Shown here one piece after another: positions 1 to 64,000 of a stretch of 64,000 bases of DNA. Both the position numbers and the translations under genes were made by a program. The notes under the pieces were generated by a model, which was not told the DNA's origin, did no database searches, and was given only the letters and a program-made list of their open reading frames with translations. Origin of the DNA: Escherichia phage kaaroe. The DNA lies in the sequence record MN850574.1. The stretch is one strand, 5' to 3'. How positions within the stretch are numbered: position 1 is the stretch's first letter; every line of letters begins with the position of its first letter.

Positions 1-514
1 AATAACCTACATCGGCAAACTTCTGGCCTAATGTCATAACCTTAAATTCAAACTCACCGCCAGTGTACTCAAATACATCCTTTGTGTCGGTTGTATTGAT
101 TTTCCCGAAGGGTGGATTGCTGATCACCACATCGAATTTTTCGTTTGACTCAAATTCGAATACATCGCTGGTGATCCATTCTGCCTCCGGTAATAGTCTC
201 TTGCCAATACGCGCAAATTCTGGATTGAGTTCGACGCATACGATCTTTTCTGGCTTACAACGATGTAACATACAAAAAGATAAGCGACCGATCCCAGCAC
301 AAAGATCTAATACTTTTCCTGTGCAATGTGCATCGATGGTAAAATCCCATGCAAGCCCTTCTGGGGTAAAGAATGCACCTGAACCGCCTAGACCATCGCC
401 ATGATAGTTATTATAGCAAAATTCTTTTTCTTCATATGTCAATGGGCGATCTGAATTAATCAACTCCATCACCCGATCGTGTAATTTTTGTTCTTGTTTA
501 GAAAGTCGTGCCAT
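1..514 (-). CDS. DNA methyltransferase (amino-MTase, motif I before NPPF), N-terminal part; 3' end beyond window start
   Basis: Minus-strand translation from ATG at 512-514: MARLSKQEQ...VLDLCAGIGRLS (SAM motif I)...VISNPPFGK (motif IV); frame open to position 1. Confidence 0.75.
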   Translation of the reverse strand, partial: MARLSKQEQKLHDRVMELINSDRPLTYEEKEFCYNNYHGDGLGGSGAFFTPEGLAWDFTIDAHCTGKVLDLCAGIGRLSFCMLHRCKPEKIVCVELNPEFARIGKRLLPEAEWITSDVFEFESNEKFDVVISNPPFGKINTTDTKDVFEYTGGEFEFKVMTLGQKFADVGY

Positions 515-846
515 TATTTAACCTTTGCTGTGACGGTAACGCTATGTCCCAAATAAACATGAGACATAAAGAACACAAAGTTTTTAAATTGCGGATTCTT
601 ACGAATCCATCGTTTCAATTTTCGAATGCAAGTTATACGATGGTCATAATTAGAATAACTAAATTCAATACCCTGTTTCATCATCTCGTGCATTTCTTCG
701 TATGTGTGCCATTGGTTATCATGTTTACAAAACCAATGAGTACCATAGAGTTTAGGATCTTGTGCACGTAGACCATAGTAATGCTTTTGCATTGGGAACT
801 TAGCTTTATTCATTGTGTAATGCAATTTAATATTTACGCGTGCCAT
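514..846 (-). CDS. hypothetical protein (110 aa)
   Basis: ORF downstream of minus-strand early promoter; stop overlaps MTase start (TAATG); no recognised motif. Confidence 0.5.
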   Translation of the reverse strand: MARVNIKLHYTMNKAKFPMQKHYYGLRAQDPKLYGTHWFCKHDNQWHTYEEMHEMMKQGIEFSYSNYDHRITCIRKLKRWIRKNPQFKNFVFFMSHVYLGHSVTVTAKVK

Positions 847-1091
847 TTTCTAGTTCCCCACATACCGAAAGTTGGATTATACACAAAATAGATAGCTTCG
901 TCGATAGTCTTGAATCGTTTAGTGTCATTCATGAAGTTGATACCCTCCCATAGTTCATCGGTGTAATCGGCTAGTGATGAATGAGTATGATCGATGATCT
1001 CTCCAATCTTTTCACCGTTCGCGATCACATCCCAACCGCAAGGGGATACCTGAATTGCTTCACAATTATCTGTAAATTTACGACGTGCCAT
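834..1091 (-). CDS. hypothetical protein (85 aa)
   Basis: ORF with GGAGG RBS 7 nt upstream on minus strand; first gene after promoter at 1121-1149. Confidence 0.5.
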   Translation of the reverse strand: MARRKFTDNCEAIQVSPCGWDVIANGEKIGEIIDHTHSSLADYTDELWEGINFMNDTKRFKTIDEAIYFVYNPTFGMWGTRKWHA

Positions 1092-1120
1092 AATTTATCC
1101 TCCGTTGTTTAGATGTGAGC

Positions 1121-1149
1121 ATTATACCTTTACCAGATAAGACTGTCAA
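1121..1149 (-). promoter_or_regulatory. sigma70-type early promoter (TTGACA-17-TATAAT) reading leftward
   Basis: Plus-strand tgtcaa 1144-1149 and attata 1121-1126 (minus-strand TTGACA/TATAAT), 17-nt spacer, 29 nt upstream of ATG at 1091. Confidence 0.55.
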
Positions 1150-1155
1150 TACCCA

Positions 1156-1190
1156 AAATAGAAAAAGCCAACTCTCTCGAATTGGCTTTT
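1156..1190 (-). terminator. intrinsic terminator hairpin downstream of gp8 (T-runs on both strands)
   Basis: agccaa-ctctctcga-ttggct stem-loop 1166-1187 flanked by A-run/T-run. Confidence 0.55.
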
Positions 1191-1201
1191 AAATCATACA
1201 C

Positions 1202-2197
1202 TTAGAACTCAAACAATACAGAAACAAGTTCTGTTTGATCTAATGACCGAACGATAGGTTGTCGGTTTTCCATGTAGATCATTTCGCCTGAGTGTGGCTC
1301 TAAGTCTTGCGGTCGGTACTTATCTTTGACCGCTTTAACGTCTGGATCGCTAGGGCGTGCTTTCTTTTCCAATGGGTTAAGGATAATGCTTAACTGACGG
1401 AAACCAGTATTACCCACTAACGCGGTAGTTGGGAATTGCGCAGAGTCCATATAAGCCTGAAAACGCAAAGTTACTACTTTCAGCCGATAAAGCAGATTAT
1501 AGTCATTATACCAGGTGATCACATTGTCATAACCCCAACGCGCCGGATCTTGTCGCAGTTCATCGGGGAACGGTACAACAATATGTTCATTGGTGCAACG
1601 GTTGATCGCCGCATCAGGTGGAATTGTGTACAGATATTCCCAACGATACCCATCACCCATATCAATAGAATCGCCCTTTCCTACAGGTGGCGCAATTGAT
1701 TCATGAGTGGGGGTCCACTTTCCGCCCAACTTCAAACACTCTACTTTAGCGTCAATGCTTGAAATCGAGCAGTAACCGCGATCAGGAACATCGGTTACGC
1801 GATACACCATCCAGCCGCTACCAACATCAGTTCTGTTATATGGTGCTGAGTTGACAACAACAATGTCATTGATAAAGAATGTGCGCGGGTTATCCTGTCC
1901 GGTATCACCCCAATCTTTACGAGGGATAACCGCATCAAGAAGTGATTTGTTAATCTTAACCGCCCCCATCATATGGGTCCACATGTCAACAACACCAGCC
2001 GTTGAATCGGTCGGATAAGGTGGGGCAAAGCCCACCTCTTTTTCGTTTTCTGACCACGGCTCCGAACGTCCAAACGTTCCATAAATTGTAATTTGATTTG
2101 CCTCATCGCCTACAGAATTATAGAAATTCAGAAGTTTTTCCGTTCTGAATTTACTAGTAATGATTGAGCGATAGATCACACTATTTTCATTAGCCAT
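1202..2197 (-). CDS. 8: baseplate wedge protein gp8
   Basis: 331 aa; strong similarity along length to remembered T4 gp8 (e.g. SKFRTEKLLNFYNS, GRSEPWSENEKEVGFAPPYPTDS, HSGEMIYMENR). Confidence 0.9.
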   Translation of the reverse strand: MANENSVIYRSIITSKFRTEKLLNFYNSVGDEANQITIYGTFGRSEPWSENEKEVGFAPPYPTDSTAGVVDMWTHMMGAVKINKSLLDAVIPRKDWGDTGQDNPRTFFINDIVVVNSAPYNRTDVGSGWMVYRVTDVPDRGYCSISSIDAKVECLKLGGKWTPTHESIAPPVGKGDSIDMGDGYRWEYLYTIPPDAAINRCTNEHIVVPFPDELRQDPARWGYDNVITWYNDYNLLYRLKVVTLRFQAYMDSAQFPTTALVGNTGFRQLSIILNPLEKKARPSDPDVKAVKDKYRPQDLEPHSGEMIYMENRQPIVRSLDQTELVSVLFEF

Positions 2198-5100
2198 TAA
2201 TTTTCCTCTGTGTCGGATTCTTCGGATCGCGTGGATTCCCTATATTATCCTTCAACCGTTTATCTACAAGTTCACGGAACATAGAGAATGTTACCGCCGA
2301 CTGGTCAAACAGTGGACTCATTGCAAATCTTCGTTCGCTTGCTTTAAGTCCGTGGAACAATTCGCTGTTCTCCTGATCATATTCAGGAGGAACCGGAAAT
2401 TCTTCACCAATTAAAGGTGAAGTCAAATATAATGCTTTTCCGGTAAGCGGGTCTTTCTTAATGTTTCCGTCAACGTCAAGGTCTGCCACCCGATCAGGAT
2501 ACACGCTAGGCAATCCGCTGTCAAACTTATAATTTTTCAGAGATTGAATTATAGTCTCGGTGTGCTTCATGCTTAACCCGCTGTTAATGAACATTGTAAG
2601 CAGGGTAACACCGATAAACCCAAAGCCGACAGGATGAACGAATCGCATTACATCATTTGCATAGCGCGAAACTGGCAATGCACTTTTAATCTTCATGGTG
2701 TATTGGCTTCGTGAGCGGTTGATATAGTCGATTGAACTACTCAACAACTCTTTACCACGTACACCAACAAGGATCATCCCTTCAAACGCTGTTTTCTCTG
2801 ATTTGATCACTTGACCTTCTTCGAACCGCCCGATCAGGTTATGAATGGTTACTCGCCAGCGTAGGAGACCACCTTCATATTCCCTTTCAAGATACGTCAC
2901 GTTAGCCCGTCCGGTTGGAGTATAAATCGTGCGACCTACGATATCCTCGTCAATGTTCGTTGAACTAACAACAATATCATACTCTAGTCCGGCTTGTGAT
3001 TCAACCTCAATTTCCACATCTTCATTATAAAGTAACTTAAACAAGAACTTATAAGAAGCCTCCACGCCCTTAGTGGAATAAAAATCTGATTTGCGGGATT
3101 CAAAGAATCTTACTACCGCATCTCGCTTGTTTTTATCTGCATAGATGTTTCGTTTGTTCATCTCTGACCAAAGATACTCATATGCATCTTTCTCGCGTGG
3201 ATATTTGTTTTTAATCAGATTTTTTAGTTTATTATAATATGTTCCTGAACCATCGCTTAAGAATTGCAGATAATATTCAGAGAATTTTCTGAAATTTTCG
3301 TTCTCAAGTAAAAAGCTATCAGGGGTCATCTTATTCAGTAAAGGCCGCAAATCTGGATCTTGCTCTCGATCGTAGTGAACCGGAACCCAGGGAACCTCTC
3401 GAACCTGATTTTGCAATTCAGCAACAAATGCTACATTTGTAGGTTTCCAATATACACCAACCTGATCACGAACACGATAATTAAATTGATAGAATCCTAT
3501 GATCTCTCCTGTGTTTTTATGGAACATTACACCGGATGCATATTGTTTGAATCCTTCAAATTTAACATTGTTAAGATAACAGGTCACGGTCCCTTTATCA
3601 TAAACTTCTCGGTTGACCCTATTTTGGTCAAGAATGCCAGACGTATCAACTTCTTGAGTATAGATAACCTCTGGATAAACAACCAACGGGCGATTATCAT
3701 TTGTGATCCACACACGGACACCGTTTCGACGCATCCATGTATAATCAGCCTCGTTATAATACGCTTGCGGTCCTAACTCCCAAATACGCAAATCATCATA
3801 ACTTGCTCTGAAAGTAGTTTGATGTATTTTCTTATCAGTTAGATAAGTTGGCTCCTGAGAATATTTTACAGCTTCTCCCAATTCATACTTCTCGGCAGTT
3901 TCTGGATCAGGTAAAATGCTTTCGAAGTGATGATTATAATGGCTTATGAACACCTCATCACCATTGGTTGACATATTACTGAACCCATGCTGAATATATT
4001 CCCTTTCCTGCGGAGTGTTGCCAAATACTCTCTGAAAAGACAGACCATCACTCCCTATTAAGTATACACCCGCATCATCTGACGGAACAACGTTTTCTGG
4101 TTTAGTTGGATCTTGATAACGCTGTTTAACTTCACCCGTAACAAATACAAGCAATTTACCGTCGATCACATCCATTTTCTGAATGACAGCTTTATCATTT
4201 CCTGTTACTCGGATAACATCAGGATCGAATATTTTTTCTCCAAACGTAGGCGAACCCTGTACGGTATCAACAGGAGTATTCTTAAGACGAATCCGGCGAA
4301 TAACATCTTTAGCACCAACCCACAAATAGTCATCACTACACGCCATAGCTTCGGCGTATTTTGTGGTATCACCTGTTAATCTGGAAAATACACCAAAGAC
4401 CTCAACGTCAAAGCCTAAATCGTTTTCGTCACCGACCTTTGCAAAAGTGATCGTATCATCACTAAATCGAACATCGTCCGCGCTCCATCGAGTATCGCTC
4501 GCTTGTCGTCCGTAAAAGATTCGGTCATATCCTAAAACGTAAGTAGTGGTTTTAGACTGATAAACGCATGTACGGGAAACCGGATTGCCTACACGGTCAT
4601 TAAAAGCCTTGTATGCTTTCCATGATTGGCCTTTATCATTTGACACTTTCACGATCGGCTGGAACCGTTCGAAAAGGTACAAAACACCGTTCATTTCCGC
4701 TAACATAGTGCGGTTTATATCAGTACAAACTTTTTCTATGTGGTCCTGTATTTCATGAAAGTTCTCATCAACTACAATGTAGTTTGAGATATTTGTCATG
4801 TTTGCATATTCAGGACTAAAGACAAAATCTTCCTTCATCAATGATGCTTGAATCAGGTCAGTATTAAACTTGACATACTCTCGATTATCGTATGTAAATT
4901 TTTCCTTTATAAACTCGTTTGCAAGGTTGAACTCTCGCATCATAGAAAAATTATATGCGTTTGTTTTAAATGTCTGAAACTCTTCTGTCTCAACCCATTT
5001 ACTTTGTTCAAATCCTTCTGCGGCTACTGCTACACGAAACTTGTAATAATATTCTGGAAAAAGGTTTTTATCCTCAAACCAGTTTTGTTCGGCAGTATAT

Positions 5101-5276
5101 CCCAGGTTTACCCAGCTTAACTCATCGACGGGGATGATCTCCCCGTCTCGTGTTCTGGTTTCGGCTAACTCCACAAAATAAAAGAAGTTTTCGCCTACGT
5201 CATCCCATGTGATATACGCCTGATTAGCAGACAATTTTTCTATTGTCAAGCTAGTTACACTAGGCGCTTTAATCAT
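2190..5276 (-). CDS. 7: baseplate wedge protein gp7
   Basis: 1028 aa (T4 gp7 about 1030 aa); synteny between gp6 and gp8; overlapping start/stop with neighbours. Confidence 0.85.
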   Translation of the reverse strand: MIKAPSVTSLTIEKLSANQAYITWDDVGENFFYFVELAETRTRDGEIIPVDELSWVNLGYTAEQNWFEDKNLFPEYYYKFRVAVAAEGFEQSKWVETEEFQTFKTNAYNFSMMREFNLANEFIKEKFTYDNREYVKFNTDLIQASLMKEDFVFSPEYANMTNISNYIVVDENFHEIQDHIEKVCTDINRTMLAEMNGVLYLFERFQPIVKVSNDKGQSWKAYKAFNDRVGNPVSRTCVYQSKTTTYVLGYDRIFYGRQASDTRWSADDVRFSDDTITFAKVGDENDLGFDVEVFGVFSRLTGDTTKYAEAMACSDDYLWVGAKDVIRRIRLKNTPVDTVQGSPTFGEKIFDPDVIRVTGNDKAVIQKMDVIDGKLLVFVTGEVKQRYQDPTKPENVVPSDDAGVYLIGSDGLSFQRVFGNTPQEREYIQHGFSNMSTNGDEVFISHYNHHFESILPDPETAEKYELGEAVKYSQEPTYLTDKKIHQTTFRASYDDLRIWELGPQAYYNEADYTWMRRNGVRVWITNDNRPLVVYPEVIYTQEVDTSGILDQNRVNREVYDKGTVTCYLNNVKFEGFKQYASGVMFHKNTGEIIGFYQFNYRVRDQVGVYWKPTNVAFVAELQNQVREVPWVPVHYDREQDPDLRPLLNKMTPDSFLLENENFRKFSEYYLQFLSDGSGTYYNKLKNLIKNKYPREKDAYEYLWSEMNKRNIYADKNKRDAVVRFFESRKSDFYSTKGVEASYKFLFKLLYNEDVEIEVESQAGLEYDIVVSSTNIDEDIVGRTIYTPTGRANVTYLEREYEGGLLRWRVTIHNLIGRFEEGQVIKSEKTAFEGMILVGVRGKELLSSSIDYINRSRSQYTMKIKSALPVSRYANDVMRFVHPVGFGFIGVTLLTMFINSGLSMKHTETIIQSLKNYKFDSGLPSVYPDRVADLDVDGNIKKDPLTGKALYLTSPLIGEEFPVPPEYDQENSELFHGLKASERRFAMSPLFDQSAVTFSMFRELVDKRLKDNIGNPRDPKNPTQRKING

Positions 5277-7177
5277 TGAGCAATTGCCTCCAGACTAATA
5301 GTTGTGTACTGAGGACGGAGATCGTTTTCAAACACGATCAAAGAACCGTCTTTAGTAAAGATGTTATCAGCAATCGGTTTAGCTGTCAACTCAATATATG
5401 AACCAGTAAAGCGATCGCTATTGATATTCAGTTTACCCAGATCCCATGAAATAAGGTCGTCATAATGCTGAACCTCTCCAACCTCAAAGTATAGGTCCGC
5501 CCCGTCAATAACCTCTTTATCAAAATCAGTGCCGGAATAGTGCGGTAAAGCGATTGTAGAATCAACAGGGAAAGGTCCAACCAGCAATTTAGCTAAACCG
5601 GATTCTTTGTTCATTTCTGTACTTACATAATGGATTGGATATTGCTTGTCGTCCTTTTCGAAGTTGAATGAACTAGACTTGATTCCGCTCTTATACTGGT
5701 TTAAAAACTTGATTCCAGCCATCGGTGCTTTATAGAAGTTGTCGATCTCTCGCACCATCTCGATTTCTGCACTAGAACCTATCACAGATACATCAGCTTT
5801 GTCAATACGCGCAAGCATTTTAGACTTACTAAAGGTCTGGTTAAAAATTTCCACTTCGTCGGTATAATATGCATCAATCTGATCAATAACCGCACCGCGC
5901 AACCACTGCTCTGATTCTGACAAGTCGTTGATTGAATAGGAAACTTTAATATTCTGTTTAATATACAGATAGTTAGGGTCAATGATGCTCGGCGTGATAG
6001 GGGCAAGGTTATATTTTGCCAGATAATCCCGCATATCTTCTTTTTGAACGGTTGTCAAGCGCAAGCCAGATTTAGGCTTAACAGCAACAAAAGCATAACC
6101 CGGTTTTTCTCGGTCGGTGAAACATTGTACCGCCTGAACAATACTACCAAAACGGCTAGACACAAAAGCCTCATAGTCGGAAGCAGTCACACAACGACGC
6201 TGAGATTCACGCATTACCGGAGCAAGTTCACGGATACGTTCGATTGATTCAGGATCACCACCACCATCTGCACCGACATAATCACGATCATTTGTCGGAT
6301 TCTCAATAATTTTAACAATAGAAATTGATGCCAATGTATCCGCGTATGTGAAATTAACTGAACCGTTTGCTTCCGCGCCTTTAGTGCTGATATATTCGAT
6401 AACAATATTAGCACCAGTTGACGGCTTAAGTCCACCAATATAATTTGCTTCCAGTGCACCGCCAGCGGCAGATAAAGTTGATTCACCCTCACCAAAGAAA
6501 ATTTCAGTATGTCCGTCTACGGTTTCACGCATATAGAAAATATTACTAGCGCCAGTTGCATTAACAATACTTTCTCGCGTCCAGTCTTTCCATTCAGCAC
6601 CATCTACCCACAACTTAACCTGAGCGCGGTCAATATCAGGATCGCGGATCAGAATTTGTTTCTTCGGATCAAATAACATTTCTGTACGAACAATACGACC
6701 TTGTGCGACTTTAAGCATAGGCGTATATAAACCATTTGAACCTAAAACGCTCACAACGTCTTCTGTAGTCACAAACGGGTAAGAAGTCTGGCGATCCACA
6801 CTTGCAATAAATTTAGTTCCTCGTGGGATTCGAATACTTGCCGGATTTCGCGGATGTGTTACGTGCAACATAATTGTAGTCGATGCACTAGTTTTACTTG
6901 CTGGCAAATATCCTAAATCTTGCGCGGCTTGAACAACTGAACTACGCTTAATTGCCGTTCTGATAAAAGATTCATATAGCGCGGCGTTAGCGAATTGCTG
7001 AATATACAGAGTGTTATATGCGAGCAAGTCCATCAATACGTTAATACCAGCACCATTAAAATCAAAATCTTTAAATTCTTCCTGGTTTCTCATCCAGTCT
7101 GTTAATGCGCTTTTAATTTCATCGAATGTAGCAGCATTAAAAATATCAGGAATTTGTGTAATCTTTTGCTTTGTCAT
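5273..7177 (-). CDS. 6: baseplate wedge protein gp6
   Basis: 634 aa; N-terminus [21 protein letters not shown] and C-terminus [15 protein letters not shown] match remembered T4 gp6. Confidence 0.9.
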
Positions 7178-7467
7178 TTTATGAATACCTTCGGTGATGC
7201 CATAGCGACGGTATCGCCACAGCTAATACGATCTGCCATTTGAATTGCTTTCTTTCCGGTAACAAATACTTTCGGGGTACTGGCGACCGTAGTTCCCCCG
7301 TGTGTATCATAAGGCTTTGTTGTTTTTGTATGTGGTGTAATTGGGTCTCCTTCGACTAATACAGGGATACCCTCAACAAATACCTTAGATTGAGTTGCAT
7401 TAATTACCGTAGGTGGGTAGTTTCCGTGCCCTGTAGTTTTAGCTTTATCGTAGGATAATCCAGCCAT
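7174..7467 (-). CDS. 5.4: PAAR-repeat spike tip protein (gp5.4-like)
   Basis: 97 aa; repeated VFV.G.P..V.GD and SCGD motifs typical of PAAR domain; immediately upstream of gp6 as in T4. Confidence 0.7.
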
Positions 7468-8033
7468 TAAACACCCCTATGTACATAATCTCTTAGTTGC
7501 TGCGCCCACTCATCCCAATTTCCAAAAACGGTTTGAGTATAAACTTTCTCTATTGTGTGTTCGGTTACTACCGGAGGCGGATTAGTTTCACCAGCACCCT
7601 CTCGGCTATTGGAACCACCACTATTTCCTTCACCAGAACCACCAGAAGACTCTGAAACAGATTGGATATAGGTTAGGGTGACTTTATAAGTATAAACCTC
7701 CTGTAGACGTGTAGGAGCGTTAAAATAATATAGATCTGCGGTAGTTGGATCTGGTAAATCATCAAAACTTCCGGCAGATTTTTTAATTCGATCTTTCGTT
7801 ATATATTTAAGAGAATCCGCGCCAAGCGAAAAACTATCCCGATACTCACCAGATATTTTAGTTTCTTCAACGGTAACGCCCTTATTAGGGCGATACTCGC
7901 TGATCTTAAACTCTTTAATCGTGTATGTGGTATTTGCATCCGGTGGCGTTGCTTTATAAGAGAACACCACCTCAAAGATTTCTCGCTCGCTGATATCCTC
8001 CAATTTTGAACTCATCGGAAGAATTTCAACCAT
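7467..8033 (-). CDS. hypothetical protein in gp5-gp6 interval (positional equivalent of T4 5.1-5.3)
   Basis: 188 aa ORF, Gly/Ser-rich C-terminal segment; co-oriented within late operon. Confidence 0.5.
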
Positions 8034-8041
8034 TAGTTACC

Positions 8042-9841
8042 TCACCCAAGATCAATACGGCTACCATCAATTTTAACTGTACCAGATGCAATATCTTTAA
8101 CGCTTGCACCACAATTACGGGACCAGTCACCATTAACCTGATCTGATTTAGTGCCATTGACGGTCATATTAAAATTACCCTCAACGGTTAAATCATAGTT
8201 ACCTTTAATTGTTTCGGTAGTGTTGCCCTCGATCATTAATTCAGCATTACCCTTGACATTAGCCGTTAAATTAGCGTCAAGTTGAGCGGTAACATCACCT
8301 ACAACATGCATATTAGCTGTACCCTCAACGGTCTGATTAACATTACCACGAATAAATTCCGTGACGTTACCATCAACGGTTTGCATCACATTACCCATAT
8401 AATAAACTTGCGCGTCACCTTCAACAACAACTTGCAAATTACCCTTAACGTTTACTTTCCGGCCTTGTTTAACGATCAGATAATCATCGCCTTCAATCTT
8501 TTCTACCCTCGTTCCGTCCGGTCTGGTTTCTTCAAATGTACCAGAAGGATGTTTGCGATGATATCGCTCATGAGAAGGAGTATCATCAATCTCGATAATA
8601 TGACCGCTCTCTGACTCGTACACATGGTTATAAGGATACCTCGCAGAATACGAACTCTTAGGCTCTTTAAACATGATTCGTGTGTCTTGTGGGGTAAACG
8701 GTGCTTCTGGGTCTTCTTCTGCTCTCTGCGTCTTATAGGCAGCAATACGGGCATTTCTCAAACGTGCTCGCGGATCATCCGAAATTGATTCCTCTTTCTT
8801 TGGAGCAATTACGCCATATGATTCTAAGTTACCAGTTAAAATAATTTTAGAAACACGGCTGGAGCGTCCTGGAGTTTGGTTAGCCCATACCGATTGACGT
8901 AATCCATCATAGGCTTGTTTCCATTCTTCCGCTAACATCGCAGCAAGACTATTCTTAAATTTACCCAATCCTCCAACACCCATTTGAAACGCCATATTTT
9001 CTAATGCCATACGACGTGAGGCATTACATTTATTATAGACAGGTGCAATTCGTGGATGTTTGCGCATATCACGACGAGTCTTTTCTATATCGTCAGCAAA
9101 TACTTTACTAACTTCTTCGGCGGTAAGTCTTCCGTTTGTAACTTCACGCCCTACCAGCTTAGAAAGTTCATTATTGATAATACCAAGATCACTGGTTTTC
9201 TTATAAATGATCAAATGCCCGATGCCTATTGTCGGATATCCTTCTGAATCAAGATACCATTTCTCGCGATATCCCTCATCGCCCCGCAGCATTTTTTCTA
9301 TTGTAAAATCAGGATTATCATCAACCGGAATTTGGTCTAATGGCTCGTCGTCTGGATTTACTGCAACTCCAGTGTTTTCATCTCGAATATAGACACTATC
9401 AGGTTTTGTTGTTTGTCCGGTTTCTGGGTTAATACCGCCACGAGCAAGAATATTAACATCATTACCAATATAACGAGGATATGCACCAGAAGGGTCGCAA
9501 AAACCTTCTGTAGTGAGTGGTTTCTCTGTATATTGTCCGGCAATAGTACCCAGAATAACGCAGTTTAAATAACGTTCATCTAAAGCCAAACCAAATACCA
9601 TTGAACCTTCAACAATACCAGTAGGGCTTTGACCTATACCGGAGATCGCCGCGCTTGTAATATCTTGTATTGGCGTAATCCATAATAGATCTTCTGTTGG
9701 AAGACCTTGAATGTCACCGTGCGCGGATAGCGAGGGATGTATACCATGAATCCTAACCTGAACACGCCCCAGCATTAATGGGTCTTCCCTGTTTTCTACA
9801 ATTCCGGTAAACCATTTAACGGAGTTATTAAACATTAGCAT
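8042..9841 (-). CDS. 5: baseplate hub/central spike with tail lysozyme domain gp5
   Basis: 599 aa; N-term NNSVKWFTGIVE like T4 gp5; lysozyme motif DSEGYPTIGIGH; C-terminal VxGxxxxx beta-helix repeats. Confidence 0.9.
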   Translation of the reverse strand: MLMFNNSVKWFTGIVENREDPLMLGRVQVRIHGIHPSLSAHGDIQGLPTEDLLWITPIQDITSAAISGIGQSPTGIVEGSMVFGLALDERYLNCVILGTIAGQYTEKPLTTEGFCDPSGAYPRYIGNDVNILARGGINPETGQTTKPDSVYIRDENTGVAVNPDDEPLDQIPVDDNPDFTIEKMLRGDEGYREKWYLDSEGYPTIGIGHLIIYKKTSDLGIINNELSKLVGREVTNGRLTAEEVSKVFADDIEKTRRDMRKHPRIAPVYNKCNASRRMALENMAFQMGVGGLGKFKNSLAAMLAEEWKQAYDGLRQSVWANQTPGRSSRVSKIILTGNLESYGVIAPKKEESISDDPRARLRNARIAAYKTQRAEEDPEAPFTPQDTRIMFKEPKSSYSARYPYNHVYESESGHIIEIDDTPSHERYHRKHPSGTFEETRPDGTRVEKIEGDDYLIVKQGRKVNVKGNLQVVVEGDAQVYYMGNVMQTVDGNVTEFIRGNVNQTVEGTANMHVVGDVTAQLDANLTANVKGNAELMIEGNTTETIKGNYDLTVEGNFNMTVNGTKSDQVNGDWSRNCGASVKDIASGTVKIDGSRIDLG

Positions 9842-9852
9842 AATTAATCACC

Positions 9853-10407
9853 TTACACATCAGCCTTTTCCATTTCTCGAATGAATGCGTTAATAAATTG
9901 TTTAATTTGTGTAGGATCTATGATCTTGATCTTGCGTCGTTCCTCATTGCGGAGGATCGCATCTTCCAGTGTGTCTACTGCCGATAGTGCACCTTGAAAC
10001 TGCAAATGACGATGATGAATATCCCCTTTATCATACCAATTGCTTGATCCTTTCGGATATTCGGTAAGATTCCAATACTTGTTTCCGTCAATATCAACGT
10101 GGTATAATACTTGATTTCCTCCTACGTTTGCATATCGTTGTTCGGCTGATTCATATGCTGTCTCTTGATCGGTGATCCAGTCATGGAACGGATCGTATAC
10201 GTCATTAAGCATCAGCAAGATCCAATAAAGTTGTTGGTTTCCGTATACTTCATATGCAACTTGTTCCGGTCGTGGACTACCTTGAATGTAATATGTTTGT
10301 ATGTTATAATCGGAAATTATTGCGTTGAAATATGCGCGGTAATTGCGCACAATGTCAGTAATCATCTTGCCGTTGTATTCAATGGCAGGGAAGAAAGAAA
10401 AGAGCAT
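9853..10407 (-). CDS. 53: baseplate wedge protein gp53
   Basis: 184 aa; YYIKGSPRP, QLYWILLM, GGNQVLYHV, KIKII motifs matching remembered T4 gp53. Confidence 0.85.
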   Translation of the reverse strand: MLFSFFPAIEYNGKMITDIVRNYRAYFNAIISDYNIQTYYIQGSPRPEQVAYEVYGNQQLYWILLMLNDVYDPFHDWITDQETAYESAEQRYANVGGNQVLYHVDIDGNKYWNLTEYPKGSSNWYDKGDIHHRHLQFQGALSAVDTLEDAILRNEERRKIKIIDPTQIKQFINAFIREMEKADV

Positions 10408-10439
10408 TTTAGCACCCTCAATTGATAAATAGTATTATG

Positions 10440-10447
10440 TATTTATA
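10440..10447 (-). promoter_or_regulatory. T4-type late promoter box TATAAATA for the gp53-gp8 operon
   Basis: Exact TATAAATA on minus strand (plus-strand tatttata), 32 nt upstream of gp53 ATG. Confidence 0.5.
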
Positions 10448-10462
10448 ATAAAGGGTGCTAAA

Positions 10463-10936
10463 ATGGGAGGATCTAACACTTATAAGGGCAAGTATGTTCC
10501 TGAGAATAAGGAAAAGTATAAAGGGGATATACGTAAGATCACATACCGTTCAAGCTGGGAAAGATGGATCATGCAGTGGCTAGACCGCAATCCTAGAGTT
10601 GCAAAATGGGGATCTGAGACCGTAGTAATTCCTTATGAGTCATCAACAGACGGGAAAAGACACAGATACTTTATGGATTTTTACGTTAAGTTTGATGATG
10701 GCAAGGAGCATTTATGGGAAGTTAAACCAGCTAAAGAGACAAGGCCACCGGAAAAGCCAAAAAGAATGACCGCGAAGACAAAGCAACGATATATGCATGA
10801 AGTATGGACGTACACAAAAAATACTGAAAAATGGTTAGCTGCCGTGAAATTATGCCAAAAGCATAACATGGAGTTTAAGATCATAACCGAACATGCATTA
10901 AAGAAAGTGTTTGGCTTTAAAGGGCTTAACAAATAG
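10463..10936 (+). CDS. 4: head completion protein gp4
   Basis: 157 aa; YRSSWE, IPYES, similarity to remembered T4 gp4; divergent from gp53 as in T4. Confidence 0.75.
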   Translation: MGGSNTYKGKYVPENKEKYKGDIRKITYRSSWERWIMQWLDRNPRVAKWGSETVVIPYESSTDGKRHRYFMDFYVKFDDGKEHLWEVKPAKETRPPEKPKRMTAKTKQRYMHEVWTYTKNTEKWLAAVKLCQKHNMEFKIITEHALKKVFGFKGLNK

Positions 10937-10947
10937 AGGATAATATT

Positions 10948-11769
10948 ATGAGCGTATTTGAAATAATCACCGAAGACGAAAAGCCGTCTCCCCAAAAACG
11001 AAAGTCTAAACAGTGGGTCGAATTGGGTGTAGAATTTGCGAAAGCAAAAGCCAAAGGAATGACAGCTAAAGCATTTGCAGATTCTAAGGGAATAGCCTAT
11101 GCGACTTTCACTAAAAGTATGTCTCGTTATGCCAGCGAAATTAAAACAGCAATAGAAGTTGAAAAACTAAAAGGGAAAAGTGCAAAGGGTCTCAATAAGC
11201 AGCAACGCGCAATGATGATGATTAATGATTTTCGTGCGTCTATGCGTGCTGTATCAAAGAGTCGTCCTAAAGAAAAATCACAGGAGTGGTTTACTAAAAC
11301 AATAAAAGCGGGAATAAAGGGACACCAGATTGTAAAACCGCAAGTAGGGCGAATCTATACATTTATGTATGATGCGAAGTATAAAGACACTTTGCCATAT
11401 TGGGATGTTTTCCCGCTGATCATTTGTCTGGGTGATTCTAAGACAAAGGCGGGTAATACTGTAATGCTGGGTCTTAACTTACACTATGTAACGCCTAAAG
11501 CCCGTCAGCAGTTTTTAGAGGCACTTTTAAAGCAATATGCATCTACTCCTACCTTGAGCAATAAAACACGCTTAAAAATCAAATGGAGCGATGTAAAAGG
11601 TATGCGTGGAAGTGATCACATGATCAAAGCATATCTACCTGGACACATTAAAACAAAACTTGTTGAGATTAGCCCGAAAGACTGGAGCAATATTATCTAT
11701 ATGCCTACATATCAGTTTATGTCAAAAGGCAAGAAATACGACGCAAGGAAAGTTTGGAAGGATACATAA
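10948..11769 (+). CDS. 2: DNA end protector protein gp2
   Basis: 273 aa (T4 gp2 274 aa); synteny 4-2-3-1. Confidence 0.7.
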   Translation: MSVFEIITEDEKPSPQKRKSKQWVELGVEFAKAKAKGMTAKAFADSKGIAYATFTKSMSRYASEIKTAIEVEKLKGKSAKGLNKQQRAMMMINDFRASMRAVSKSRPKEKSQEWFTKTIKAGIKGHQIVKPQVGRIYTFMYDAKYKDTLPYWDVFPLIICLGDSKTKAGNTVMLGLNLHYVTPKARQQFLEALLKQYASTPTLSNKTRLKIKWSDVKGMRGSDHMIKAYLPGHIKTKLVEISPKDWSNIIYMPTYQFMSKGKKYDARKVWKDT

Positions 11770-11775
11770 CATTAA

Positions 11776-11801
11776 GCCCGTCATTGACGGGCTTTTTTAT
11801 T
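11776..11801 (+). terminator. intrinsic terminator
   Basis: gcccgtc-att-gacgggc hairpin followed by TTTTTTATT. Confidence 0.6.
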
Positions 11802-12054
11802 ATAGATCTATAGCATGAGCATAACCATGTAAGAAGTCTTTTAATTCTTCCTTATTGGTAACACGCTGTAAAATCTCTAATGCCTTGTCGCGATCACGTA
11901 ATGCACCTGAAAGGGATTTTATTTGATCATCCCTTTCTGCAATCTGCTTAAGCAGATCTGTATTGCATTTAGACAAATAGAGAACTTCACCCCGCAATGT
12001 TGCTAATTCGTTATCCAAACGATCATAGAGTTTTAACAAAATGTCTTCTGTCAT
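11800..12054 (-). CDS. hypothetical coiled-coil protein (84 aa), antisense to flanking genes
   Basis: ORF with GAGGA RBS; heptad-like LxxLxxE pattern; lies between gp2 and gp3. Confidence 0.4.
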   Translation of the reverse strand: MTEDILLKLYDRLDNELATLRGEVLYLSKCNTDLLKQIAERDDQIKSLSGALRDRDKALEILQRVTNKEELKDFLHGYAHAIDL

Positions 12055-12214
12055 AAGAAGTCCTCGTATAGTACCCGTTTTATTTATTACTGTATAAAAA
12101 TATAGTTATTGGTTAAAACATAACCAAAACGAAGAAAGATCTTTAGAATAATAAAAATTTGTTTCGGTTAAAAAGTAGTCAGTGCCTACGGCACGTCGCA
12201 AAGCGACAATTGTT

Positions 12215-12222
12215 AATAAATA
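12215..12222 (+). promoter_or_regulatory. near-consensus late promoter box (AATAAATA) upstream of gp3
   Basis: 7/8 match to TATAAATA, 21 nt upstream of ATG 12244. Confidence 0.25.
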
Positions 12223-12243
12223 TTTTCATTTGAGGAATCAGTA

Positions 12244-12834
12244 ATGTCTAATCTCTTTAACTATGCTAACCCTAGCAACTGGCAGATCAATATTCCAGAT
12301 GGACAGCTAACAAAAGGCTTTACTTTAAATGCTCAAGGTGTTACACTTCCTGCTATAACCATTCCACCGACTAAGCAAGTTGCTGGTCAATATGGTTTGG
12401 CGGTCGCTGATTATCCGTCTAGTCATGTGGAGTTTGACCCGTTGGTAGTCCGGTTTATTGTCGATGAGCATTTGGAAAGCTATCTAAACCTTTACACATG
12501 GATGCTTTCTATAGTAGACTACAATAACGGTAACTCCACTGCGTGGAAGGATTCAATGCCGGAAGCCGTTCAAGTTCACATGATGGACAACGAACGACGT
12601 AACATTGTGTGCACTTTTAACTTTTATGGTTGTTGGTGTTCACAATTGGGGGAACTTGAGTTAACATACACCGATGATATGCATGAATCTCTGGTGTGTA
12701 CTGCAATTCTTCCCTTTAAAACAATGAGCATTGAACGTGATGGTCAACTGATCGTTCCTCGCCCAGCAATTCAGGCGGCGGATCGTCAGCGGGTGGAAGG
12801 TATTAAAGCTATGCACCCTGCTTTTAGAAAGTAA
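12244..12834 (+). CDS. 3: tail completion / sheath stabiliser protein gp3 (by synteny)
   Basis: 196 aa between gp2 and gp1; no strong motif recalled, positional call. Confidence 0.55.
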   Translation: MSNLFNYANPSNWQINIPDGQLTKGFTLNAQGVTLPAITIPPTKQVAGQYGLAVADYPSSHVEFDPLVVRFIVDEHLESYLNLYTWMLSIVDYNNGNSTAWKDSMPEAVQVHMMDNERRNIVCTFNFYGCWCSQLGELELTYTDDMHESLVCTAILPFKTMSIERDGQLIVPRPAIQAADRQRVEGIKAMHPAFRK

Positions 12835-12849
12835 TAAGAGGCTTATATA

Positions 12850-13506
12850 ATGAAACTGATTGCACTTTGTGGTAAAAAGCGAGTAGGAAAAGACACTGCC
12901 GCGTTAATAATTGATGGACATAGTTATCAACTGGCAGCACCGATCAAAGAAATCTTATGCGAATGTCAACCAGACTTAGGTCTGACTTATCTTGACTTTG
13001 ATGGGTTAGGGCGTGACAGAGAAGCCGATCTAGGTATTGATACATATACCGCGCATAAGTGGTTTATTCAGTGTCTGCTTATGCTAGATTCGAAGTATGG
13101 CGGTAGTTCCTTTACTTGTGATCGTCTGGCTGAGATTTACAAGGTTGTTAATGAGATCGGAGAAAAACATAATAACGTCTGGTCTATTCGTCTCATGTTA
13201 ACCACTCTCGGTACTGATATAATGGTTAACTTGATCAATCCGCTTTATTGGTGTAATCTCTTTGTGGATGAGTTTATGAAGCGCAAAAATGAAGAAGGGT
13301 ATTTTGTAGTGGTTGATGTGCGTCAGCCTATTGAAATTGCTCTCATGCGTGCTATGGGTGCTAAGGTGTTGCATATTCAGCGTGATACTGGTATTGTATC
13401 TACTCACTCCACCGAAAAAGGAATTTTGCCTATTGACGGTGAAACCATTATCATAAATAATGGTACATTAGAAGAATTTGAAAGCGCGATTCTCGCGAAC
13501 ATTTAA
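12850..13506 (+). CDS. 1: deoxynucleoside monophosphate kinase gp1
   Basis: 218 aa; P-loop GKKRVGKDT; LGTD..VN and RAMGAKVLH regions match remembered T4 gp1. Confidence 0.85.
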   Translation: MKLIALCGKKRVGKDTAALIIDGHSYQLAAPIKEILCECQPDLGLTYLDFDGLGRDREADLGIDTYTAHKWFIQCLLMLDSKYGGSSFTCDRLAEIYKVVNEIGEKHNNVWSIRLMLTTLGTDIMVNLINPLYWCNLFVDEFMKRKNEEGYFVVVDVRQPIEIALMRAMGAKVLHIQRDTGIVSTHSTEKGILPIDGETIIINNGTLEEFESAILANI

Positions 13507-13538
13507 TAAAAAGTTATCAACAAGTAGGAGATGTGAAT

Positions 13539-13799
13539 ATGTCCAATCAGCATGAACAAATGATTAATGTCCTGAAAGTACGTCTGTTTGACACTCAAGA
13601 AAAGGCCGCATTCTTAGAAGGCCAACTGAAAGATCGTGAGCGTGTATTGATGGAACTGGTACGCATTCTGGGTATTCAGCCAGACGAAAACGGCACTGTT
13701 TCCCTTGATGCTATTGTCGAAGAAGTGAAAGCACTTCTCCCTAAAGACGAAGCAGCGGAAGACGCAGAAGAGGAAGTAGAACTGATCACGGAGGCTTGA
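13539..13799 (+). CDS. 57A: tail fibre assembly chaperone gp57A
   Basis: ATG at 13539 with AGGAG RBS (track ORF begins at GTG 13533); RLFDTQEK and acidic C-terminus resemble T4 gp57A. Confidence 0.7.
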   Translation: MSNQHEQMINVLKVRLFDTQEKAAFLEGQLKDRERVLMELVRILGIQPDENGTVSLDAIVEEVKALLPKDEAAEDAEEEVELITEA

Positions 13800-13801
13800 T
13801 T

Positions 13802-14266
13802 ATGACCCCGTTTAGAGAATCCGTTAAAGGTACATATGCGGCGGTTAAATTCACTGAGGATACACTAGACCGCATTGAAAAATTGCAGGAGTTCTACGAT
13901 CTGCCTAATGCCGTTCCTCGTGATAAACTGCATAGCACTATCTTATATTCTCGTGTCTATGTTCCGTTTATACCAGAAGAGGGTGAAAAGTTCTTAGGCT
14001 CTCTATGCCATCTGAAAGTGTTTGAAACTCAATCCGGTACTAATGCGCTTGTGCTGGCATTTGAAAGCGACTACATGCAATTCAGACACGATATCGGCAC
14101 TGCTTTAGGTGCGACGTGGGATTATCCTGAATATGTACCGCATATCACGCTTTCTTATGATGTTGGTGCGCGTAAATTTGGCACTGACCTAGAGTTCGAT
14201 TTAGAGATTGTCCGATCTCATGAGTATGTCGAAGATCTAGACCTGGAGTGGACGACCAAACTGTAA
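13802..14266 (+). CDS. 57B: 2H-phosphoesterase-fold protein, 57B/Acb1-like (anti-CBASS cyclic-oligonucleotide phosphodiesterase candidate)
   Basis: Two H-x-T/S motifs (KLHSTILYS and PHITLSY); position immediately after 57A as T4 gene 57B. Confidence 0.6.
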   Translation: MTPFRESVKGTYAAVKFTEDTLDRIEKLQEFYDLPNAVPRDKLHSTILYSRVYVPFIPEEGEKFLGSLCHLKVFETQSGTNALVLAFESDYMQFRHDIGTALGATWDYPEYVPHITLSYDVGARKFGTDLEFDLEIVRSHEYVEDLDLEWTTKL

Positions 14267-14273
14267 TTTTATA

Positions 14274-14304
14274 CCCCGAAAATTTTTCGGGGTTTTTTGT
14301 TTTT
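14274..14304 (+). terminator. intrinsic terminator
   Basis: ccccgaaaa-t-ttttcgggg hairpin then TTTTTTGTTTTT. Confidence 0.7.
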
Positions 14305-14309
14305 ATGTG

Positions 14310-14338
14310 TTGACAACCATAAACGACTATAGCATAAT
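14310..14338 (+). promoter_or_regulatory. early promoter TTGACA-17-CATAAT
   Basis: -35 at 14310-14315, -10 at 14333-14338, conserved leader CATCGAAACGAAACAC, RBS AGGAGAATCAAAAATG. Confidence 0.6.
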
Positions 14339-14376
14339 GCACACATCGAAACGAAACACACTTAGGAGAATCAAAA

Positions 14377-14754
14377 ATGATGATGATGTTTAAAGATAAA
14401 TTCGAATGTCACTACACCCGTAACTTTGACTTAGTATCCCGCTACTACATTCATAAAGAAACTGGCACGCAAGTAGTTCTTGAATCTCACAGCGAAGTAG
14501 GATTCGATTCAACAAAAGTAGCAATTAGTGCTCGCTTCTGGGATAACGGCAAATTTGCTTATATCGCTTGGAACGACGACGAAAATGTAATTACAGTAGC
14601 TTTCGGTGATGACTACTACACTAAAAAGACTTTCGATAGCAAGCCATCAAATGAATACCTGAAAGCGTATGTGCAGCACATGTTCCAACGTGTTCTGACC
14701 GGAATGGAAATCAATGTCATGAAAGACATTGTAGACGAAGTAAAATATTCTTAA
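14377..14754 (+). CDS. hypothetical early protein (125 aa)
   Basis: ORF directly behind promoter with strong RBS. Confidence 0.6.
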   Translation: MMMMFKDKFECHYTRNFDLVSRYYIHKETGTQVVLESHSEVGFDSTKVAISARFWDNGKFAYIAWNDDENVITVAFGDDYYTKKTFDSKPSNEYLKAYVQHMFQRVLTGMEINVMKDIVDEVKYS

Positions 14755-14760
14755 AAATAG

Positions 14761-14789
14761 TTGACAACATGAAACGGGGGTAGTAAGAT
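14761..14789 (+). promoter_or_regulatory. early promoter with embedded inverted repeat (PeSL-like)
   Basis: TTGACA 14761-14766, -10 TAAGAT 14784-14789; IR GGGGGTAGTAAGATACCCC spanning the spacer and -10. Confidence 0.6.
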
Positions 14790-14819
14790 ACCCCACAAAC
14801 AAACGAAAGGAGAATCAAA

Positions 14820-14978
14820 ATGAAATTCATCGGTAAAACTTTTATGTTCGTAGCTGGTACTCTGTTTACTGCAACTCTGTTAGCTGGTGGCTTAGATATC
14901 TTTACTGCCTTTGAAACTTTCGGGTATACTGTAGCATCGGGTGCTCTCTTCGGATTGGGTTTAGCGATTAGCAAATAA
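14820..14978 (+). CDS. small membrane protein (52 aa)
   Basis: ATG preceded by AAAGGAGAATCAAA; hydrophobic; below ORF-track length cutoff. Confidence 0.5.
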   Translation: MKFIGKTFMFVAGTLFTATLLAGGLDIFTAFETFGYTVASGALFGLGLAISK

Positions 14979-14987
14979 GGTGATAAT

Positions 14988-15191
14988 ATGGAATTGGATA
15001 TGGTTAAAGCAAAATTTATGGGTAAGGATAAGAGCGGTAAAACATTTGTTATTAATAGAACATTGTTTCGCTCTGACCTTAAGTGGGTAACACAACAATT
15101 TGCGGAAGTCAACGAGGCAGTTGTGACATGCTTCGTTGATGATAAAAAAGTTTTTGAAATTGATCGTCGTGGGGTGTCTAATGATCACTAA
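14988..15191 (+). CDS. hypothetical protein (67 aa)
   Basis: ORF with GGTGA RBS. Confidence 0.5.
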   Translation: MELDMVKAKFMGKDKSGKTFVINRTLFRSDLKWVTQQFAEVNEAVVTCFVDDKKVFEIDRRGVSNDH

Positions 15192-15378
15192 ACTGTTTAG
15201 CAATACTTTGTTTCTGATTGCATTTGTTTTCTTTCTGTGTCTGATGATCGGTGTTGTTACAGTAGGTAGCTATTCCGGTGTTACCTTAGATGATTTTTGC
15301 AAACTTGTTATGGTCTCGTTTATACCTAGTATTCTGCTCGCTTTATGTGGTGCTTTCAGATGGCTCTGTGATCTATGA
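15181..15378 (+). CDS. 2-TM membrane miniprotein (65 aa)
   Basis: ATG at 15181 overlapping upstream 3' end; two hydrophobic helices. Confidence 0.5.
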   Translation: MITKLFSNTLFLIAFVFFLCLMIGVVTVGSYSGVTLDDFCKLVMVSFIPSILLALCGAFRWLCDL

Positions 15379-15485
15379 ATGAACAGGAACGAATGATGTT
15401 GATAGGTGGACCGGAGTTCACTAAATTTGATGCAATTCTTATTGCGTTGGGTTTTCTTATGATCTGTTGTATGGTGGCGCTATGA
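15375..15485 (+). CDS. small membrane protein (36 aa)
   Basis: ATGA start/stop overlap with upstream and downstream genes (translational coupling). Confidence 0.35.
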   Translation: MNEQERMMLIGGPEFTKFDAILIALGFLMICCMVAL

Positions 15486-15706
15486 GTAGCATAAAATATT
15501 TTGCTTTCTTGTGTTTTATGATGTTCTTTACATTCTTAGCATGTGTTTTCTTTACATGGCTTGCTCATGTTGATAATGCAACCGGACCGTTTTACTTCTT
15601 CTGTGTGTTGTCTGTGTTGACTGGTGCTCTTGTTACGTGGATGATTCGAGATTGTTACGTAATGTATAAGTTTGAAAAGACTCGACCGAAATGGGGCAAA
15701 CGATGA
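15482..15706 (+). CDS. 2-TM membrane miniprotein (74 aa)
   Basis: ATGA overlap; hydrophobic helices. Confidence 0.5.
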   Translation: MSSIKYFAFLCFMMFFTFLACVFFTWLAHVDNATGPFYFFCVLSVLTGALVTWMIRDCYVMYKFEKTRPKWGKR

Positions 15707-15885
15707 AATTATTTGCGTGGCTAATTATTTTAAATGTAATTGTTAAGACCGTTCTCGCTGGTTTACTGATGATACATAGCACGAAACCAGAAGAAGCATT
15801 AACGTATTTTGTTTCTTATGTGCTGGGATTCTTGCTTACTGCGTGGATGTGTGATGAATATCGAAGAATTGAGGTAAAACCATGA
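15703..15885 (+). CDS. 2-TM membrane miniprotein (60 aa)
   Basis: ATGA overlap; hydrophobic. Confidence 0.5.
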   Translation: MKLFAWLIILNVIVKTVLAGLLMIHSTKPEEALTYFVSYVLGFLLTAWMCDEYRRIEVKP

Positions 15886-16100
15886 AAATGACTTTTTATA
15901 TCTTAGCAAGTATCATTCTTGTGATCTCTTCTGCCTTATTTGCATTTCTTACCGTTTGGGGGGTCTGTACTGATGCGAAGCCGTGGGATATCGTAGAAAA
16001 TACGGTTATGTTTATTATTAGTGTCATGTGTCTTTTTGATGCATTTAACTCTATCAAGGAAGAAGACCAAAAACGTCGCGATAGAAAGCGATATAAATAA
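15882..16100 (+). CDS. 2-TM membrane miniprotein (72 aa) with basic C-tail
   Basis: ATGA overlap; two hydrophobic helices then KRRDRKRYK. Confidence 0.55.
   Translation: MKMTFYILASIILVISSALFAFLTVWGVCTDAKPWDIVENTVMFIISVMCLFDAFNSIKEEDQKRRDRKRYK
16092..16099 (+). promoter_or_regulatory. T4-type late promoter box TATAAATA
   Basis: Exact TATAAATA overlapping stop codon of upstream ORF; followed by 150 nt non-coding structured region. Confidence 0.35.
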
Positions 16101-16248
16101 TAGTGAACTAAAGACAGCGCGGTTAGAATGATTTGGACGTCACCTAGCCGCATTTATTGCGGCGTATGGGCGATCCGGTACGCTAAAGCATTAACTTGCT
16201 AGGCCGCTAGCAGGTTGGAGACAAGGAAGATTCGCTACCTTCCCTATA
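16101..16248 (+). ncRNA. candidate small structured RNA (unclassified)
   Basis: No ORF; three hairpins (16147-16163, 16197-16212, 16225-16243) between a late promoter box and a UUCG-loop terminator. Confidence 0.25.
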
Positions 16249-16277
16249 AGCCACTCTTCGGAGTGGCTTTTTTATTG
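16249..16277 (+). terminator. intrinsic terminator (UUCG tetraloop)
   Basis: agccactc-ttcg-gagtggct hairpin followed by TTTTTTATT. Confidence 0.7.
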
Positions 16278-16301
16278 CCTAAAATTTTTTTAAAAAAGTT
16301 G

Positions 16302-16330
16302 TTGACACCAGATCCGGCCTATAGCATAAT
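16302..16330 (+). promoter_or_regulatory. early promoter TTGACA-17-CATAAT (PeSL-like)
   Basis: -35 16302-16307, -10 16325-16330; downstream leader ACACCCATCGAAACGAAACAC. Confidence 0.65.
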
Positions 16331-16376
16331 ACACCCATCGAAACGAAACACACTTTCTTAAACGGAGAATCAAATT

Positions 16377-16562
16377 ATGGCACGTCGCATCACTAAAGCA
16401 CTGAAAGCAGTAAGCAAAGAAAACGTAGTAGCTATTCTGGTAATCTGGGGTTATAACGAAGAATCCGCTAAACAGAAAGTTGAAGCAGGGTTTGAACTGG
16501 CAGTAAAAGCAATGCCGAATGATGACTCTGTAGGACTGGCAAACTATATTGCATATTTCTGA
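16377..16562 (+). CDS. hypothetical early protein (61 aa)
   Basis: ORF behind promoter; codon usage biased to ctg/cgt/gaa/aaa. Confidence 0.6.
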   Translation: MARRITKALKAVSKENVVAILVIWGYNEESAKQKVEAGFELAVKAMPNDDSVGLANYIAYF

Positions 16563-16570
16563 TAAAAGTG

Positions 16571-16599
16571 TTGACAGGGGAGGATAACTCCCCTACAAT
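16571..16599 (+). promoter_or_regulatory. early promoter with embedded inverted repeat (PeSL-like)
   Basis: TTGACA 16571-16576, -10 TACAAT 16594-16599, IR GGGGAGG-ATAA-CTCCCC in spacer. Confidence 0.65.
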
Positions 16600-16628
16600 A
16601 CAACCATCAACGAAACGGGAGAATCAAA

Positions 16629-16856
16629 ATGATTAACTTTAAAGACGCAGCAAAAGAAATTATCGACTTTGAGCGCGAACTGTTTGAGATGGAACCGCAG
16701 ATGGGTAAAATGGAACTGGCTAACCAGATCTGGGCTACTAGACTGAATCCGGCTGATCGCTTAGAGATCATGAACCTTGTAGGTGCAAGCGACATGAAAG
16801 GTGGTGCTATGGCTAAACTCCGCAAATGCACCGCATACATTGCAGAACAACTTTAA
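16629..16856 (+). CDS. hypothetical early protein (75 aa)
   Basis: ORF behind promoter with GGGAGAATCAAAATG RBS. Confidence 0.6.
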   Translation: MINFKDAAKEIIDFERELFEMEPQMGKMELANQIWATRLNPADRLEIMNLVGASDMKGGAMAKLRKCTAYIAEQL

Positions 16857-16868
16857 TTGGAGGGTTTT

Positions 16869-17057
16869 ATGGGAGAGAAACCATTAGTACAGCTAAGAGT
16901 ACGCTATAACCAGATTTTAGCATTACTTAAAGCTGAGGGTGTAGATCCATCGGACCGCGAGGCTGCAAAAGCGTGTCTATCTGATACGGTACAGCCAAAA
17001 CAAAATTATGCTTGCTATATGTACTTTCAAAATCGTTTGAATAATGTTAAGTGTTGA
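16869..17057 (+). CDS. hypothetical protein (62 aa)
   Basis: ATG at 16869 with GGAGGG RBS (track ORF begins at TTG 16857). Confidence 0.5.
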   Translation: MGEKPLVQLRVRYNQILALLKAEGVDPSDREAAKACLSDTVQPKQNYACYMYFQNRLNNVKC

Positions 17058-17066
17058 GGTGATACT

Positions 17067-17255
17067 ATGGAAGACCAAATTGAACAATTACGCGAATCCG
17101 CTAAAGAGCATGGTATGAGCGAAGGATTTGTTGAATGGTTTATCTCTAAAAAGGTTGATTCCTGCGGGTGCTTTAACTTCATTACTATGTCCATTATGTG
17201 GGAGGGTTGGAAAGGTGCTGTAGAAACTGCCTTAAAAATTTTGAAAAAAGACTAA
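17067..17255 (+). CDS. hypothetical protein (62 aa)
   Basis: ORF with GAGGTGA RBS. Confidence 0.5.
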   Translation: MEDQIEQLRESAKEHGMSEGFVEWFISKKVDSCGCFNFITMSIMWEGWKGAVETALKILKKD

Positions 17256-17263
17256 AAAAGTTG

Positions 17264-17292
17264 TTGACACGCGATAGGGTGTATAGCATAAT
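17264..17292 (+). promoter_or_regulatory. early promoter TTGACA-17-CATAAT with IR GGGTGTAT-AGCATA-ATACACCC
   Basis: -35 17264-17269, -10 17287-17292; perfect 8-bp inverted repeat overlapping -10. Confidence 0.65.
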
Positions 17293-17334
17293 ACACCCAT
17301 CGAAACGAAACACGAACTACTAAGGAGTATCAAA

Positions 17335-17661
17335 ATGAAACCAGTATCTGTTAAAGTTATCTTCTCTGAATCTTCTGTATTCGCTAACGCAAACGAAGTA
17401 TTCCACTTCGAAGACTTCGAGCGTAAAGCACAGGACGCGGCAGCAAAAGCCTATGAAAGCGAATATGACAAAACTCAAATCGAGGTTACTTTCGAAAACG
17501 GCACTACTTACGCTTGCCGCCTTGACCTGGGTGATCGTCTGTCTGGCTTCCGTCACCATGTAGAGAAGACAATCGCTTTCTCTAAAACCGAAAAAGGAAA
17601 ACACTACTTTTCTGTTTTCGGTACTGAAAATCTGGATTTCTTGAAAACTGTTTCTTTCTAA
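17335..17661 (+). CDS. hypothetical abundant early protein (108 aa)
   Basis: ORF behind promoter; strongly biased codon usage (ttc, ctg, cgt, ggt, aac) suggesting high expression. Confidence 0.65.
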   Translation: MKPVSVKVIFSESSVFANANEVFHFEDFERKAQDAAAKAYESEYDKTQIEVTFENGTTYACRLDLGDRLSGFRHHVEKTIAFSKTEKGKHYFSVFGTENLDFLKTVSF

Positions 17662-17669
17662 GGTATATT

Positions 17670-17852
17670 ATGAAAAAGATTAATTGGTTAGCGAACATAG
17701 GCGCGGTCTGCGCCTTTAACATCCTCGGATGGATAATGTTACATTTTGATGAGCGAGTTTCAAAATGTGAGGGTGTATTGATTCTCGGATCTGCTAGCAT
17801 ATTCATTATGCTGTATGCGATTGCTGTTGACTTAATCCGCGATGGTTGTTAA
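17670..17852 (+). CDS. 2-TM membrane miniprotein (60 aa)
   Basis: Hydrophobic ORF with RBS. Confidence 0.5.
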   Translation: MKKINWLANIGAVCAFNILGWIMLHFDERVSKCEGVLILGSASIFIMLYAIAVDLIRDGC

Positions 17853-17853
17853 T

Positions 17854-18051
17854 ATGACGCTCAAGAATATGTTTTTTAACTTCGTAGGTGCTTCCATTCT
17901 TTCAATGCTATATCTTGTGATTGTATGGATGGGCGACTATGAATTAACTAACGATGAAAATTTGACAGTGTTTACTGTCTTGACGATGATCATTTACACT
18001 GTCTTTCTTGTCTTGGATTTTATTGTGTTTCTTTACAAAACGGTGACTTGA
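17854..18051 (+). CDS. 2-TM membrane miniprotein (65 aa)
   Basis: ATG 1 nt after upstream stop (alternative in-frame ATG at 17842). Confidence 0.5.
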   Translation: MTLKNMFFNFVGASILSMLYLVIVWMGDYELTNDENLTVFTVLTMIIYTVFLVLDFIVFLYKTVT

Positions 18052-18248
18052 TGACGATTAGTAAAAATGATATTGGTTTTGTTGCGGGTATCGCTAGCGT
18101 CTTTACTGTTGTTATTTTGCTAATGCTTTTACCCGGTGTATTCTCTGACCAGATTGAATTGTATGTAGCTTTTATCTGTTGCATTTATACTTGGTTTGCA
18201 ATGTTTGTGATTAGTCTAATTATGCAATTCGTCGTTAACAAATTTTAG
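18051..18248 (+). CDS. 2-TM membrane miniprotein (65 aa)
   Basis: ATG overlaps upstream stop (TGATG); track ORF begins at TTG 18048. Confidence 0.5.
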   Translation: MTISKNDIGFVAGIASVFTVVILLMLLPGVFSDQIELYVAFICCIYTWFAMFVISLIMQFVVNKF

Positions 18249-18269
18249 ATTTAATGTGAGGATTATATT

Positions 18270-18590
18270 ATGAGCAAACTGTTTGAAACTCCGCGTGAAA
18301 TTCTGATTGACAAACTGAAAGAACGTGGTTTTAAAATTAAAGATGCAACCAAATACAGCCGAATTGATGAAATTAAGTTGCATTCTCTTGATGAACTGGT
18401 AGAATATGTTGCGGCGGTTGCTGATCCGCAGTTTGATGTGATTGTAGGCGACGTTGAATATCTCGATAATGTATATTCATTCTTCACTTATGGTAAAATT
18501 GTGTCTGTGAAAATTTCATTCTGTGAAAATGTGGAGGTGCTTGCTAGTGAACCAGAAAAACCAACTGACAACGGTCCTTCGGCAGCGTAA
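18270..18590 (+). CDS. hypothetical protein (106 aa)
   Basis: ORF with GAGGATTATATTATG RBS. Confidence 0.55.
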   Translation: MSKLFETPREILIDKLKERGFKIKDATKYSRIDEIKLHSLDELVEYVAAVADPQFDVIVGDVEYLDNVYSFFTYGKIVSVKISFCENVEVLASEPEKPTDNGPSAA

Positions 18591-25643: not shown

Positions 25644-26239
25644 TGGCGCAATTATATTTCTACTATGCATCTATGAACGCTGGCAAATCAACTTCTCTGT
25701 TACAAAGTGCTTATAACTATACCGAACGTGATATGCGAGTATTAATTCTTAAGCCAGCGATTGATAATCGAGATTCAGAAAGTGAAGTTGTTTCCCGAAT
25801 TGGTCTAAGTGCTCCAGCGATCACCTTCACTGAATCGGATGATCTTTTCGACTTGGTTTATCGTGAATCGTTAGGTAAGCGTAGACCAGATCGCTGGCGT
25901 CCTGATGCTGTATTTGTAGATGAAGCCCAATTTATGACTAAAGAGCATGTTTTAGGCTTGTGTGCGCTTGTTGATGATGCAAATATCCCTGTACTGTGCT
26001 ATGGCCTTCGCACTGACTTTCAGGGCAATCTATTTGAAGGATCTGCGGCATTGATGGCATTTGCTGATAAACTGGTCGAAATGAAGGGTATTTGTCATTG
26101 TGGCAAGAAAGCAACAATGGTCCTTCGTGTAGATAAAGAGGGTAATGTTATTCGCGATGGTGCTCAAATCGAAGTTGGTGCAGAGGATAAATATGTTTCT
26201 GTGTGCCGTAAACATTTTATTGATGGCACTACCAACTAA
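25643..26239 (+). CDS. tk: thymidine kinase
   Basis: 198 aa; P-loop ASMNAGKST, VDEAQF, CxxC...CxxH zinc motif; similar to T4 Tk. Confidence 0.85.
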   Translation: MAQLYFYYASMNAGKSTSLLQSAYNYTERDMRVLILKPAIDNRDSESEVVSRIGLSAPAITFTESDDLFDLVYRESLGKRRPDRWRPDAVFVDEAQFMTKEHVLGLCALVDDANIPVLCYGLRTDFQGNLFEGSAALMAFADKLVEMKGICHCGKKATMVLRVDKEGNVIRDGAQIEVGAEDKYVSVCRKHFIDGTTN

Positions 26240-26258
26240 GAGTTAATCATAAATAAAG

Positions 26259-26298
26259 CCCCAGATTATAAATATAACTGAATATTTTAAATCTGGGG
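26259..26298 (+). promoter_or_regulatory. stem-loop (9-bp stem) enclosing an exact late promoter box TATAAATA
   Basis: ccccagatt...aatctgggg inverted repeat; TATAAATA at 26267-26274; 34 nt upstream of ATG 26308. Confidence 0.4.
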
Positions 26299-26307
26299 GA
26301 ATGACTT

Positions 26308-26610
26308 ATGTCATTTATTCGTAAAACTCTAACAGCGGCAATATGCTTGACTGCGGTCGGAAGTGTCAGTGCTGATCAATATGATCCAACTGGTGACTTT
26401 ACTGATTATTTCGACGGTGCAATGATAGTATATGTAAACAAAATATCTCCTTCCATTGAAACCAGCCAGAAATTTCATGCCCATATTATGAAGATGTATG
26501 CTCGTAGTAAATGTATGGATTCTAAGCAGTGTTTTATTATGGGGGAATATGCCGCACAACAGTTTGTTATGTTGCATAATATGGAGAATAGAGAACATGA
26601 AATTCATTGA
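26308..26610 (+). CDS. secreted hypothetical protein (100 aa)
   Basis: Signal peptide MSFIRKTLTAAICLTAVGSVSA. Confidence 0.55.
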   Translation: MSFIRKTLTAAICLTAVGSVSADQYDPTGDFTDYFDGAMIVYVNKISPSIETSQKFHAHIMKMYARSKCMDSKQCFIMGEYAAQQFVMLHNMENREHEIH

Positions 26611-26995
26611 TTTTCTAAAGACGTCCGAAGAGGGGAAAGCTAATAAAGTTGACCGCTTTATCGGTGAATGTCTGATGAGTGTTACTTATATGCATTCTGC
26701 GCATTTTGGGGTAACTGGTCCTAGATCTTATGCAAAACATAAGGCTCTAGAAGAGTTCTATCTTGAAATGCAAGAATTGGTTGATGATTTCACTGAAACC
26801 AATATTGGGATCACTGGTCGTTATCAGCCAACGTTGGTCGTCCGCAAGGAGATTAGCGAAATTGCCTATTTGCAAGAGTTAACGCAAATGGCTAGTGAGA
26901 TTTATAATGATGTTGATAGCTCGTTACAGAGCGTTTTAGACGATATCAAAGCTCTATGTTTTAAAACAATTTATAAACTCACTCGACTGTCTTAA
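26597..26995 (+). CDS. hypothetical protein (132 aa), weak ferritin/Dps-like helix pattern
   Basis: ATG at 26597 (track ORF begins 26498); pattern YMHSAHFGVTG...LEEFYLE unverified. Confidence 0.5.
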   Translation: MKFIDFLKTSEEGKANKVDRFIGECLMSVTYMHSAHFGVTGPRSYAKHKALEEFYLEMQELVDDFTETNIGITGRYQPTLVVRKEISEIAYLQELTQMASEIYNDVDSSLQSVLDDIKALCFKTIYKLTRLS

Positions 26996-27229
26996 TGTTA
27001 GTCACCGTGGGATGCATACCAGAAGTAAAAGAATACTAGCATTAACACAACTATTTGGCTTCCTCATACTTTCGCGTGTTCAATTACTGCCGAATCGGAA
27101 GACCCGTCTAAGACGAGGAAGGGTTATCATTGGAAAGGGATGGTGAATTGGTTACTATGTTTAACTAGTTTAGCAAAGGTCGATTCAAACACTACTATAC
27201 AAATGGACGTGAATAAAATATAATCAAAA

Positions 27230-27258
27230 GCCATCCGAAAGGGTGGCTTTTTCGTTTT
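27230..27258 (+). terminator. intrinsic terminator (GAAA tetraloop, conserved family)
   Basis: gccatcc-gaaa-gggtggc hairpin then TTTTTCGTTTTT. Confidence 0.7.
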
Positions 27259-27264
27259 TAGGTG

Positions 27265-27293
27265 TTGACAACCGGAATAGGGTATATCATAAT
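27265..27293 (+). promoter_or_regulatory. early promoter TTGACA-17-CATAAT
   Basis: -35 27265-27270, -10 27288-27293, leader GCACACATCGACAAC. Confidence 0.65.
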
Positions 27294-27322
27294 GCACACA
27301 TCGACAACAAAGGAGAATCAAA

Positions 27323-27478
27323 ATGATTAATCCAGTAGCCGCAGCACTTGCTTCCGAAGAAACTTTGAAGTATATGGTAGAACATGCAGCAAAGAAAGGA
27401 GAAATTGTTGCTGCCGATGAGATCGTAGAAACCATGCTCCGCGATCCGAAGGGTAACACCGCAAAGTTTTTTCGGTGA
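27323..27478 (+). CDS. small protein (51 aa)
   Basis: ATG behind promoter with AAAGGAGAATCAAA RBS; below track cutoff. Confidence 0.45.
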   Translation: MINPVAAALASEETLKYMVEHAAKKGEIVAADEIVETMLRDPKGNTAKFFR

Positions 27479-27522
27479 TCATCTTAAACTGGCTTACAAA
27501 ACCATTATGGAGACCGTGAAGA

Positions 27523-27861
27523 ATGCAAAATGATGTGATTGAAATTATTATGAATCAATACCGAAACCGGATTTGGTCTGGACGTATCAAAGAAGAAAAG
27601 GCAAAACGGATCATCGAAAAATATGCTGAAAAGACTAAGCAAGCGCCAACGGCTAACAGAGTTATGATTCTTAAATGTCTGGTGCTTTCCGGTGACGATA
27701 TGCCTATTGATGCAGAGACAGCCACCGATTTTCATAAGACCTATCGCCAGTGTGATGTAATTTTTACTTCTGGCTTCGGTAGTTATGACTCTATTATGTG
27801 GAATTTAATGCACCTTGACTCAACGATCTGGGATGTGCTTTCAGAGGAGGGTTACAAATGA
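27523..27861 (+). CDS. hypothetical protein (112 aa)
   Basis: ORF with RBS. Confidence 0.5.
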   Translation: MQNDVIEIIMNQYRNRIWSGRIKEEKAKRIIEKYAEKTKQAPTANRVMILKCLVLSGDDMPIDAETATDFHKTYRQCDVIFTSGFGSYDSIMWNLMHLDSTIWDVLSEEGYK

Positions 27862-28208
27862 ACATTGACATTCAACGACTAATTGATCACCTTCATGCGG
27901 GAATACCTTATCATGGCGACGTTACCCGCGATATTCTTGATGTGTTGGAATATACCCAGCAAGTGATCAACGAAAAGCAAGCATTAGAATCACGGATCGA
28001 CGAGGCAATAGGAAATATTGCAACCGAAGATGAATTAGATAATCACTTTGGACCTGTTCTTGATGCTCTTATGGCTGCGCGTGATACCAAACTGAAACAG
28101 GATAAACAAGAATTTATCCTTGATGGTTTAGCTCGTTATCACAATGCAATTGATATTATGAATAACCAGCATGATTATGCTATTAGTATTTTGCGAGGTC
28201 TGGCATGA
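27858..28208 (+). CDS. hypothetical protein (116 aa)
   Basis: ORF with GGAGGG RBS; start overlaps upstream stop. Confidence 0.5.
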   Translation: MNIDIQRLIDHLHAGIPYHGDVTRDILDVLEYTQQVINEKQALESRIDEAIGNIATEDELDNHFGPVLDALMAARDTKLKQDKQEFILDGLARYHNAIDIMNNQHDYAISILRGLA

Positions 28209-28489
28209 AAGACACAAACGAATTTAACGGTATTAAGGTAAGCCCGAATTTTATTGTTCCATCACTGGTGACTAAGCTGAATGGTCATATGGTCGCTTTG
28301 TCTTCCACACCGCCAGAATCAGGAAAGTTTATCACTATCGTAGTTTATGCGGGGCAAATTTTCTCTCATGATTGCTGCATGAAAAATGGTCAGTTGATGG
28401 TTGCAAATTATGACTATGGAGACCTTGAATGGGAAGTTTTAGATCTGGCTAAAAGTGCTGAAATTCTGGGCTATATTCGATTAGTTTAA
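28205..28489 (+). CDS. hypothetical protein (94 aa)
   Basis: ORF overlapping upstream stop. Confidence 0.5.
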   Translation: MKDTNEFNGIKVSPNFIVPSLVTKLNGHMVALSSTPPESGKFITIVVYAGQIFSHDCCMKNGQLMVANYDYGDLEWEVLDLAKSAEILGYIRLV

Positions 28490-28506
28490 AAATTTCTTAG
28501 AAAGTG

Positions 28507-28535
28507 TTGACAGCGATCCGGTGTTATTGCATAAT
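28507..28535 (+). promoter_or_regulatory. early promoter TTGACA-17-CATAAT (PeSL-like)
   Basis: -35 28507-28512, -10 28530-28535, leader ACACCCATCGAAACGAGATACAC. Confidence 0.65.
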
Positions 28536-28576
28536 ACACCCATCGAAACGAGATACACTTTCTAGGAGAATCAAAA

Positions 28577-28798
28577 ATGGCAACTGTTAAAATTATCAAA
28601 TCTTCCGCTGGTTTCGGTTTCATGCGTGGCGCTAAGTACCCGATGATTATTGAAAACGTTGCCATCGAAGATGGTATGGCTAAAGTAACCAGCCGTCAAT
28701 TGTTCGAAGCGGGTGTTAAAACTGCTGAATCATGGGCGCTTCGCTATCCTAACAAAACATGGTCTTTCTTCCTGGATGGTGAAGCAGAGGTCATCTAA
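28577..28798 (+). CDS. hypothetical abundant early protein (73 aa), KIEIID-family relative
   Basis: VKIIKSSAGFGFMRGAKYPMIIENV resembles 30924/31140 paralogs; biased codon usage. Confidence 0.6.
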   Translation: MATVKIIKSSAGFGFMRGAKYPMIIENVAIEDGMAKVTSRQLFEAGVKTAESWALRYPNKTWSFFLDGEAEVI

Positions 28799-28816
28799 GT
28801 AATATTATCAATCAAT

Positions 28817-28840
28817 GCCCCTTAATTGGGGCTTTTCTTG
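28817..28840 (+). terminator. intrinsic terminator
   Basis: gcccc-ttaatt-ggggc hairpin then TTTTCTTG. Confidence 0.55.
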
Positions 28841-28852
28841 TGAGGAAATTTT

Positions 28853-29638
28853 ATGGCAATATCTTCTGGATGGGTAGGATCATCTGCTGTGTCCGAGACT
28901 GGTCAACGGTGGATGAGCGCCGCAATGCAAGCTGTACGCTTAGGTCGTCCGGCGTATATGTCGGCAATGGTCGGACGCTCTAAAGAGATTCATTATAGCA
29001 TTGGTGCTAGTAACTCTTACAATAAAGACACTCTTATTAACTGGATGAAAGCACAAGGATCTACTCCGGTAGTAATTACTATCACGGGTAATATTGTTTC
29101 CCAATCTACTGGCGTTCCTTGTCTTGATTTCCCTAGCTCACTGACAAACGAATATGTAACACTCATTATTAACTCTGGTGTTCATGTATTAGGTCGTGGA
29201 GGAAATGGCGGAAGTAACTCTGCTGGTGGAGCAGGAGGAAATGCAATAAATAACGGAATTGGAACTCGTTTAAGAATAAACAATAATGGTATTATTGGTG
29301 GTGGCGGTGGTGGCGGTGCTGGTGCTAGATACAATCCTTTCCCTCAAATGGATATGAAATTTGGCGGCGGTGGAGGCCGTCCATTTGGTGCTGCGGGTGC
29401 GGCAGGAGGCGGCGCAGCGGCAGCATCTGCTGGTACAATTTCTGCCCCAGGTAAAGGCACTGTTTCTGGGGTTCATTATGGAGGAGATGGTGGAGATTTG
29501 GGAGCTGCTGGCAAATCTTCATATATTAAAGGTGGTACTGGTGGAACTGTTCACTCGGGTGGTGCTGCGGGTAAAGCTGTTACTGGTAATGCCCCTCGCT
29601 GGGATAAAGTAGGCACGATCTACGGTGCTCGCGTGTAA
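28853..29638 (+). CDS. glycine-rich protein resembling gp38-type tail-fibre adhesin
   Basis: 261 aa; N-terminus GSSAVSETGQRWMS and GRGGNGGSNSAGGAGG plus poly-Gly tracts resemble remembered T2-type gp38. Confidence 0.5.
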   Translation: MAISSGWVGSSAVSETGQRWMSAAMQAVRLGRPAYMSAMVGRSKEIHYSIGASNSYNKDTLINWMKAQGSTPVVITITGNIVSQSTGVPCLDFPSSLTNEYVTLIINSGVHVLGRGGNGGSNSAGGAGGNAINNGIGTRLRINNNGIIGGGGGGGAGARYNPFPQMDMKFGGGGGRPFGAAGAAGGGAAAASAGTISAPGKGTVSGVHYGGDGGDLGAAGKSSYIKGGTGGTVHSGGAAGKAVTGNAPRWDKVGTIYGARV

Positions 29639-29645
29639 TTTTATG

Positions 29646-29677
29646 GGCTATCCTTCGGGGTAGCCTTTTTTGTTTTT
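29646..29677 (+). terminator. intrinsic terminator (UUCG tetraloop)
   Basis: ggctatcc-ttcg-gggtagcc hairpin then TTTTTTGTTTTT. Confidence 0.7.
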
Positions 29678-29682
29678 GGGTG

Positions 29683-29710
29683 TTGACAAAGATAATCACA
29701 ATGCTATAAT
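29683..29710 (+). promoter_or_regulatory. early promoter TTGACA-16-TATAAT
   Basis: -35 29683-29688, -10 29705-29710. Confidence 0.65.
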
Positions 29711-29739
29711 GCACGCATACCAACTAAGGAGAATCAAAG

Positions 29740-30030
29740 ATGACCACTGAACAATTAATCAAGCATATCCGAAACATCATCTGGGATCTGTCTGGTGATA
29801 AAGAGGAACAAGCTGAACGCATTTTGGCTAAACTCTATAAGCGCCGTGACCGTGGATTATCAGCAAAGAAAGTAGAAACTTTCAAAGAGTTATCTTTCAT
29901 CGAAGCTAAAAAGGATGGATTAATTTATCAGTTGACAGATGGTTATTGGTGCTATGATAATACTCGCTATGACACCGCGACCGATGCATTAAAAGCATGT
30001 AATGACCATCTTCGCAAAACTACAATTTGA
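29740..30030 (+). CDS. hypothetical protein (96 aa)
   Basis: ORF behind promoter, AAGGAGAATCAAAG RBS. Confidence 0.55.
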   Translation: MTTEQLIKHIRNIIWDLSGDKEEQAERILAKLYKRRDRGLSAKKVETFKELSFIEAKKDGLIYQLTDGYWCYDNTRYDTATDALKACNDHLRKTTI

Positions 30031-30040
30031 GGATTATATT

Positions 30041-30238
30041 ATGAAGGTTAAAACATTGGCTGATATGGATGAGATCGAGACTCAAGTACATGCGGCGCTA
30101 GTCGGTTATGAGTTCGGGCGATTCCTTAATAAGTTCCATGATTATAAATGCTTAAATTGTGGTGCTCATAACGTAATTGGTGCTTGCTGTATTAATCCTG
30201 TTATAGTACCATATAAAAGAAATGAAACAGAAGAGTGA
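30041..30238 (+). CDS. small Cys-rich protein (65 aa)
   Basis: ATG with GAGGATTATATTATG RBS; CLNCGAHNVIGACC. Confidence 0.5.
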   Translation: MKVKTLADMDEIETQVHAALVGYEFGRFLNKFHDYKCLNCGAHNVIGACCINPVIVPYKRNETEE

Positions 30239-30248
30239 GGAATATAGA

Positions 30249-30683
30249 ATGAAAAAGTTGATGGCGACCTTTCATGATATGCGAGATCTACCAGGTTTAG
30301 CACATGTCGATTTTCCTGTTACTATGGAAGTGTCGGAATATGACGGTTATCATGATATTCTGTTTATTAAAAACACTGAGTTTATCCGCTTAGGCGCTAA
30401 ACCTGCTGTACTATACCCAGAAGGAAACCGGACAGCGGTCAGAAAAACAAATTCTGTTAAATTGGCATTTAGTTCAGATGTTGGCTTGGAACCCGCTTTC
30501 GGATATACTCCGGTCGAGATCACAAAATCGAATACTTCTTTCGTGAAAGTTGGAGAGAAAACGCATATTTCAACTATGCCGAACGGTGCACAATATCTAT
30601 GGTCCGATTTCTGCCAGCGTTATGAGCGTTTATCATGGGCTACCCGCTTATGGTGTGTTGAGTATAAGGAGATCACAAAATGA
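30249..30683 (+). CDS. hypothetical protein (144 aa)
   Basis: ATG at 30249 with GAGGAATATAGA RBS (track ORF begins 30222). Confidence 0.5.
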   Translation: MKKLMATFHDMRDLPGLAHVDFPVTMEVSEYDGYHDILFIKNTEFIRLGAKPAVLYPEGNRTAVRKTNSVKLAFSSDVGLEPAFGYTPVEITKSNTSFVKVGEKTHISTMPNGAQYLWSDFCQRYERLSWATRLWCVEYKEITK

Positions 30684-30934
30684 TCACCGGATATATTCCA
30701 TATTCAACGACAAAACACATTATCGGATTCGAAGACATAGAAAAGTCTTGCTTTCCTCTCAAGGTTGAAGTAGACTTTATTACAGCGAACGGATGGGCTT
30801 ACGTCACTGTTTCAGAAATGAAGCGCGTAGGGTGGGAAAACTGCATACACCTACCGCATCTTATCCTAGATGTTCGCGCTGGTGAAATTGATATTGCTGG
30901 AAAGATCTATGGAGACAATGTAAATGAAAATTGA
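30680..30934 (+). CDS. hypothetical protein (84 aa)
   Basis: ORF overlapping upstream stop. Confidence 0.5.
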   Translation: MITGYIPYSTTKHIIGFEDIEKSCFPLKVEVDFITANGWAYVTVSEMKRVGWENCIHLPHLILDVRAGEIDIAGKIYGDNVNEN

Positions 30935-31121
30935 AATTATTGATGACGGTGGATTTTCTTTCATGAATGGCGTTAAACTTCCTATCATCGTGGAAGGTCG
31001 TCGTTATGGGCTTGATTATCTTGTAGAAACGCAGGAACTACAAAAAGCTGGCGTACCAATTAAAGGTTATTTTCCTGAATATGAATGGTGTTTTCGTGCA
31101 AATGAAGCCTGGGCGGTATAA
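30924..31121 (+). CDS. KIEIID-family small protein, paralog A
   Basis: MKIEIIDDGGFSFMNGVKLPIIVEG...YEWCF. Confidence 0.5.
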   Translation: MKIEIIDDGGFSFMNGVKLPIIVEGRRYGLDYLVETQELQKAGVPIKGYFPEYEWCFRANEAWAV

Positions 31122-31139
31122 CTAATTGAGGATTATATT

Positions 31140-31397
31140 ATGAAGATTGAAATTATTGACCGTGCTGGGTATACTTTCATGGAAAAAGTTAAACTTCCTA
31201 TCATTGTTGAAGGTCGCCCATTATGTCAAGGATTCATGATAAAGACCAGAGAACTACGAAATGCGGGTGTTCCTGTTGAATCATGTTTCAGTGATGATTA
31301 TGAATGGTGTTTCAGTGGTTTACGTGCACATAAAGTAAAAGAAGCACGAAAAGCATCATGGTTTGCTAGCTTTAATAACTGGTTGAGGAAACTGTGA
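31140..31397 (+). CDS. KIEIID-family small protein, paralog B
   Basis: MKIEIIDRAGYTFMEKVKLPIIVEG...YEWCF; tandem with 30924. Confidence 0.55.
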   Translation: MKIEIIDRAGYTFMEKVKLPIIVEGRPLCQGFMIKTRELRNAGVPVESCFSDDYEWCFSGLRAHKVKEARKASWFASFNNWLRKL

Positions 31398-31735
31398 TGT
31401 GTGAAATGAAAAAGTATATGATTCTAAGTGATTCAGGATACACCTTCTTACAAGGTATTGATAGTGACTCGCGTCCTATTGTATATGGAAAAGAACATCC
31501 GACCATTCCTGAGATCATTCTTGTTACGACAACATCACTTCGTAGAGTGTCAGAAAGTCCATACCTACAAAACGTAAAGCAGGACCGAGAATGGGCTTTC
31601 GAGTTAGGTAAAGACCTTGTTGAATGGGTAAACTGTGAAGACAAGAACCAACGAAATCATGAAGGGAAGATTTCACGAATTGTACTGAGAGGAAAACTTG
31701 ATGAAATCAAAAACAGGATTCTACAATCAATGTAA
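31397..31735 (+). CDS. hypothetical protein (112 aa)
   Basis: ATG overlapping upstream stop (TGATG). Confidence 0.5.
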   Translation: MCEMKKYMILSDSGYTFLQGIDSDSRPIVYGKEHPTIPEIILVTTTSLRRVSESPYLQNVKQDREWAFELGKDLVEWVNCEDKNQRNHEGKISRIVLRGKLDEIKNRILQSM

Positions 31736-31955
31736 CAGGGTATTCATTGTCCTGCTGGATTCGGAAAACTATCCAGAACTCTCTAAAACGCGTTTTCCGT
31801 GCGTTGTTGAAGCACGCAAGGCATATGCACCAGATAAACAGTTTATAGTGTTAGCGAGCGAAATAGAGCGGTTAGGGGCGATTCCTAAACATGATGAATA
31901 TGTGTTTTGTAAGGCGTTCTCTGTGCCTCATTTTGGTGTAGAGTTAATTCACTAA
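31701..31955 (+). CDS. hypothetical protein (84 aa)
   Basis: ATG at 31701, overlaps upstream 3' end. Confidence 0.5.
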   Translation: MKSKTGFYNQCNRVFIVLLDSENYPELSKTRFPCVVEARKAYAPDKQFIVLASEIERLGAIPKHDEYVFCKAFSVPHFGVELIH

Positions 31956-31972
31956 AATCATAAAAAAAGTTG

Positions 31973-32001
31973 TTGACAGGGGATCGGTGATCCCCTATAC
32001 T
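31973..32001 (+). promoter_or_regulatory. early promoter with embedded inverted repeat (PeSL-like)
   Basis: TTGACA 31973-31978, -10 TATACT 31996-32001, IR GGGGATC-GGT-GATCCCC. Confidence 0.65.
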
Positions 32002-32043
32002 ACACACATCAAAACGAAACACACTTTCTTAAGGAGAATCAAA

Positions 32044-32322
32044 ATGAGCAACCTGTCTTTCGCTAAAGTAGAAATTTCTAAAACTCGCGGTGGCTTTAAA
32101 ATCAAAACTTCCAACATCACTTCCTGTCGTGGTTGCGTCCGGTTTGCGTTCGACTTGGCAGCGAAGCTGGGTATTAAAACCTTTACCGTTGAGAGCGGAT
32201 CTACCTGGACCACTCTGATTGTTACTGCCGCTTGGATCAATGGCGAGTATGTAGAAAAAGCATACTTTGACATTTTCTATGACTACGAAGAAAAATGCTT
32301 TTATGCACTGCAAGACATGTAA
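32044..32322 (+). CDS. hypothetical abundant early protein (92 aa)
   Basis: ATG behind promoter (track ORF begins 31987); biased codon usage. Confidence 0.6.
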   Translation: MSNLSFAKVEISKTRGGFKIKTSNITSCRGCVRFAFDLAAKLGIKTFTVESGSTWTTLIVTAAWINGEYVEKAYFDIFYDYEEKCFYALQDM

Positions 32323-32332
32323 GGAGGACAAT

Positions 32333-32641
32333 TTGACAACACAAGATATTGTTAATGTACTTTATATCTGGATTACTGGTGCAATGATCTCGTATCTAGT
32401 ATTCTGCTTGTATGCCAGATTCGACAAGGACACCAAAGAGGTCGATACAGGAGCATTTTGTATTGCTGCAATCGTCTGGCCTATAACGTGGACCGTGGTT
32501 GATATTGTTATGTGTTATAAGGGGCTGAAATGTTTTGGTTTGATGATTGCTGGTAAACCGGAAGCGAAGCCGCGCACGCATAAAGGATTCAGTCCAAAAC
32601 CAGTCGATGACGGTCGATATAAACCGGAAGAAGATTTTTAA
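32333..32641 (+). CDS. membrane protein; probable TTG start
   Basis: AAGGAGG RBS 5 nt before in-frame TTG 32333; alternative ATG at 32384. Confidence 0.4.
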   Translation: MTTQDIVNVLYIWITGAMISYLVFCLYARFDKDTKEVDTGAFCIAAIVWPITWTVVDIVMCYKGLKCFGLMIAGKPEAKPRTHKGFSPKPVDDGRYKPEEDF

Positions 32642-32648
32642 AAAACTG

Positions 32649-32677
32649 TTGACATGAAAATGCGGTTATCATATAAT
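32649..32677 (+). promoter_or_regulatory. early promoter TTGACA-17-TATAAT with IR
   Basis: -35 32649-32654, -10 32672-32677; IR TGCGGT...ACCGCA flanking -10. Confidence 0.65.
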
Positions 32678-32711
32678 GACCGCATCAAATGAACGATGTG
32701 AGGATTATATT

Positions 32712-33020
32712 ATGTTTATCTCTTCTGCTACTCCAGTTAAAGTTTACGGCGAAACTGTGTATCTTCCGGCTGGCTATCGCTATGTTATCGTTGACCGTCA
32801 CGGTGTAGTGTATGCTTTTAAAGGCCGTCCGGTTGAGATTGATTCTGAATACGGTACATGGGGATATAAAGCCGCATACATGGATATTCCTGATTTGGGA
32901 GTACGTTTAGGAAGATTTGATAATGATGTTAAACCATGCTTGATTAAGTATGCATCCTATGGTAAAACTGTTAAACCAAATAGCGTCGGCTGGATTGATA
33001 ACGGCGTTAACGTGAAATAA
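32712..33020 (+). CDS. hypothetical protein (102 aa)
   Basis: ATG with GAGGATTATATTATG RBS. Confidence 0.55.
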   Translation: MFISSATPVKVYGETVYLPAGYRYVIVDRHGVVYAFKGRPVEIDSEYGTWGYKAAYMDIPDLGVRLGRFDNDVKPCLIKYASYGKTVKPNSVGWIDNGVNVK

Positions 33021-33034
33021 TGTGAGGTGAATTT

Positions 33035-33328
33035 ATGCTGTCTACTAGTAAAATGGTTGTTGGTGTCGCTGAAAATGCTTTAGAAATCGCTGATGAGGCT
33101 TTGACCGTCGCTTATGTTCGACGTGAAGAATTGCTATTGAAACACGCGGATCTATTGGTTGAACGGAAAGAGACTATGAAAGCTGGTAAAAGCACGCTCG
33201 CTATTGCCATTAAACTATCTGATAGTGAAGATGAGATCGTGGAGATCCACACTAAGATCAAGGAAGTAGAAAAATACTCTGAAATGCTGCGACATAATCT
33301 TGATGAATTAGGGGTAAATCATGGCTAA
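33035..33328 (+). CDS. hypothetical protein (97 aa)
   Basis: ORF with GTGAGGTGA RBS. Confidence 0.5.
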   Translation: MLSTSKMVVGVAENALEIADEALTVAYVRREELLLKHADLLVERKETMKAGKSTLAIAIKLSDSEDEIVEIHTKIKEVEKYSEMLRHNLDELGVNHG

Positions 33329-33542
33329 GTTACGATCTGGACGAGTTTTAACGCTGGCTGAACTGAAAGAAAAAGGTTTAGACCCTGATTCTGTAGGTAT
33401 TAGACCTATTAATTACATTCTGTTTCTAGAGGGTAAACTCTTTACTAATGCTCATCCAGCATTAAATGCACCACATTTTTATAAGTGTAATGACTTTAAC
33501 GGTTATATCGTTCCAGAATATTTCTTAGAATTTGATGATTAG
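33321..33542 (+). CDS. hypothetical protein (73 aa)
   Basis: ORF overlapping upstream 3' end. Confidence 0.45.
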   Translation: MAKLRSGRVLTLAELKEKGLDPDSVGIRPINYILFLEGKLFTNAHPALNAPHFYKCNDFNGYIVPEYFLEFDD

Positions 33543-33828
33543 TATAAAACACTCACCGACCGGAAAGGGGTCGGTGATCTTCAATGATGATAAACCGTTA
33601 ATCTTAATTCGAAATGGTGACTGGACATTACATGATACCCGTGTTACTATCCATTCACCGCCTAAAGAGATTCAACGGGAATTGGTTAGGATCGCCCTAA
33701 CCGATAAGCATAAAGAGGCGGTAGGCTATTCTCTTTTGAAGTTGGGTGTTGACTTTCCTTTCGAGTATACGCTAACATTCAGAGAGCAGTCAGTGAAGCT
33801 AACAGAGATTCTATTCTCTGAGATATGA
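33535..33828 (+). CDS. hypothetical protein (97 aa)
   Basis: ATG at 33535 (track ORF begins at TTG 33532). Confidence 0.45.
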   Translation: MISIKHSPTGKGSVIFNDDKPLILIRNGDWTLHDTRVTIHSPPKEIQRELVRIALTDKHKEAVGYSLLKLGVDFPFEYTLTFREQSVKLTEILFSEI

Positions 33829-33838
33829 GGATTATATA

Positions 33839-34270
33839 ATGGTTTATCCAACCCCTAGTAAGATTTACATTGACGATACTCATTTTCTTGTTGAAATTAT
33901 GGGTATCAAGTTTAGTGGTAATGTTAAAATTGTAGAATGGGAATTGCACGGTCAATCTGTAACCGATTATGACCATTATATCCCTTTCGGTGGCGATGAT
34001 AACTTTGTTTCATTCGACCATGAAGGTTACATGAACTTTGAGCAAGACGATGTACCTTTGTATCTGGCAATGATGGATATTCCTACTAAAACAGAATATA
34101 CAGAGGGTGATTGCGATTGTTGCGGATACTACAGCGTAACAGATATTAAGCTGCTATCCGGTAAAGAACTTTACAAAGAGGATCATTTCGGAAACTGCAA
34201 TTTTCCGTGTGATTGGCAAGAATTTTTCGAACTGGTAGAGATTGAGCGAACTTATGTGAGGAAGGGATAA
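33839..34270 (+). CDS. hypothetical Cys-rich protein (143 aa)
   Basis: GAGGATTATATAATG RBS; CDCCGYY...CNFPCDW. Confidence 0.5.
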   Translation: MVYPTPSKIYIDDTHFLVEIMGIKFSGNVKIVEWELHGQSVTDYDHYIPFGGDDNFVSFDHEGYMNFEQDDVPLYLAMMDIPTKTEYTEGDCDCCGYYSVTDIKLLSGKELYKEDHFGNCNFPCDWQEFFELVEIERTYVRKG

Positions 34271-35082
34271 TGAAGAAAGCATTAGGTTTAATTCCCTATA
34301 CTGGCAATAAGGAAAAGTTATTGCCGGGTGTTAGTAAGTATTTCCCTAAGCACTATAACCGCTTTGTTGATGCCTTTTGTGGCGGCTTGAGCGTGTCTCT
34401 GTACGTAGAAGGGGATGTGCTGGCTAATGACTATGATCACCGCTTAATTGAAGCGTACAAAGCGATTGACGAGTGTCCTGATCCGGTTTCTACGATCAAG
34501 CGGATTATTGCCGAGAATGATTTGTCTCGTGATGATAAAGATGCTTACATGGCATTCCGTAAGAAGTATAATGAGAATCCAGATCCGCTATCTCTGTTTG
34601 TTCTGATTCAGCACAGTTTTAGCAACATTAACCGTCATAACAGGAAGGGCGAATTTAATGCTAATTTTGGTCGCCGGACTTTTAACGAAAACGCGGTAGA
34701 GCGTGTCCTGAATTTTAAGGAAGAAAACAAAGACGGTCGAATCAGTTTTACGTCTGGTCGTTATGACGAGATCGAGATCTTGCCAGGTGATTTCGTTTAT
34801 TTGGACCCGCCGTACCTTATCACTTCTGCGGAATATAATAAGTTCTGGAGTGACGAGGAAGAGATTAAATTCTATCAGTGGGTAGAATCTATTATGGCGC
34901 GTGGTTTTCAGTTTGGTATAAGTAATGTCACGCATCATAAGGGAAAGGCAAATGATCATCTTCTTGACTTTATCAAGCGGAATGATTTAAACTGCGTCTT
35001 GTTGAATAAGACCTATTGCCTAGATCGTTCAGGTGGCAAGTCTTCTGATACGCAAGAAGTTTATGTAACTAACGTAGATTGA
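34270..35082 (+). CDS. dam: DNA adenine methyltransferase Dam
   Basis: 270 aa; FVDAFCGGLSVS (motif I) and DPPY (motif IV); collinear similarity to remembered T4 Dam. Confidence 0.85.
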   Translation: MKKALGLIPYTGNKEKLLPGVSKYFPKHYNRFVDAFCGGLSVSLYVEGDVLANDYDHRLIEAYKAIDECPDPVSTIKRIIAENDLSRDDKDAYMAFRKKYNENPDPLSLFVLIQHSFSNINRHNRKGEFNANFGRRTFNENAVERVLNFKEENKDGRISFTSGRYDEIEILPGDFVYLDPPYLITSAEYNKFWSDEEEIKFYQWVESIMARGFQFGISNVTHHKGKANDHLLDFIKRNDLNCVLLNKTYCLDRSGGKSSDTQEVYVTNVD

Positions 35083-35090
35083 GGTATAAC

Positions 35091-35372
35091 ATGGTAGAAA
35101 TTTTTGGTTTTGAAGGTTACAACTGTAAGTATTGCCAGAATGCAAAGCGCCTTTGTGAAGCGCGTAAGATCCCTTACATCTACATTCCGGTTAATGATGG
35201 TGTGGACGAAAACGGTCGCCCGGTAAAGATTGATTCTATCATTGCCGATATTCAGGATCGCGCAGGGGTAGAAGTTATTGCCACCATGCCGCAGATTTTC
35301 TATGATGGTGATTATATCGGTGGCTTTGATGAGTTCCGATCCTTTGTAGTCAAAAACAAGATTAATGGTTAA
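35091..35372 (+). CDS. nrdC: phage thioredoxin/glutaredoxin NrdC-like
   Basis: CKYC redox motif, TMPQIFYDGDYIGGFDEF like T4 NrdC; ATG at 35091 (track begins TTG 35079). Confidence 0.75.
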   Translation: MVEIFGFEGYNCKYCQNAKRLCEARKIPYIYIPVNDGVDENGRPVKIDSIIADIQDRAGVEVIATMPQIFYDGDYIGGFDEFRSFVVKNKING

Positions 35373-35396
35373 ATACCTTCTTTGGAGGGTGAATTT

Positions 35397-35870
35397 ATGT
35401 TACTGACTGCTAAGAGTGCTAAAGAGTACAAACAAGAACTATTCGAAAAACAGGGGGGCATTTGCCCCCTTTGTCAATTGCCACTTTTTGAGGATATGAG
35501 CAAAAACCATCTTGACCACGACCACGATCTAGATGGGAAAGGGCAAGGCCGCGTAAGGGGATTGCTTCATTCGTGTTGCAACCGCCTAGAAGGATCGTTG
35601 ACCGGAGACTTTAAACGGTTTGGTGTTGGTGCTTTAGGTGCTGATTTCGTTGTTTGGGCTACAAACTATGTTAATTACATCAAAGGAGACTACACCAACA
35701 ATCATTTACATCCTCAATATGCTGTTGATAAAGTAAAACGATTTTCACGCTTGACACGCGCGGAGATGGTTGATATTATGGACGCAGAAGGTTTCGATTA
35801 CTGCGACGCTGATACAAGAGAAGAGATCACGAAGAAGTATAAGAAACAATTTATACAAAGATTAAGATAG
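35397..35870 (+). CDS. 49: endonuclease VII (Holliday junction resolvase) gp49
   Basis: CPLCQ...HLDHDHDLDG...RGLLHSCCN matches T4 EndoVII zinc/His-Me motifs; ATG at 35397. Confidence 0.85.
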   Translation: MLLTAKSAKEYKQELFEKQGGICPLCQLPLFEDMSKNHLDHDHDLDGKGQGRVRGLLHSCCNRLEGSLTGDFKRFGVGALGADFVVWATNYVNYIKGDYTNNHLHPQYAVDKVKRFSRLTRAEMVDIMDAEGFDYCDADTREEITKKYKKQFIQRLR

Positions 35871-35873
35871 TAG

Positions 35874-35902
35874 TTGACAATAAGAAATGGGAGTAGTAAA
35901 AT
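35874..35902 (+). promoter_or_regulatory. early promoter with embedded inverted repeat (PeSL-like)
   Basis: TTGACA 35874-35879, -10 TAAAAT 35897-35902, IR GGGAGTAGTAAAATACTCCC. Confidence 0.65.
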
Positions 35903-35933
35903 ACTCCCATCTAATCAAGAAGGAGAATCAACA

Positions 35934-36206
35934 ATGCGTAAGATGTTTAAATCCGGTGTTGCCTATGTTTTTAAATCTGAGCAAGCACATAAAGACTTCT
36001 TAGATGATGAATACGAGGGGGTGAAAGATACCTACGAAGTCATCAAGAATGGGTTTACTGTTCTTAAAGTGTCACCTGTTGGTTATGTAAGTGAAATCTC
36101 GGTTGATGGGAAAACATACACCGCTAAAGACTTTGATCCGCGTTGGGAATTTATGCTGCTTCCGTGTGAGCGCATTCTGTTCCGTGCTGTTCAATTAGTG
36201 AAATGA
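35934..36206 (+). CDS. GFxVLKV-family protein, paralog 1 (90 aa)
   Basis: NGFTVLKVSPVGYVSEISVDGKTYTAKDF module shared with next three genes. Confidence 0.55.
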   Translation: MRKMFKSGVAYVFKSEQAHKDFLDDEYEGVKDTYEVIKNGFTVLKVSPVGYVSEISVDGKTYTAKDFDPRWEFMLLPCERILFRAVQLVK

Positions 36207-36220
36207 TAGAGGATTATATT

Positions 36221-36787
36221 ATGGTACAGAAAACGTATAAATTGTATCCGGCTAAGTCTTCAAATGATGCTGTTTTTGAACGAGGTCGTTATTACACTTT
36301 CCGTAATGCTGAGTCCGCAGAGGAATTTGTTAAACGCTACCCACAACATAACAAGTTCCTGTATGGTGTGCTTCACAGGGGCTTTAAAGTTCTTACGGTT
36401 AATGTTATGGGTAAAGTGTATTTGGTAGAAACTCATGATTATGAGGGTGCATCAATCATGATTGATGCAAGCGAGCGCAAATACTTTAAACGCATCACTA
36501 AAAAGCAGTTTGAAGAAATGAAACCAGTTAAGAAAGAAGAATCTCTGGAAGATCTGATTAACTTGTTTGGTAAAGTTCGCTCTATCTCCTTTGCGATTGA
36601 AGATGACATTACCGACAATAAAATCTTTATCAAGAACGCGGAAGACCTGAAAGAGTTCCTTATTGAAAATAGATCTCGGCTGGAAACCTTTCTTGAAAGT
36701 GAAATTATTCGACATGATACCTACGCTAAATTCAGCGCCGATAAAGTAGCTGAACTGAAAGAGATCCAAAAGTCATTTAACGCTTGA
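36221..36787 (+). CDS. GFxVLKV-family protein, paralog 2 (188 aa)
   Basis: RGFKVLTVNV...ERKYFKRITKKQFEEM...LKEFLIEN. Confidence 0.55.
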   Translation: MVQKTYKLYPAKSSNDAVFERGRYYTFRNAESAEEFVKRYPQHNKFLYGVLHRGFKVLTVNVMGKVYLVETHDYEGASIMIDASERKYFKRITKKQFEEMKPVKKEESLEDLINLFGKVRSISFAIEDDITDNKIFIKNAEDLKEFLIENRSRLETFLESEIIRHDTYAKFSADKVAELKEIQKSFNA

Positions 36788-36812
36788 CATGATGAAACGG
36801 GAGTAGTAAGAT
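36784..36812 (+). promoter_or_regulatory. early promoter (PeSL-like); -35 overlaps stop codon of upstream gene
   Basis: TTGACA 36784-36789, -10 TAAGAT 36807-36812, IR GGGAGTAGTAAGATACTCCC. Confidence 0.65.
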
Positions 36813-36843
36813 ACTCCCATCTAAACAACGAGAGGATTATATT

Positions 36844-38022
36844 ATGGCTAAATTCTTTGAAGGTCATTACTATGCATTCCGTGAAGGCGGTAAAGATGAG
36901 TTTCTAGACTTTTCTCGCTATTCAATTATTCTGACCGATGCTTCGCGCCGTGGTCATATTCGGGTTGCTGAAATCGTAGAAAAGGGCTTTAAAGTATTAG
37001 AAAAAGATGACCACGGTCATGTTATTACTATTGAAGCTGGAGATGTAGTTTATTCCGCTGAGGATATCGTTTATTATTGGTCTACTATGATTATGCACAA
37101 TGAGCGCAAATACTTTAAACGTATCTCAAAAGAGGCATACGAAGCGATGAACAAGAAAGAGGATGCAATGCCGACTTACTTTGAAAAAGGTAAATGTTAT
37201 TCGTTTACCCCAGAAGGTTTGCAAGAATTTAAGCGATTCTGGGGAGAGCATGACCCAGAGCACAAAGAAGCCATGAAACTTGTTGATTTTGTCGAATATG
37301 GCTTTTTAGTTGAAGAAGAATTGCACGGATCAGCTACCATGATCACCGCGAAAGGTGAAACCGTCAAGGCGGACCGTTTTTGTGATCAATGGAATTGCTT
37401 GTTTGACGGTAGCGAATTTGAATACTTCGCGGAAATCACGAAACAACAATTTCATTCTATGCAAGCGGATGGTCAGAGATTTAAAGTAGGTGAACGCTAC
37501 AAACCAAATCAGCATAATTTGCCATATTGGTTTACCGCTGAAACTGTATCAAGTCATGTTGTTGAAATTGTTCAAAAGCTGGGACAAGGATTTAAGGTAA
37601 CTAAAGTAGATGATTATGGAAGTGTTGACGCGGTTGAAATTGATGGTGTAGAATATACACCGAAATCTTTCGGTCTTTGCTGGTATCACTTGATCAGCAA
37701 TGATGAACGTTATAACTTTGTTGAACTGCCATCTGAACCGGAAGAAGCACTAGAAGATCATGATCATCTGTCTGAACTGGTTAAGCTGTTTGGTGATCTG
37801 CCGGATGGTGTAGGCGTGGCGGTAATGGGTGAAGGTGCTGTTATCCGAAACCTGAAAGACTTTAAAAAGTTCTTGATTGACATGCTGCCTAAACTTGATG
37901 ATAATCTAGATACAGATATTCAGAATCGCAAAGAAATTGTTAAAGAGACTGAAAAAGAGATCGAAGAGATTCGAGCAATTCGCCAGAAGGTGAAAGCAGT
38001 AAAGAAAAAAGTTAGTGCTTGA
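36844..38022 (+). CDS. GFxVLKV-family protein, paralog 3 (392 aa, internally duplicated module)
   Basis: Two copies of GF(K/L)V...DG..Y module, NERKYFKRISK, LKDFKKFLIDM and Lys/Glu-rich C-terminus. Confidence 0.6.
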   Translation: MAKFFEGHYYAFREGGKDEFLDFSRYSIILTDASRRGHIRVAEIVEKGFKVLEKDDHGHVITIEAGDVVYSAEDIVYYWSTMIMHNERKYFKRISKEAYEAMNKKEDAMPTYFEKGKCYSFTPEGLQEFKRFWGEHDPEHKEAMKLVDFVEYGFLVEEELHGSATMITAKGETVKADRFCDQWNCLFDGSEFEYFAEITKQQFHSMQADGQRFKVGERYKPNQHNLPYWFTAETVSSHVVEIVQKLGQGFKVTKVDDYGSVDAVEIDGVEYTPKSFGLCWYHLISNDERYNFVELPSEPEEALEDHDHLSELVKLFGDLPDGVGVAVMGEGAVIRNLKDFKKFLIDMLPKLDDNLDTDIQNRKEIVKETEKEIEEIRAIRQKVKAVKKKVSA

Positions 38023-38046
38023 CATGCGAAGGGAGTATGCTATAAT
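38019..38046 (+). promoter_or_regulatory. early promoter (PeSL-like); -35 overlaps stop codon
   Basis: TTGACA 38019-38024, TATAAT 38041-38046, IR GGGAGTATGCTATAATACTCCC. Confidence 0.65.
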
Positions 38047-38076
38047 ACTCCCACTTAACAACGAGAGGATTATATT

Positions 38077-38571
38077 ATGTGGGTACAAGATGTTTGGTAT
38101 ACTGTAACTAAAGAAAACCTTGACGCATTCAGCGACCAATCTTGCGCTAATAGCTCAATTGCTGGTATACTTACTGATGTGTTTGGTGGTGTAGATAAAA
38201 TTCGTTTTAAAGTTGTTGTTAGTTCGCTGGGTCAGGTGAAAGATCTTTACACCGAAGATAAAGACCTTGATCTTGAACTTCGTCTTCGTATTGATAATGC
38301 AAGTCTAGGTTATTGGTTTGAAGATAACGAATATGAATACTTCACGCCAGCAATTAAAGTTTTTGCGACTAAACTGGAAGCTGTACTGAATCTCCGACCA
38401 ATTAATGTTGACGGATACATTATCAAAAATATTCAGGATTGGGAGTTGTATCTAGATCAGGTTATCCGAAATAGTAAGCAGGAAGCCGCTAATAAGAAGC
38501 GACAAGAGATTAAACAGCTTAAAGCTGAACTAGAAGCTAAAGAAAAAGAATTAGCAGAACTGGTAAAATAA
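38077..38571 (+). CDS. hypothetical protein with coiled-coil C-terminus (164 aa)
   Basis: ORF behind promoter; C-terminal KQLKAELEAKEKELAELVK. Confidence 0.55.
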   Translation: MWVQDVWYTVTKENLDAFSDQSCANSSIAGILTDVFGGVDKIRFKVVVSSLGQVKDLYTEDKDLDLELRLRIDNASLGYWFEDNEYEYFTPAIKVFATKLEAVLNLRPINVDGYIIKNIQDWELYLDQVIRNSKQEAANKKRQEIKQLKAELEAKEKELAELVK

Positions 38572-38615
38572 CTATCAACGAGCGGGAGAAATCCCGCTTT
38601 TTCATAGGTGATACA

Positions 38616-40478
38616 ATGGAAAAACTAATCAAAGACATTACAGAGATCGCAACGGGTAAAGAAAACGAAGTAAGCAAAGAGAACGCGAACAAAGACGCGC
38701 GAACATTCCCGACACGTCGAGATCTGATTGCTGGTGCTGTGTCTAAACAGATTGCTAAAACCGTGTTACCTGAGCACATCTATAAAGCGCATGTAGACGG
38801 TGACATTCATTATCATGATATGGATTATGCACCCGCTATGCCGTTTACTAACTGCTGTCTTGTTAATCTCAAAGACATGTTAGAGAATGGTTTTAAATTG
38901 GGTAGCGCACAAATCGAAAGTCCGAAATCAATCGGCGTTGCTTGTGCTGTAACCGCTCAAATTATCGCACAGGTGGCAAGTCATCAATATGGCGGGACCA
39001 CAATCGCAAACATCGATCAGGTGTTAGCACCGTATGTTGAGAAAACATATCATAAACACCTTGCTGATGCCGAAACCTACGGAATCAAAGCTGATACTCT
39101 CTATGCACAAGAGAAGACAGAAAAAGAAACTTTAGACGGGTATCAAGCGTTGGAATATGAAATCAACACTTTGTTCTCCACCAACGGTCAAACGCCTTTT
39201 GTGACTTTAACCTTTGGTATGGGTACTAGCTGGGAAGAAAAACTGATTCAGAAAGCGATCCTGAACGTTCGAACTAAAGGTTTAGGTAAAGATGGTATCA
39301 CTCCGGTGTTTCCTAAGCTGGTGATGTTCTTAGAAGAAGGATTAAACCTTAAACCGGAAGATCCGAACTACGACATTAAGCAACTTGCATTGGAATGTTC
39401 TAGTAAGCGTCTTTACCCTGATTATATCTCTGCGAAGAATAACCGTAGTATCACCGGATCTAGTGTTCCGGTTAGCCCGATGGGTTGTCGTAGCTTCCTG
39501 GGTGTGTGGCATAATGAGAAAGGCGAAGAAGTATTAGACGGACGTAATAACTTGGGTGTTGTGACCCTGAATCTTCCGCGTATTGCCCTTATTGCCGCGC
39601 GTCGTGCTGGTAAAGCGTCTGTAATGCGCAGAATTGAGCTATTCGAACAAGAGCTAGCCAATCGTATGCCTATTTGCTTTGATGCGCTCATGAGTCGCGT
39701 AGACGCTTTAAAAGGGGCTAAAGCCAATGTTGCTCCGGTGCTGTATACCGAAGGTGCGTTTTTCCGTATTCATCAAAACGATGAAATTTTGGAAGTGTTG
39801 AAAGATGGTCGCGCTAGTATCTCTCTTGGATATATTGGTTTACATGAGGTATTGAGCGTCCTGTTTGGTGTTCATCCGTTTGATTCGGAAGATGCGCAGC
39901 GATACGGTAAACATATTCTTAAGATCTTGCGTCATTATACTGAAAAATGGAAGGACGAAACCGGACTTGGGTTTAGTCTTTACGGTACTCCAGCCGAGAG
40001 CCTTTGCTATCGATTTAATCGACTGGACCGAGAGCAATTTGGTATTGTTAAGGGTGCTACCGATAAAGACTGGTACACCAACTCATTCCACCTTGACGTA
40101 GACCGGAAAGTCACTCCATTTGAGAAAATTGACTTTGAGAAAGATTATCACTGGCTGGCGTCCGGTGGCATGATCTCTTATGTTGAGTTCCCAGACATGA
40201 AAAACAACCTGAAAGGTCTTGAAACTGTAGTAGACTATGCAATGGATAAATTGCACTACTTCGGTGTTAATACTCCTTCTGATGTATGTCATGTATGCGG
40301 ATCTACTAAGGAAATGAGAGCGACCGAGTCTGGTTTTGTTTGTCCTGATTGCGGTAATGACAATCTGGACAAGATGAATGTTATCCGTCGCGTTAGTGGA
40401 TATCTTGGATCTGTTGATCTGCGTCCATTCAACCACGGGAAACACTCCGAGATGGTAAACCGCGTTAAGCACATGTAA
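38616..40478 (+). CDS. nrdD: anaerobic ribonucleoside-triphosphate reductase NrdD
   Basis: 620 aa; C-terminal glycyl-radical motif RVSGYLGS and CxxC zinc ribbon; uninterrupted (no intron). Confidence 0.9.
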   Translation: MEKLIKDITEIATGKENEVSKENANKDARTFPTRRDLIAGAVSKQIAKTVLPEHIYKAHVDGDIHYHDMDYAPAMPFTNCCLVNLKDMLENGFKLGSAQIESPKSIGVACAVTAQIIAQVASHQYGGTTIANIDQVLAPYVEKTYHKHLADAETYGIKADTLYAQEKTEKETLDGYQALEYEINTLFSTNGQTPFVTLTFGMGTSWEEKLIQKAILNVRTKGLGKDGITPVFPKLVMFLEEGLNLKPEDPNYDIKQLALECSSKRLYPDYISAKNNRSITGSSVPVSPMGCRSFLGVWHNEKGEEVLDGRNNLGVVTLNLPRIALIAARRAGKASVMRRIELFEQELANRMPICFDALMSRVDALKGAKANVAPVLYTEGAFFRIHQNDEILEVLKDGRASISLGYIGLHEVLSVLFGVHPFDSEDAQRYGKHILKILRHYTEKWKDETGLGFSLYGTPAESLCYRFNRLDREQFGIVKGATDKDWYTNSFHLDVDRKVTPFEKIDFEKDYHWLASGGMISYVEFPDMKNNLKGLETVVDYAMDKLHYFGVNTPSDVCHVCGSTKEMRATESGFVCPDCGNDNLDKMNVIRRVSGYLGSVDLRPFNHGKHSEMVNRVKHM

Positions 40479-40484
40479 ATTTCA

Positions 40485-40515
40485 GCCGATCCGAAAGGGT
40501 CGGCTTTTTCGTTTT
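40485..40515 (+). terminator. intrinsic terminator (GAAA tetraloop, conserved family)
   Basis: gccgatcc-gaaa-gggtcggc hairpin then TTTTTCGTTTT. Confidence 0.7.
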
Positions 40516-40521
40516 GGGGTG

Positions 40522-40549
40522 TTGACAACATGATTAGCTAATGTATAAT
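40522..40549 (+). promoter_or_regulatory. early promoter TTGACA-16-TATAAT
   Basis: -35 40522-40527, -10 40544-40549, leader GCTCACATCGAAAACAACGAGAGG. Confidence 0.65.
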
Positions 40550-40578
40550 GCTCACATCGAAAACAACGAGAGGACAAC

Positions 40579-41118
40579 ATGATGATGTTTTGTGTACTGA
40601 ACAAAGAAGTTAAACTTCGTAAACTGGAAATTGGCGATGGTGTTGTTGTTAAAATGCACGCTAGCACATTGACTAGTTTTAATTTAAAGGAAAGTTTTTT
40701 TATTAGAGGAACGGTGGTTAATATCTGCTGGAGTAAAGGCGAAGGAATCCGTAGCTTTTGCGTAATTGACGATGATAATAACCTGTATGTGATTCGCTAT
40801 CATAATAATTCTGTATTGGTCTATACCGACAATTCACGAGAATTGTATACTCTTGAATTTGTTAAGCGTACTGATTGCGATCGATTTGTTCGTGCTTATG
40901 AAGAAGATGGCTGTTTTGCGACTGAAACAGAAACAAATGAATATGTTCCTATGGAAGTAGGAGCAGAAATTAAACACAAGATCACGGATCGTATTTTTAA
41001 GGTTGTTGCGGTTGCTCATACTCAATTTGTAGCGCAAGCGCCGGATGAAGAATTTATTATCTACAATATTGGTAATGCAAGTTCTCATTTTCATAATGTA
41101 CTATATCGCGACCTTTGA
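40579..41118 (+). CDS. hypothetical protein (179 aa)
   Basis: ORF behind promoter. Confidence 0.55.
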   Translation: MMMFCVLNKEVKLRKLEIGDGVVVKMHASTLTSFNLKESFFIRGTVVNICWSKGEGIRSFCVIDDDNNLYVIRYHNNSVLVYTDNSRELYTLEFVKRTDCDRFVRAYEEDGCFATETETNEYVPMEVGAEIKHKITDRIFKVVAVAHTQFVAQAPDEEFIIYNIGNASSHFHNVLYRDL

Positions 41119-41135
41119 TAATGTGTGAGGTGAAT

Positions 41136-41663
41136 ATGAAATCATTAAACCGTAAGCGTAAAGCACAACGACACAAAGAACGAGCTAAAAAGATTGCTAT
41201 TGAACTGGTTGAGCGTGAGGATAGCTATTTGTCTACGGGTCGTTTGTATACATTCCATGCATTGATTGATGGTAAGCCAGTGTTGCATAATCATGATTGC
41301 TTAGCACTGTTTCACGAGATCGAACCAATCCATCGTGAATGGGATGACAACAAAGCAAAAGGACAATATTTCCTTACTTGTTCGTGTGGTCATGCTGGAT
41401 GTGCTGGATATTGGGAACCTGTTACGATCCGTGAGAAAAATGATACTATTCAATGGGTCGCCCGTACCCGCGATGGTTATGATAAAGGTGCTGATGGTAC
41501 TGGCGATAACGTAGTTTACTTTAATCGTGATTGGTATTATATGGCGCGATGTATGATCCTGTTTTATCTTGACTCGATGCCGTATGAATATTTCAGTTTC
41601 CAGAATGGGACCGAACTGACAGGGAAGGAATGGTCTGAATACATTCGAAAAAATTTAAAATAA
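41136..41663 (+). CDS. hypothetical protein (175 aa)
   Basis: ATG at 41136 with GAGGTG RBS (track ORF begins 41115). Confidence 0.5.
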   Translation: MKSLNRKRKAQRHKERAKKIAIELVEREDSYLSTGRLYTFHALIDGKPVLHNHDCLALFHEIEPIHREWDDNKAKGQYFLTCSCGHAGCAGYWEPVTIREKNDTIQWVARTRDGYDKGADGTGDNVVYFNRDWYYMARCMILFYLDSMPYEYFSFQNGTELTGKEWSEYIRKNLK

Positions 41664-41667
41664 ATGC

Positions 41668-41696
41668 TTGACGGGGATCGCGAGATCCCCTATACT
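41668..41696 (+). promoter_or_regulatory. early promoter with embedded inverted repeat (PeSL-like, -35 TTGACG)
   Basis: TTGACG 41668-41673, -10 TATACT 41691-41696, IR GGGGATCGCGAGATCCCC. Confidence 0.6.
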
Positions 41697-41738
41697 ATAT
41701 TCATCAAGACGAGATACAACTTTACAGGAGAATCAAAT

Positions 41739-41891
41739 ATGTGGACTTTACTGATTTGGGAAACTGAAAACGCACAAGTAGAAATCCGTGAATACGAATA
41801 CCTAAGCCCAGCTTATCTATTAGCATCTCGCGGTGGTTACTATAAAGCGCAGATTGTAAACGAGTTCGGGGTAATTGAATATGAGTTCTGA
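41739..41891 (+). CDS. small protein (50 aa)
   Basis: ATG with AGGAGAATCAAAT RBS behind promoter. Confidence 0.4.
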   Translation: MWTLLIWETENAQVEIREYEYLSPAYLLASRGGYYKAQIVNEFGVIEYEF

Positions 41892-42384
41892 TACATACGG
41901 CAAACTACGCTATGCCGATATTAAAGATTGTGATATGGTTAACGGTGAGGGAGTGAGAGTCTCCCTTTACGTTACCGGATGTTCACACGCATGTGATGGT
42001 TGCTTTAATGCTAGCCTACTCAATCCTAAGAACGGGGAACCATTCACCGATGATACAATGGGATTGATTCTGGATCTGCTTAGACCTGATTTTATTCAGG
42101 GGCTAACATTCTTAGGTGGCGATCCACTGTATAAACGCAATTTAAAGGGTGTACAGCGGATCATCGATGAAGTAAAATCATGGATGCCAAATAAAGATAT
42201 TTGGCTATGGTCCGGTTATACCCTTGACCAATTGAATGATGAGCAAAGAAAAATTGTAGAATCAGTTGACATGTTCATCGATGGGCGTTATATTAAAGAT
42301 ATGCCAACGAAGAAGCCGTGGCGGGGATCTGACAATCAAGTACAATACAAGATTGTTAATAGTATTCCAGTGAAAATTATTTGA
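41881..42384 (+). CDS. nrdG: anaerobic ribonucleotide reductase activating enzyme NrdG (radical SAM)
   Basis: CSHACDGC (CxxxCxxC) radical-SAM cluster motif; similar to T4 NrdG. Confidence 0.85.
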   Translation: MSSDTYGKLRYADIKDCDMVNGEGVRVSLYVTGCSHACDGCFNASLLNPKNGEPFTDDTMGLILDLLRPDFIQGLTFLGGDPLYKRNLKGVQRIIDEVKSWMPNKDIWLWSGYTLDQLNDEQRKIVESVDMFIDGRYIKDMPTKKPWRGSDNQVQYKIVNSIPVKII

Positions 42385-42394
42385 GGTGATTATT

Positions 42395-42922
42395 ATGGAA
42401 TGGGAAGTTGGTAAAACTTACAAGATTGAATGCGAAGCGTCGAAAGCCGAACTGACTAAATTTTCGTCGTCTATTAACAGATGTATTGTTGACTTGTTGG
42501 CTGGTCGCCCGTTTAGGGTAGAAGACCTTGACGATGATGGTGATGTTAGAGAAATTACTATTATTGGTAGTGATTTCGACTCTATGACGTTAAAAGAATC
42601 CCCTATTGGTTGTTCTGGTGTGTGGTTTTGGTCGGGTGAGCGTCGTTTCTTTACCGAAGTTACTATTGAACCTAAGATTCCAGATTCAGAAGAAAAAGAA
42701 GAAGACCTAACTTTAGAACGCCTGGGTCTGCTTATGGAAGCCTACGACATTCAGTTGATCGATAAGATGGGGTTACATAATAGCATTGCCAAAATTACTA
42801 CCCTAGAAGGTATTAAGAGCGTACTGGATGGTATGCCTAGCCGGATCGGTGCTATCAGAGAATACAAACAAACGCGCGACCGTATGATCCAATTAGAATC
42901 ACGTATCAAAAATGAGAGATGA
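42395..42922 (+). CDS. WExGKTY-family protein, paralog 1
   Basis: N-terminus MEWEVGKTYKIE; coiled-coil C-terminus; first of four tandem paralogs. Confidence 0.55.
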   Translation: MEWEVGKTYKIECEASKAELTKFSSSINRCIVDLLAGRPFRVEDLDDDGDVREITIIGSDFDSMTLKESPIGCSGVWFWSGERRFFTEVTIEPKIPDSEEKEEDLTLERLGLLMEAYDIQLIDKMGLHNSIAKITTLEGIKSVLDGMPSRIGAIREYKQTRDRMIQLESRIKNER

Positions 42923-42926
42923 TATT

Positions 42927-43391
42927 ATGAAATGGGAAGCTGGTAAGACCTATGCGTGGAAAGATGTAAAAGATGCAAACCAATTTTTTAAATGGTATGA
43001 TGTTGATTATTTGAAATATCTGCGATTACCGTTTAAAGTTGCGTCGGTTGATGCGAAAAAAGGATACGTGCGGTCTGTTTATCTTCATGATGGAACTTAT
43101 ATGAGTTCAACCGATGTAGGTCTATCTTGTTGGTTTCTGGATCATGACCGTAGCAGATTTGAAGAAATTATTATTCCAGAAGAATCTAAATTAATTGACC
43201 TTCTCAAATTGGCGATGGATAATTATAAAATTCGCTTTGAATGCAAATCACATGCGGCTATCGGTGCTAACGCCTTGCGTCATATCTCCAGTTTTGAAGA
43301 GTTGAAAGATTTTCTTGACAAAATGCCGGAAAGAGTGCAAGCTATACAGGAAGCTGAGAAAGCATTAAACGAACTTGATAAAATCGGTTAA
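42927..43391 (+). CDS. WExGKTY-family protein, paralog 2
   Basis: MKWEAGKTYAWKD; C-terminal ALNELDKIG. Confidence 0.55.
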   Translation: MKWEAGKTYAWKDVKDANQFFKWYDVDYLKYLRLPFKVASVDAKKGYVRSVYLHDGTYMSSTDVGLSCWFLDHDRSRFEEIIIPEESKLIDLLKLAMDNYKIRFECKSHAAIGANALRHISSFEELKDFLDKMPERVQAIQEAEKALNELDKIG

Positions 43392-43403
43392 GGGGAATAT
43401 ATT

Positions 43404-44228
43404 ATGAAATGGGAAATTGGTAAAACTTACACTTGGAAAGATGAAAACGCGAAAACTGAGTTTATTACTAACGGAGAAGGTGTTCTTTCTCCACTTAACA
43501 GCGATATCAGTGCAGCTATTGGTGACAAGCCATTTACCATCATCGAGATCGAGGGTAACGGTTGGATTGATGCAATAGAGCTAGACGGTGTTTATCATAC
43601 GGCGAAAACTGCTACAGGAAAAGACATTTGGACTGCAACATATTTCTTTAGTCCATTCGATAGAAAATTCTTTCGTGAAGTTGAAGAAGTTCCCCAGAAA
43701 TGGGAAGTTGGTAAAACTTATACTTGGAAAGATGCGAATGCTATGACCGACTTCTGTCATTATGCTGAAAACGTATCTAACCTTAATTATGTTATTGCAC
43801 GAGCAATAAATTATAGACCTTTTACTGTTAAAAATGTTAGTCCATGTGGGCAAGTTAATGTAATTGAAATTGATGGTAAAGACCATACTCTAATGAGTGC
43901 AACCGAAGATAGCGACCATAAAGGAACTAGCTGGTTTATTGATTCTGATAGAAAATTCTTTCGTGAAGTAGAAGAATTGGAAGTTATAACCACTGATTCT
44001 AAGATCGTTGGACAGTTGAAACGTCTGTTTAGTAGTCGTTATGGCCTGACAATGGTTAAATTTAGCGAAGCAAATGAAGGTAAAACCTTTGAACGTTTCG
44101 ATGATTTCATCGCAGCACTTGACAAGATGGACGAAATAATGCAAGATCGCCAGAAGATTAAAGACCTTCAAGAAGACATTAAACGTCGTGAAGTTGAATT
44201 TTTGATTGGTAAAGAGCGAGGTTGGTAA
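43404..44228 (+). CDS. WExGKTY-family protein, paralog 3 (internally duplicated)
   Basis: MKWEIGKTYTWKD and second copy QKWEVGKTYTWKD, each followed by RKFFREVEE. Confidence 0.55.
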   Translation: MKWEIGKTYTWKDENAKTEFITNGEGVLSPLNSDISAAIGDKPFTIIEIEGNGWIDAIELDGVYHTAKTATGKDIWTATYFFSPFDRKFFREVEEVPQKWEVGKTYTWKDANAMTDFCHYAENVSNLNYVIARAINYRPFTVKNVSPCGQVNVIEIDGKDHTLMSATEDSDHKGTSWFIDSDRKFFREVEELEVITTDSKIVGQLKRLFSSRYGLTMVKFSEANEGKTFERFDDFIAALDKMDEIMQDRQKIKDLQEDIKRREVEFLIGKERGW

Positions 44229-44229
44229 T

Positions 44230-44706
44230 ATGTTTGTTGTTGGCATGACCTATCAGTGGAAAAACGAACAAGCGCGTAAAGCCTTTGCAACCAGTGATGC
44301 GAATCGTGTGATCTCCGAGTTTATCGGGGACCGTCAGTTTAAAGTCTTAGCTATTGATTCATCTACTATACCTGAATATGTTTCTGTGATTGAAATCGAT
44401 GGTAAGGCTTACCAGTGTCCAGACAATGAAAAGGTTTATCTTTATGCTTGTAATTGGTTTTCACCTACCGAAGATCAATATTTTAAAGTAGTATCAGCAG
44501 AACTATCATCCGAAGCAATGATGCAACAATTCTTCAATAACTACGAAGTTTCTGTGCGTCGCTATGGCGAAGAAGAAGTGTTTAAAATCGATGATTACAA
44601 TCAGTTTAAACGAGTATTCGCCACTAAGTTGCAGCGTGACTTTGAACGTGACCAACGGATCAAGGAACTGGAAGAAGAACTAGAAAGATTAAAGGCTGAG
44701 AAATGA
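44230..44706 (+). CDS. WExGKTY-family protein, paralog 4
   Basis: MFVVGMTYQWKNEQARKAF; C-terminal LEEELERLKAEK. Confidence 0.55.
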   Translation: MFVVGMTYQWKNEQARKAFATSDANRVISEFIGDRQFKVLAIDSSTIPEYVSVIEIDGKAYQCPDNEKVYLYACNWFSPTEDQYFKVVSAELSSEAMMQQFFNNYEVSVRRYGEEEVFKIDDYNQFKRVFATKLQRDFERDQRIKELEEELERLKAEK

Positions 44707-44972
44707 TCGAGATATACGGTATACCGAAAGAGGCTTATCATTGTTATGGTTGTATTAGTGCAATGAAGCTACTGGATGATCTGGGTATTCCGTATACACT
44801 TAAACCAGTATTCAAGCAGGTCGGGGTTGACATTATTCCCGACCGTGATATGATTGAAGAACTGGCGGGGAGGCTGAACTCAAAGAGCCTCCGGTTTGTA
44901 TACCCCCAGATATTCATTGACAACGAGCACATTGGAGGCTATAAAGAACTGAGGGCGATTTATGATTATTGA
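44703..44972 (+). CDS. glutaredoxin-like protein (NrdH-like)
   Basis: CYGC redox motif near N-terminus; ...IFIDNEHIGGY... glutaredoxin-fold signature. Confidence 0.65.
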   Translation: MIEIYGIPKEAYHCYGCISAMKLLDDLGIPYTLKPVFKQVGVDIIPDRDMIEELAGRLNSKSLRFVYPQIFIDNEHIGGYKELRAIYDY

Positions 44973-45120
44973 GAATTTAGTTTCGGTATTCATTATTGCT
45001 TTATTTGCTATAATGGCTTTACCGTTGAAGAAGTGTAAACACTGTAACGGAACAGGATTGCGTGGTGATGGGTGTTGCGCTCATTGTCATGGATCTGGTA
45101 AAGTAAGTATCATTAAGTAA
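44962..45120 (+). CDS. membrane-anchored miniprotein with DnaJ-type zinc finger (52 aa)
   Basis: N-terminal TM helix then CKHCNGTG and CAHCHGSG (two CxxCxGxG repeats); below track cutoff. Confidence 0.45.
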   Translation: MIIENLVSVFIIALFAIMALPLKKCKHCNGTGLRGDGCCAHCHGSGKVSIIK

Positions 45121-45141
45121 TTCTTGAGTGAGGAATATATT

Positions 45142-45429
45142 ATGTTAGTACACAATGCAATCGCACACATGGTTTATTCTCGATTTGGGCGCATGGAAGA
45201 AATCAATATTACCGACGCAGATTTAGATCTGATGCAAGTCGAAGGCCAGACATATCTGAAAAATAACGGCGTGAATATCGGTAAAGCGCGTGTGCGTGAA
45301 TTGTTGGTTGAATATATTCTCTCTGAATTTGGCATTAGTGCTTTCGGTGTGAAAGAGATTGCACCTAAGCGCGAAATTTCTGATAAAATGATCAAGAAAT
45401 GCCAGAAAGAACGACGTAAGGGTTTCTAA
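45142..45429 (+). CDS. hypothetical protein (95 aa)
   Basis: ATG with GAGGAATATATTATG RBS (track ORF begins TTG 45124). Confidence 0.5.
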   Translation: MLVHNAIAHMVYSRFGRMEEINITDADLDLMQVEGQTYLKNNGVNIGKARVRELLVEYILSEFGISAFGVKEIAPKREISDKMIKKCQKERRKGF

Positions 45430-46898
45430 TGAAGATTGAAACATTAATCGCATTGCCAGCGGCGGGGAAAACTGATGCTATACTTTCCCACGTCCTAGAG
45501 ACAAAAGAAAAAGCGGTTATTGCTTCGCCATCTCGTGTTTTAAGTGAACAATCTTACAATAAGTTTAAAAGAATGGGCGGTCGTGCTGTCTTGATTGATA
45601 GCACAAGACTAAGAAGCCTTAAGACAGTGCAAGCGTCGATAATGCAATCAGTTAAAGATGGTGCTGATGTGATATTCATTACACATACAGCGTTATCTAA
45701 TATGGAACGTTCAAAAATGTTTGGTGATTATGCTCTTTACATTGATGAAGTTCCTCAACTGGTTGAATTTAATGAGTATCCGTTTAAGTCTAATCTTGAA
45801 CTTATCACGAAGCATTGCGAACCAATCGCCGACGAATCGGAATGCCTACAGAACTTAGTTCTAAAAGACTCTGAGAAGGCCGCTATCAAAGAAAAGATAG
45901 AAAGTGCGAAGGATGGTACTGATATGATCGATTCTTCTCTTAGAGGGCTTTATGAGGCGTTATTAGAGAAGAAAATCAACGTTATGGTAAAACATAACGA
46001 AGGACACCGGAAGAATGGGTCGAAAATTGTTTTCTTGAACGATAACAAACACGGTACGTGGGGAGACTTTAAAAAGGTTACGATAGCATGTGCAAATCTC
46101 TTTGATACATATAGTGGGAAGTATCTACGATACTATGCAAATTGCGATTTTGTTCCGAGTGCGCTAGAATCCAGACTATATTTCAAAGAGTATAAAAATA
46201 CAGATAGAGTTAATATCATCCTTATGACGGACTCTGAACGATGGTCGCGTCACCAGTCAGAAACAAACAATACCTTTGAACGTCTTGTTGATATGGTTAA
46301 AAATGAATGTGGCGATGACTTCATTTATACCGTGAATCGGGACCGTGAAGCGTGTACAAATGGTATTGGTGAGCGGATACCTTACGGGTCTTATGGTCTT
46401 AACTCTTACATTCATCATAAAAATGTTGCTGTGATGTTCAGCTTTAACCCTCAACGATGGGAGATTGATATTTTAAAAGGTCTTGCTAATAGTTGTGATC
46501 TCCCGACAAACGAGTTTTTGAAAGCGCGTCATGTGTCTGATTATCTGGAACCAGCATTTCAATTATGTTTGCGTTGTAACCTGAGAGACAACGAGAGCAA
46601 GGAGAATGTTAATCTATATGTTCCTGATTGGGCGTTGGTGGATTATCTAAAAACGTTTCTGCCTAATGCCAATGTAATAACAGATCGAATGATTCCGCTA
46701 GAATGTGGTGAACGTAAAGGGCGAAAATCATTTAAAAAGATGTTCGACTTTAACGAGCAAGAGAATGCAAGATTTAACGGATTTAAGTACCGCATGAAGA
46801 AAAAAGGAAAAACTCTTGATCCGTCTGACGGCGAATCTGTAGAGATGGTTAGAGTGTGGATAACTAAGCAAAGAAAGTATAATGGTAATGGGGAATAG
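45429..46898 (+). CDS. P-loop NTPase, helicase-like (function unknown)
   Basis: 489 aa; Walker A ALPAAGKTD at residues 8-16, Walker B ALYIDEV; occupies the position of alpha-gt in T4. Confidence 0.6.
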   Translation: MKIETLIALPAAGKTDAILSHVLETKEKAVIASPSRVLSEQSYNKFKRMGGRAVLIDSTRLRSLKTVQASIMQSVKDGADVIFITHTALSNMERSKMFGDYALYIDEVPQLVEFNEYPFKSNLELITKHCEPIADESECLQNLVLKDSEKAAIKEKIESAKDGTDMIDSSLRGLYEALLEKKINVMVKHNEGHRKNGSKIVFLNDNKHGTWGDFKKVTIACANLFDTYSGKYLRYYANCDFVPSALESRLYFKEYKNTDRVNIILMTDSERWSRHQSETNNTFERLVDMVKNECGDDFIYTVNRDREACTNGIGERIPYGSYGLNSYIHHKNVAVMFSFNPQRWEIDILKGLANSCDLPTNEFLKARHVSDYLEPAFQLCLRCNLRDNESKENVNLYVPDWALVDYLKTFLPNANVITDRMIPLECGERKGRKSFKKMFDFNEQENARFNGFKYRMKKKGKTLDPSDGESVEMVRVWITKQRKYNGNGE

Positions 46899-46938
46899 CC
46901 CGAAAGGGTTATTTCCTAAATAATAGCGAGGGTGCGAA

Positions 46939-47472
46939 GTGTCTGATTATGTAAACAATAAAGAGCTTTACGAAGAAATTTGCCGTTGGAAACAACAAAT
47001 TGCAGCAGAAGGTCGGCAAGTTCCAATGAGCGATCAAATCGGCCTAGCAATTATGCAAATCTCTAAAAATCTATCACGTCGTTTTAACTTTTCTGGTTAT
47101 AGTCAAACGTGGCGCGAAGAAATGATCGACGACGGAATCGAAGCGGCGGTCAAGGGTTTGATTAATTTTGACGAGACAAAGTATAAAAATCCTCATGCTT
47201 ACATCACGCAAGCGTGCTTTAATGCTTTTGTACAGCGCATTAAAAAAGAGAGAACAGCGACAGCCGCAAAATACAAATATTTTGTGCATCATGTATATGA
47301 CGAACGCGACGCTGATATGTGCCAGATTGCTGATGAGGCATTCATACAGGACATTTACGATAAAATCAACAACTACGAGGAATCGGTCAATAAACCGAAA
47401 GCGCCAAAGGTTGAAGATGTATTGACCGAGGAATTGCCTAGCTTGGACCAATTTTATGAGATTGAAAATTAA
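46939..47472 (+). CDS. 55: late sigma factor gp55
   Basis: [49 protein letters not shown] match remembered T4 gp55; GTG start with GAGGG RBS. Confidence 0.85.
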
Positions 47473-47689
47473 CATTTCCCGTTTGCTGGAAGAAGCAGAG
47501 TTTGAAACTGACCTTGTGCCGTATTTCGCCAAATTATTTTTGAGAGATTGCGGCGTTCCGGTGATTATCGATCCGTGCAATATCAAATCACCGGATCTTG
47601 AGGTCTTTACGGGTACAATCTCACATAGCTATAATGTATCAGAAGATGAATTTTCTTTAATAATTGATTATATCCCAGAGGTAAAATAA
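47456..47689 (+). CDS. hypothetical protein (77 aa)
   Basis: ORF overlapping gp55 3' end; no clear RBS. Confidence 0.4.
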
Positions 47690-47690
47690 T

Positions 47691-47978
47691 ATGACTTGCA
47701 ATGAACAGCATGACCAGATTGCAGTGAATGAAGTAGACAAAGTACAAGCAGAACTAGAGGCTAAAGCCGCTAAGAAAGCGGAAAAGATCTTGCGTAAGAA
47801 CTCGCGAGAGATTGCACGCCTTAAGCGGTGGGCTGAACAAGCTATCATCGATGATAACCGTGATGCGTATATCTACGCTATCGGAAAGTTACGTGATATC
47901 TACAAACAGCCACACACGCCAGAACTGCTTTCTGCTATGTGGATTAGTACACGGCAAACGGTATTAAGTATGCTGTAA
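47691..47978 (+). CDS. hypothetical protein (95 aa)
   Basis: ORF with RBS. Confidence 0.5.
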   Translation: MTCNEQHDQIAVNEVDKVQAELEAKAAKKAEKILRKNSREIARLKRWAEQAIIDDNRDAYIYAIGKLRDIYKQPHTPELLSAMWISTRQTVLSML

Positions 47979-48000
47979 TGGCTTTATAGGGGAGACTCTG

Positions 48001-48025
48001 AAAGGGGTTTCCCTTTTTATTTTTC
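48001..48025 (+). terminator. intrinsic terminator
   Basis: aaaggg-gttt-cccttt hairpin followed by TTTATTTTT. Confidence 0.5.
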
Positions 48026-48068
48026 TGTGATATAGTGAGAGCATCGAAAACGAAGAGAGGAAGAGACT

Positions 48069-49094
48069 ATGAAAATTTTGCTTTTAGGTGATCTGCATAC
48101 TGGTATCGGTGGCGATGATCCGTGGGTGCATGAGTATATTCTTGATACCATCAAGAAGGCGGTTGAATACTCCAAAGAGCATAATATTAAGACATGGATT
48201 CAAACAGGGGATTGGTTTGATTGCCGAAAAGCAATTACCCATGAAACCATGAAATTTAACCGTACTAAGGTCATCCCATTACTGGAAGAGGCTGGAATTA
48301 CTTGTTATATCACGGTCGGGAACCATGATATGTTTAAACGAAACAAGATCCAGCCTAACGCACCGCGTGAAGTGTTAAGCCAGTATGATTGCATTAAGGT
48401 TATCGATAAACCGGAAACAGTTACCTTTGATGGTGTATCATTTGATCTGTTCCCGTGGTTTTGTGATGACAATAAATCAGAGATTTTAGAGTTTATTCAA
48501 AACTCATTCAGCGAATATTGTGTAGGCCATTGGGAATTGTCCGGTTACTATTTCTATAAAGGGCTAAAATCCGAAGGTTATAGCGCGGACTTCCTCAAGA
48601 AATACCGTGAAGTGTTTTCCGGTCATTTTCATACTATCAGCGATGGCGGTAATGTAACGTATATCGGTACACCATACACACTAACGGCGGGTGACGAAAA
48701 CGATCCGCGTGGGTTTTGGGTATTCGATACCGATACACACAAAAAAGAGTTTATCCAGAATGACAAAACTTATCATGTGCGTATCACTTACCCGTCAGAT
48801 GATAAAATCGATGTAGAACGCTTTAAGGGGCTTAGTGTGCGTCTTATTGCAACGGTTGCTGATAATGGGTTAACTAAGTTAGAAAGCGCGTTAGAGGCCG
48901 TTGTACACAAGCTAAAAGTGGTCCATAAACTGGAGAGTAGCGCATCACAGGAAACAGGTGTTATTGAAGTTAAAAGCACTATTCAGATGGTATATGAATA
49001 TCTGGAAGAACAAAACCTAGAACCGGAAGAACTTGCGGCGGTCAAGCGTATTTCTGATGAACTTTTAGCCGAGGTAAATAGCGCAAAAAGTTAG
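48069..49094 (+). CDS. 47: recombination endonuclease subunit gp47 (Mre11-like)
   Basis: 341 aa; phosphoesterase motifs GDLH, GDWFD, GNHD, GHWE, GHFH; collinear with T4 gp47. Confidence 0.9.
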   Translation: MKILLLGDLHTGIGGDDPWVHEYILDTIKKAVEYSKEHNIKTWIQTGDWFDCRKAITHETMKFNRTKVIPLLEEAGITCYITVGNHDMFKRNKIQPNAPREVLSQYDCIKVIDKPETVTFDGVSFDLFPWFCDDNKSEILEFIQNSFSEYCVGHWELSGYYFYKGLKSEGYSADFLKKYREVFSGHFHTISDGGNVTYIGTPYTLTAGDENDPRGFWVFDTDTHKKEFIQNDKTYHVRITYPSDDKIDVERFKGLSVRLIATVADNGLTKLESALEAVVHKLKVVHKLESSASQETGVIEVKSTIQMVYEYLEEQNLEPEELAAVKRISDELLAEVNSAKS

Positions 49095-49123
49095 TTGACG
49101 CGTGGAGAAATCCCCGTTATACT
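49095..49123 (+). promoter_or_regulatory. sigma70-like promoter TTGACG-17-TATACT with IR
   Basis: TTGACG 49095-49100, TATACT 49118-49123, IR GGAGAAATCCCC; -35 abuts gp47 stop. Confidence 0.55.
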
Positions 49124-49148
49124 CTCTAAAAATTGATTGGAGGTTGTT

Positions 49149-49400
49149 ATGATTACTAATGCATTGAAAGAAATCAACGAAGGTTTATCGAAATTCACTA
49201 AGATCCATGTATTTGAGGTTGTGCGAGATGGTCAGTATATGCTATCATTTCGATCTAACTATGGTTTGTGGACTCATGACGAAATCCCATTTGATCGTGA
49301 AAATATCACCAAAGAGGGGCTAACAAACATCGTATCCCGTAAGGTTGCTGATATTACCCAGAATGTTATTGCGCGTGGATCTATGGGGTCTGTACGATGA
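49149..49400 (+). CDS. hypothetical protein (83 aa)
   Basis: ATG at 49149 with GGAGG RBS. Confidence 0.5.
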   Translation: MITNALKEINEGLSKFTKIHVFEVVRDGQYMLSFRSNYGLWTHDEIPFDRENITKEGLTNIVSRKVADITQNVIARGSMGSVR

Positions 49401-49714
49401 AAACACTTGCACAAAAGGTAATGGAATTTAATGAGGCATTGCCTATGTTTGCTCGACGTAAGGGGATCTCCGTTGATGTATGGTATTCCAAAGAGCATGA
49501 AGAAGTTCGGATGATGGTCGAAAAGCGACTCACTGATACTACCGTTAAGTGTAAGTTTCGCTCTATTCCTCGCGCGGAAATAGAATTTGATGAAAGCTAT
49601 TACTTTACGCTGCGTCATGTACTGAAACAAGCAGTGGATGAACTTTTAGAAGACCTGAAACAATATGAGATTGAACGAGGAACATATTATGAATACGACT
49701 ATGGTCGCGGCTGA
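49397..49714 (+). CDS. hypothetical protein (105 aa)
   Basis: ATGA overlap with upstream gene. Confidence 0.5.
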   Translation: MKTLAQKVMEFNEALPMFARRKGISVDVWYSKEHEEVRMMVEKRLTDTTVKCKFRSIPRAEIEFDESYYFTLRHVLKQAVDELLEDLKQYEIERGTYYEYDYGRG

Positions 49715-50261
49715 TTCTGATTTGTTGGTAATGGAACATTTTATTAAATTGGTGCACACATACACACTAAAACAATCACATTGCAAGAATCCGATCTATG
49801 GCTATCTGAAAGCGAGTATTGCTAAAATGTGGGGTCAGCCAGTGGTTAAGATGTGGTATGATGACGGTTATCGTCGTTACCTTAAAGTGATTCATCCACA
49901 GGATTTGATGGTAACTATGGACATTGGCGACTTTGTAAAAGACAAAGTAGAATCCATTATTAAGAGTGTGGTTGGTGAATATAATCCGATTGTATATGGT
50001 GCTTTCGTACAGTGGAAACAATCCAGCAAGTATTATTTTCCGAATACTCCATTGACGTTAACAGGTTGGATCTCTGTCATGCATAGTGGGGTATTCCTGG
50101 AAGCGTCAGAGACAATGTATAAAGGGTATATTCTCCCGCATCGACTGGTGAAATGTGATTACCGCTTGACTGTAGGTGAATTTCGCGATATTCTGGAACA
50201 GCAAGCGGAAGACCTGCAAGGTGAAATTGAAGAATTTTTAGAGGAACATAAACTAAAATGA
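49689..50261 (+). CDS. hypothetical protein (190 aa)
   Basis: ATG at 49689 with GAGGAACATATTATG RBS (track begins 49665). Confidence 0.5.
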   Translation: MNTTMVAADSDLLVMEHFIKLVHTYTLKQSHCKNPIYGYLKASIAKMWGQPVVKMWYDDGYRRYLKVIHPQDLMVTMDIGDFVKDKVESIIKSVVGEYNPIVYGAFVQWKQSSKYYFPNTPLTLTGWISVMHSGVFLEASETMYKGYILPHRLVKCDYRLTVGEFRDILEQQAEDLQGEIEEFLEEHKLK

Positions 50262-50521
50262 TTCTATCGATGACCTACCTTAGACACAGGGTTATAGAAG
50301 GTCTTCGCGAATATCTGGCATTGAATAAAGGGATTTATGTTGATCCCTTTATGACATATGATCCGGCGACACTGGATTATGTGATCATGTTGCCAGATCG
50401 CAGAGACACACTAGTTAAAGTGAAGGCGGCAAGTGTTTACAATATTGATGAAGATGTGTTAGCATTTAATATTATGGAATGTGTGATTGCGGAGTGGATT
50501 AATGGCAAAGTTAAATTTTAA
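50258..50521 (+). CDS. hypothetical protein (87 aa)
   Basis: ATGA overlap with upstream gene. Confidence 0.5.
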   Translation: MILSMTYLRHRVIEGLREYLALNKGIYVDPFMTYDPATLDYVIMLPDRRDTLVKVKAASVYNIDEDVLAFNIMECVIAEWINGKVKF

Positions 50522-52184
50522 AACCTTGCGCTATCAAAATATAATGAGCGTGGGTGCTGAACCTGTTGAGATTCAGCTAGACGGATTCAAAAAGACACTA
50601 ATCACTGGTGTTAACGGTGCTGGTAAATCAACAATGATCGAGGCGCTTTGCTTTGTGTTGTTCGGTAAACCGTTTCGTAGTATCAAGAAAGGCCAATTGA
50701 TTAACAGCGTCAACAAAAAGAAACTGTTAGTCGAAGTCTGGTTTGAACTGGACGGAAAAGAGTTTTATATCAAACGTGGTCAAAAACCGGAAGTCTTCGA
50801 AGTGCATCGCGACGGTCAAAAGATCGACGAGAGCGCAAGCACCAAAGACTTTCAGGAATATTTTGAAGGTATCATAGGAATGAACCTAGCCAGCTTTAAA
50901 CAGATCGTTGTTTTAGGCACTGCTGGTTATGTTCCGTTTATGAGTCTTCCGGCAGCGGGTCGCCGTAAACTGGTCGAGGATTTGCTTGATATTGCTACGC
51001 TAGGCGAAATGGATAAACTGAATAAAGCGTATGTGCGCGAGATTACCCAGAATATCCAAATGCAGGAAATGAAAGCTAATCACGTTCAGCAACAAATCAA
51101 CACTCATAAAAAGTACATAGAAGACGCTAGCAAGGCGAGTGCCGAGAATCTACAGCGTTTGCAGAATATGTACGAGAAAGAAGTCGAATCAGCTAAAGCG
51201 TTTAAAGCCGAAGAAACACGCTTGACCGATGAGCTATTGGCTGTTGTTATGCCGGAAGATCCTAGCGCGGCATTGGCTAAAATTAATACGGCTATCGCAC
51301 AGATTGGTGCACAGATCCAGAACTTTGACCGTGTTATCCATATGCACGAGAAAGGCGGGATCTGTCCTACGTGCACACAACCGATCATTCAGGGTAATGA
51401 TCAGGCTGTACGCGAACAAAAAGCACAAGCCGAACATAAACTGTCTCTTATTGACGAGAAACGCGTAGAATACGCAGAGAAGGCCAATTCTTTCCAGACA
51501 GCACAAACTAAGGTCTTGGAAATTAAACGCGCTATAGAGTCACAGAGAGCGAATTTAACGGCATCTGTAGGTCGGGCTAAACAGATCCAGAAAGCAATTC
51601 AGGAATTACAAAAAGAAAGGGTTGACAATTCCGAAGAACTTGCTAAACTGGAACACGAACTGGTAGAGATTACTAATGAAAAATCAAAGCTAGTTCTTGA
51701 AAAATATCACCGTGGATTTGTAACAGAAATGTTGAAGGATTCCGGTGTTAAGGCGTCTATCGTCAAGAAATATATTCCATATTTCAATGATCGGATTGCG
51801 TATTATCTTGATATCATGGAAGCGGATTATATCTTTACGCTAGATGAAGAGTTTAACGAAACAATCAAATCACGGGGGCGGGAATCGTTTTCGTATACAT
51901 CATTCAGTCAAGGCGAAAAAGCACGTATTGACCTTGCGATGCTCTTTACATGGCGTGATGTTGCTGGTAAAGTATCTGGTACTAATATTTCTTTGTTGGT
52001 ACTCGACGAAATTTATGATGGGGCTACGGACGTTCAGGGCGTAAAAGCACTTGATTCCATCATTGACAAGTTAGATGATAACGTGTATATTATCAGCCAT
52101 CGTGACCATAACCCTGATGATTTTAGCCGTCATCTCAAGATGGTTAAACGTGGGCGATTCACTGAAATGAATGTTAACATTTGA
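50502..52184 (+). CDS. 46: recombination endonuclease subunit gp46 (Rad50/SbcC-like ATPase)
   Basis: Walker A GVNGAGKST, central coiled coil with CPTC zinc hook, C-terminal LLVLDE Walker B; collinear with T4 gp46. Confidence 0.9.
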   Translation: MAKLNFKTLRYQNIMSVGAEPVEIQLDGFKKTLITGVNGAGKSTMIEALCFVLFGKPFRSIKKGQLINSVNKKKLLVEVWFELDGKEFYIKRGQKPEVFEVHRDGQKIDESASTKDFQEYFEGIIGMNLASFKQIVVLGTAGYVPFMSLPAAGRRKLVEDLLDIATLGEMDKLNKAYVREITQNIQMQEMKANHVQQQINTHKKYIEDASKASAENLQRLQNMYEKEVESAKAFKAEETRLTDELLAVVMPEDPSAALAKINTAIAQIGAQIQNFDRVIHMHEKGGICPTCTQPIIQGNDQAVREQKAQAEHKLSLIDEKRVEYAEKANSFQTAQTKVLEIKRAIESQRANLTASVGRAKQIQKAIQELQKERVDNSEELAKLEHELVEITNEKSKLVLEKYHRGFVTEMLKDSGVKASIVKKYIPYFNDRIAYYLDIMEADYIFTLDEEFNETIKSRGRESFSYTSFSQGEKARIDLAMLFTWRDVAGKVSGTNISLLVLDEIYDGATDVQGVKALDSIIDKLDDNVYIISHRDHNPDDFSRHLKMVKRGRFTEMNVNI

Positions 52185-52401
52185 CAGAGTAACGCAGCCG
52201 GAGTTAGAATTGTATACATTAATCAATCTATATTCCGGTGAAGAATATGTAGTTAGTATGGGGGATATGAAAAACAGCATATACAGCGATGAAGACATAA
52301 CAAAAATGTTGTCTTGTCGTCATCATGAGTTTATGCTGGTCCCCAACTTTGATAAACTTGATTACCCTGATGCTGGGGTTGCAACAAACTTTAGAACGTG
52401 A
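52171..52401 (+). CDS. hypothetical protein (76 aa)
   Basis: ORF starting inside gp46 3' end. Confidence 0.4.
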   Translation: MLTFDRVTQPELELYTLINLYSGEEYVVSMGDMKNSIYSDEDITKMLSCRHHEFMLVPNFDKLDYPDAGVATNFRT

Positions 52402-52431
52402 TATACTGATTTTATTTTGGAGATTAATATT

Positions 52432-52809
52432 ATGACTACTTCCGCAAACCTGGCTAAAATTACTGTAGCAGACATTCAGAACAAGAAAACCAGTCTCGAA
52501 TTTGACCGAGCAATGAACAAGATACGTAAAGCGTGGGGACTACAAATGCCGGAAAGCGAGAAAGCTAAAATGAAGGTTATCCCGCAGCAAGCACGCTTTG
52601 AACTGTACGCGCATATTGATGATATGGTGCAAAAAGAATGGATCGCGGCAATGCGCAAGTATTACGATGATTCAATTGCTAAAGGTGCTAAAACTATTCG
52701 AGGTAAAGATATTCTCGAAAAGGGTTATCAGATTGACACTGATGAACTGCTGATTGAAGCCGCTAGCGTAGTAGTAACTCGTCTGATCGCAATTGCTGAT
52801 GGGAAGTGA
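52432..52809 (+). CDS. hypothetical protein (125 aa; position of T4 rpbA/45.x)
   Basis: ATG with GGAGATTAATATT RBS; positional call only. Confidence 0.5.
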   Translation: MTTSANLAKITVADIQNKKTSLEFDRAMNKIRKAWGLQMPESEKAKMKVIPQQARFELYAHIDDMVQKEWIAAMRKYYDDSIAKGAKTIRGKDILEKGYQIDTDELLIEAASVVVTRLIAIADGK

Positions 52810-52813
52810 TAGA

Positions 52814-53191
52814 ATGAAACGTATGAGCTTAAAAGAACAAATGCTATTCATCCTACAAAATCGTAAATTATGTCATATTCCGTTTGACTATATCAAAGAT
52901 AATGATGTAATGAACTACCGTCACGGGATAGAATGTATTGAGTGGTATTTTGTCCTAGATAAATTTGTTGATGATGTGATTCGTCGTAAACTTGCGTTTG
53001 ATGTTCGTGGTGATCTGGTATATCTCGACGGCAAAAAGACCGCAAAGAATCCTGTTACTGTCTATGCTCTGCAACAATACTTGACAGCTTACATTGGATT
53101 GAAGTATACTCACTCATCCGACAAGGAAGCCGAGAAAAAATTTATCGAAAGAATGCTAAAGATTCAAAATGAGCACGCAGTAAACCCGTAA
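52814..53191 (+). CDS. hypothetical protein (125 aa; position of T4 rpbA/45.x)
   Basis: ATG 5 nt after upstream stop. Confidence 0.5.
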   Translation: MKRMSLKEQMLFILQNRKLCHIPFDYIKDNDVMNYRHGIECIEWYFVLDKFVDDVIRRKLAFDVRGDLVYLDGKKTAKNPVTVYALQQYLTAYIGLKYTHSSDKEAEKKFIERMLKIQNEHAVNP

Positions 53192-53221
53192 TTAATTGAT
53201 TAACATGATAAAGGTGATTTG

Positions 53222-53908
53222 ATGAAACTGACTAAAGAAACCATTGCTACCCTGAAAAACTTTTCCGCTATTAACCCAGGTATCATCCTGAAAAAAGGAA
53301 ACGTCCTGATCACCAAAAACATGACAAACGTTGTATATGGTGAAGCGACTCTGAATCAAGAACTGGAACACGAAATTGGGATCTATGATCTTAACTCTTT
53401 CTTGGGTATTCTGAATCTGGTAGGCGATGAAGCAGATATTACGGTTGACGACCGCACTGGTAACATTCGTGTGTCTAATGATCGTCTGAAAATTAATTAC
53501 CCTGGTGCTAGTGCTGCTGCTATCGTATCACCGAAAGGCCGAGTTACTCCACCTGCAAGCGATGTAGATTACGAACTGAGCAACGACGATCTGAAACAGC
53601 TTATGAAAATGAGCAATCAGCTTAAAGTGGATCGCCTTGAATTTCTTCCGATTGATGGTCGTCTGATGATCAAAGGTTGGGAAGAGATTGACAAAAATAA
53701 TCCTAATGAGATGTTTTGTCTTGATATGGGCGAATATACCGGAACCGCAGACTTCCATTTCTTTATTCGTAAAGATAACATGAAACTGGTTGCTACTGAC
53801 TTCGGCGATTACAAACTGAGCTTCACTCGCCGTAAGGCTGTATGGCTGGCAAGTGAAACCGTATCTTATATGATCGCGTGTGACCTTGACTCCAGCTACA
53901 CCGACTAA
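53222..53908 (+). CDS. 45: sliding clamp gp45
   Basis: 228 aa; MKLTKETIATLKNF..., IYDLNSFLGILNLV match remembered T4 gp45. Confidence 0.9.
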   Translation: MKLTKETIATLKNFSAINPGIILKKGNVLITKNMTNVVYGEATLNQELEHEIGIYDLNSFLGILNLVGDEADITVDDRTGNIRVSNDRLKINYPGASAAAIVSPKGRVTPPASDVDYELSNDDLKQLMKMSNQLKVDRLEFLPIDGRLMIKGWEEIDKNNPNEMFCLDMGEYTGTADFHFFIRKDNMKLVATDFGDYKLSFTRRKAVWLASETVSYMIACDLDSSYTD

Positions 53909-53914
53909 TATAAT
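53886..53914 (+). promoter_or_regulatory. sigma70-like promoter TTGACT-17-TATAAT for gene 44 (within 3' end of gene 45)
   Basis: TTGACT 53886-53891, TATAAT 53909-53914. Confidence 0.55.
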
Positions 53915-53920
53915 GTTTGT

Positions 53921-53941
53921 GGGGAGTATAAAATACTCCCC
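53921..53941 (+). promoter_or_regulatory. perfect 9-bp stem-loop in gene 44 leader
   Basis: GGGGAGTAT-AAA-ATACTCCCC immediately downstream of -10. Confidence 0.5.
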
Positions 53942-53974
53942 GTTTTAATGATGTAATTTGTGAGAGGTGATTAT

Positions 53975-54949
53975 ATGCTGAGTGTTAATGAAAATGAGTT
54001 TCAGTGGGAACAGAAATACCGTCCGAAATCAATTTCTGAATGTATTCTGCCGGAAGCAGATAAAAAGATCTTCGCGCAGATTGTTAAGCAAGGCCGAATC
54101 CCTTCTATGATCCTGCATAGCCCATCGCCGGGTACTGGTAAAACAACCGTTGCTAAGGCGCTTTGCGAAGATGTGGGTGTTGATTATCTGTTTGTTAACG
54201 GCGCAGATTGTAAGATTGATTTTATCCGCGATGAGATTACACGCTTTGCGCAGAGTGTATCACTCGATGAAGAAAAAAGAGAAAAAGGCAAAGTTGTTAT
54301 TATCGATGAGTATGACCGAGCGGGGTTGGCTGACGCTCAAAGACACTTGCGTAGTTTCTCTGAGGCATACTCAAACAATGTGACATTCATTATCACAGCA
54401 AACGATCTAGAAGGTATTATCCCAGCGTTACGATCTCGATTTGACCCCATAACGTTTGGATCTCCGACTAAAGATGATCAGCTTCGCATGATGAAAGAAA
54501 TGATCGTCCGGTGTAAAGCAATTCTTGATAAAGAAGGTGTGCCAGTAGAAGAAATGCGCGTATTAGCGGAACTGGTTAAACAGAACTTCCCAGACTTCCG
54601 ACGCGTAATGAAACTTTTGGACCGCTACGCTAAACATGGTAAAATTGATGCTGGCGTATTGAGCATGGTTATCGAAAGTAGCAATACCGAAGTAACCGAT
54701 GTGGTGGAAGCACTTAAAACTAAACAGTTTGCTAATGTGCGTAAACTTGCGCCGCGATATACCAATACATACGCTCAATTTGTCAAGAAACTTTATAATG
54801 AGTTGTATACTCAAGTTAAGCCAGCTTCTATTATTCGTCTCACTGAGATTATCGGTGAAAATAATCAGATGTTTGCACACGCGGCTGATAAAGAGATTCA
54901 CATTGTCTTTTTGTTAATGCAATTAATGGTTGAATTGGAGTTCGTATAA
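53975..54949 (+). CDS. 44: clamp loader large subunit gp44
   Basis: EQKYRP, Walker A SPSPGTGKTT, IIDEYDR; collinear with T4 gp44. Confidence 0.9.
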   Translation: MLSVNENEFQWEQKYRPKSISECILPEADKKIFAQIVKQGRIPSMILHSPSPGTGKTTVAKALCEDVGVDYLFVNGADCKIDFIRDEITRFAQSVSLDEEKREKGKVVIIDEYDRAGLADAQRHLRSFSEAYSNNVTFIITANDLEGIIPALRSRFDPITFGSPTKDDQLRMMKEMIVRCKAILDKEGVPVEEMRVLAELVKQNFPDFRRVMKLLDRYAKHGKIDAGVLSMVIESSNTEVTDVVEALKTKQFANVRKLAPRYTNTYAQFVKKLYNELYTQVKPASIIRLTEIIGENNQMFAHAADKEIHIVFLLMQLMVELEFV

Positions 54950-55527
54950 TGTTAGGTCAATTTTTCGGTGAAGATGATACACAATTAAACGAGCATGAAA
55001 TTGCATGGCGCTCTCGTGATTGGGAAAAGGTGTCTGAATTAGCGGATACATTCACCGAGAAAACCGACAATGCATTATTTGCTCTGATGGATCATATCAC
55101 TTTAGATAAACAGCGCGTTAATGTGGGAAACAATTCTGCATATAACCAGAGATGGATTAACACCGCTCTTTCCCAGCACGCAGATTGCCTATATAGCGCG
55201 TATGTGATGAATTTAATCGGTCATGGCCTCCCAGATCAAATGCATTTTGATTATCTCTTACAGAGTATTTCTAAGGGGAAACGATACGGTAAATGGGCTA
55301 AACTAACAGAAGAATTGGACCAAAAATTGGTTTTAATGGCAGTGGCGAAAGCATATTGTGTAAATATGGATGACGCCCGGTTTTATCTCGATTTGGCTAA
55401 TGAAAAGGGATATATGGACAAGTTATTGAAGCACATTAAACCGTATGCGACCGATGAACTTTTGGCGGGTGTTACTAAGAATCAGACAGAAAGGAAACGA
55501 CTTAAAAAGATTATAGAAAGGTGGTAA
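54949..55527 (+). CDS. 62: clamp loader small subunit gp62
   Basis: 192 aa; QLNEHEIAW, KRYGKWAKL, KRLKKI like T4 gp62; TAATG overlap with gp44. Confidence 0.85.
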   Translation: MLGQFFGEDDTQLNEHEIAWRSRDWEKVSELADTFTEKTDNALFALMDHITLDKQRVNVGNNSAYNQRWINTALSQHADCLYSAYVMNLIGHGLPDQMHFDYLLQSISKGKRYGKWAKLTEELDQKLVLMAVAKAYCVNMDDARFYLDLANEKGYMDKLLKHIKPYATDELLAGVTKNQTERKRLKKIIERW

Positions 55528-55528
55528 A

Positions 55529-55891
55529 ATGATTGAAATTAATTTGATTAGTCCTGAAAACTTCCTTAAAATTAAGGAAACTTTAACCCGCTGCGGCATT
55601 GCCAACAATCGAGACAAGACGCTGTATCAGTCTTGTCATATTCTCCAGAAGAAAGGGCGCTATTACATCGTTCATTTCAAGGAGTTGTTGAAATTAGATG
55701 GTCGTAGTGTTAAAATGACGTGGGAAGATGAATTACGCCGTAATAACATTGCAAAACTTCTGGCGCAGTGGAATCTGTGTACCCTGATTGATAGTGATTT
55801 TGAAACTACCGAAGTTAATAATTTCCGTGTATTGTCTTTCAAACAGAAAGAAGAGTGGACGCTGATCGAGAAATATCAGATCGGGCGATAA
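55529..55891 (+). CDS. regA: translational repressor RegA
   Basis: 120 aa; KIKETLTRCGIANNRDKTLYQSCHILQKKGRYYIVHFKE nearly identical to remembered T4 RegA. Confidence 0.85.
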   Translation: MIEINLISPENFLKIKETLTRCGIANNRDKTLYQSCHILQKKGRYYIVHFKELLKLDGRSVKMTWEDELRRNNIAKLLAQWNLCTLIDSDFETTEVNNFRVLSFKQKEEWTLIEKYQIGR

Positions 55892-55912
55892 GATACTGAT
55901 GGGATAGGGGTA

Positions 55913-55941
55913 TTGACAAACTAAGTCGATTCCCCTATAAT
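55913..55941 (+). promoter_or_regulatory. sigma70-like promoter TTGACA-17-TATAAT for gene 43
   Basis: -35 55913-55918, -10 55936-55941. Confidence 0.6.
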
Positions 55942-55973
55942 GAGTGTCTTTCGTAAGTGAAGGAGTTTATATT

Positions 55974-58652
55974 ATGTATTTTCTGTCATGTGAGCGAGTA
56001 GGTGATAAGATCTACGAGCGTTATATTGATGATGCTGGACAAGAACAAGAGCGTTACGTTGAATATACGCCAACTTTATTTCATCATGCCGCGCCTGGTA
56101 TGGTTACGAATTATAAAGATATCTATGGCAAGCCTTGCATTGCTAAAAAATTCCCCTCTATGAACGAGGCCAACAAATGGCGTAAAAAGATGGGAGAAAT
56201 GGGGCAAGAGGCGCTAGGGATGGATGATTTTATCATCTCCTATCTGTCTGATACGTATAAAGGCGAGATTCGATATGACCGAAATAAAATCCGTGTAGCA
56301 TGGGTTGATATCGAGGTCACTGCCCCAGAATTTCCTAAACCAGAAGAAGCGAAATATCCTATCGATGCAATTACGCATTATGATTCCGTACATGATCGTT
56401 TCTTTGTATTTGATTTGAAAGGAAAAAACGGTGAAATCTGGGAATCTAGCAAGTCTATTCTTCGACCTGATATTGTAGAGCGCGTTGTTTATAACGTCTA
56501 TGACACAGAAGATGAATTGCTGTTAGAATACATCCGATTCTTTGAGGAAAACCGACCCGTTGGTTTCACTGGCTGGAACACAGAAACATTCGATATTCCA
56601 TATATCATTAAACGTATCAGTAATAAGTTCGGAAGTAGAACCGCTAACCGTCTAAGCCCGTGCGGTAAGATTAAATCCCGAATCTCACAGGATGATTTTG
56701 GCAACGAGCGTGAAGCATTTACGATCATGGGGATCGAAAGCCTTGATTATATTGACCTGTACAAGAAATTTAGCTTTACGACTCAACCAACATATGCATT
56801 AGATTATGTTGCTGAATATGAGACAGGAATCGGTAAGGTTGATTATGATGGTCCGTTAAAGAAATTGCGTGATGACAACCATCAACTTTACATCGATTAT
56901 AACATCGGCGACGTTGATCGTGTTCTGGCGATTGATAAAAAGCGTGGATTTATCGATCTGGTGTATAGTCTATGTTTCTATGCAAAGATTAAATTTAACC
57001 ATGTTTATAACCCGATGAAAGTGTGGGATGCTATTATCTTCGGATCTCTGAAAGCTGAGGGTAAAGTAGTACCGGAAAATAAGATACAGCCTAAGCAGAC
57101 GTATCCAGGCGCATTCGTAAAAGAACCTGTGCCGAATGCTTACCGTTGGATGATGAGCTTTGACTTAACAAGTCTGTACCCATCTATTATTCGACAGGTT
57201 AATATTTCGCCTGAAACAATCGCTGGATCTTTTGATGCTGCACCGATGCACGAGTATATCAATAAAACTGCACCACGTCCGAGTGATGAGTATTCTTGCT
57301 CGCCTAACGGATGGATGTATAGAAAAGATATTCACGGTATCGTACCGATTGAGATTAAAAAGGTATTCGATCAGCGTAAGCAGTACAAAAACATGATGTT
57401 GGCATGTGATCGCAATGCTGAACTCTGTAAAGCGATTCTACACGATGAAAATCATGTTTATGGAGGAACCATTAACTATAGCGTTGAAGTGCGTCACGAC
57501 TTTGATGAAGCGTTTAAATCGATGCTTTCTGAATTAAGTAAAGATGCCTTAGAGAAATTGCTGGAAGAATGTAAAGACGAGTCGATCTTGTGCAATACAA
57601 ACCAGCTTTCTCGTAAAGTTTTGATCAACTCCCTTTATGGTGCGTTGGGGAATCCTAAATTCCGTTTTTATGATCTCCGTAACGCTAGTGCGATCACCTT
57701 GTTTGGTCAGCTTGCAATTCAGTGGATTGAGCGTAAGATTAACGAATACTTAAACGAGCTTTGTGGAACAACCGATTTTGCATATGTTCGTTATTGTGAT
57801 ACTGACTCCGTTTATGTGCTGGTTAACAATGTTGTTGATAAGGTTGGCGGGGAAGACCGTTTCGACGATACCGAAAAACTTGTTGACTTCCTTGATAATT
57901 TCGGTAAACATCGAATGGAACCTATTATCGACAAGGGATATCGCGAGTTATGCGAGTACATGAACAACTATGAGCACTTGATGTTTATGGACCGTGAGGC
58001 AATTGCTGGTCCTCCATTGAAATCTGCGGGTATCGGTGGATTCTGGACTGGTAAAAAGCGTTATGCTCTTAATGTTTGGGATATGGAAGGAACGCGCTTT
58101 GCTGAACCTAAGCTAAAAATCATGGGCTTGGAAACGCAACGTAGCTCCACCCCTAAAGCATGTCAGAAATCACTGAAAGAATGTATTCGCCGTATGTTGC
58201 AGGAAGGTGAAGAGTCATTGCAGGAATACTACGGTATTTTTGAGCAAGAATTTAGAAAACTTGACTATCTTGATGTTGCTGCGGTATCATCTGCAAACAA
58301 CCTACAGAAATACAGCGATTCAAACGGGTATCCGATTAAGGGTTGTCCGTATGCGGTTAAGAGTGTATTGTGTTATAATCGTAATGCTCGAAAATTCGGA
58401 CTAGATCCGATTCGTGAAGGCGAGAAGGTTATGATTGTACCGCTGAAAGATCGAAATCCGTTTGGAGAAATCTGTTTTGGTTGGTTGTCCGGTACTCGTA
58501 TTCCTCCAGAAATTGAATCAGAGGTGTTAAAGTGGTTAGACTGGCCTTTGTTGTTTAATAAGACTTTCGTCAAACCACTGGAGAACATTACCACGGCTGC
58601 AAAGCTGCAATATGAAAAAGTGGCATCTCTTACAGACCTGTTTGACATTTAA
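55974..58652 (+). CDS. 43: DNA polymerase gp43 (family B)
   Basis: ATG at 55974 with AGGAG RBS; exonuclease and polymerase motifs (DIEV, SLYPSII, YGDTDS) collinear with T4 gp43. Confidence 0.95.
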   Translation: MYFLSCERVGDKIYERYIDDAGQEQERYVEYTPTLFHHAAPGMVTNYKDIYGKPCIAKKFPSMNEANKWRKKMGEMGQEALGMDDFIISYLSDTYKGEIRYDRNKIRVAWVDIEVTAPEFPKPEEAKYPIDAITHYDSVHDRFFVFDLKGKNGEIWESSKSILRPDIVERVVYNVYDTEDELLLEYIRFFEENRPVGFTGWNTETFDIPYIIKRISNKFGSRTANRLSPCGKIKSRISQDDFGNEREAFTIMGIESLDYIDLYKKFSFTTQPTYALDYVAEYETGIGKVDYDGPLKKLRDDNHQLYIDYNIGDVDRVLAIDKKRGFIDLVYSLCFYAKIKFNHVYNPMKVWDAIIFGSLKAEGKVVPENKIQPKQTYPGAFVKEPVPNAYRWMMSFDLTSLYPSIIRQVNISPETIAGSFDAAPMHEYINKTAPRPSDEYSCSPNGWMYRKDIHGIVPIEIKKVFDQRKQYKNMMLACDRNAELCKAILHDENHVYGGTINYSVEVRHDFDEAFKSMLSELSKDALEKLLEECKDESILCNTNQLSRKVLINSLYGALGNPKFRFYDLRNASAITLFGQLAIQWIERKINEYLNELCGTTDFAYVRYCDTDSVYVLVNNVVDKVGGEDRFDDTEKLVDFLDNFGKHRMEPIIDKGYRELCEYMNNYEHLMFMDREAIAGPPLKSAGIGGFWTGKKRYALNVWDMEGTRFAEPKLKIMGLETQRSSTPKACQKSLKECIRRMLQEGEESLQEYYGIFEQEFRKLDYLDVAAVSSANNLQKYSDSNGYPIKGCPYAVKSVLCYNRNARKFGLDPIREGEKVMIVPLKDRNPFGEICFGWLSGTRIPPEIESEVLKWLDWPLLFNKTFVKPLENITTAAKLQYEKVASLTDLFDI

Positions 58653-58696
58653 GATAAAGTGTGTATAATGGCGGGTGTTGGGTGACGATACCCGCC
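58642..58696 (+). promoter_or_regulatory. promoter TTGACA-16-TATAAT followed by stem-loop; -35 inside last codons of gene 43
   Basis: TTGACA 58642-58647, TATAAT 58664-58669, hairpin GGCGGGT...ACCCGCC 58670-58696. Confidence 0.5.
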
Positions 58697-58713
58697 AACG
58701 TGAGAAATATACT

Positions 58714-58902
58714 ATGAGAGAAATTGAAAAGATTAAACGTGAACGTGAGGAAGGCATAGAGCATTTCAAGAAAGTTCACGGAAATCACAGCAACGAAGTA
58801 TTTGTGACGATCGATGTTGATGCGATGAAAAAGTTAATTCAAGAGCACTACAAAGATCGAATAACAATGAAGCAATTAAAGTATTACGGATTAACTGAAT
58901 AG
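58714..58902 (+). CDS. hypothetical protein (62 aa)
   Basis: ATG at 58714 (track ORF begins 58675); the only ORF between 43 and uvsX. Confidence 0.5.
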   Translation: MREIEKIKREREEGIEHFKKVHGNHSNEVFVTIDVDAMKKLIQEHYKDRITMKQLKYYGLTE

Positions 58903-58913
58903 AGGTATTAATA

Positions 58914-59984
58914 ATGTCTGTACTGGAAAAACTGAAAAAGAACTCTACCCTGAAAACTACTGCGGTACTGTCTAAATCCAGCTTCTTTAACGAAAAAACA
59001 AATACTCGCACTAAGATCCCGATGCTGAATATTGCGTTTTCAGGTGATCTTAAAAAAGGCTTTCAATCTGGTCTGATTTTCTTTGCTGGTCCGTCTAAGC
59101 ACTTTAAATCAAACATGGGATTAACTTGTGTTAGTGCATACATGAAACAGAATCCTGATGCGGCGTGTTTGTTCTTTGATTCTGAGTTCGGTATTACACC
59201 CGCTTATCTTGAATCTATGGGTGTAGATCCTGATCGCGTGGTGCATGTTCCAATCAAGAACATCGAAGAACTTAAATTTGAAATCATGAACCAGCTTGAG
59301 CAAATTACCCGTGAAGATAAAGTGATCATCTTTATTGACTCAATCGGTAACTTAGCAAGTAAAAAAGAAGTTGAAGACGCGATTAATGAGAAATCTGCAC
59401 AGGATATGACGCGAGCTAAAGCACTTAAAGGCTTGTTCCGTATGGTGACGCCATATCTGACTATGAATGATATCCCGTGCATCGCTATTAACCACACTTA
59501 CGAAACACAAGAAATGTTTAGTAAGACCGTTATGTCCGGCGGTACGGGCGCGATGTATTCAGCCAATGAAGTTTTCATTATTGGTCGTCGTCAGCAGAAA
59601 GAAGGAACCGAAATTACTGGTTATGATTTTATCCTGAATGCGGAAAAATCACGAACCGTTAAAGAAAAATCTAAGTTCCCGATTAGCGTAACATTTAGCG
59701 GTGGCATCGATCCTTATTCCGGTTTGCTGGAGTTGGCTGTAGAGTTAGGTTGGGTAGTGAAACCGTCAAACGGCTGGTATTCTCGTTCAATCCTGAATAC
59801 TGAGACCGGAGAGATGGAAACCGAAGAACGCAAGTTCCGTGCTAAAGAAACCAATAGCATTGAGTTCTGGAAACCGCTTCTGACAAACGATAAGTTTAAC
59901 GAAGCAATCAACGATCATTATAAGCTGGGGCAAGTGATCAGCGACGAAGCAGTTGACAAAGAAATCGAAGATATGTTAGCATAA
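58914..59984 (+). CDS. uvsX: recombinase UvsX (RecA-like)
   Basis: 356 aa; Walker A GPSKHFKSN, FYDSEFGITPAYLESMGVDPDRV nearly identical to remembered T4 UvsX. Confidence 0.9.
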   Translation: MSVLEKLKKNSTLKTTAVLSKSSFFNEKTNTRTKIPMLNIAFSGDLKKGFQSGLIFFAGPSKHFKSNMGLTCVSAYMKQNPDAACLFFDSEFGITPAYLESMGVDPDRVVHVPIKNIEELKFEIMNQLEQITREDKVIIFIDSIGNLASKKEVEDAINEKSAQDMTRAKALKGLFRMVTPYLTMNDIPCIAINHTYETQEMFSKTVMSGGTGAMYSANEVFIIGRRQQKEGTEITGYDFILNAEKSRTVKEKSKFPISVTFSGGIDPYSGLLELAVELGWVVKPSNGWYSRSILNTETGEMETEERKFRAKETNSIEFWKPLLTNDKFNEAINDHYKLGQVISDEAVDKEIEDMLA

Positions 59985-59996
59985 CAATGGTAGTAA

Positions 59997-60018
59997 AGGG
60001 GCTACGTGCCCCTTTTTC
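59997..60018 (+). terminator. intrinsic terminator
   Basis: aggggc-tacgt-gcccct hairpin then TTTTTC. Confidence 0.65.
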
Positions 60019-60039
60019 ATATCTAGAGAGGATTATATT

Positions 60040-60357
60040 ATGGATAAGAAACCAACAAGTTTAGAAGAAGCACACGGCTTGATTCAAGAAGCAATGAAGA
60101 CAGTTATTCAGGAATTGATAATTGTTGATGAAGAGGGAGAGCATCATATTGTCTATATTCATAATGTTGAATACGATCCAGACACTAAAGGTATTGTGGT
60201 CGACTACTCCACGCCGTCAGATCGTGATGTGGTATATCCACACGTCATTAAGGCGTTAACCGCGCAGATCAAAGAAGCAGAAGAAAAGTTGAAAAAAGAA
60301 ACTTTCTGGTATAAACTCAAGACCTTTGTTATGCGTGTAGTTGGGGGCTATGTATGA
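60040..60357 (+). CDS. 40: gp40-like protein (by synteny between uvsX and 41)
   Basis: 105 aa; positional call. Confidence 0.5.
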   Translation: MDKKPTSLEEAHGLIQEAMKTVIQELIIVDEEGEHHIVYIHNVEYDPDTKGIVVDYSTPSDRDVVYPHVIKALTAQIKEAEEKLKKETFWYKLKTFVMRVVGGYV

Positions 60358-61766
60358 TTAAAACTATCTTTTCACAGTTGATTTACAATGGCGCATTCTT
60401 TACGAATGTATGGCCTCACCTTAAAGCGGACTACTTCACCGAAGACGAAGAAAAACTGATTTATAAGCTGATTAAAAAGCACGTAGACGAATATTCCAAC
60501 ATTCCTACGCCAACTGCATTACATATTGCTTTAGACAAGGAGAGAGGCAATCAGACAACATATGAAGGGGCTAAAACTCTTCTTGATTCGCTTGAGAATA
60601 CACCGGAAGACCTTGATTGGTTAATGAAGGAAACCGAAAAATTTATTCGTGACCGTGCCATGTATAATGCAATGTCACGGGCGCTAGAGATTCAGGCGAA
60701 CGCACAACTACCAAAAGAGAAACAGAATAAGAAATTGCCGAGTGAGGGTGCTATTCCTGAGATCATGCAGGAAGCACTATCAATTACGTTTGATTCTGAT
60801 GTAGGTCATGACTGGTTTAATGACTTTGAAAAACGATTCTTGCTATATCAGACTAAGGCGAATAAGATCCCGTTTAAGCTGCCGATGTTGAATAAAATCA
60901 CGAAAGGAGGGGCGGAAAGAAAAACGCTAAATGTGTTGCTTGCTGGTGTAAATGTTGGTAAATCGCTTGGATTATGTTCTCTTGCTGCGGATTATATGGA
61001 ATGTGGTTATGATGTATTGTATATCTCAATGGAGATGGCAGAGCATGTCGTAGCCAAACGTATCGACGCAAACTTGCTTGACATTACATTAGATGAATTG
61101 GATAATGGTAATGTTTCTTTTGCGGAATATTCCGCACGTATGAAGCGTGTTAAGAATAAGAAGATCGGAGATCGTCCGGTTGGAAAATTGATGATCAAGC
61201 AGTATCCGACTGGTGGCGCGAACTCCAATCACTTTGAGGCGTTAATGAATGAATTGCGACTCAAGAAACAGTTTAAACCTGATGTTGTGATTGTTGACTA
61301 TCTGGGGATTTGCGCATCGTCTCGCTTGCGTGTATACTCTGAAAATAGTTACACACTAGTTAAGGCGATTGCGGAAGAACTGCGAGGATTTTTTGTTAAG
61401 TGGGATGTTGTTGGTTGGACTGCGGCACAGACTACCCGCGCGGGTTGGGATGCTTCCGACCTTAACATGAGTGATACCGCTGAATCAGCAGGTCTTCCGG
61501 CTACTGCCGACTTTATGTTGGGTGTTATCGAAACCGAAGACCTGGCTAAAATGGGCGTCCAACTCATGAAGCAGATCAAGTCTCGTTACGGTGATAAGAA
61601 CTATTATTCACGGTTTAACGTTGGTGTGAAGAAAGGCAATCAGCGTTGGTATGAAGTACCAAACCAGATCGCAGATCAGGAGAATGCACAACTTAAACCA
61701 CAAAGCGCACAGCAAGCCGAGAAACGAGAAAAACTCGACGAGCTAGCAAATAACATGACTTTCTAA
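60354..61766 (+). CDS. 41: replicative DNA helicase gp41 (DnaB-like)
   Basis: 470 aa; Walker A AGVNVGKS, YISMEMAE, IVDYLGI; collinear with T4 gp41. Confidence 0.9.
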   Translation: MIKTIFSQLIYNGAFFTNVWPHLKADYFTEDEEKLIYKLIKKHVDEYSNIPTPTALHIALDKERGNQTTYEGAKTLLDSLENTPEDLDWLMKETEKFIRDRAMYNAMSRALEIQANAQLPKEKQNKKLPSEGAIPEIMQEALSITFDSDVGHDWFNDFEKRFLLYQTKANKIPFKLPMLNKITKGGAERKTLNVLLAGVNVGKSLGLCSLAADYMECGYDVLYISMEMAEHVVAKRIDANLLDITLDELDNGNVSFAEYSARMKRVKNKKIGDRPVGKLMIKQYPTGGANSNHFEALMNELRLKKQFKPDVVIVDYLGICASSRLRVYSENSYTLVKAIAEELRGFFVKWDVVGWTAAQTTRAGWDASDLNMSDTAESAGLPATADFMLGVIETEDLAKMGVQLMKQIKSRYGDKNYYSRFNVGVKKGNQRWYEVPNQIADQENAQLKPQSAQQAEKREKLDELANNMTF

Positions 61767-61772
61767 TAAAAT

Positions 61773-61788
61773 GCGCCCTGCGGGGCGC
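61773..61788 (+). other. GC-rich hairpin without T-run downstream of gene 41
   Basis: gcgccc-tgcg-gggcgc. Confidence 0.3.
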
Positions 61789-61816
61789 TGGTGAATGATT
61801 TGATAGGAGATATAAC

Positions 61817-62452
61817 ATGATCGCTAATGCTTTACCGCCAAAATGGATCGTAAGTCGCTTTTATACTCTCAAGGAAGGTAACGCACCTGATGGTCGTCCG
61901 ATCCGAGATCTGTTTCTGGAGATGACTACAGCCGAAGCACAGTTTTATAATGATCTGACAGACGATAAGCCATTTCTCGTAAATTCGGTGGACCTTGATG
62001 GCAATGTCACATCAATCATCACACATGGTGGGGGAGTGAAAAATATTACTTCTCTGCGTGATCACGGTTGGGAAATTGCTTGTGTATTTCCTGCGGATGT
62101 ACGCGGATTCTTTGATGAGGTATCTGATATTAAAGTAAATGCACTGGAACCATATGACGAGATCCCACCACTGAAAGAAGAAAAAGAGTTGACACCGGAA
62201 GATGTAGATAGTACACTACACCCCGACCTATTTAAGAAGATTAGCGGTTTATGGACTGTTACCCTGTATCCAACCGCATTAGGTCTAGAATTGGGTATGC
62301 CAACTTATTCTGATATTGATAATTGGAATAAGAGCATTGATAAAGATGTTGAAAAACAGCGAAATAATGCTAAAATGCAACTTAAAGAGAAACGCAAAGA
62401 TCTTGAACGACAACTGAAAGAAACAAAACGTTTGCTTTCTACATTCGCTTGA
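61817..62452 (+). CDS. hypothetical protein (211 aa)
   Basis: ORF with GGAG RBS; coiled-coil C-terminus. Confidence 0.55.
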   Translation: MIANALPPKWIVSRFYTLKEGNAPDGRPIRDLFLEMTTAEAQFYNDLTDDKPFLVNSVDLDGNVTSIITHGGGVKNITSLRDHGWEIACVFPADVRGFFDEVSDIKVNALEPYDEIPPLKEEKELTPEDVDSTLHPDLFKKISGLWTVTLYPTALGLELGMPTYSDIDNWNKSIDKDVEKQRNNAKMQLKEKRKDLERQLKETKRLLSTFA

Positions 62453-62482
62453 TCTATAATGAAACTCTAAGGAGACGATATT

Positions 62483-62860
62483 ATGAAAAATATGATTACG
62501 CCGGAAGATGTAGCATTCAAAACCGCATTCAACGGAGATATTCTTATTTTTATCGACGGTAAACACGCCGGAATGATTGAACCGGAAGGTCGCTGGGGTG
62601 TTGCTGAACTATATAACGTGGCGGGTGTAGAAGGTCATAAAACAGCACTTGTTTTCTTGTCAGATAAAGATCAAATGCGTCGAAAAATTGCTGCGCTCTA
62701 TAATGAAGCAGTATATTTCTACGAACCGTTTCATCGTATTAAAACGATCTCCCGCGTGACTCGAAAAGATGTTAATGCTTGTGTTATCAAGATTGTAGAG
62801 AATCAGGATAAACTGACGAAAGACCAGATTGTTGACTTACTGAAAGAGATTATTCTATGA
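62483..62860 (+). CDS. hypothetical protein (125 aa)
   Basis: ORF with GGAGACGATATT RBS. Confidence 0.5.
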   Translation: MKNMITPEDVAFKTAFNGDILIFIDGKHAGMIEPEGRWGVAELYNVAGVEGHKTALVFLSDKDQMRRKIAALYNEAVYFYEPFHRIKTISRVTRKDVNACVIKIVENQDKLTKDQIVDLLKEIIL

Positions 62861-63033
62861 TTGGATTTAAACAGTTTGTTGAAGAAAATAAACTCAAAGA
62901 AGATATGACCGCTGGCGATGCTGGCGGCAATCCTGAGAAGATCGCAGCAGGTGAAACGAGCGGATCTATTACCAATCGTGGACCTAGTGTAGCGGGTAAA
63001 GAAAAACGCAAAAAGGAGAAAGACGGTGCTTAG
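62857..63033 (+). CDS. small hydrophilic protein (58 aa)
   Basis: ATGA overlap with upstream gene; below track cutoff. Confidence 0.35.
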   Translation: MIGFKQFVEENKLKEDMTAGDAGGNPEKIAAGETSGSITNRGPSVAGKEKRKKEKDGA

Positions 63034-63040
63034 TATCATC

Positions 63041-63184
63041 ATGTTTATCGTTGGCTTGCTGTCCGCTATTATCGGTGTTGTTGTTTTCGGATTATCTGGA
63101 CACAAAACAAAAACAGAAAAGTTATCCGAGATCACAATGTATGTTGGTGTAGTTCTCATTCTGTTGTCGGTGGCGCTTAAATGA
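63041..63184 (+). CDS. small membrane protein (47 aa)
   Basis: Hydrophobic ORF; its stop overlaps next start (ATGA). Confidence 0.35.
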   Translation: MFIVGLLSAIIGVVVFGLSGHKTKTEKLSEITMYVGVVLILLSVALK

Positions 63185-63384
63185 TTACGATGAAATGTCT
63201 TAAAAGCACATATGCACTTTTTGAAGCCGGAAAAGAATATGAATTTACAGAACTTGATTCGGTAGGCCGTTTTCGTGTATTCTCTTACACATCGCCAGAT
63301 GGTAGTGTCTACAAATTTGGCTTAGATGAAAACGGAGAGAATGAAAATGAAAGTGTAGGAACTTTCATGAAATTTGAGCTATAA
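63181..63384 (+). CDS. hypothetical protein (67 aa)
   Basis: ORF with ATGA overlap. Confidence 0.45.
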   Translation: MITMKCLKSTYALFEAGKEYEFTELDSVGRFRVFSYTSPDGSVYKFGLDENGENENESVGTFMKFEL

Positions 63385-63393
63385 GAGGTTATT

Positions 63394-64000
63394 ATGATTT
63401 ACTACGCAGATTATGAAATAGCGGAAAAAGCCATATACGGCGAACGAAATTTTAAACGGTTGCATACTAGCTCATTTACGCTGGTCTGTAGTTGTCCGAT
63501 CTGCGGTGACTCAAAGAAAAATCATACTCAAGCGCGATTCCGTATCTATACCTATAAAGATAGTTTGCGTTGTGGTTGTTTCAACTGTAACTACAATCAG
63601 CCGTTAGGTGAATTTCTCAAACAGTATAAGCCGGACCTATTCAGGGAATGGCTTATGGAACGACGGAAGGAACAAGGCGACCACAAGAACACCACGTTCA
63701 AGCCACTGAAAAAGGTAGAAAAGCCGGAGATTAAGAAAGTGCAAACATTGCCTTTCTGCGAGAGATTAGATACTCTTCCGGCTAATCATCCTATAATAAA
63801 GTATGTCAGTGATCGTTGCATCCCTCACGATAAATGGGATCTTCTGTATTTCACGAGAGAATGGCAAAAGGTAGCAAATCACATTAAGGCTGATACTTTC
63901 AAGAATCCACAACCTGAACCGCGTTTAGTGATTCCTATCTTTAACCGAGAGAACAAGATAGAATCCATTCAGGGGCGAGCATTGAGAAAGGATTACGGAA
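63394..64000 (+). CDS. 61: DNA primase gp61, N-terminal part (continues beyond window end)
   Basis: Zinc ribbon CSCPICGDSKK...CFNCNYNQP, KPDLFREW, PRLVIPIF match remembered T4 gp61; no stop before 64000. Confidence 0.85.
   Translation, partial: MIYYADYEIAEKAIYGERNFKRLHTSSFTLVCSCPICGDSKKNHTQARFRIYTYKDSLRCGCFNCNYNQPLGEFLKQYKPDLFREWLMERRKEQGDHKNTTFKPLKKVEKPEIKKVQTLPFCERLDTLPANHPIIKYVSDRCIPHDKWDLLYFTREWQKVANHIKADTFKNPQPEPRLVIPIFNRENKIESIQGRALRKDYG

Follow-up and report, generated by a model that had tools for sequence, protein, structure and literature searches.

Gene 57B of an RB49-like coliphage is predicted to encode an Acb1-family anti-CBASS phosphodiesterase

Gene order and expression signals at the 57B locus

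The window analyzed here is a stretch of 64,000 nucleotides from Escherichia phage kaaroe (sequence record MN850574.1), which is an RB49-like coliphage of the genus Krischvirus. Gene 57B closes a block of genes in the order 3-1-57A-57B, all encoded on the forward strand (Table 1). An earlier note, made from the letters alone, had reported an open reading frame directly after 57A at positions 13802 to 14266 with two H-x-T/S motifs, HSTILYS and HITLSY, and both the frame and the motifs are present exactly as described. The coding sequence comprises 465 nt, begins with ATG at 13802 and ends with TAA at 14264-14266. In a mechanically generated list of reading frames, the frame opens two codons ahead of this ATG, at TTG 13796. 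We preferred the ATG because GGAGG stands ahead of it, at 13791-13795, and because Krischvirus records carry the same CDS, with exactly these 465 nt annotated in RB49 and four other records. The GGAGG site is itself annotated as a ribosome-binding site in Ec_Makalu_002 and _003. HSTILYS spans residues 44-50, with the H44 codon at 13931-13933, HITLSY spans residues 114-119, with the H114 codon at 14141-14143, and these two sites hold the only H-x-[ST] tripeptides of the protein.

Table 1. Position, strand and basis of assignment of features at and around gene 57B in the window.
Feature	Position	Strand	Basis
Gene 3, tail tube terminator	12244-12834	+	Pfam and PHROG matches
Gene 1, dNMP kinase	12850-13506	+	Pfam and PHROG matches
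Gene 57A, tail-fiber chaperone, directly upstream of acb1	13539-13799	+	Pfam GP57, PHROG 1002, RB49 annotation
Shine-Dalgarno GGAGG, 6 nt ahead of the ATG, within the end of 57A	13791-13795	+	Sequence read
acb1 (predicted) / gene 57B, CDS, 154 aa + TAA	13802-14266	+	ORF read, profile and homologue matches
First putative catalytic motif H44-S45-T46, opens HSTILYS	13931-13939	+	Aligns with T4 Acb1 H44/T46
Second putative catalytic motif H114-I115-T116, opens HITLSY	14141-14149	+	Aligns with T4 Acb1 H113/T115
C-terminal segment with E144 and W150	14231-14263	+	Aligned to T4 E141, W147
Intrinsic terminator, 9-bp stem ACCCCGAAA/TTTCGGGGT followed by T-run	14273-14303	+	Terminator scan

The 57A homologue scored 27.5 bits with Pfam GP57 (cut-off 27) and matched PHROG 1002, labeled 'tail fiber chaperone', with an E value of 5.3e-26. 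The order 3-1-57A-57B was common to the window, T4, RB49 and phages of Vibrio, Klebsiella, Acinetobacter and Aeromonas and is thus conserved across Straboviridae genera. In T4-like phages a position beside 57A supports an assignment to Acb1 without strictly defining it, and 57B occupies this position here.

The gap between the stop codon of 57A and the ATG of acb1 measures 2 nt and holds no terminator. A strong terminator hairpin (14273-14293) closes the 3-1-57A-57B block, and four Krischvirus records annotate a terminator in this position. Because the gap is so short and the only terminator comes after 57B, co-transcription of 57A and 57B is likely. No exact T4-type late promoter TATAAATA was found upstream of the block; the window contains three exact copies, all of them at other places. 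Within the block, a promoter scan returned sigma-70-like matches of weak consensus only.

Family assignment and predicted fold

The 57B protein matched the Pfam family PF23474, 'Anti-CBASS protein Acb1', with an E value of 1.5e-51 (174.4 bits; cut-off 27), and the match placed residues 9-152 of the protein on profile positions 1-143 of 144. When PDB chains were searched, the sole match was Acb1 of Erwinia phage FBB1 (7T26/7T27; E 1.8e-43, residues 10-153), to which the protein is 53% identical over 142 residues. Identity to T4 gp57B (NP_049750.1) was 48% over the full length. The profile and T4 matches bear out the 57B homology that the earlier note had proposed from its motifs, and its statement that T4 gene 57B is Acb1 was correct, as the T4 protein, the founding member of the family, was identified as the cGAMP-degrading Acb1 via activity-guided fractionation (Hobbs et al. 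2022, PMC9117128). No NCBIfam model matched the protein.

Two short H-x-T/S motifs by themselves could occur by chance, which is not so for the full-length match to PF23474 or the match to the FBB1 structure. The 57B protein is predicted to have the compact 2H-phosphoesterase fold seen in solved Acb1. This assignment is based on sequence homology to a solved structure because a single-sequence AlphaFold2 model was too poor to be used (pLDDT 37.5, pTM 0.36). The closest solved relative is the FBB1 enzyme, available as an apo structure (7T26) and with 3'3'-cGAMP (7T27). Its crystal construct starts at G8, and the nine N-terminal residues of the window protein fall outside the match. By every feature that can be examined in silico, 57B is classed as a member of the Acb1 family.

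Catalytic and substrate-contacting residues

In T4 Acb1, H44, T46, H113 and T115 form the catalytic HxT/HxT tetrad, while Y12, W74, F107 and W147 stack on the nucleobases and E141 makes an adenine-specific contact (PMC9117128). A Glu contacts adenine N6 in both the T4 and the FBB1 enzyme, and T4 W147 is the Trp of the lid (PMC9117128). These positions were examined in an alignment of eight sequences, namely the window protein, RB49, T4, FBB1 and homologues from an Acinetobacter, an Aeromonas, a Vibrio and a Klebsiella phage. H44 and H114 of the window protein aligned with the catalytic histidines of T4 (H44 and H113), and both threonines of the tetrad were kept as T46 and T116 (T4: T46 and T115), so that the alignment with T4 Acb1 which the earlier note had put forward as a check supports its reading. 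The tetrad was invariant in all eight aligned homologues, which represent seven Straboviridae lineages plus FBB1. At the aromatic positions, Y12 of T4 corresponds to Y12, W74 to F74, F107 to Y108 and W147 to W150, and the adenine-reading E141 corresponds to E144. Thus, all nine residues named in the T4 work (PMC9117128) are either identical in the window protein or replaced aromatic for aromatic.

Compared with T4 Acb1, which belongs to the same PF23474 family and holds the same place after 57A in 3-1-57A-57B, the window protein is of similar length (154 versus 152 aa) and shares the tetrad, Y12, the adenine-contacting Glu and the lid Trp, but differs in having F74/Y108 in place of W74/F107, all of them aromatic. 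Both swapped residues, F74 and Y108, are those of the crystallized FBB1 enzyme, and the two proteins are therefore predicted to share the same substrate pocket. Two differences in length were seen. Ahead of the C-terminal lid, the window protein carries an insertion of two residues relative to T4 and FBB1, the placement of which, around residues 129-134, is uncertain. Further, one extra residue is present near position 81 relative to T4 alone.

A more divergent homologue was noted in the Slopekvirus Klebsiella phage vB_KpnM_05F (2459-3082 of its 57B locus). This protein is longer, at 207 aa, being extended at its C-terminus by about 55 aa, and a Lys is aligned at the position of the lid Trp (T4 W147). 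Judged by this alignment, the Slopekvirus protein may represent a form of Acb1 in which the lid differs.

Relatives and selection

The 2.5-kb region around 57B showed 99.4% identity to an assembly of Krischvirus RB49 and 96-99% to 57 RB49-like coliphages. The window protein is 100% identical to RB49 gp57B (AAQ15381.1), with 98.7% identity at the DNA level, and no difference at the protein level, beyond labels, sets RB49 gp57B and other Krischvirus copies apart from it. The RB49 protein was deposited in 2003 as a 'conserved hypothetical protein'. Gene 57B of the window is therefore already known, being an RB49-type copy of a described family. Using tblastn, 57B homologues were found in 1,475 phage records, 55 of them at ≥99% identity and most others below 60%. 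The Acb1 family was called widespread in 2022 on the basis of 273 phage members that a BLASTp search with T4 Acb1 had returned (PMC9117128), and given its identity to T4 Acb1 the window protein would be expected among them.

Comparison of the window with five other Krischvirus 57B copies gave 21 variable nucleotide sites, 20 of which were synonymous. The one amino acid change is D129N, in vB_EcoM-G2494. A random single-base change in the 57B frame would be synonymous in about 23% of cases, which gives a probability of roughly 2e-12 for at least 20 synonymous sites among 21; this crude value takes no account of shared ancestry or mutation bias, but its direction is clear. The 57B protein is clearly under purifying selection.

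T4-related phages degrade CBASS signals, and the screen of 57 phage lysates in the work on T4 Acb1 took in vB_EcoM-G2494, a Krischvirus listed there as RB49 (PMC9117128). Our literature search returned no assay of a Krischvirus Acb1, and nothing pairing Acb1 with RB49 or Krischvirus with CBASS. Krischvirus phages are reported to have unmodified cytosine DNA, unlike T4 as compared here (PMC6563267).

Proposed function of 57B

Acb1 is a metal-independent enzyme that cleaves 3' of adenosine in two steps (PMC9117128). The T4 enzyme cuts 3'3'-cGAMP, cUA, cAAA and cAAG, while cGG and cA4 are left uncut, and nine out of nine further homologues that were cloned cleaved 3'3'-cGAMP and cAAA (PMC9117128). 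T4 without acb1 suffers a more than 300-fold loss of replication on CBASS hosts, and the gene is non-essential when CBASS is absent (PMC9117128).

We consider it very probable that 57B encodes a functional Acb1, that is, a metal-independent 2H phosphodiesterase linearizing CBASS signals. The intact reading frame, the family match, the aligned residues, the gene order and the purifying selection all argue for this function, and the expression signals give additional backing, with a good ribosome-binding site ahead of acb1 and a terminator directly after it. Enzymatic activity, substrate range and protection in vivo are inferred by analogy to T4, FBB1 and the nine other homologues (PMC9117128). 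A counter-defense role of 57B in the window phage is a strong inference from homology.

According to the proposed mechanism, the phage would make the small 2H-phosphoesterase Acb1 during infection. The enzyme would bind cyclic di- and trinucleotides with at least one adenosine (3'3'-cGAMP, cUA, cAAA and cAAG) in a pocket lined by the aromatic residues Y12, F74, Y108 and W150, with E144 reading the adenine. H44, T46, H114 and T116 would cut the phosphodiester bond 3' of adenosine in a metal-free reaction proceeding via a 2',3'-cyclic phosphate intermediate. The linear products would be unable to activate CBASS effectors, leaving Cap5, Cap4 and CapV inactive, and the infected cell would not undergo abortive infection, allowing the phage to replicate.

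A modified form of this proposal holds that the Krischvirus Acb1 has a substrate range unlike that of T4 and is possibly also the lineage's only countermeasure against cyclic oligonucleotides. An altered range is conceivable because two residues are inserted ahead of the lid and the pocket has F74 and Y108. That Acb1 might act alone is suggested by the syntenic vs/regB region of the window, in which no T4-type Acb2 homologue could be detected. Acb2 is the T4 sponge that is sensed by the decoy-nucleotide system Panoptes (PMC12657230, PMC12657218), and phage MM02 has both Acb1 and Acb2 (PMC12657230). A search of the window in six frames using tblastn and phmmer found no homologue of T4 vs.4 (Acb2), the best E value being 1.7. 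The syntenic region is present at 20340-24955 with vs.8, vs.6, nrdC.11, regB, vs.1, vs and tk.4, the last at 24488-24955 with 44% identity, and three small ORFs in the expected place of vs.3 to vs.5 had no Pfam match. If the modified form were true, these phages could evade CBASS solely through degradation, with no need of the Acb2 sponge sensed by Panoptes in T4. We regard it as unlikely.

Another explanation is that 57B is an enzyme of the Acb1 fold with a different main target, such as the cA3 of type III CRISPR, 2'3'-c-di-AMP from Panoptes-type systems or some signal left intact by T4 Acb1, and that anti-CBASS activity is not its main role in the window phage. Identity to T4 Acb1 is just 48%, and the insertion before the lid would fit such a shift. 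Further, T4 Acb1 itself cuts cAAA (PMC9117128) and 2'3'-c-di-AMP (PMC12657230) in vitro, and the family is therefore not strictly limited to CBASS signals. However, the adenine-reading Glu and all four stacking aromatics are kept, all the diverse homologues that were assayed cleaved 3'3'-cGAMP and cAAA, and the closest solved relative, at 53% identity, was crystallized with 3'3'-cGAMP. A different main target is thus improbable in our estimate, and a role against CBASS signals remains the preferred reading.

An even smaller probability is assigned to a general RNA-repair or RNA-end 2H enzyme, i.e. a LigT-like 2'-5' RNA ligase or a 2',3'-cyclic phosphodiesterase with no specific role against CBASS. 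LigT/2'-5' RNA ligases and other 2H phosphoesterases carry the same superfamily signature of two H-x-T/S motifs, and the 57B protein matches PHROG 755, labeled 'RNA ligase', with an E value of 9.8e-55. Because PHROG 755 carries this label, it has been copied into many public records in GenBank and RefSeq; the gene is annotated there as 'RNA ligase', 'hypothetical protein' or 'conserved hypothetical protein', not as Acb1. Weak Pfam matches to 2_5_RNA_ligase2 (PF13563; E 0.0011, 19.4 bits) and LigT_PEase (PF02834; E 0.057, 14.1 bits) point in the same direction. Both are partial and lie below their cut-offs of 27 and 23.3 bits, respectively, whereas the Acb1 model matches over the full length, and by these thresholds the protein is not placed in the LigT/2'-5' RNA ligase family. 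The substrate-contacting residues specific to Acb1 are kept in the window protein, and to our knowledge such stacking and lid residues do not characterize the PF13563 and PF02834 families. We found no experiment supporting the name 'RNA ligase', which mirrors a fold common to the superfamily. In addition, the T4 orthologue was discovered as a cGAMP degrader and is dispensable without CBASS.

Finally, an inactive or decaying remnant that is retained for its place in a conserved operon is extremely improbable, since, although acb1 is non-essential in T4 without CBASS and natural loss-of-function alleles occur in some T4-like phages such as Bas43, which has an acb1 nonsense mutation (PMC12657230), the frame here is intact and of full length with all catalytic and binding residues present, 20 of 21 variable sites in Krischvirus are synonymous, and a protein at least 99% identical is found in 55 phage records.

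Implications for annotation and host range

The better label for the gene would be acb1 (anti-CBASS 2H phosphodiesterase), as most Krischvirus records still read 'RNA ligase' or 'hypothetical protein'. Beyond correct annotation, the finding matters little. With regard to phage therapy and host-range prediction, the finding suggests an ability of RB49-like phages to overcome CBASS systems whose signals are cyclic di- or trinucleotides containing adenosine. If T4 Acb1 is taken as the guide, systems using cGG, cUU or 3'2'-cGAMP would not be overcome. Carriage of acb1 may also be a liability in some hosts because overexpressed T4 Acb1 can trigger Panoptes (PMC12657230, PMC12657218). The two Panoptes studies conflict on this gene in T4, with deletion of acb1 leaving defense unchanged in one and knockdown having a partial effect in the other (PMC12657230, PMC12657218).

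Neighboring genes and a repeated promoter-leader cassette

The first ORF after acb1 (14377-14754, forward strand, 125 aa) stands in the place of T4 ipI. It matched PHROG 15253, a family with a function-less label, at an E value of 1.8e-87, and gave a sub-threshold match to T4 Gp30.7 (E 0.004, 17.3 bits versus a cut-off of 27). A homologue of T4 ipI was not found in the window by tblastn and phmmer in six frames. The downstream neighbor of 57B in the window is an ORFan behind a promoter cassette of the promoter-early stem-loop (PeSL) type, while in T4 it is ipI.

A Dmd homologue lies 0.7 kb downstream of acb1 at 14988-15191 on the forward strand (Pfam PF17587, E 7.6e-16), and dmd is found in the RB49 annotation. 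Dmd is the T4 antitoxin against the toxins RnlA and LsoA. The window phage would therefore have two counter-defense genes close together, with two small ORFs between them.

In the vs/regB region, three adjacent ORFs of 64, 86 and about 111 aa at 22184-23016 (forward strand) share a C-[SA]-H-L-x-G/Y-x-x-W motif and look like paralogues. They belong to no Pfam family and correspond to RB49 ORF095c-097c, which are annotated as hypothetical.

The cassette that follows 57B is present in at least five copies in the window. It comprises a near-consensus early promoter (GTTGACA, 17 nt, TATAGCATAAT), the conserved leader CATCGAAACGAAACACAC, and AGGAGAATCAAAATG. Copies lie on the forward strand at 14262-14380 and at about 16254-16380, 17216-17340, 28459-28585 and 31925-32050. 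They can be aligned with each other, and an 18-mer of the cassette occurs five times in the window compared with 0.05 occurrences expected. Ahead of the copy that follows 57B lies the terminator hairpin (14273-14293). PeSL cassettes of RB49 and phi1 have been described as drivers of ORFan shuffling (PMC2839356), and the repeated cassette of the window fits this description. Given this resemblance, acb1 would be situated at the edge of a conserved block, adjoining a hyperplastic region.

A 41-bp promoter-leader piece at 14329-14369 showed 92.7% identity to intergenic DNA of distant Cronobacter, Klebsiella and Enterobacter phages. We rejected these phages as DNA relatives of 57B, as the match consists of the promoter-leader piece and not of 57B. 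Their genomes measure 175-181 kb, the matching DNA is unannotated, and the genes flanking it have no DNA match. This distribution suggests that the promoter-leader cassette is shared or exchanged between genera.

Follow-up and report, generated by a model that had tools for sequence, protein, structure and literature searches.

The repeated promoter elements in the window (the whole stretch of 64,000 nucleotides analysed here) are very probably PeSLs (promoter-early stem-loops), composite regulatory cassettes found in T4-like phages of the RB49/phi1 type and defined in the coliphages RB49 and phi1 by Arbiol, Comeau, Kutateladze, Adamia and Krisch (2010, Genome Biol Evol 2:140; PMC2839356). The window belongs to a Krischvirus with 97.5% identity to RB49 and 96.4% to phi1, and every defining sequence feature of the PeSLs was found in it, in agreement with the sequence-only reading, which had proposed this identity. 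Because PeSLs were described for RB49 and phi1 already in 2010, the finding is real but a rediscovery. Furthermore, promoters and terminators are already annotated at the orthologous sites in the public record of GEC-3S, and the RB49 record shows early promoters on either side of gene 43. Quantified here beyond PMC2839356 are the exclusivity with upstream terminators, the hairpin-free intragenic promoters, the missing U-tract and the G-U-preserving stem changes.

A pattern scan for exact TTGACA-N16/17-TANAAT returned 8 matches on the plus strand and 1 on the minus strand (0.14 expected). With exact TTGACA and at least 5 of 6 positions of TATAAT in the -10 hexamer, the plus strand of positions 10401-64000 carries 23 copies and the minus strand none, as against 0.39 expected from Markov simulations, which confirms the reported minimum of 20 on the plus strand. 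Their placement almost exclusively upstream of small early genes was overstated: the -10 is intergenic and 29-47 nt before a start codon in 14 of the 23 copies, while nine are intragenic. If weaker hexamers are admitted, about 23-24 intergenic cassettes are obtained, again 29-47 nt 5' of the start codon. By nhmmer similarity the family has 15 plus-strand matches at E<1e-3 plus one on the minus strand; its consensus is aaaaagtTG-TTGACA-N-TATAAT-acacNCAtcgAaa, and the 25 nt 5' of the -35 contain 69% A+T compared to 60% overall. Two members lie beyond the region originally delimited, one on the minus strand at 1100-1174 and one at 10422. The cassettes are listed below; class A denotes a hairpin in the spacer, class B a hairpin whose loop holds the -10.

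1092..1188, minus strand: T-run terminator hairpin, TTGACA 1149-1144, N17, TATAAT 1126-1121, leader GCTCACATCTAAAC; precedes an 85-aa ORF (834-1091); based on nhmmer (E=5e-11), sequence reading and an exact consensus match
10413..10462, plus strand: TTGATA-N16-TATAAT 10422-10449 within hairpin CACCCT...AGGGTG 10413-10457
14273..14376, plus strand: intrinsic terminator 14273-14293 (then 7/8 T), TTGACA-N17-CATAAT 14310-14338, leader CATCGAAACGAAACAC, then AGGAGAATCAAA
14761..14819, plus strand: TTGACA-N17-TAAGAT, class B hairpin 14777-14794 (dG -10.6, p=0)
16248..16376, plus strand: upstream terminator 16248-16269, TTGACA-N17-CATAAT 16302-16330, CATCGAAACGAAACAC leader
16568..16628, plus strand: TTGACA 16571, class A hairpin GGGGAG-GATAA-CTCCCC 16577-16593, TACAAT (dG -12.4, p=0)
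17264..17334, plus strand: TTGACA-N17-CATAAT, class B hairpin GGGTGTAT-AGCATA-ATACACCC 17277-17298 (dG -12.1, p=0)
21383..21463, plus strand: T-run terminator hairpin, then weak TTGGCT-N17-TATGAT preceded by TGG; weak member, missed by the HMM
22621..22680, plus strand: TTGACA abutting stop TAG, N17, TAATAT, class B hairpin GGGGGTA-GTAATA-TACCCCC 22636-22655 (dG -14.0, p=0)
23467..23529, plus strand: TTGACT-N17-TATTAT; weak enclosing inverted repeat (p=0.38)
27226..27322, plus strand: upstream terminator 27226-27251, TTGACA-N17-CATAAT 27265-27293
28507..28576, plus strand: TTGACA-N17-CATAAT, decayed class B hairpin GGTGT...ACACC (dG -5.2, p=0.15)
29645..29739, plus strand: upstream terminator 29645-29666, TTGACA-N16-TATAAT 29683-29710
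31973..32043, plus strand: TTGACA, class A hairpin GGGGATC-GGT-GATCCCC 31979-31995, TATACT (dG -11.6, p=0.003)
32649..32711, plus strand: TTGACA-N17-TATAAT, class B 10-bp hairpin 32660-32685 (dG -12.5, p=0)
35874..35933, plus strand: TTGACA-N17-TAAAAT, class B hairpin GGGAGTA-GTAAAA-TACTCCC 35889-35908 (dG -13.4, p=0)
36784..36843, plus strand: TTGACA overlapping stop TGA, N17, TAAGAT, class B hairpin 36799-36818 (dG -11.9, p=0)
38019..38076, plus strand: TTGACA overlapping stop TGA, N16, TATAAT, class B hairpin GGGAGTAT-GCTATA-ATACTCCC 38031-38052 (dG -13.3, p=0)
40484..40578, plus strand: upstream terminator 40484-40505, TTGACA-N16-TATAAT 40522-40549
41668..41738, plus strand: TTGACG, class A hairpin GGGGATC-GCGA-GATCCCC 41673-41690, TATACT (dG -10.0, p=0)
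47979..48068, plus strand: probably a variant member; T-run terminator hairpin, extended -10-like TGATATAGT, CATCGAAAAC leader, before gene 47
49095..49148, plus strand: TTGACG abutting stop TAG, N17, TATACT; spacer hairpin broken by G-to-T, intact in relatives as CGGGGA-GAAA-TCCCCG
52181..52239, plus strand: possibly a member (weak evidence); TTGACA overlapping the gene 46 TGA stop, N18, TAGAAT, long-loop inverted repeat
53886..53974, plus strand: TTGACT-N17-TATAAT, before gene 44; hairpin 3' of the -10, GGGGAGTAT-AAA-ATACTCCCC 53921-53941, then GTTTTAAT
55904..55973, plus strand: TTGACA-N17-TATAAT 55913-55941 enclosed by ATAGGGG...CCCCTAT, before gene 43
58642..58713, plus strand: TTGACA-N16-TATAAT at the gene 43 end; hairpin GGCGGGT...ACCCGCC 58669-58697 directly 3' of the -10 (dG -21.4)

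The leader CAYCGAAACGAAACAC, said to be shared by several copies, occurs exactly three times, and a looser CATCGAAAC-type leader in about nine cassettes. Both extended ribosome-binding sites exist, GGAGAATCAA 10 times and GAGGATTATATTATG 8 times, but five of the eight GAGGATTATATTATG copies are not beside a promoter. Overlap of the -35 with the upstream stop codon holds for 36784 and 38019. The -35 of 58642, by contrast, falls within the ORF end, and the stop codon follows 3 nt past the hexamer, in the spacer. A further overlap is present at 52181, and the stop codon abuts the hexamer at 22621, 35874 and 49095.

A hairpin is embedded in the spacer, -10 or discriminator of 10 of the 23 intergenic cassettes (-10 to -14 kcal/mol, each p<=0.003 compared with shuffles that preserve the -10), with an energy beyond every shuffle in nine of them; the other 13 have no embedded repeat. 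The inverted repeats described at 35889-35908, 31979-31995 and 17277-17298 are present as given. The one at 16577 exists too but ends at 16593 instead of 16594, and the second GGGAGTAGTAAGATACTCCC copy lies at 36799-36818, not 36795-36814. Five arrangements of the hairpin relative to -35 and -10 were found, class B showing two registers. Embedded hairpins are absent from all 12 intragenic promoter-like sites. The ten cassettes with embedded hairpins and the six with an upstream hairpin-plus-T-run terminator do not overlap at all (hypergeometric estimate p about 0.02). Six or seven upstream hairpins (e.g. 14273-14293, 27226-27251) resemble canonical Rho-independent terminators, with a G/C stem and 6-7 T in the following 8 nt (6 hairpins). 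In contrast, inspection of the 8 nt after the stem revealed no U-tract behind any of the ten embedded hairpins (0-4 T), which are therefore not canonical intrinsic terminators.

Nine genomes retain the elements at orthologous positions. Across 9 related loci, variable columns amount to 6/148 in the stems, 2/60 in the -35, 0/18 in the -10, 14/54 in the remaining spacer and 9/54 in the loops; in conservation among nine relatives the stems thus equal the two promoter hexamers, and they are under selection. At cassette 31973 the loop varies among the relatives and the stem is constant. In 4 of the 6 stem changes pairing is retained through G-U, which fits pairing of RNA and not of DNA. Five stem positions show at least two Watson-Crick pair types among the paralogues, and only this diversity is informative, because the sequences were chosen by requiring 6 pairs and the paired fraction is therefore circular. 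Damaged stems occur in single genomes (49095, broken, and 14761, shortened, in our phage; 36784 in L008), and that of 28507 is damaged generally. A chance assembly of promoter-like hexamers and short palindromes in AT-rich phage DNA is so improbable that we consider it refuted by enrichment, hairpin shuffles and conservation: a generic promoter scan, with 75 weak matches against 56 expected in 20 kb, would suit it, but the 23 strong copies on one strand against none on the other, the nine hairpins beyond all shuffles and the orthologous sites in nine genomes do not.

The cassette combines three components. A near-consensus sigma70 promoter (AT-rich upstream region, TTGACA, 16-17 nt spacer, TAtAAT) would be usable by unmodified host RNA polymerase straight after infection. 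Transcription would likely start at the A of the conserved CAT about 7 nt past the -10, and a leader of 23-40 nt with a strong ribosome-binding site would launch the next gene, usually small and unknown. We could find no data on transcript ends, either 5' or 3', from this phage or from any other Krischvirus. The third component is a G/C-rich stem-loop whose position is interchangeable: a long intergenic space has it as a canonical T-run terminator 5' of the -35, a short one has it packed into spacer, -10 or discriminator, and in a few cases it encloses or follows the promoter. The embedded hairpin should end at about -1 and would therefore be contained only in read-through RNA, not in the cassette's own transcript. 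Hence it would most likely act on the upstream transcript, which it may stop, attenuate or cap. Promoter activity, reduced read-through and mini-circles were reported for sister cassettes (PMC2839356).

It is possible, though rather doubtful, that the embedded hairpins are no terminators but barriers which protect or process 3' ends of read-through RNA, an endonuclease cutting in the A-rich leader or the downstream GGAG of the ribosome-binding site and the hairpin shielding the upstream cistron from 3' exonucleases. GGAG is the target of RegB in T4. The missing U-tract and the G-U-preserving changes are consistent with such a role, as is the enrichment of GGAG in the SD region of cassette-first genes (15/23 compared to 23/92 other genes, p=5e-4); a putative regB homologue, assigned by position against GEC-3S BN201_0095, lies at 23021-23443. 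However, in the published read-through test, made with a single stem-loop (PeSL211/210), lacZ expression was lowered as much as by rrnB T1 (PMC2839356), and the barrier departs from the proposed action on the upstream transcript only at the step following hairpin formation. A reporter drop cannot distinguish termination from RNA instability.

That the inverted repeats are operators through which a dimeric DNA-binding protein of phage or host turns off the early promoters is very improbable. A repeat spanning spacer and -10 does have the classical geometry of an operator, but at least eight stem sequences occur (GGGGAG, GGGGATC, GGGAGTA, GGGGGTA, GGGTGTAT, GCGGTTAT, GGGGAGTAT, GGCGGGT), loop lengths and positions vary among the cassettes, and 13 of 23 lack an embedded repeat. 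The stems differ in sequence but are all complementary, which is the signature of nucleic-acid pairing rather than of binding by a single protein.

With 60-100 bp of similar sequence in common and a scattered distribution in one orientation through the variable regions, the cassettes probably also serve as substrates of homologous recombination, by which intervening genes are deleted, inserted or swapped. The gene shuffling named in the sequence-only reading corresponds to the proposal in PMC2839356, and a deletion in phiS is a direct example: PeSL 28507 is fused to the ORF behind PeSL 29683 by a clean crossover between the two PeSLs in their shared ribosome-binding site, AGGAGAATCAA. At the site of the phiS junction LF73P4 carries a chimeric PeSL, and the homology of LF73P4 to the window stops exactly at the ATG after PeSL 31973. 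Compared to seven relatives, a PeSL is at the breakpoint in only 6 of 19 indel events, and at least 7 of the 19 are homing-endonuclease insertions without a PeSL; most indels of the region are homing-endonuclease insertions not involving PeSLs.

That the repeats act as DNA, as cruciforms or single-strand hairpins tuning the promoter or as sites for a structure-specific recombination protein (e.g. endonuclease VII starting cassette excision), seems unlikely. Binding of GGGG...CCCC by a recombination protein was speculated, one mini-circle crossover was mapped inside the loop (PMC2839356), and endonuclease VII (gene 49) is encoded beside several cassettes. Against this, the phiS crossover lies outside any hairpin, consensus promoters inside genes are hairpin-free, and ordinary upstream terminators replace embedded hairpins where space permits. 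Furthermore, G-T changes weaken stems of DNA and not of RNA, and the unfixed hairpin position relative to -35 and -10 is hard to reconcile with a defined polymerase contact. The suggested modulation of promoter use by the hairpin is supported by none of our results; the pattern favours a role on read-through RNA from the upstream gene.

Comparable systems are known. Integron attC cassettes are also small promoter-linked units bounded by imperfect inverted repeats with circular intermediates, as reported for PeSL mini-circles (PMC2839356). Integrons, however, use a dedicated integrase on folded attC, whereas the phiS crossover is an ordinary homologous exchange. We know of no integrase for PeSL cassettes. 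Morons of lambdoid phages, reportedly described by Hendrix et al. in 2000, resemble the cassettes in being a single accessory gene with its own promoter and terminator, but their regulatory sequences form no repeated family and are not regarded as agents of mobility. The cassettes here point the same way as the genes around them, while morons often run opposite to theirs. PeSL-like composite promoter-terminator motifs in PST/T4 and nt-1/KVP40 (Comeau, Arbiol, Krisch 2014; PMC4122927) and the T-even internal-protein loci likewise place an early promoter and stem-loop between variable genes, and they too have been linked to the exchange of modules. The T-even elements differ by T4-type early promoters and weaker AT-rich stems without polyG/polyC (PMC2839356) and are analogues, not homologues. 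The RB49 and phi1 PeSLs share genus, orthologous positions, sigma70-consensus hexamers and the AT-rich upstream region with our cassettes. In both, a G...C stem-loop lies between -35 and -10, overlaps either, or is up- or downstream of the promoter; the cassettes occur between the upstream stop codon and the downstream SD/ATG, for the most part in front of ORFans of hyperplastic regions, and at indel junctions, flanking gene 43 and preceding nrdD-region genes as stated in PMC2839356. Nothing essential separates the two sets, the point differences of our isolate being the stems of 49095 and 14761.

On the plus strand between 10401 and 64000, an exact TTGACA followed after 16 or 17 nucleotides by at least five of the six bases of TATAAT occurs 23 times, compared to no copy on the minus strand and 0.39 copies expected from first-order Markov simulations. 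The sequence-only reading, which had counted at least 20 plus-strand copies, is thereby borne out. For the exact form TTGACA-N16/17-TANAAT, 8 copies were found on the plus and 1 on the minus strand (expected 0.14). Six copies have perfect 12/12 consensus hexamers, and the bare hexamer TTGACA is also skewed between the strands (47 plus, 5 minus). Chance as an explanation of these cassettes, i.e. sigma70-type early promoters with a stem-loop in front of a gene, was rejected as negligible. A generic promoter and terminator scan was discarded as evidence because it is too permissive (75 found vs. 56 expected).

The earlier statement that almost all copies stand upstream of small early genes goes too far because the -10 of nine copies is intragenic. 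The other 14 are intergenic, and all have 29-47 nt between the end of the -10 and the start codon. Weaker hexamers, if allowed, bring the intergenic cassettes to 23-24, and one further cassette lies on the minus strand (1100-1174) before a small ORF amid baseplate genes. Similarity within the family reaches well past the hexamers, with aaaaagtTG-TTGACA-N16/17-TATAAT-acacNCAtcgAaa running into a short leader rich in A and C and a strong Shine-Dalgarno sequence; a profile built from 13 copies gave 15 plus-strand matches at E<1e-3. The 25 nt 5' of the -35, which include the consensus aaaaagtTG, contain on average 69% A+T, compared to 60% in the window. A literature search for transcript mapping in Krischviruses retrieved none.

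The nine intragenic near-consensus promoters (19445, 24137, 35751, 37877, 42266, 44827, 44917, 52063 and 61078, plus strand) all lie on the coding strand, with none on the other strand and about 0.4 expected for the whole region. They have no embedded hairpin, except that the -35 at 44827 is enclosed by GGTCGGG...CCCGACC, and they may be internal early promoters. Two gaps on the plus strand, 19023-19083 and 20278-20339, contain the G/C hairpins CGGGTAG...CTACCCG and ACGGGGAGA...TCTCTCCGT; the -35/-10-like hexamers there are degenerate throughout, and both gaps may hold decayed cassettes.

The genes of the first 10.4 kb or so (baseplate genes) lie on the minus strand; beyond this point, to the end of the window, genes lie on the plus strand, and the GC skew switches sign there too. 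The 12-kb piece 30000-42000 matched 58 phage records, all of Krischvirus-type coliphages, 57 of them covering at least 80% of the piece. Identity in this query was 97.5% to RB49, whose record is antiparallel to the window, and 96.4% to phi1; a 25-kb query gave the same picture. Sequences of relatives were taken from GenBank records, as IMG/VR supplied only 2 related loci. Nine related loci were compared (RB49, an ENA assembly named 'RB49', LF73P4, GEC-3S, phiS, JK32, phi1 and the two IMG/VR contigs), and orthologous cassettes are present in 4-8 of them per site. The genes behind the cassettes are mostly annotated as 'hypothetical protein' in RB49, phi1 and GEC-3S. Scans of the window against Rfam and for tRNAs gave no match.

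In 23 cassettes the segment from the spacer to 8 nt past the -10 was folded, with shuffles keeping the -10 as null. The mean minimum free energy was -6.5 kcal/mol, compared to -2.25 in the shuffles, and ten of the 23 have an embedded hairpin of -10 to -14 kcal/mol (p<=0.003). According to the position of the hairpin the cassettes fall into the following types.

Hairpin types of the plus-strand cassettes, named by coordinate
16571, 31973, 41668 (+): class A, embedded hairpin starting directly after the -35 and ending before the -10
14761, 17264, 22621, 32649, 35874, 36784, 38019 (+): class B, embedded hairpin
14310, 16302, 27265, 29683, 40522, weaker 21405 (+): upstream terminator, no embedded hairpin
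53886, 58642 (+): hairpin 3' of the -10 (two or three cassettes)
10422, 55913 (+): hairpin enclosing the promoter (three or four cassettes)
23467, 28507, 49095 (+): stems only weak or damaged

In class B the downstream half of the spacer forms the 5' arm, most of the -10 hexamer lies in a 6-nt loop, and the last base or bases of the -10 together with the discriminator form the 3' arm. The inverted-repeat coordinates of the sequence-only reading proved correct apart from the second copy of GGGAGTAGTAAGATACTCCC, which lies at 36799-36818. Among its three examples of a -35 overlapping the upstream stop codon, the third (58642) fails, as the stop lies 3 nt past the hexamer; further overlapping or abutting cases are 52181, 22621, 35874 and 49095. 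Two stems are defective in this phage only, being full in its relatives: at 49095-49123 a G-to-T change breaks CGGGGA-GAAA-TCCCCG, and the 3' arm of the 14761 stem (14777-14794) is one C short.

The upstream hairpins of six cassettes (-12 to -16 kcal/mol) are located just 5' of the -35 and are followed by 6-7 T in 8 nt. Such a hairpin with its T run is, as predicted from sequence, a canonical intrinsic terminator, and the T run would double as the AT-rich upstream region. A G/C-rich hairpin directly followed by a U-tract was detected at 14273, 16248, 27226, 29645 and 40484 as well as on the minus strand at about 1160-1188. No U-tract follows any of the ten embedded hairpins (0-4 T in the 8 nt past the stem), which are therefore poor intrinsic terminators by the usual rules, and the evidence for the label 'terminator' is thin in their case.

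Embedded hairpins (10 of 23) and upstream terminators (6 of 23) never occur in the same cassette (hypergeometric estimate p ~0.02). The embedded form is found in short gaps of 54-88 nt and the upstream form in long gaps of 86-276 nt, which together suggests that both forms share one function. Furthermore, a significant embedded hairpin was seen at none of 12 intragenic promoter-like sites compared to 10 of 23 intergenic ones, indicating, with the caveat of coding constraint, that the hairpin accompanies the end of an upstream gene, not the promoter itself.

The cassettes would thus be early promoters for the unmodified host RNA polymerase, each fused to an element that marks where the upstream transcript ends. 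In short gaps this element would be folded into the promoter's own spacer, -10 and discriminator, and the repeated 60-100 bp would also offer portable homology to the phage recombination system. This combination of early promoter, end mark and portable homology is very probably correct. Within it, we lean slightly towards true termination or attenuation as the role of the embedded hairpins. The stem-loop of PeSL211/210 (PeSL, promoter-early stem-loop), the only one so reported, cut lacZ expression as much as rrnB T1 (PMC2839356). A role in protecting or processing the RNA 3' end, set beside the missing U-tracts, is a tentative alternative. Its more specific form appears rather unlikely: hairpins in the spacer, -10 and discriminator would be RNA 3'-end caps, not terminators, with cleavage by RegB or RNase E in the leader or the GGAG ribosome-binding site. 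If it were true, early cistrons would be uncoupled post-transcriptionally from their neighbours, and PeSLs would combine a promoter with an mRNA boundary instead of a terminator.

Across the nine related loci, the stems are as conserved as the hexamers (variable columns: stem 6/148, -35 2/60, -10 0/18). The rest of the spacer (14/54) and the loops (9/54) are free to vary. The stem at 31973, constant except for its closing pair, carries five different loops. Four of the six variable stem pairs keep pairing via G-U (C-G to U-G, U-A to U-G, and the reverse), and the remaining two are loop-closing pairs. Pairing in RNA would fit these G-U-keeping changes better than pairing in DNA. That the hairpin tunes promoter use, as the sequence-only reading had suggested, was rejected among the rival readings, and any action at the DNA level is improbable.

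MAFFT aligned the class B hairpins on the -10 and thereby divided them into two registers, so pair statistics were computed on loop-anchored sequences. As these were chosen by requiring six pairs, the 90% paired is circular, and only the diversity of pair types is informative. Two to four pair types occur at each of five stem positions when 20 distinct class B sequences, from paralogues as well as orthologues, are compared. This rules out a single protein recognition sequence, and the reading of the hairpins as operators was rejected on this ground; like chance, it is negligible as an explanation of them. Following the usual sigma70 geometry, transcription would start at the A of a conserved CAT about 7 nt past the -10. 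With this start the class B 3' arm would end at -1 and the cassette's own mRNA would lack the hairpin, which would then be confined to read-through RNA from upstream.

GGAG, the motif cleaved by RegB in T4, is present between -19 and -5 in 15 of the 23 genes that stand first behind a cassette, compared to 23 of 92 other plus-strand genes (odds ratio 5.6, p=5e-4). A regB homologue lies at 23021-23443. A second group of cassettes has GAGAGGA(T/C), a sequence with no GGAG, in the Shine-Dalgarno region. The 15-mer GAGGATTATATTATG, comprising Shine-Dalgarno sequence, spacer and start codon, has eight exact copies on the plus strand and none on the minus strand.

Exact copies of the 15-mer
18258, 30029, 31128, 32700, 36209, 36832, 38065, 60028 (+): GAGGATTATATTATG

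Five of the eight lie within operons with no promoter nearby, so the 15-mer is a common module for translation initiation that does not depend on the promoter cassettes. Between two small genes, 16101-16292 (plus strand) comprises 192 nt with no ORF, unannotated in RB49. Its minimum free energy of -66.2 kcal/mol is far below that of shuffles (z -3.84; equalled by none of 200), and an intrinsic terminator (16248-16269 plus T run) lies at its end. No Rfam family scored above threshold there, and the segment is a candidate small-RNA gene.

When the window was aligned with seven relatives and the alignments were chained, 19 distinct events emerged, either indels or replacements. At least seven of them are due to inserted homing-endonuclease genes (HNH, AP2-HNH or other types) that the window lacks, which makes this the commonest kind of indel in the region. 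The inserts (560-780 bp) are carried by GEC-3S, phiS, JK32, LF73P4, RB49 and OZ035808, and no PeSL profile match was found at their junctions.

Homing-endonuclease insertion sites (window positions)
7460-7483
12212
20238-20262
21424-21451 (two different inserts)
35075-35077
48068-48072

A PeSL stands at one or both ends of six of the 19 events, a sample too small for a null of gene boundaries. The clearest case is phiS, where PeSL 28507 (promoter and leader) is followed by AGGAGAATCAA and then by the ORF that stands behind PeSL 29683 in the window. The crossover lies inside the shared ribosome-binding site, and the deletion (28600-29727) removed a 73-aa ORF and the gp38 adhesin gene. At the same place LF73P4 has a different, chimeric PeSL with the spacer hairpin CGGGGA-GAAA-TCCCCG joined to the leader of 29683. 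Homology between LF73P4 and the window also stops exactly at the ATG behind PeSL 31973 (32044), and beyond it only PeSL-sized islands match. Judged by the phiS and LF73P4 junctions, PeSL-mediated exchange appears to be real in this region. Gene shuffling by cassette recombination, named in the sequence-only reading as a proposed role, thus has clear cases, yet PeSL-PeSL exchange accounts for a minority of the indels and homing endonucleases explain more.

The gp38 adhesin gene (28853-29638) is located between cassettes 28507 and 29683. Identity of its protein is 100% to gp38 of some Krischviruses (MIZ2/3/6, W115, FL37) but only about 83% to that of GEC-3S and JK32, and it is about 90% to gp38 of T-even phages, e.g. 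RB18 and Shfl2, which makes the adhesin mosaic across genera. The gp38 cassette is absent at this locus in phiS and LF73P4, and neither these two nor RB49 appear among the best 60 tblastn matches for gp38. Around 31093-31140 the window has about 219 extra bases compared to LF73P4, OZ035808 and JK32, and in the other genome the alignments on the two sides overlap by 173 nt. The pattern resembles an unequal exchange between two small ORFs that are paralogues (30924-31121, 31140-31397), in which no promoter cassette takes part.

PeSLs were defined in RB49 (about 51 motifs) and phi1 (52) by a sigma70 consensus, identical or near-identical, an AT-rich upstream region and a stem-loop, often polyG/polyC (Arbiol et al. 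2010, PMC2839356). They lie between the upstream stop codon and the downstream Shine-Dalgarno sequence or start, mostly before ORFans in hyperplastic regions and also flanking gene 43. Five subclasses are distinguished by stem-loop position, most commonly between -35 and -10 or overlapping the -10. A wild-type clone of PeSL206/205 gave about 13,000 Miller units and activity was inferred for PeSL193/192, both outside the window; mini-circles from PeSL-PeSL exchange were detected by inverse PCR (PMC2839356). Comeau et al. (2014, PMC4122927) carried the idea to other T4-like phages. The RefSeq record of RB49 has 'hypothetical early promoters' at some sites, among them either side of gene 43; in the GEC-3S record, nearly all cassettes have an orthologous site annotated with promoter, -35, -10 and terminator features.

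PeSLs are among the few concrete candidates for the 'linker' sequences required by modular phage evolution, having their own expression signals and dispersed homology for the swapping of accessory genes, here including the gp38 host-range adhesin cassette. Comparison with newer genomes puts the recombination idea in proportion, as real and a minority of indels. Only modestly new compared to prior work are the quantitative points on cassettes and hairpins, and PeSLs in another Krischvirus are nothing new in principle. In this phage, with 97.5% identity to RB49, all sequence-level PeSL features are found: sigma70 hexamers, AT-rich upstream region, stem-loop, a position from stop codon to Shine-Dalgarno sequence and sites conserved in RB49/phi1-type genomes. 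The position classes are likewise those of Arbiol et al. This argues for membership and not mere resemblance, as the sequence-only reading had proposed: by sequence, the cassettes of the window are PeSLs, already known and publicly annotated in close relatives.

Follow-up and report, generated by a model that had tools for sequence, protein, structure and literature searches.

A conserved structured non-coding element behind the dmd operon of Krischvirus, probably an undescribed phage small RNA

Few viruses have been studied as thoroughly as the virulent T4-type phages, and to our knowledge almost no non-coding RNA has been assigned in them beyond the tRNAs and two stable RNAs of T4. In the genome of Escherichia phage kaaroe (record MN850574.1, analyzed here as a window of 64,000 nucleotides), a spacer downstream of the antitoxin gene dmd follows a T4-type late-promoter-like box, folds strongly and ends in an intrinsic terminator. 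Does this spacer encode a small RNA of its own, or is it the 3' end of an mRNA? A first-pass annotation made from the letters alone had proposed a structured small RNA driven by the late promoter. It had named RNA folding and covariance with related phages as checks, and it held that a plain 3' UTR of the upstream operon lacking conservation would speak against the proposal.

Position and fold of the element

Sequence identity places the window in a Krischvirus genome (RB49-like, T4-type Straboviridae). The region 15600-16700 matched 58 phage records at 97-99% (97-100% for RB49-like phages), all of them Krischvirus (RB49, phi1, JSE, GEC-3S and relatives). A promoter scan of the + strand found two sigma-70 early promoters, TTGACA-17-CATAAT at 14310-14338 and a second one at 14761-14789, both in line with the promoters annotated in GEC-3S. 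These promoters mark the start of an operon of which the hairpin element forms the 3' end. The sole named gene of the operon is dmd (14988-15191, + strand), the antitoxin against RnlA/LsoA, recognized by Pfam PF17587 at 7.6e-16, by PHROG 2102 and by the existing annotation; five tiny hydrophobic ORFans follow. These five ORFs, consecutive and overlapping (15136-16100, 36-80 aa), are all strongly hydrophobic, fall into PHROG families without known function and are far more variable than the RNA downstream. The last of them (15882-16100, + strand, 72 aa) is ORF118c of RB49, found in Krischvirus only, with its stop codon located within the TATAAATA box. In annotated relatives, the element sits between RB49 ORF118c and ORF117c. 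Since the + strand scan predicted no terminator between 14794 and 16248, the region of the element would be transcribed early from the promoters at 14310 and 14761, regardless of the box. By its predicted transcription, the hairpin element is the untranslated 3' end of this early sigma-70 dmd operon.

The 3' neighbour of the element is a DUF7421 gene (PF24196; 16377-16562, 61 aa) that is 100% identical in most Krischvirus. Some 115 T1-like siphophages (Drexlerviridae-type, with genomes of about 50 kb) that infect E. coli and Shigella carry homologues with about 72-80% amino acid identity, and this sharing looks like gene exchange among unrelated virulent coliphages.

The element itself (16103-16277, + strand) comprises about 170 nt of non-coding sequence, namely a leader, four hairpins and the terminator. 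The 5' leader GUGAACUAAAGACAGC (16103-16118) is unpaired. Hairpin H1 (16119-16151) is built of 8 bp, an internal loop, 4 bp and the apical loop UUGGAC, with two U-G pairs; the apical loop carries a C-to-T change in two of the sequences compared (L022 and L023). A single-stranded A/U-rich linker, AUUUAUU(R)C (16152-16160), leads to H3 (16161-16184), in which a conserved 7-bp base carries a hypervariable tip. We counted at least seven haplotypes of this tip, with indels of 1-2 nt; sequence and length change and the hairpin is kept. H4 (16191-16219) pairs over 12 bp, interrupted by a bulged U, and carries the loop GCCG; at 16193 the kaaroe window has an A, at a position occupied by a C that can pair in 18 of the 19 distinct relatives. 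H5 (16225-16243) consists of the stem GGAAG/CUUCC and an invariant 9-nt loop, AUUCGCUAC. Stable hairpins had thus been correctly announced by the first-pass annotation, but four of them precede the terminator, not three.

Folding gave a minimum free energy of -66 kcal/mol for the 186-nt stretch (z = -3.9), and none of 200 dinucleotide shuffles was as stable. The GC content of the element is 47-49%, compared to 35-40% upstream. After adjustment for GC, the + strand fold ranked 9th among 1419 windows of 180 nt. In addition, the + strand (-66.2 kcal/mol) folded 7 kcal/mol better than the - strand (-59.2 kcal/mol). Other 180-nt windows of the + strand reached GC-corrected z-scores of -3.1 to -3.95, equal to or better than the element (10316-10540, 26651-26875, 29351-29530, 50231-50455 and 55811-55990); the first of these covers the spacer between divergent late and early promoters.

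Terminator, PeSL cassette and late-promoter-like box

An intrinsic terminator with a 9-bp stem, a UUCG loop and a U6AUU tail was predicted at 16248-16277 (+ strand), in agreement with the first-pass description of a UUCG-tetraloop terminator with a T-run, and is annotated in GEC-3S and G37-3. Its DNA reads AAGCCACTC-TTCG-GAGTGGCTT followed by TTTTTTATT, and its RNA AAGCCACUC-UUCG-GAGUGGCUU followed by U6AUU. Directly downstream (16278-16351, + strand), we observed the A/T-rich tract TTTTTTTAAAAAAG, a sigma-70 early promoter TTGACA-17-CATAAT (-35 at 16302-16307, -10 at 16325-16330), predicted to drive the ORF 16377-16562, and a repeated 5' leader. Promoter and leader are spanned by a repeat family (D1) with four copies from 14299 to 22670.

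This arrangement recalls the promoter-early stem-loop (PeSL) cassettes of RB49, phi1 and JSE, whose stem-loops were shown to terminate transcription and whose promoters fire early (Arbiol et al., 2010; PMC2839356). The stretch 16248-16351 combines a consensus sigma-70 promoter and its A/T tract with a predicted terminator stem-loop and with repetition. The likeness extends from the terminator hairpin (16248-16269) and the A/T-rich tract to the promoter (16302-16330) with its leader, in a hyperplastic early region of the same phage group. On these features, the terminator and the following promoter are an already known PeSL cassette, a membership that the first-pass annotation had overlooked. 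In contrast, the hairpins at 16119-16243 are single-copy, lie outside the repeated unit and lack G-run/C-run stems. The PeSL literature that we found does not mention them, and a search of the 64-kb window returned no paralogues or repeats of H1 to H5. Since these hairpins are unrepeated, PeSL status is limited to 16248-16351.

Several observations concern the cassettes as such. In phage FL15 (L007, 555-578; equivalent to 16257-16260), the terminator loop is inverted from TTCG to CGAA and the stem is kept, a change that we read as a hairpin-loop inversion at the DNA level. The next early promoter (16571-16599) has another PeSL layout, with a perfect stem-loop, GGGGAGGATAACTCCCC, within the spacer between -35 and -10 and not upstream. 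A second UUCG-loop terminator, GGGCUAUCCUUCGGGGUAGCCUUUUUU at 29640-29678, closely resembles that of the element; the weak covariance-model match at 29500-29678 was rejected as a paralogue, being only this similar terminator. Finally, the metagenomic contigs L003, L023 and L024 stop at the repeated PeSL promoter, about 200-250 nt past ORF118c, which suggests that short-read assembly of Krischvirus tends to be interrupted by PeSL repeats.

At the other end of the element, the T4-type late-promoter-like box TATAAATA is present as an exact match at 16092-16099 (+ strand). As the first-pass annotation had stated, it lies over the stop of the ORF 15882-16100, overlapping TAT-AAA-TAA, its two final sense codons and the stop codon (16098-16100). 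Assuming the geometry of T4 late promoters, we place the predicted transcript start near 16105. The motif is not enriched, with three occurrences in the 64-kb window versus 5.9 expected. The two others, at 10440-10447 (- strand) and 26267-26274 (+ strand), are intergenic and each about 33 nt before a gene start; they are placed like genuine late promoters and look functional, and spurious boxes appear to be rare. Of 22 sequences, 21 have the box at 16092-16099 unaltered while adjacent codons vary, but it consists of coding and stop codons and involves just three synonymous positions. In the remaining sequence (L018, MAVA01000028.1), a 14-nt deletion removes the box, and the RNA scaffold is identical to the consensus of its relatives. 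This same sequence, over the equivalent of 16066-16103, combines the deletion with two extra A's, so that ORF118c stays open and acquires a new C-terminus with a TGA stop directly before the RNA. The literature searched contained no transcript data for any Krischvirus. Overall, we give a discrete late transcript starting at the box roughly even chances. The claim that the RNA is late-promoter-driven thus keeps its exact and nearly unchanged box, but the region would be transcribed early anyway and the variant lacking the box keeps the RNA.

Sequence constraint and competing readings

In 14 aligned sequences, the scaffold of the element, that is the element minus H3, showed only 4 variable sites out of 120. 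Third codon positions were variable at 34 of 72 sites in the upstream ORF (p = 1.5e-13 against the scaffold, Fisher test) and at 8 of 61 sites in the very conserved downstream ORF (p = 0.023; with L003, the most diverged sequence, omitted, p = 0.008). In the H3 region, 10 of 27 sites differed among the sequences (p = 5e-6 in the comparison with the scaffold). Loops and single-stranded linkers were invariant in 19 distinct sequences, in a neighbourhood where 13-47% of synonymous sites vary. These counts show a conservation of the scaffold comparable to that of non-synonymous codon positions. By position the region is the 3' UTR of the predicted operon, and its scaffold is conserved. In comparison with the diverged contig L003/L005 (84% identity overall), the element was 94% identical, within the top 14% of windows of the same size. 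The whole block 16100-16700 is low in diversity, and part of the conservation of the element could reflect linkage to a recently spread segment. However, linkage explains neither the deficit of changes relative to downstream synonymous sites nor the concentration of variable sites in a single hairpin tip.

Covariance with related phages, the other proposed check, was also analyzed. Among 20 distinct sequences, 41 of the 48 pairs never vary, which makes covariation nearly uninformative, and a double change occurs in one pair only (H3 pair 60/83: G-C in 16 sequences, G-U in one, A-U in two). The stem changes observed mostly keep pairing: the single change seen in the H1 stems turns U-A into U-G, and A-U becomes G-U once in the H5 stem and also in H3. 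The sole break of pairing is at the outer end of H4 and belongs to the haplotype of the kaaroe window, with its A at 16193. Moreover, the + strand element contains seven conserved G-U pairs. Such pairs are A-C mismatches on the complementary strand, which favours an RNA made from the + strand.

The haplotypes of the H3 tip (16159-16183) and of the downstream promoter spacer (16308-16324) co-vary among phages: GGGCGATCC occurs with GATCCGG, GGGGTGA(T/C)CC with GATCACG, and GGGGTTAATCC with AATCGT. As both are unconstrained spots of the block, linkage is the simplest explanation. A kissing interaction of the H3 tip with the H5 loop was rejected, because the tip varies and the loop is invariant, without covariation.

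Taken together, these data describe a conserved non-coding structured element of one phage genus that is undescribed in the literature and databases searched. We give slightly better than even credence to the reading that 16103-16277 encodes a Krischvirus-specific structured non-coding RNA that acts on a partner via its invariant loops and linkers. The structured RNA of the first-pass annotation is well founded as regards its non-coding nature, its strong + strand fold and genus-wide purifying selection; its existence as a discrete small RNA is what we infer from these. Early in infection the RNA would arise as the 3' end of the dmd operon; later, a discrete RNA of about 170 nt would probably be made as well, from a start near 16105 at the TATAAATA box to the terminator. 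With the terminator hairpin and its U-tail, the hairpins before it and the A/U-rich linkers, it would be a stable RNA, of the sRNA type or derived from a 3' UTR. Sequence-specific contacts with a protein or RNA partner would be made by the invariant loops and linkers, and the H3 tip would lie outside the recognized surface. A role in contacting a partner is more likely than that of a passive barrier to decay. On this basis, the element is probably an undescribed phage small RNA.

The main rival is a purely cis-acting 3' UTR that ends the dmd transcript, insulates the next promoter and protects the mRNA from 3' exonucleases, with no separate functional RNA and with TATAAATA as a by-product of the Tyr-Lys-stop codons. 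We regard it as possible but rather unlikely. It agrees with the position of the element as the 3' UTR of an early operon in which no terminator is predicted between 14794 and 16248, with a terminator that belongs to a PeSL cassette, whose stem-loops are demonstrated terminators (PMC2839356), and with a box that is not enriched in the window and is missing from one variant. However, a barrier to decay requires structure and not sequence, and yet loops and linkers are invariant in the 19 distinct sequences. In the same direction, one stem-loop suffices in other PeSL cassettes of the window, such as 14273-14293, and the two other TATAAATA boxes look functional in a window where spurious ones appear rare.

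A more far-reaching version of the RNA reading, which we hold to be unlikely, is a trans-acting anti-defence or host-takeover RNA co-transcribed with the gene of Dmd. Supplied by early read-through as well as by a late promoter of its own, it would sequester a host RNA-binding protein or nuclease with its loops, or silence mRNAs, and the fast-evolving H3 tip would reflect either an arms race or a tolerated spacer. If true, this would be the first functional small RNA to be assigned outside the tRNA region in a virulent T4-type phage.

The constraint could also act on the DNA itself, as leftover PeSL stem-loops, as a hotspot of recombination, or as a site bound by a protein or involved in replication. 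This finds an echo in the hyperplastic region, for which PeSL-PeSL recombination is documented (PMC2839356), in the loop inversion of the FL15 terminator and in metagenomic contigs that often break shortly downstream. Nevertheless, the hairpins belong to no repeat family of the window and are devoid of the G-run/C-run stems typical of PeSL. The seven conserved G-U pairs and the G-U-preserving changes would be A-C mismatches in the complement or in a cruciform, and the + strand is the better folder by 7 kcal/mol; we consider a DNA-level element quite improbable. We judge equally improbable that the element has no function and hitch-hikes with the conserved downstream block, its fold being a chance property of a GC-richer spacer. 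Such a view accommodates the low diversity of the whole 16100-16700 block, the minimal covariation and a rank merely within the top 14% of same-size windows against L003/L005, but not the scaffold at 4 of 120 variable sites versus 8 of 61 downstream synonymous ones (p = 0.023; 0.008 without L003). The sharp clustering of variation in one hairpin tip, the folding z-score of -3.9 and the retention of the element in every matching genome despite regional gene turnover also contradict it.

The first-pass annotation had described about 150 nt without an ORF, and the comparison of relatives upholds this, as the three reading frames that can be drawn mechanically are frameshifted or truncated among them and none is conserved. 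The ATG ORF (16129-16203, 24 aa) is 15, 19, 24 or 40 codons long among 19 relatives, owing to the 1-2 nt indels in H3. The TTG ORF (16215-16361, 48 aa) spans 22-48 codons and changes with the length of the T-run, and the ORF on the minus strand (15896-16153, 85 aa) spans 14-85 codons. By their reading frames, these alignments show the element to be non-coding. A micro-protein made from the ATG or the TTG ORF can practically be dismissed, even if the TTG ORF is annotated in two GenBank records and one more record has a minus-strand ORF further downstream, given these unstable lengths on both strands, the lack of a Shine-Dalgarno sequence before the ATG ORF and the course of the TTG ORF across the terminator and the promoter.

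Distribution and resemblance to known RNAs

All 58 Krischvirus records matching the flanks and ORF118c contain the element, with 94.8-100% identity, and so do eight metagenomic contigs (IMG/VR, JGI/ENA metagenomes and a large protein collection). A blastn search in 'distant' mode against 50,697 phage records returned Krischvirus and terminator-only matches and nothing else. Three pattern scans of IMG/VR gave the same two contigs each time, and scanning metagenomes turned up two Krischvirus contigs as well as one chance match. Among the 185,579 species genomes of GTDB, a single chance 20-mer was detected, in an Acidobacteria MAG. BLAST against 5,426 E. coli genomes gave terminator-like matches only, with no other similarity or complementarity to the host. 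Across the whole window, Rfam 15 yielded no match at gathering thresholds; the best sub-threshold scores (EF3314_EF3315, 23.6 versus 100; RNAI, 22.9 versus 47) aligned generic hairpins and the terminator. As there is one copy of the RNA per genome and these searches gave no distant homologues, a function cannot be borrowed from a relative.

The first-pass annotation had likened the element to the small stable RNAs of T4. These, rnaC and rnaD (species 1 and 2), are phage-encoded, structured RNAs of 120-140 nt without known function. They share with the element a small size, a phage origin and a structure to which no function is attached. In contrast, the T4 RNAs are encoded beside tRNA-Arg within the tRNA cluster, and ARAGORN predicted neither tRNA genes nor a tmRNA in the 64-kb window, which also agrees with the first-pass statement that no tRNA cloverleaf fits. 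A covariance model of the element (R1) found no match at E<=10 in T4 69500-73500. The analogy holds only loosely, and a family relationship was not borne out.

The architecture comes closest to that of bacterial sRNAs derived from 3' UTRs and sharing the terminator of their mRNA, of the CpxQ and SroC type. The resemblance lies in the operon 3' end, the shared intrinsic terminator with its U-tail, the A/U-rich linkers beside hairpins and a possible internal promoter besides processing from a longer mRNA. Unlike typical Hfq class I sRNAs, the element is far more structured, and it is encoded by a virulent phage. Sequence features of the Hfq/ProQ type are present (U6AUU tail, CCCUAUAAG 5' of the terminator stem, AUUUAUU linker), as features of the sequence only. 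A duplex scan against 90 translation starts of the window remained within the range of shuffles. Temperate coliphages encode regulatory sRNAs with defined Hfq dependence and targets (bioRxiv 10.1101/2024.10.31.621285; PMC13502914). These are likewise short phage non-coding RNAs that end in an intrinsic terminator and may act on host or phage factors; in contrast, the element comes from a virulent T4-type phage.

Other identities were considered and rejected. For an RNA anti-CRISPR, local alignment to the I-E and I-F repeats of E. coli was no better than with shuffles (727/2000 and 1210/2000), and the resemblance of H4 to the I-F repeat was lost in this test. A type III antitoxin RNA (ToxI-like, with tandem repeats of about 36 nt beside a toxin gene) does not fit, the element containing no direct repeats. 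An attenuator was discarded because GCCGC/GCGGC, the alternative pairing, can form only in the haplotype of the kaaroe window, other phages having ACAGC there. RegB sites follow the consensus GGAGRAYARAA, in which a C at position 6 is extremely rare (PMC1702504); the candidate site GGAGACAAGGA has this C and is partly paired, and is probably a poor one.

The part of the genome that holds the element, directly behind dmd, changes fastest and is rich in anti-defence functions. Its constraint, its genus-wide presence and this location make it a concrete and cheap experimental target, narrow in distribution (one genus) but easily testable. If it is a real regulator, it would open small-RNA biology in lytic therapy coliphages; if it is just a 3' UTR stabilizer, it would refine the PeSL model of operon punctuation. 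We also observed three CTAG sites within 67 nt, two of which form the opposite arms of one stem.

Follow-up and report, generated by a model that had tools for sequence, protein, structure and literature searches.

PeSLs have been described as regions that combine an AT-rich stretch, sigma-70-like -35 and -10 elements, a G+C-rich stem-loop, a ribosome-binding site and an ATG, and that front ORFs of unassigned role in hyperplastic regions (Arbiol et al. 2010, PMC2839356). In experiments they acted as very strong promoters, and PeSL206/205, located before RB49 ORF205, gave about 13,000 Miller units (PMC2839356). Cassettes made of a PeSL and an ORFan are mobile, and T-even internal-protein loci were described as analogues of PeSL regions (PMC2839356). 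The PeSL papers treat these cassettes as regulatory and recombination elements (Arbiol 2010, PMC2839356; Comeau 2014, PMC4122927); neither comments on codon choice in the ORFs behind them or divides the leaders into sub-classes.

In parallel, codon usage in phages has been examined with the codon adaptation index (CAI) of Sharp & Li, on the principle, shared with Lucks et al. 2008 (PMC2266997), that high-copy genes take host-preferred codons. In the published pattern, CAI is higher in structural (head) genes than in non-structural genes, and the genome-landscape CAI test was not significant for RB49 (p 0.25; Lucks et al. 2008, PMC2266997). Nolan et al. 2006 (PMC1524935) saw no CAI difference between novel and conserved ORFs in five phages, RB49 among them. 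A survey of the literature on Krischvirus found no proteomic or transcriptomic study.

Four early cassettes in an RB49-like genome

The window, the whole stretch of 64,000 nt analysed here, comes from an RB49-like Krischvirus, a T4-type coliphage, and is ~97% identical to RB49-group genomes, so its cassettes are the very elements described as PeSLs and share their layout. A search for tRNA genes gave none for the window, nor any for the complete RB49 genome (PMC1524935 for RB49). A preliminary description placed four small ORFs directly behind PeSL-like promoters, and a promoter of the form TTGACA-17-CATAAT or TTGACA-17-TATACT indeed lies 41–46 nt upstream of each of the four ATGs. These predicted promoters match the consensus at 11 of 12 positions, the record of phage GEC-3S annotates promoters at equivalent places, and all four ORFs carry GGAG 7–9 nt upstream of the ATG. 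Their products, amid clusters of small ORFs, are all labelled hypothetical in RB49 and GEC-3S. The features are as follows.

16248..16269, + strand: terminator-like stem-loop (AAGCCACTC/GAGTGGCTT, 9 bp) with a T-run after it; it lies in the AT-rich stretch that precedes the ORF 16377 promoter
16302..16330, + strand: early sigma-70-type promoter of ORF 16377 (TTGACA 16302-16307, 17-nt spacer, CATAAT 16325-16330)
16331..16376, + strand: long A/C-rich leader ACACCCATCGAAACGAAACACACTTTCTTAAACGGAGAATCAAATT of ORF 16377, with GGAG at 16364-16367
16377-16562, + strand: ORF 16377 (RB49 p117)
17264..17292, + strand: early promoter of ORF 17335 (TTGACA-17-CATAAT)
17277-17298: 8-bp stem-loop GGGTGTAT/ATACACCC, overlapping the -10 element of the ORF 17335 promoter
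17324-17327: ribosome-binding GGAG of ORF 17335
17335-17661, + strand: ORF 17335 (RB49 p113)
28507..28535, + strand: early promoter of ORF 28577 (TTGACA-17-CATAAT)
28565-28568: ribosome-binding GGAG of ORF 28577
28577-28798, + strand: ORF 28577 (RB49 p080)
28817..28832, + strand: terminator-like hairpin directly 3' of ORF 28577
31973..32001, + strand: early promoter of ORF 32044 (TTGACA-17-TATACT)
31978-31996: 8-bp stem-loop AGGGGATC/GATCCCCT, between the -35 and -10 elements of the ORF 32044 promoter
32033-32036: ribosome-binding GGAG of ORF 32044
32044-32322, + strand: ORF 32044 (RB49 p070)

A G+C-rich stem-loop lies in or beside the promoter in three of the four cassettes (ORFs 16377, 17335 and 32044); in the first of these it is the hairpin at 16248-16269, upstream of the -35 element. 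The ORF 28577 cassette has just a weak, imperfect inverted repeat around the -10 element, and the hairpin at its 3' end makes this ORF monocistronic, ahead of the adhesin gene gp38.

The list of four was incomplete, as two further units of the same kind lie nearby, the second of them just beyond the range previously considered; one more cassette of the window has the long leader but a lower CAI.

16571..16856, + strand: cassette with a short leader and a stem-loop in the spacer; promoter 16571-16599, ORF 16629-16856 (75 aa), CAI 0.51, z 3.5
14310..14754, + strand: long-leader cassette; promoter 14310-14338, ORF 14380-14754 (124 aa), CAI 0.476
41668..41891, + strand: sixth long-leader cassette of the window; promoter 41668-41696, ORF 41739-41891 (50 aa), CAI 0.393, the weakest of the long-leader class

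Codon adaptation of the four ORFs

CAI was computed with the Sharp-Li E. coli weights and with a second set derived from 31 MG1655 ribosomal-protein/tufA/fusA/rpoA genes; the two sets agree closely (r=0.976 for log w) and leave the ordering of ORFs unchanged. For z-scores, synonymous codons were resampled from window-wide usage (5000 resamples). The four ORFs take the first four ranks among the 124 genes of the window (median CAI ~0.29): ORF 17335 with 0.660 (z 5.7), ORF 16377 with 0.576 (z 3.5), ORF 28577 with 0.561 (z 3.5) and ORF 32044 with 0.537 (z 3.7); at 61–108 codons each single value carries a wide sampling error, and in the resampling test, which accounts for length, all 5000 resamples stayed below the observed value for each of the four. 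Small ORFs nearby range from 0.15 to 0.43. The expectation that the four would stand apart from their small neighbours in using the codons of highly expressed genes thus holds, and the per-ORF calculation proposed as its check did find a difference from other phage genes.

By the Sharp & Li codon-usage measure, the four ORFs fall in the highly expressed class, far above the bulk of genes: their values (0.54–0.66) lie inside the range of E. coli ribosomal-protein genes (0.45–0.73), to be compared with 0.16–0.30 for the E. coli gsp/tus genes. In the RB49 genome (median CAI 0.30, 95th percentile 0.50), gp23 has a CAI of 0.71, gp67 0.60, gp32 0.54, gp22 0.50, and gp19 and gp18 0.47; ORF205, behind the PeSL assayed previously, has 0.61. 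The place of the four ORFs beside gp23, gp67, gp32 and gp22 is retained under three reference sets, namely Sharp-Li, the ribosomal-protein set and the phage's own gp23/18/19/22/32.

Codon bias not due to base composition

The codon bias of the four ORFs is a signature of selection and not of base composition, because GC3 is unchanged (0.32–0.47 versus ~0.37 window-wide), the preference for C or T is opposite in two-fold and four-fold families, and the effect is specific to the reading frame. Two-fold codons ending in a pyrimidine have C in 66% of cases, against 35% elsewhere, while four-fold boxes have T in 47%, against 40% elsewhere; CAI is 0.54–0.66 in frame and 0.12–0.32 in the five other frames. 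The preliminary description stated that the four use 'almost exclusively' seven codons (ctg, cgt, ggt, ttc, aac, gaa and aaa). Enrichment is real, but exclusivity is an overstatement: of the amino acids in question, these codons encode 81%, 76%, 81% and 62% in the four ORFs and ~47% window-wide. CTG (71% versus 21%), TTC (74% versus 34%), AAC (77% versus 41%) and AAA (90% versus 68%) do discriminate, as do TCT, ACT, GAC and ATC, whereas GGT (55% versus 51%) and GAA (79% versus 71%) do not. TTA, CTA, CTC, CGA, AGA, AGG, ATA, ACG, TCG, AGT and GTG have zero occurrences across the four ORFs.

Promoter position and leader class

Throughout RB49, first ORFs behind an early promoter have a median CAI of 0.387 (n=52), as against 0.293, 0.291, 0.287 and 0.296 for second, third, fourth and fifth or later ORFs (first versus later, Mann-Whitney p=1.7e-11). 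Values above 0.45 are found in 33% of first ORFs and 0–5% of later ones. The window repeats this position effect (0.356 versus 0.288, p=2e-5). Proximity to a promoter is by itself insufficient, given that ORFs 22681, 23530, 27323 and 29740 are promoter-proximal yet unoptimised (CAI 0.25–0.33).

Among first ORFs of RB49, median CAI is highest for a class of 11 cassettes that have in common a long A/C-rich leader and the ribosome-binding site GGAGAATCAAA, and the four ORFs belong to this class. In a split drawn up after inspection of the data, RB49 cassettes with the long leader ACGA[AG]A[CT]AC plus GGAGAATCA have a median CAI of 0.526 (n=11); the median is 0.388 (n=17) when this ribosome-binding site follows a short leader, and 0.323 (n=25) when the site is a different one. 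CAI is not correlated with how far the ATG lies from the -10 element (rho 0.13, p=0.28), and the leader classes show no difference in predicted structure at the translation-initiation region.

The four products

ORF 16377 encodes 61 residues, 100% identical to RB49 p117, and matches Pfam DUF7421 (PF24196) over its full length (1-61; 136 bits versus a cut-off of 27). The 108-residue product of ORF 17335 consists of a solo LPD25 domain (Pfam PF18840; residues 2-84, 53.8 bits versus a gathering cut-off of 27, E 3e-14). Its relatives number 105 at the 50% cluster level, carrying the same Pfam domain, and many of them are N-terminal domains in proteins of LPD25-LPD29-DUF3560 architecture. [quoted passage not shown] 2017, PMC5512222), whereas the domain of ORF 17335 stands alone, at 108 aa, in a lytic phage. 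Its predicted structure (pLDDT 96.6) has no neighbour among solved structures. ORF 28577 encodes 73 residues, with relatives confined to Krischvirus, and ORF 32044 encodes 92, its start being the ATG at 32044 behind GGAG rather than the GTG at 31987. The four proteins show no relatedness to one another or to any family of known role.

Explanations for the codon bias

Translational selection on burst-expressed, immediate-early first cistrons of PeSL cassettes is the likely explanation of the codon bias. Shown directly are the bias itself, its dependence on position, its link to one leader class, and the fact that homologues keep or lose it with their context. The four ORFs would be the first, and mostly the sole, cistrons of immediate-early transcription units driven by PeSLs, each cassette presumably supplying a strong sigma-70-type promoter, a stem-loop and a ribosome-binding site. 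Their messages would compete with host mRNA in the first minutes of infection and would need fast and plentiful translation, and in a phage without tRNA genes of its own the synonymous codons have probably been shaped toward abundant E. coli tRNAs. Promoter, leader, GGAG site and codon usage would then act together as one module geared to maximal expression. At the four ORFs, three independent signals of expression come together: a consensus promoter, a strong GGAG site on an unstructured leader, and optimal codons. The best inference from these signals is that the four products are probably abundant early proteins, and together with about a dozen similar genes they are probably very highly expressed in the first minutes.

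The phage also encodes a homologue of RegB.

23021..23443, + strand: regB homologue, 100% identical to RB49 RegB

According to the note in the RB49 record, and as in T4, RegB cuts early mRNAs at GGAG, and such cutting at the ribosome-binding sites of these messages would restrict their translation to a short burst. A second reading is that optimisation serves speed or timing, or protection of the mRNA by dense ribosome loading, and not a high final protein level; products would be needed within seconds and in modest amounts, while the message still escapes RegB and host RNases. It is in keeping with the distribution of GGAG, carried by 38 of 53 first ORFs and 44 of 225 other genes (odds ratio 10, p=1e-12) and by 16 of the 17 first ORFs of highest CAI, and with the fact that several high-CAI first ORFs are monocistronic units bordered by hairpins. 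However, bias of equal strength accompanies high abundance in E. coli and in phage gp23, gp32 and gp22. We regard this reading as improbable as a replacement for translational selection for abundance, which it overlaps and does not exclude.

Less probable still is inheritance of the bias, in which ORFs and cassettes were recently acquired from a donor generally well adapted to E. coli. Besides the reported mobility of PeSL and ORFan cassettes (PMC2839356), the p117 ORF, its -10 element and its leader share ~80% nucleotide identity with T1-like Drexlerviridae, and the p070 family occurs in chromosomal elements too. Yet the candidate donors are not high in CAI overall: the p117 homologue of the T1-like phage tonn is a local peak (0.58, neighbours 0.15–0.46), and p070 homologues in a chromosomal integrated element, where the cassette promoter is absent upstream, have CAI 0.35 (Salmonella) and 0.28 (E. 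coli). The CAI of this family is context-dependent, and ordinary where the cassette is absent. Where a promoter and leader of like kind lie upstream, high CAI is retained at 64–79% amino-acid identity: 0.66 for p113 and 0.647 for its homologue in contig L009, 0.54 for p070 and 0.662 in contig L014, 0.576 for p117 and 0.583 in tonn. In these pairs, 33–42% of conserved residues are encoded by a different synonymous codon, and the comparison indicates that high CAI is maintained by selection across diverged homologues. Moreover, the property is common to more than 12 unrelated ORFs and tracks position behind the promoter, and within the phage collection searched, homologues of p113 and p080 are confined to Krischvirus.

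The suggestion that the products are internal-protein-like, packaged in the capsid and injected like T4 IPI-III, with a bias due to late high-level synthesis, fits the small size of the ORFs, their variability among genomes and the published analogy between T-even internal-protein loci and PeSL regions (Arbiol et al., PMC2839356), but it fared poorly and we consider it very doubtful. The upstream signals are sigma-70-type early promoters, and the 100 nt before each of the four ORFs contain no TATAAATA late promoter; the window has only three such motifs, and the terminator-like hairpin stands between ORF 16377 and the nearest of them, at 16092. By eye, the N-termini (MARRITKALK, MKPVSVKVIF, MATVKIIKSS and MSNLSFAKVE) look unlike the T4 capsid-targeting sequence, which the prohead protease cleaves, and no sequence is common to the four proteins. 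Finally, sampling noise in ORFs of just 61–108 codons, in a window where short-ORF CAI spreads from 0.15 to 0.66, or a mutational side effect of local base composition or of heavy transcription, is strongly disfavoured and scarcely credible in view of the z-scores of 3.5–5.7 with no resample reaching the observed values, the unchanged GC3 with opposite third-base preferences, the frame specificity, the repetition in diverged homologues and the genome-wide position effect (rounded, p=2e-11).

A host-takeover role for the four products is plausible, the sole lead being the LPD25 domain of p113; stoichiometric action on host targets, in takeover or anti-defence, is speculative. More broadly, and tentatively, long-leader PeSL units could be self-contained modules for maximal expression (consensus promoter, A/C-rich leader, RegB-cleavable GGAG and optimised ORF) that pass from one unrelated coliphage family to another (Straboviridae, Drexlerviridae) and into chromosomal elements, their codons re-tuned by selection depending on the presence of the cassette and their cargo a pool of stoichiometric host-takeover or anti-defence proteins. 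If true, CAI and leader class would provide a cheap, genome-only predictor of such proteins.

Comparison with known systems

T7 gene 0.3 encodes Ocr and is a small, first-expressed ORF behind the strongest early promoters for host RNA polymerase; its product is abundant at once and acts stoichiometrically on a host system. The four ORFs resemble it in being small and directly behind a predicted strong early promoter; in sequence and fold, the proteins themselves resemble neither Ocr nor any solved anti-defence protein. Unlike the pattern of Lucks et al. 2008 (PMC2266997), the most biased RB49 genes after gp23 are small, non-structural early ORFs. The aggregate result of Nolan et al. 2006 (PMC1524935) holds but conceals a codon-optimised subset. 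Two points are new with respect to the described PeSLs: codon optimisation goes with cassette and leader class, and a PeSL-like cassette occurs in a T1-like phage.

Codon usage of the four ORFs

The four short ORFs for which the preliminary description had proposed codon usage of the highly expressed type hold the four top values of the codon adaptation index (CAI, adaptation to E. coli, Sharp-Li weights) among the 124 genes of the window, and this observation is confirmed and extended here:

16377-16562 (+), counterpart of RB49 p117, DUF7421; CAI 0.576, z 3.5
17335-17661 (+), counterpart of RB49 p113, an LPD25 domain standing alone; CAI 0.660, z 5.7
28577-28798 (+), counterpart of RB49 p080, found in Krischvirus only; CAI 0.561, z 3.5
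32044-32322 (+), counterpart of RB49 p070; CAI 0.537, z 3.7

The gene set comprises 122 RB49 gene models carried to the window by BLASTP with RB49 starts retained, plus two models cut at the locus ends. The z scores refer to 5000 resamples in which synonymous codons were drawn from window-wide usage with the protein sequence fixed; the observed CAI was equalled in 0 of 5000 for each ORF. The contrast with small neighbours also stands: 0.54-0.66 against 0.15-0.43, around a window median of ~0.29. For comparison, the same weights give 0.45-0.73 for ribosomal-protein genes of E. coli and 0.16-0.30 for gsp/tus, which are weakly expressed. A second table, derived from 31 MG1655 genes (ribosomal-protein, tufA, fusA, rpoA), served to check the Sharp-Li weights: the correlation between them is r=0.976, and the ORF ordering does not change. 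Read by frame, the four ORFs score 0.54-0.66 in the annotated frame and 0.12-0.32 in the other five. For ORF 32044, the mechanical ORF list gave a GTG at 31987, which was dropped as the start; the real one is the ATG at 32044, preceded by AAGGAG.

The claim that the four ORFs use seven codons 'almost exclusively' was too strong, as these cover 62-81% of their amino acids. Four of those named discriminate the ORFs from genes elsewhere, namely CTG (71% versus 21%), TTC (74% versus 34%), AAC (77% versus 41%) and AAA (90% versus 68%), joined by TCT, ACT, GAC and ATC; GGT and GAA reflect a general phage preference and do not discriminate. TTA, CTA, CTC, CGA, AGA, AGG, ATA, ACG, TCG, AGT and GTG are not used at all in the four ORFs. 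Their GC3 (0.32-0.47) is the same as that of the window. C ends 66% of the two-fold, Y-ending codons (35% elsewhere) and T ends 47% of those in four-fold boxes (40% elsewhere), and since directional mutation bias cannot yield both preferences while matching to the major E. coli tRNAs can, the pattern is a signature of selection.

Ranking within the RB49 group

In sequence comparison, window 16000-33000 is 96-98% identical over its full length to ~50 RB49-group coliphages, including FL37, Sf20, GEC-3S, Phi1, JSE and RB49 (genus Krischvirus, Straboviridae). The whole window corresponds, in reverse complement, to about 11-75 kb of RB49; baseplate genes come first, then an extended block of small early ORFs and finally the replication genes. 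No tRNA genes were found in the window or the entire RB49 genome, their absence from RB49 being already published (PMC1524935). All 278 RB49 genes served to calibrate CAI, with a median of 0.30 and a 95th percentile of 0.50.

Highest CAI values among RB49 genes
Gene CAI
gp23 (major capsid) 0.71
p190 0.63
p113 0.61
p205 0.61
gp67 0.60
p193 0.60
p198 0.585
p117 0.576
gp32 0.54
p080 0.535
p070 0.526
p210 0.525
p263 0.52
gp22 0.50
gp19, gp18 0.47
gp45 0.45

By this ranking, the four ORFs are part of a set of at least a dozen small ORFs that are as well adapted in codon usage as the most abundant T4-type proteins known. A phage-own reference (gp23, 18, 19, 22, 32) gives the same picture (Spearman 0.94), with the four ORFs at ranks 1, 8, 12 and 13 of 273.

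Several genes of the window depart from the ~97-100% identity to RB49 seen for most. The gp38 tail-fibre adhesin (28853-29638) is only 78% identical and the ORF at 514-846 only 73%, a divergence suggestive of variation in host range and in hyperplastic regions. The promoter-proximal ORF 16629-16856 likewise shares just 73% identity with the corresponding RB49 gene, amid neighbours at 95-100%, and its CAI is 0.51 in the window allele versus 0.415 in the RB49 allele. Two RB49 genes, HNH endonuclease p040 and methyltransferase p143, are absent from the window, p143 perhaps only because it lies past the left edge. In vs.6 (20961-21377), the C-terminal part hits the glycyl-radical domain of Pfam (E 1.5e-16), a resemblance to small 'spare part' proteins of the GrcA/YfiD type; the gene has a raised CAI (0.43, z 3.5) though it is not promoter-proximal.

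Promoter, leader and position

A promoter of the form TTGACA-17-CATAAT or TTGACA-17-TATACT is predicted 41-46 nt ahead of each of the four ORFs, and the GEC-3S record annotates promoters at the homologous places. The proposed PeSL-like arrangement (promoter-early stem-loop: sigma-70-type promoter, stem-loop and ribosome-binding site) thus holds for the promoter in all four and for the stem-loop in three, where it lies ahead of the -35 (16377), over the -10 (17335) or in the spacer (32044); ORF 28577 has only a weak repeat in its place. A terminator-like hairpin 3' of ORF 28577 and the stem-loop of the next PeSL 3' of ORF 16377 make these two single-gene units. Upstream of ORF 16377 lie 276 nt without an annotated gene (16101-16376), which start just past a late-promoter-like TATAAATA (16092-16099) and hold a strong terminator-like hairpin at 16248-16269; an Rfam scan of the whole window, this stretch included, returned no RNA family.

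The PeSLs of RB49 and phi1 have been described as strong promoters and terminators and as recombination sites that shuffle ORFs of unknown function, with PeSL206/205, ahead of RB49 ORF205, reaching ~13,000 Miller units (PMC2839356). ORF205 itself has a CAI of 0.61. Codon usage is not discussed in either PeSL paper.

Across RB49, median CAI is 0.387 for the first ORF after an early promoter (n=52), against 0.293 for the second, 0.291 for the third, 0.287 for the fourth and 0.296 for those beyond (Mann-Whitney p=1.7e-11); values above 0.45 occur in a third of first ORFs, compared with 0-5% of later ones. The effect is repeated in the window alone (0.356 versus 0.288, p=2e-5), where CAI falls off sharply from one gene to the next: from 0.66 in ORF 17335 to 0.20, 0.21 and 0.28 in the ORFs after it, and from 0.54 in ORF 32044 to 0.27.

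First ORFs are further separated by their leaders. A long A/C-rich leader, CATCGAAACGA(A/G)A(C/T)ACAC...(A)GGAGAATCAAA-ATG, is near-identical in 11 cassettes, including those of all four ORFs and of ORF 14380, and this class, defined post hoc on data already seen, has a median CAI of 0.526, compared with 0.388 for shorter leaders with the same ribosome-binding site (n=17) and 0.323 for other ribosome-binding sites (n=25). Only the motif-defined class separates CAI: leader length alone does not correlate with it (rho 0.13, p 0.28; long versus short by length, p 0.15), and neither does the predicted structure of the initiation region, which folds at ~-2 kcal/mol in all classes (rho 0.00). A GGAG ribosome-binding site occurs in 38 of 53 first ORFs versus 44 of 225 others, a ten-fold enrichment, and in 16 of the 17 first ORFs of highest CAI.

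Persistence in distant homologues

Since these ORFs show at least 95% identity among the ~58 Krischvirus genomes, more distant homologues were taken to compare synonymous turnover, and such relatives were found for three of the four (17335, 32044 and 16377). The ORF 17335 homologue on a metagenomic T4-like contig (L009) is 74% identical and directly behind a PeSL, with a CAI of 0.647 next to downstream neighbours at 0.18-0.31. The two copies use different synonymous codons at 26 of 79 conserved residues, many of the swaps being between well-used codons (e.g. GTT/GTA, GCA/GCT, ACT/ACC, GGT/GGC). Just upstream of that PeSL, L009 998-1528 encodes a GmrSD_N-domain protein, unusual cargo in a phage early region; GmrSD is a restriction enzyme family acting on modified DNA.

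The p070 family, that of ORF 32044, offers a natural experiment, in that copies with and without the cassette can be compared within one family. On another T4-like contig (L014), the homologue (64% identity) has the same long leader and a CAI of 0.662, whereas those in an element integrated into the Salmonella and E. coli chromosomes (71% and 63% identity) have no cassette-type promoter and score 0.35 and 0.28; codon usage thus tracks regulatory context. The element (L012 4747-8846 in Salmonella, L015 4332-7945 in E. coli), which may be a satellite, a defence island or a prophage remnant, adjoins csgDEFG and carries homologues of three or more small Krischvirus-type early ORFs. Among them are the p070 family and the MxITKT...ARRRGIE family, the latter likewise present in L014 and phage tonn. 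Other genes of the element encode a large serine recombinase, CapR-like proteins and a helicase resembling UvsW.

ORF 16377 has ~115 homologues of 60-80% identity in T1-like Drexlerviridae, and window 16285-16565 (the ORF, its -10 and the CATCGAAACGA leader) shows ~80% nucleotide identity with about 115 Drexlerviridae records. The phage tonn copy (L017 2425-2689, NC_049815) has a CAI of 0.583 among neighbours at 0.15-0.46; its -10 element and its leader, GCATAATA..CATCGAAACGAGATTGAGGAAA, are the same as in the window, and a G+C stem-loop (GCCAGGC...GCCTGGC) precedes the -10. Read from its sequence, the tonn unit is a putative PeSL-like cassette outside the T4-like phages, without mention in the PeSL papers.

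High codon adaptation therefore moves with the cassette, survives substantial synonymous turnover and is missing where the cassette is missing. This speaks against chance, protein composition or plain inheritance from a well-adapted donor and favours translational selection that continues to act and depends on the expression context.

The likely basis for such selection is the phage's complete reliance on host tRNAs, with first-minute messages competing with host mRNA. A near-consensus promoter and a strong, unstructured GGAG site would load ribosomes heavily onto the first cistron, and selection on elongation efficiency would accordingly be strongest there. RegB, encoded at 23021-23443, cuts GGAG in T4 and so inactivates early messages, as is stated in part in the RB49 record. 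Synthesis would then come in a brief, intense burst, in which rapid elongation would be of particular value. A literature search on expression in Krischvirus returned nothing relevant.

The encoded proteins

The four proteins are not related to one another. Sequence searches against all PDB chains found nothing meaningful and NCBIfam gave zero matches, while PHROGs matches were to families of unknown function only. For ORF 17335, exhaustive HMMER searching yielded 105 cluster representatives, many of which form the N-terminal part of proteins of 300-1100 aa that also have LPD29, DUF3560 and, in some cases, a methyltransferase domain; E12 and E29 do not vary across 47 relatives. The LPD25 domain of 17335-17661 is confidently modelled (pLDDT 96.6) as a four-stranded sheet with one helix, followed by a three-helix C-terminal part, and no solved structure is recognisably similar to it. 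For ORF 32044, the model is moderate and shows weak similarity to the DcrB/SciW fold.

The proposed interpretation is partly supported. Host take-over or anti-defence roles as bulk proteins are a reasonable guess. An internal-protein role is not supported: the ORFs have early promoters, no properly placed late promoter and no evident capsid-targeting N-terminus.

Relation to earlier work

Lucks et al. placed phage structural genes above non-structural ones in CAI and found the RB49 CAI landscape not significant (PMC2266997), and, according to Nolan et al., CAI does not differ between novel ORFs and conserved genes in RB49 and four other phages (PMC1524935). Both statements fit the bulk of small ORFs (median CAI 0.28) and overlook the promoter-proximal subset: novel ORFs are not all like conserved genes, and high phage CAI is not confined to structural genes.

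The choice of small early genes to study is an old problem. T4-like phages carry well over 100 such genes of unknown function, and a sequence-only filter is offered here: the first ORF after an early promoter, with a long A/C-rich leader and a CAI of at least ~0.5. This picks about a dozen genes per Krischvirus genome, with CAI values that match gp32 (single-strand-binding) and approach gp23, the profile expected for proteins acting in bulk during the first minutes, such as inhibitors, decoys and sponges.

In the papers searched, there appears to be no earlier report of the link between cassette and codon usage, of the leader class or of the cross-family cassette. The phenomenon itself is ordinary in kind, translational selection on highly expressed genes inside already-described cassettes; it offers a helpful criterion, of moderate interest, for ranking genes and does not amount to a novel type of system.
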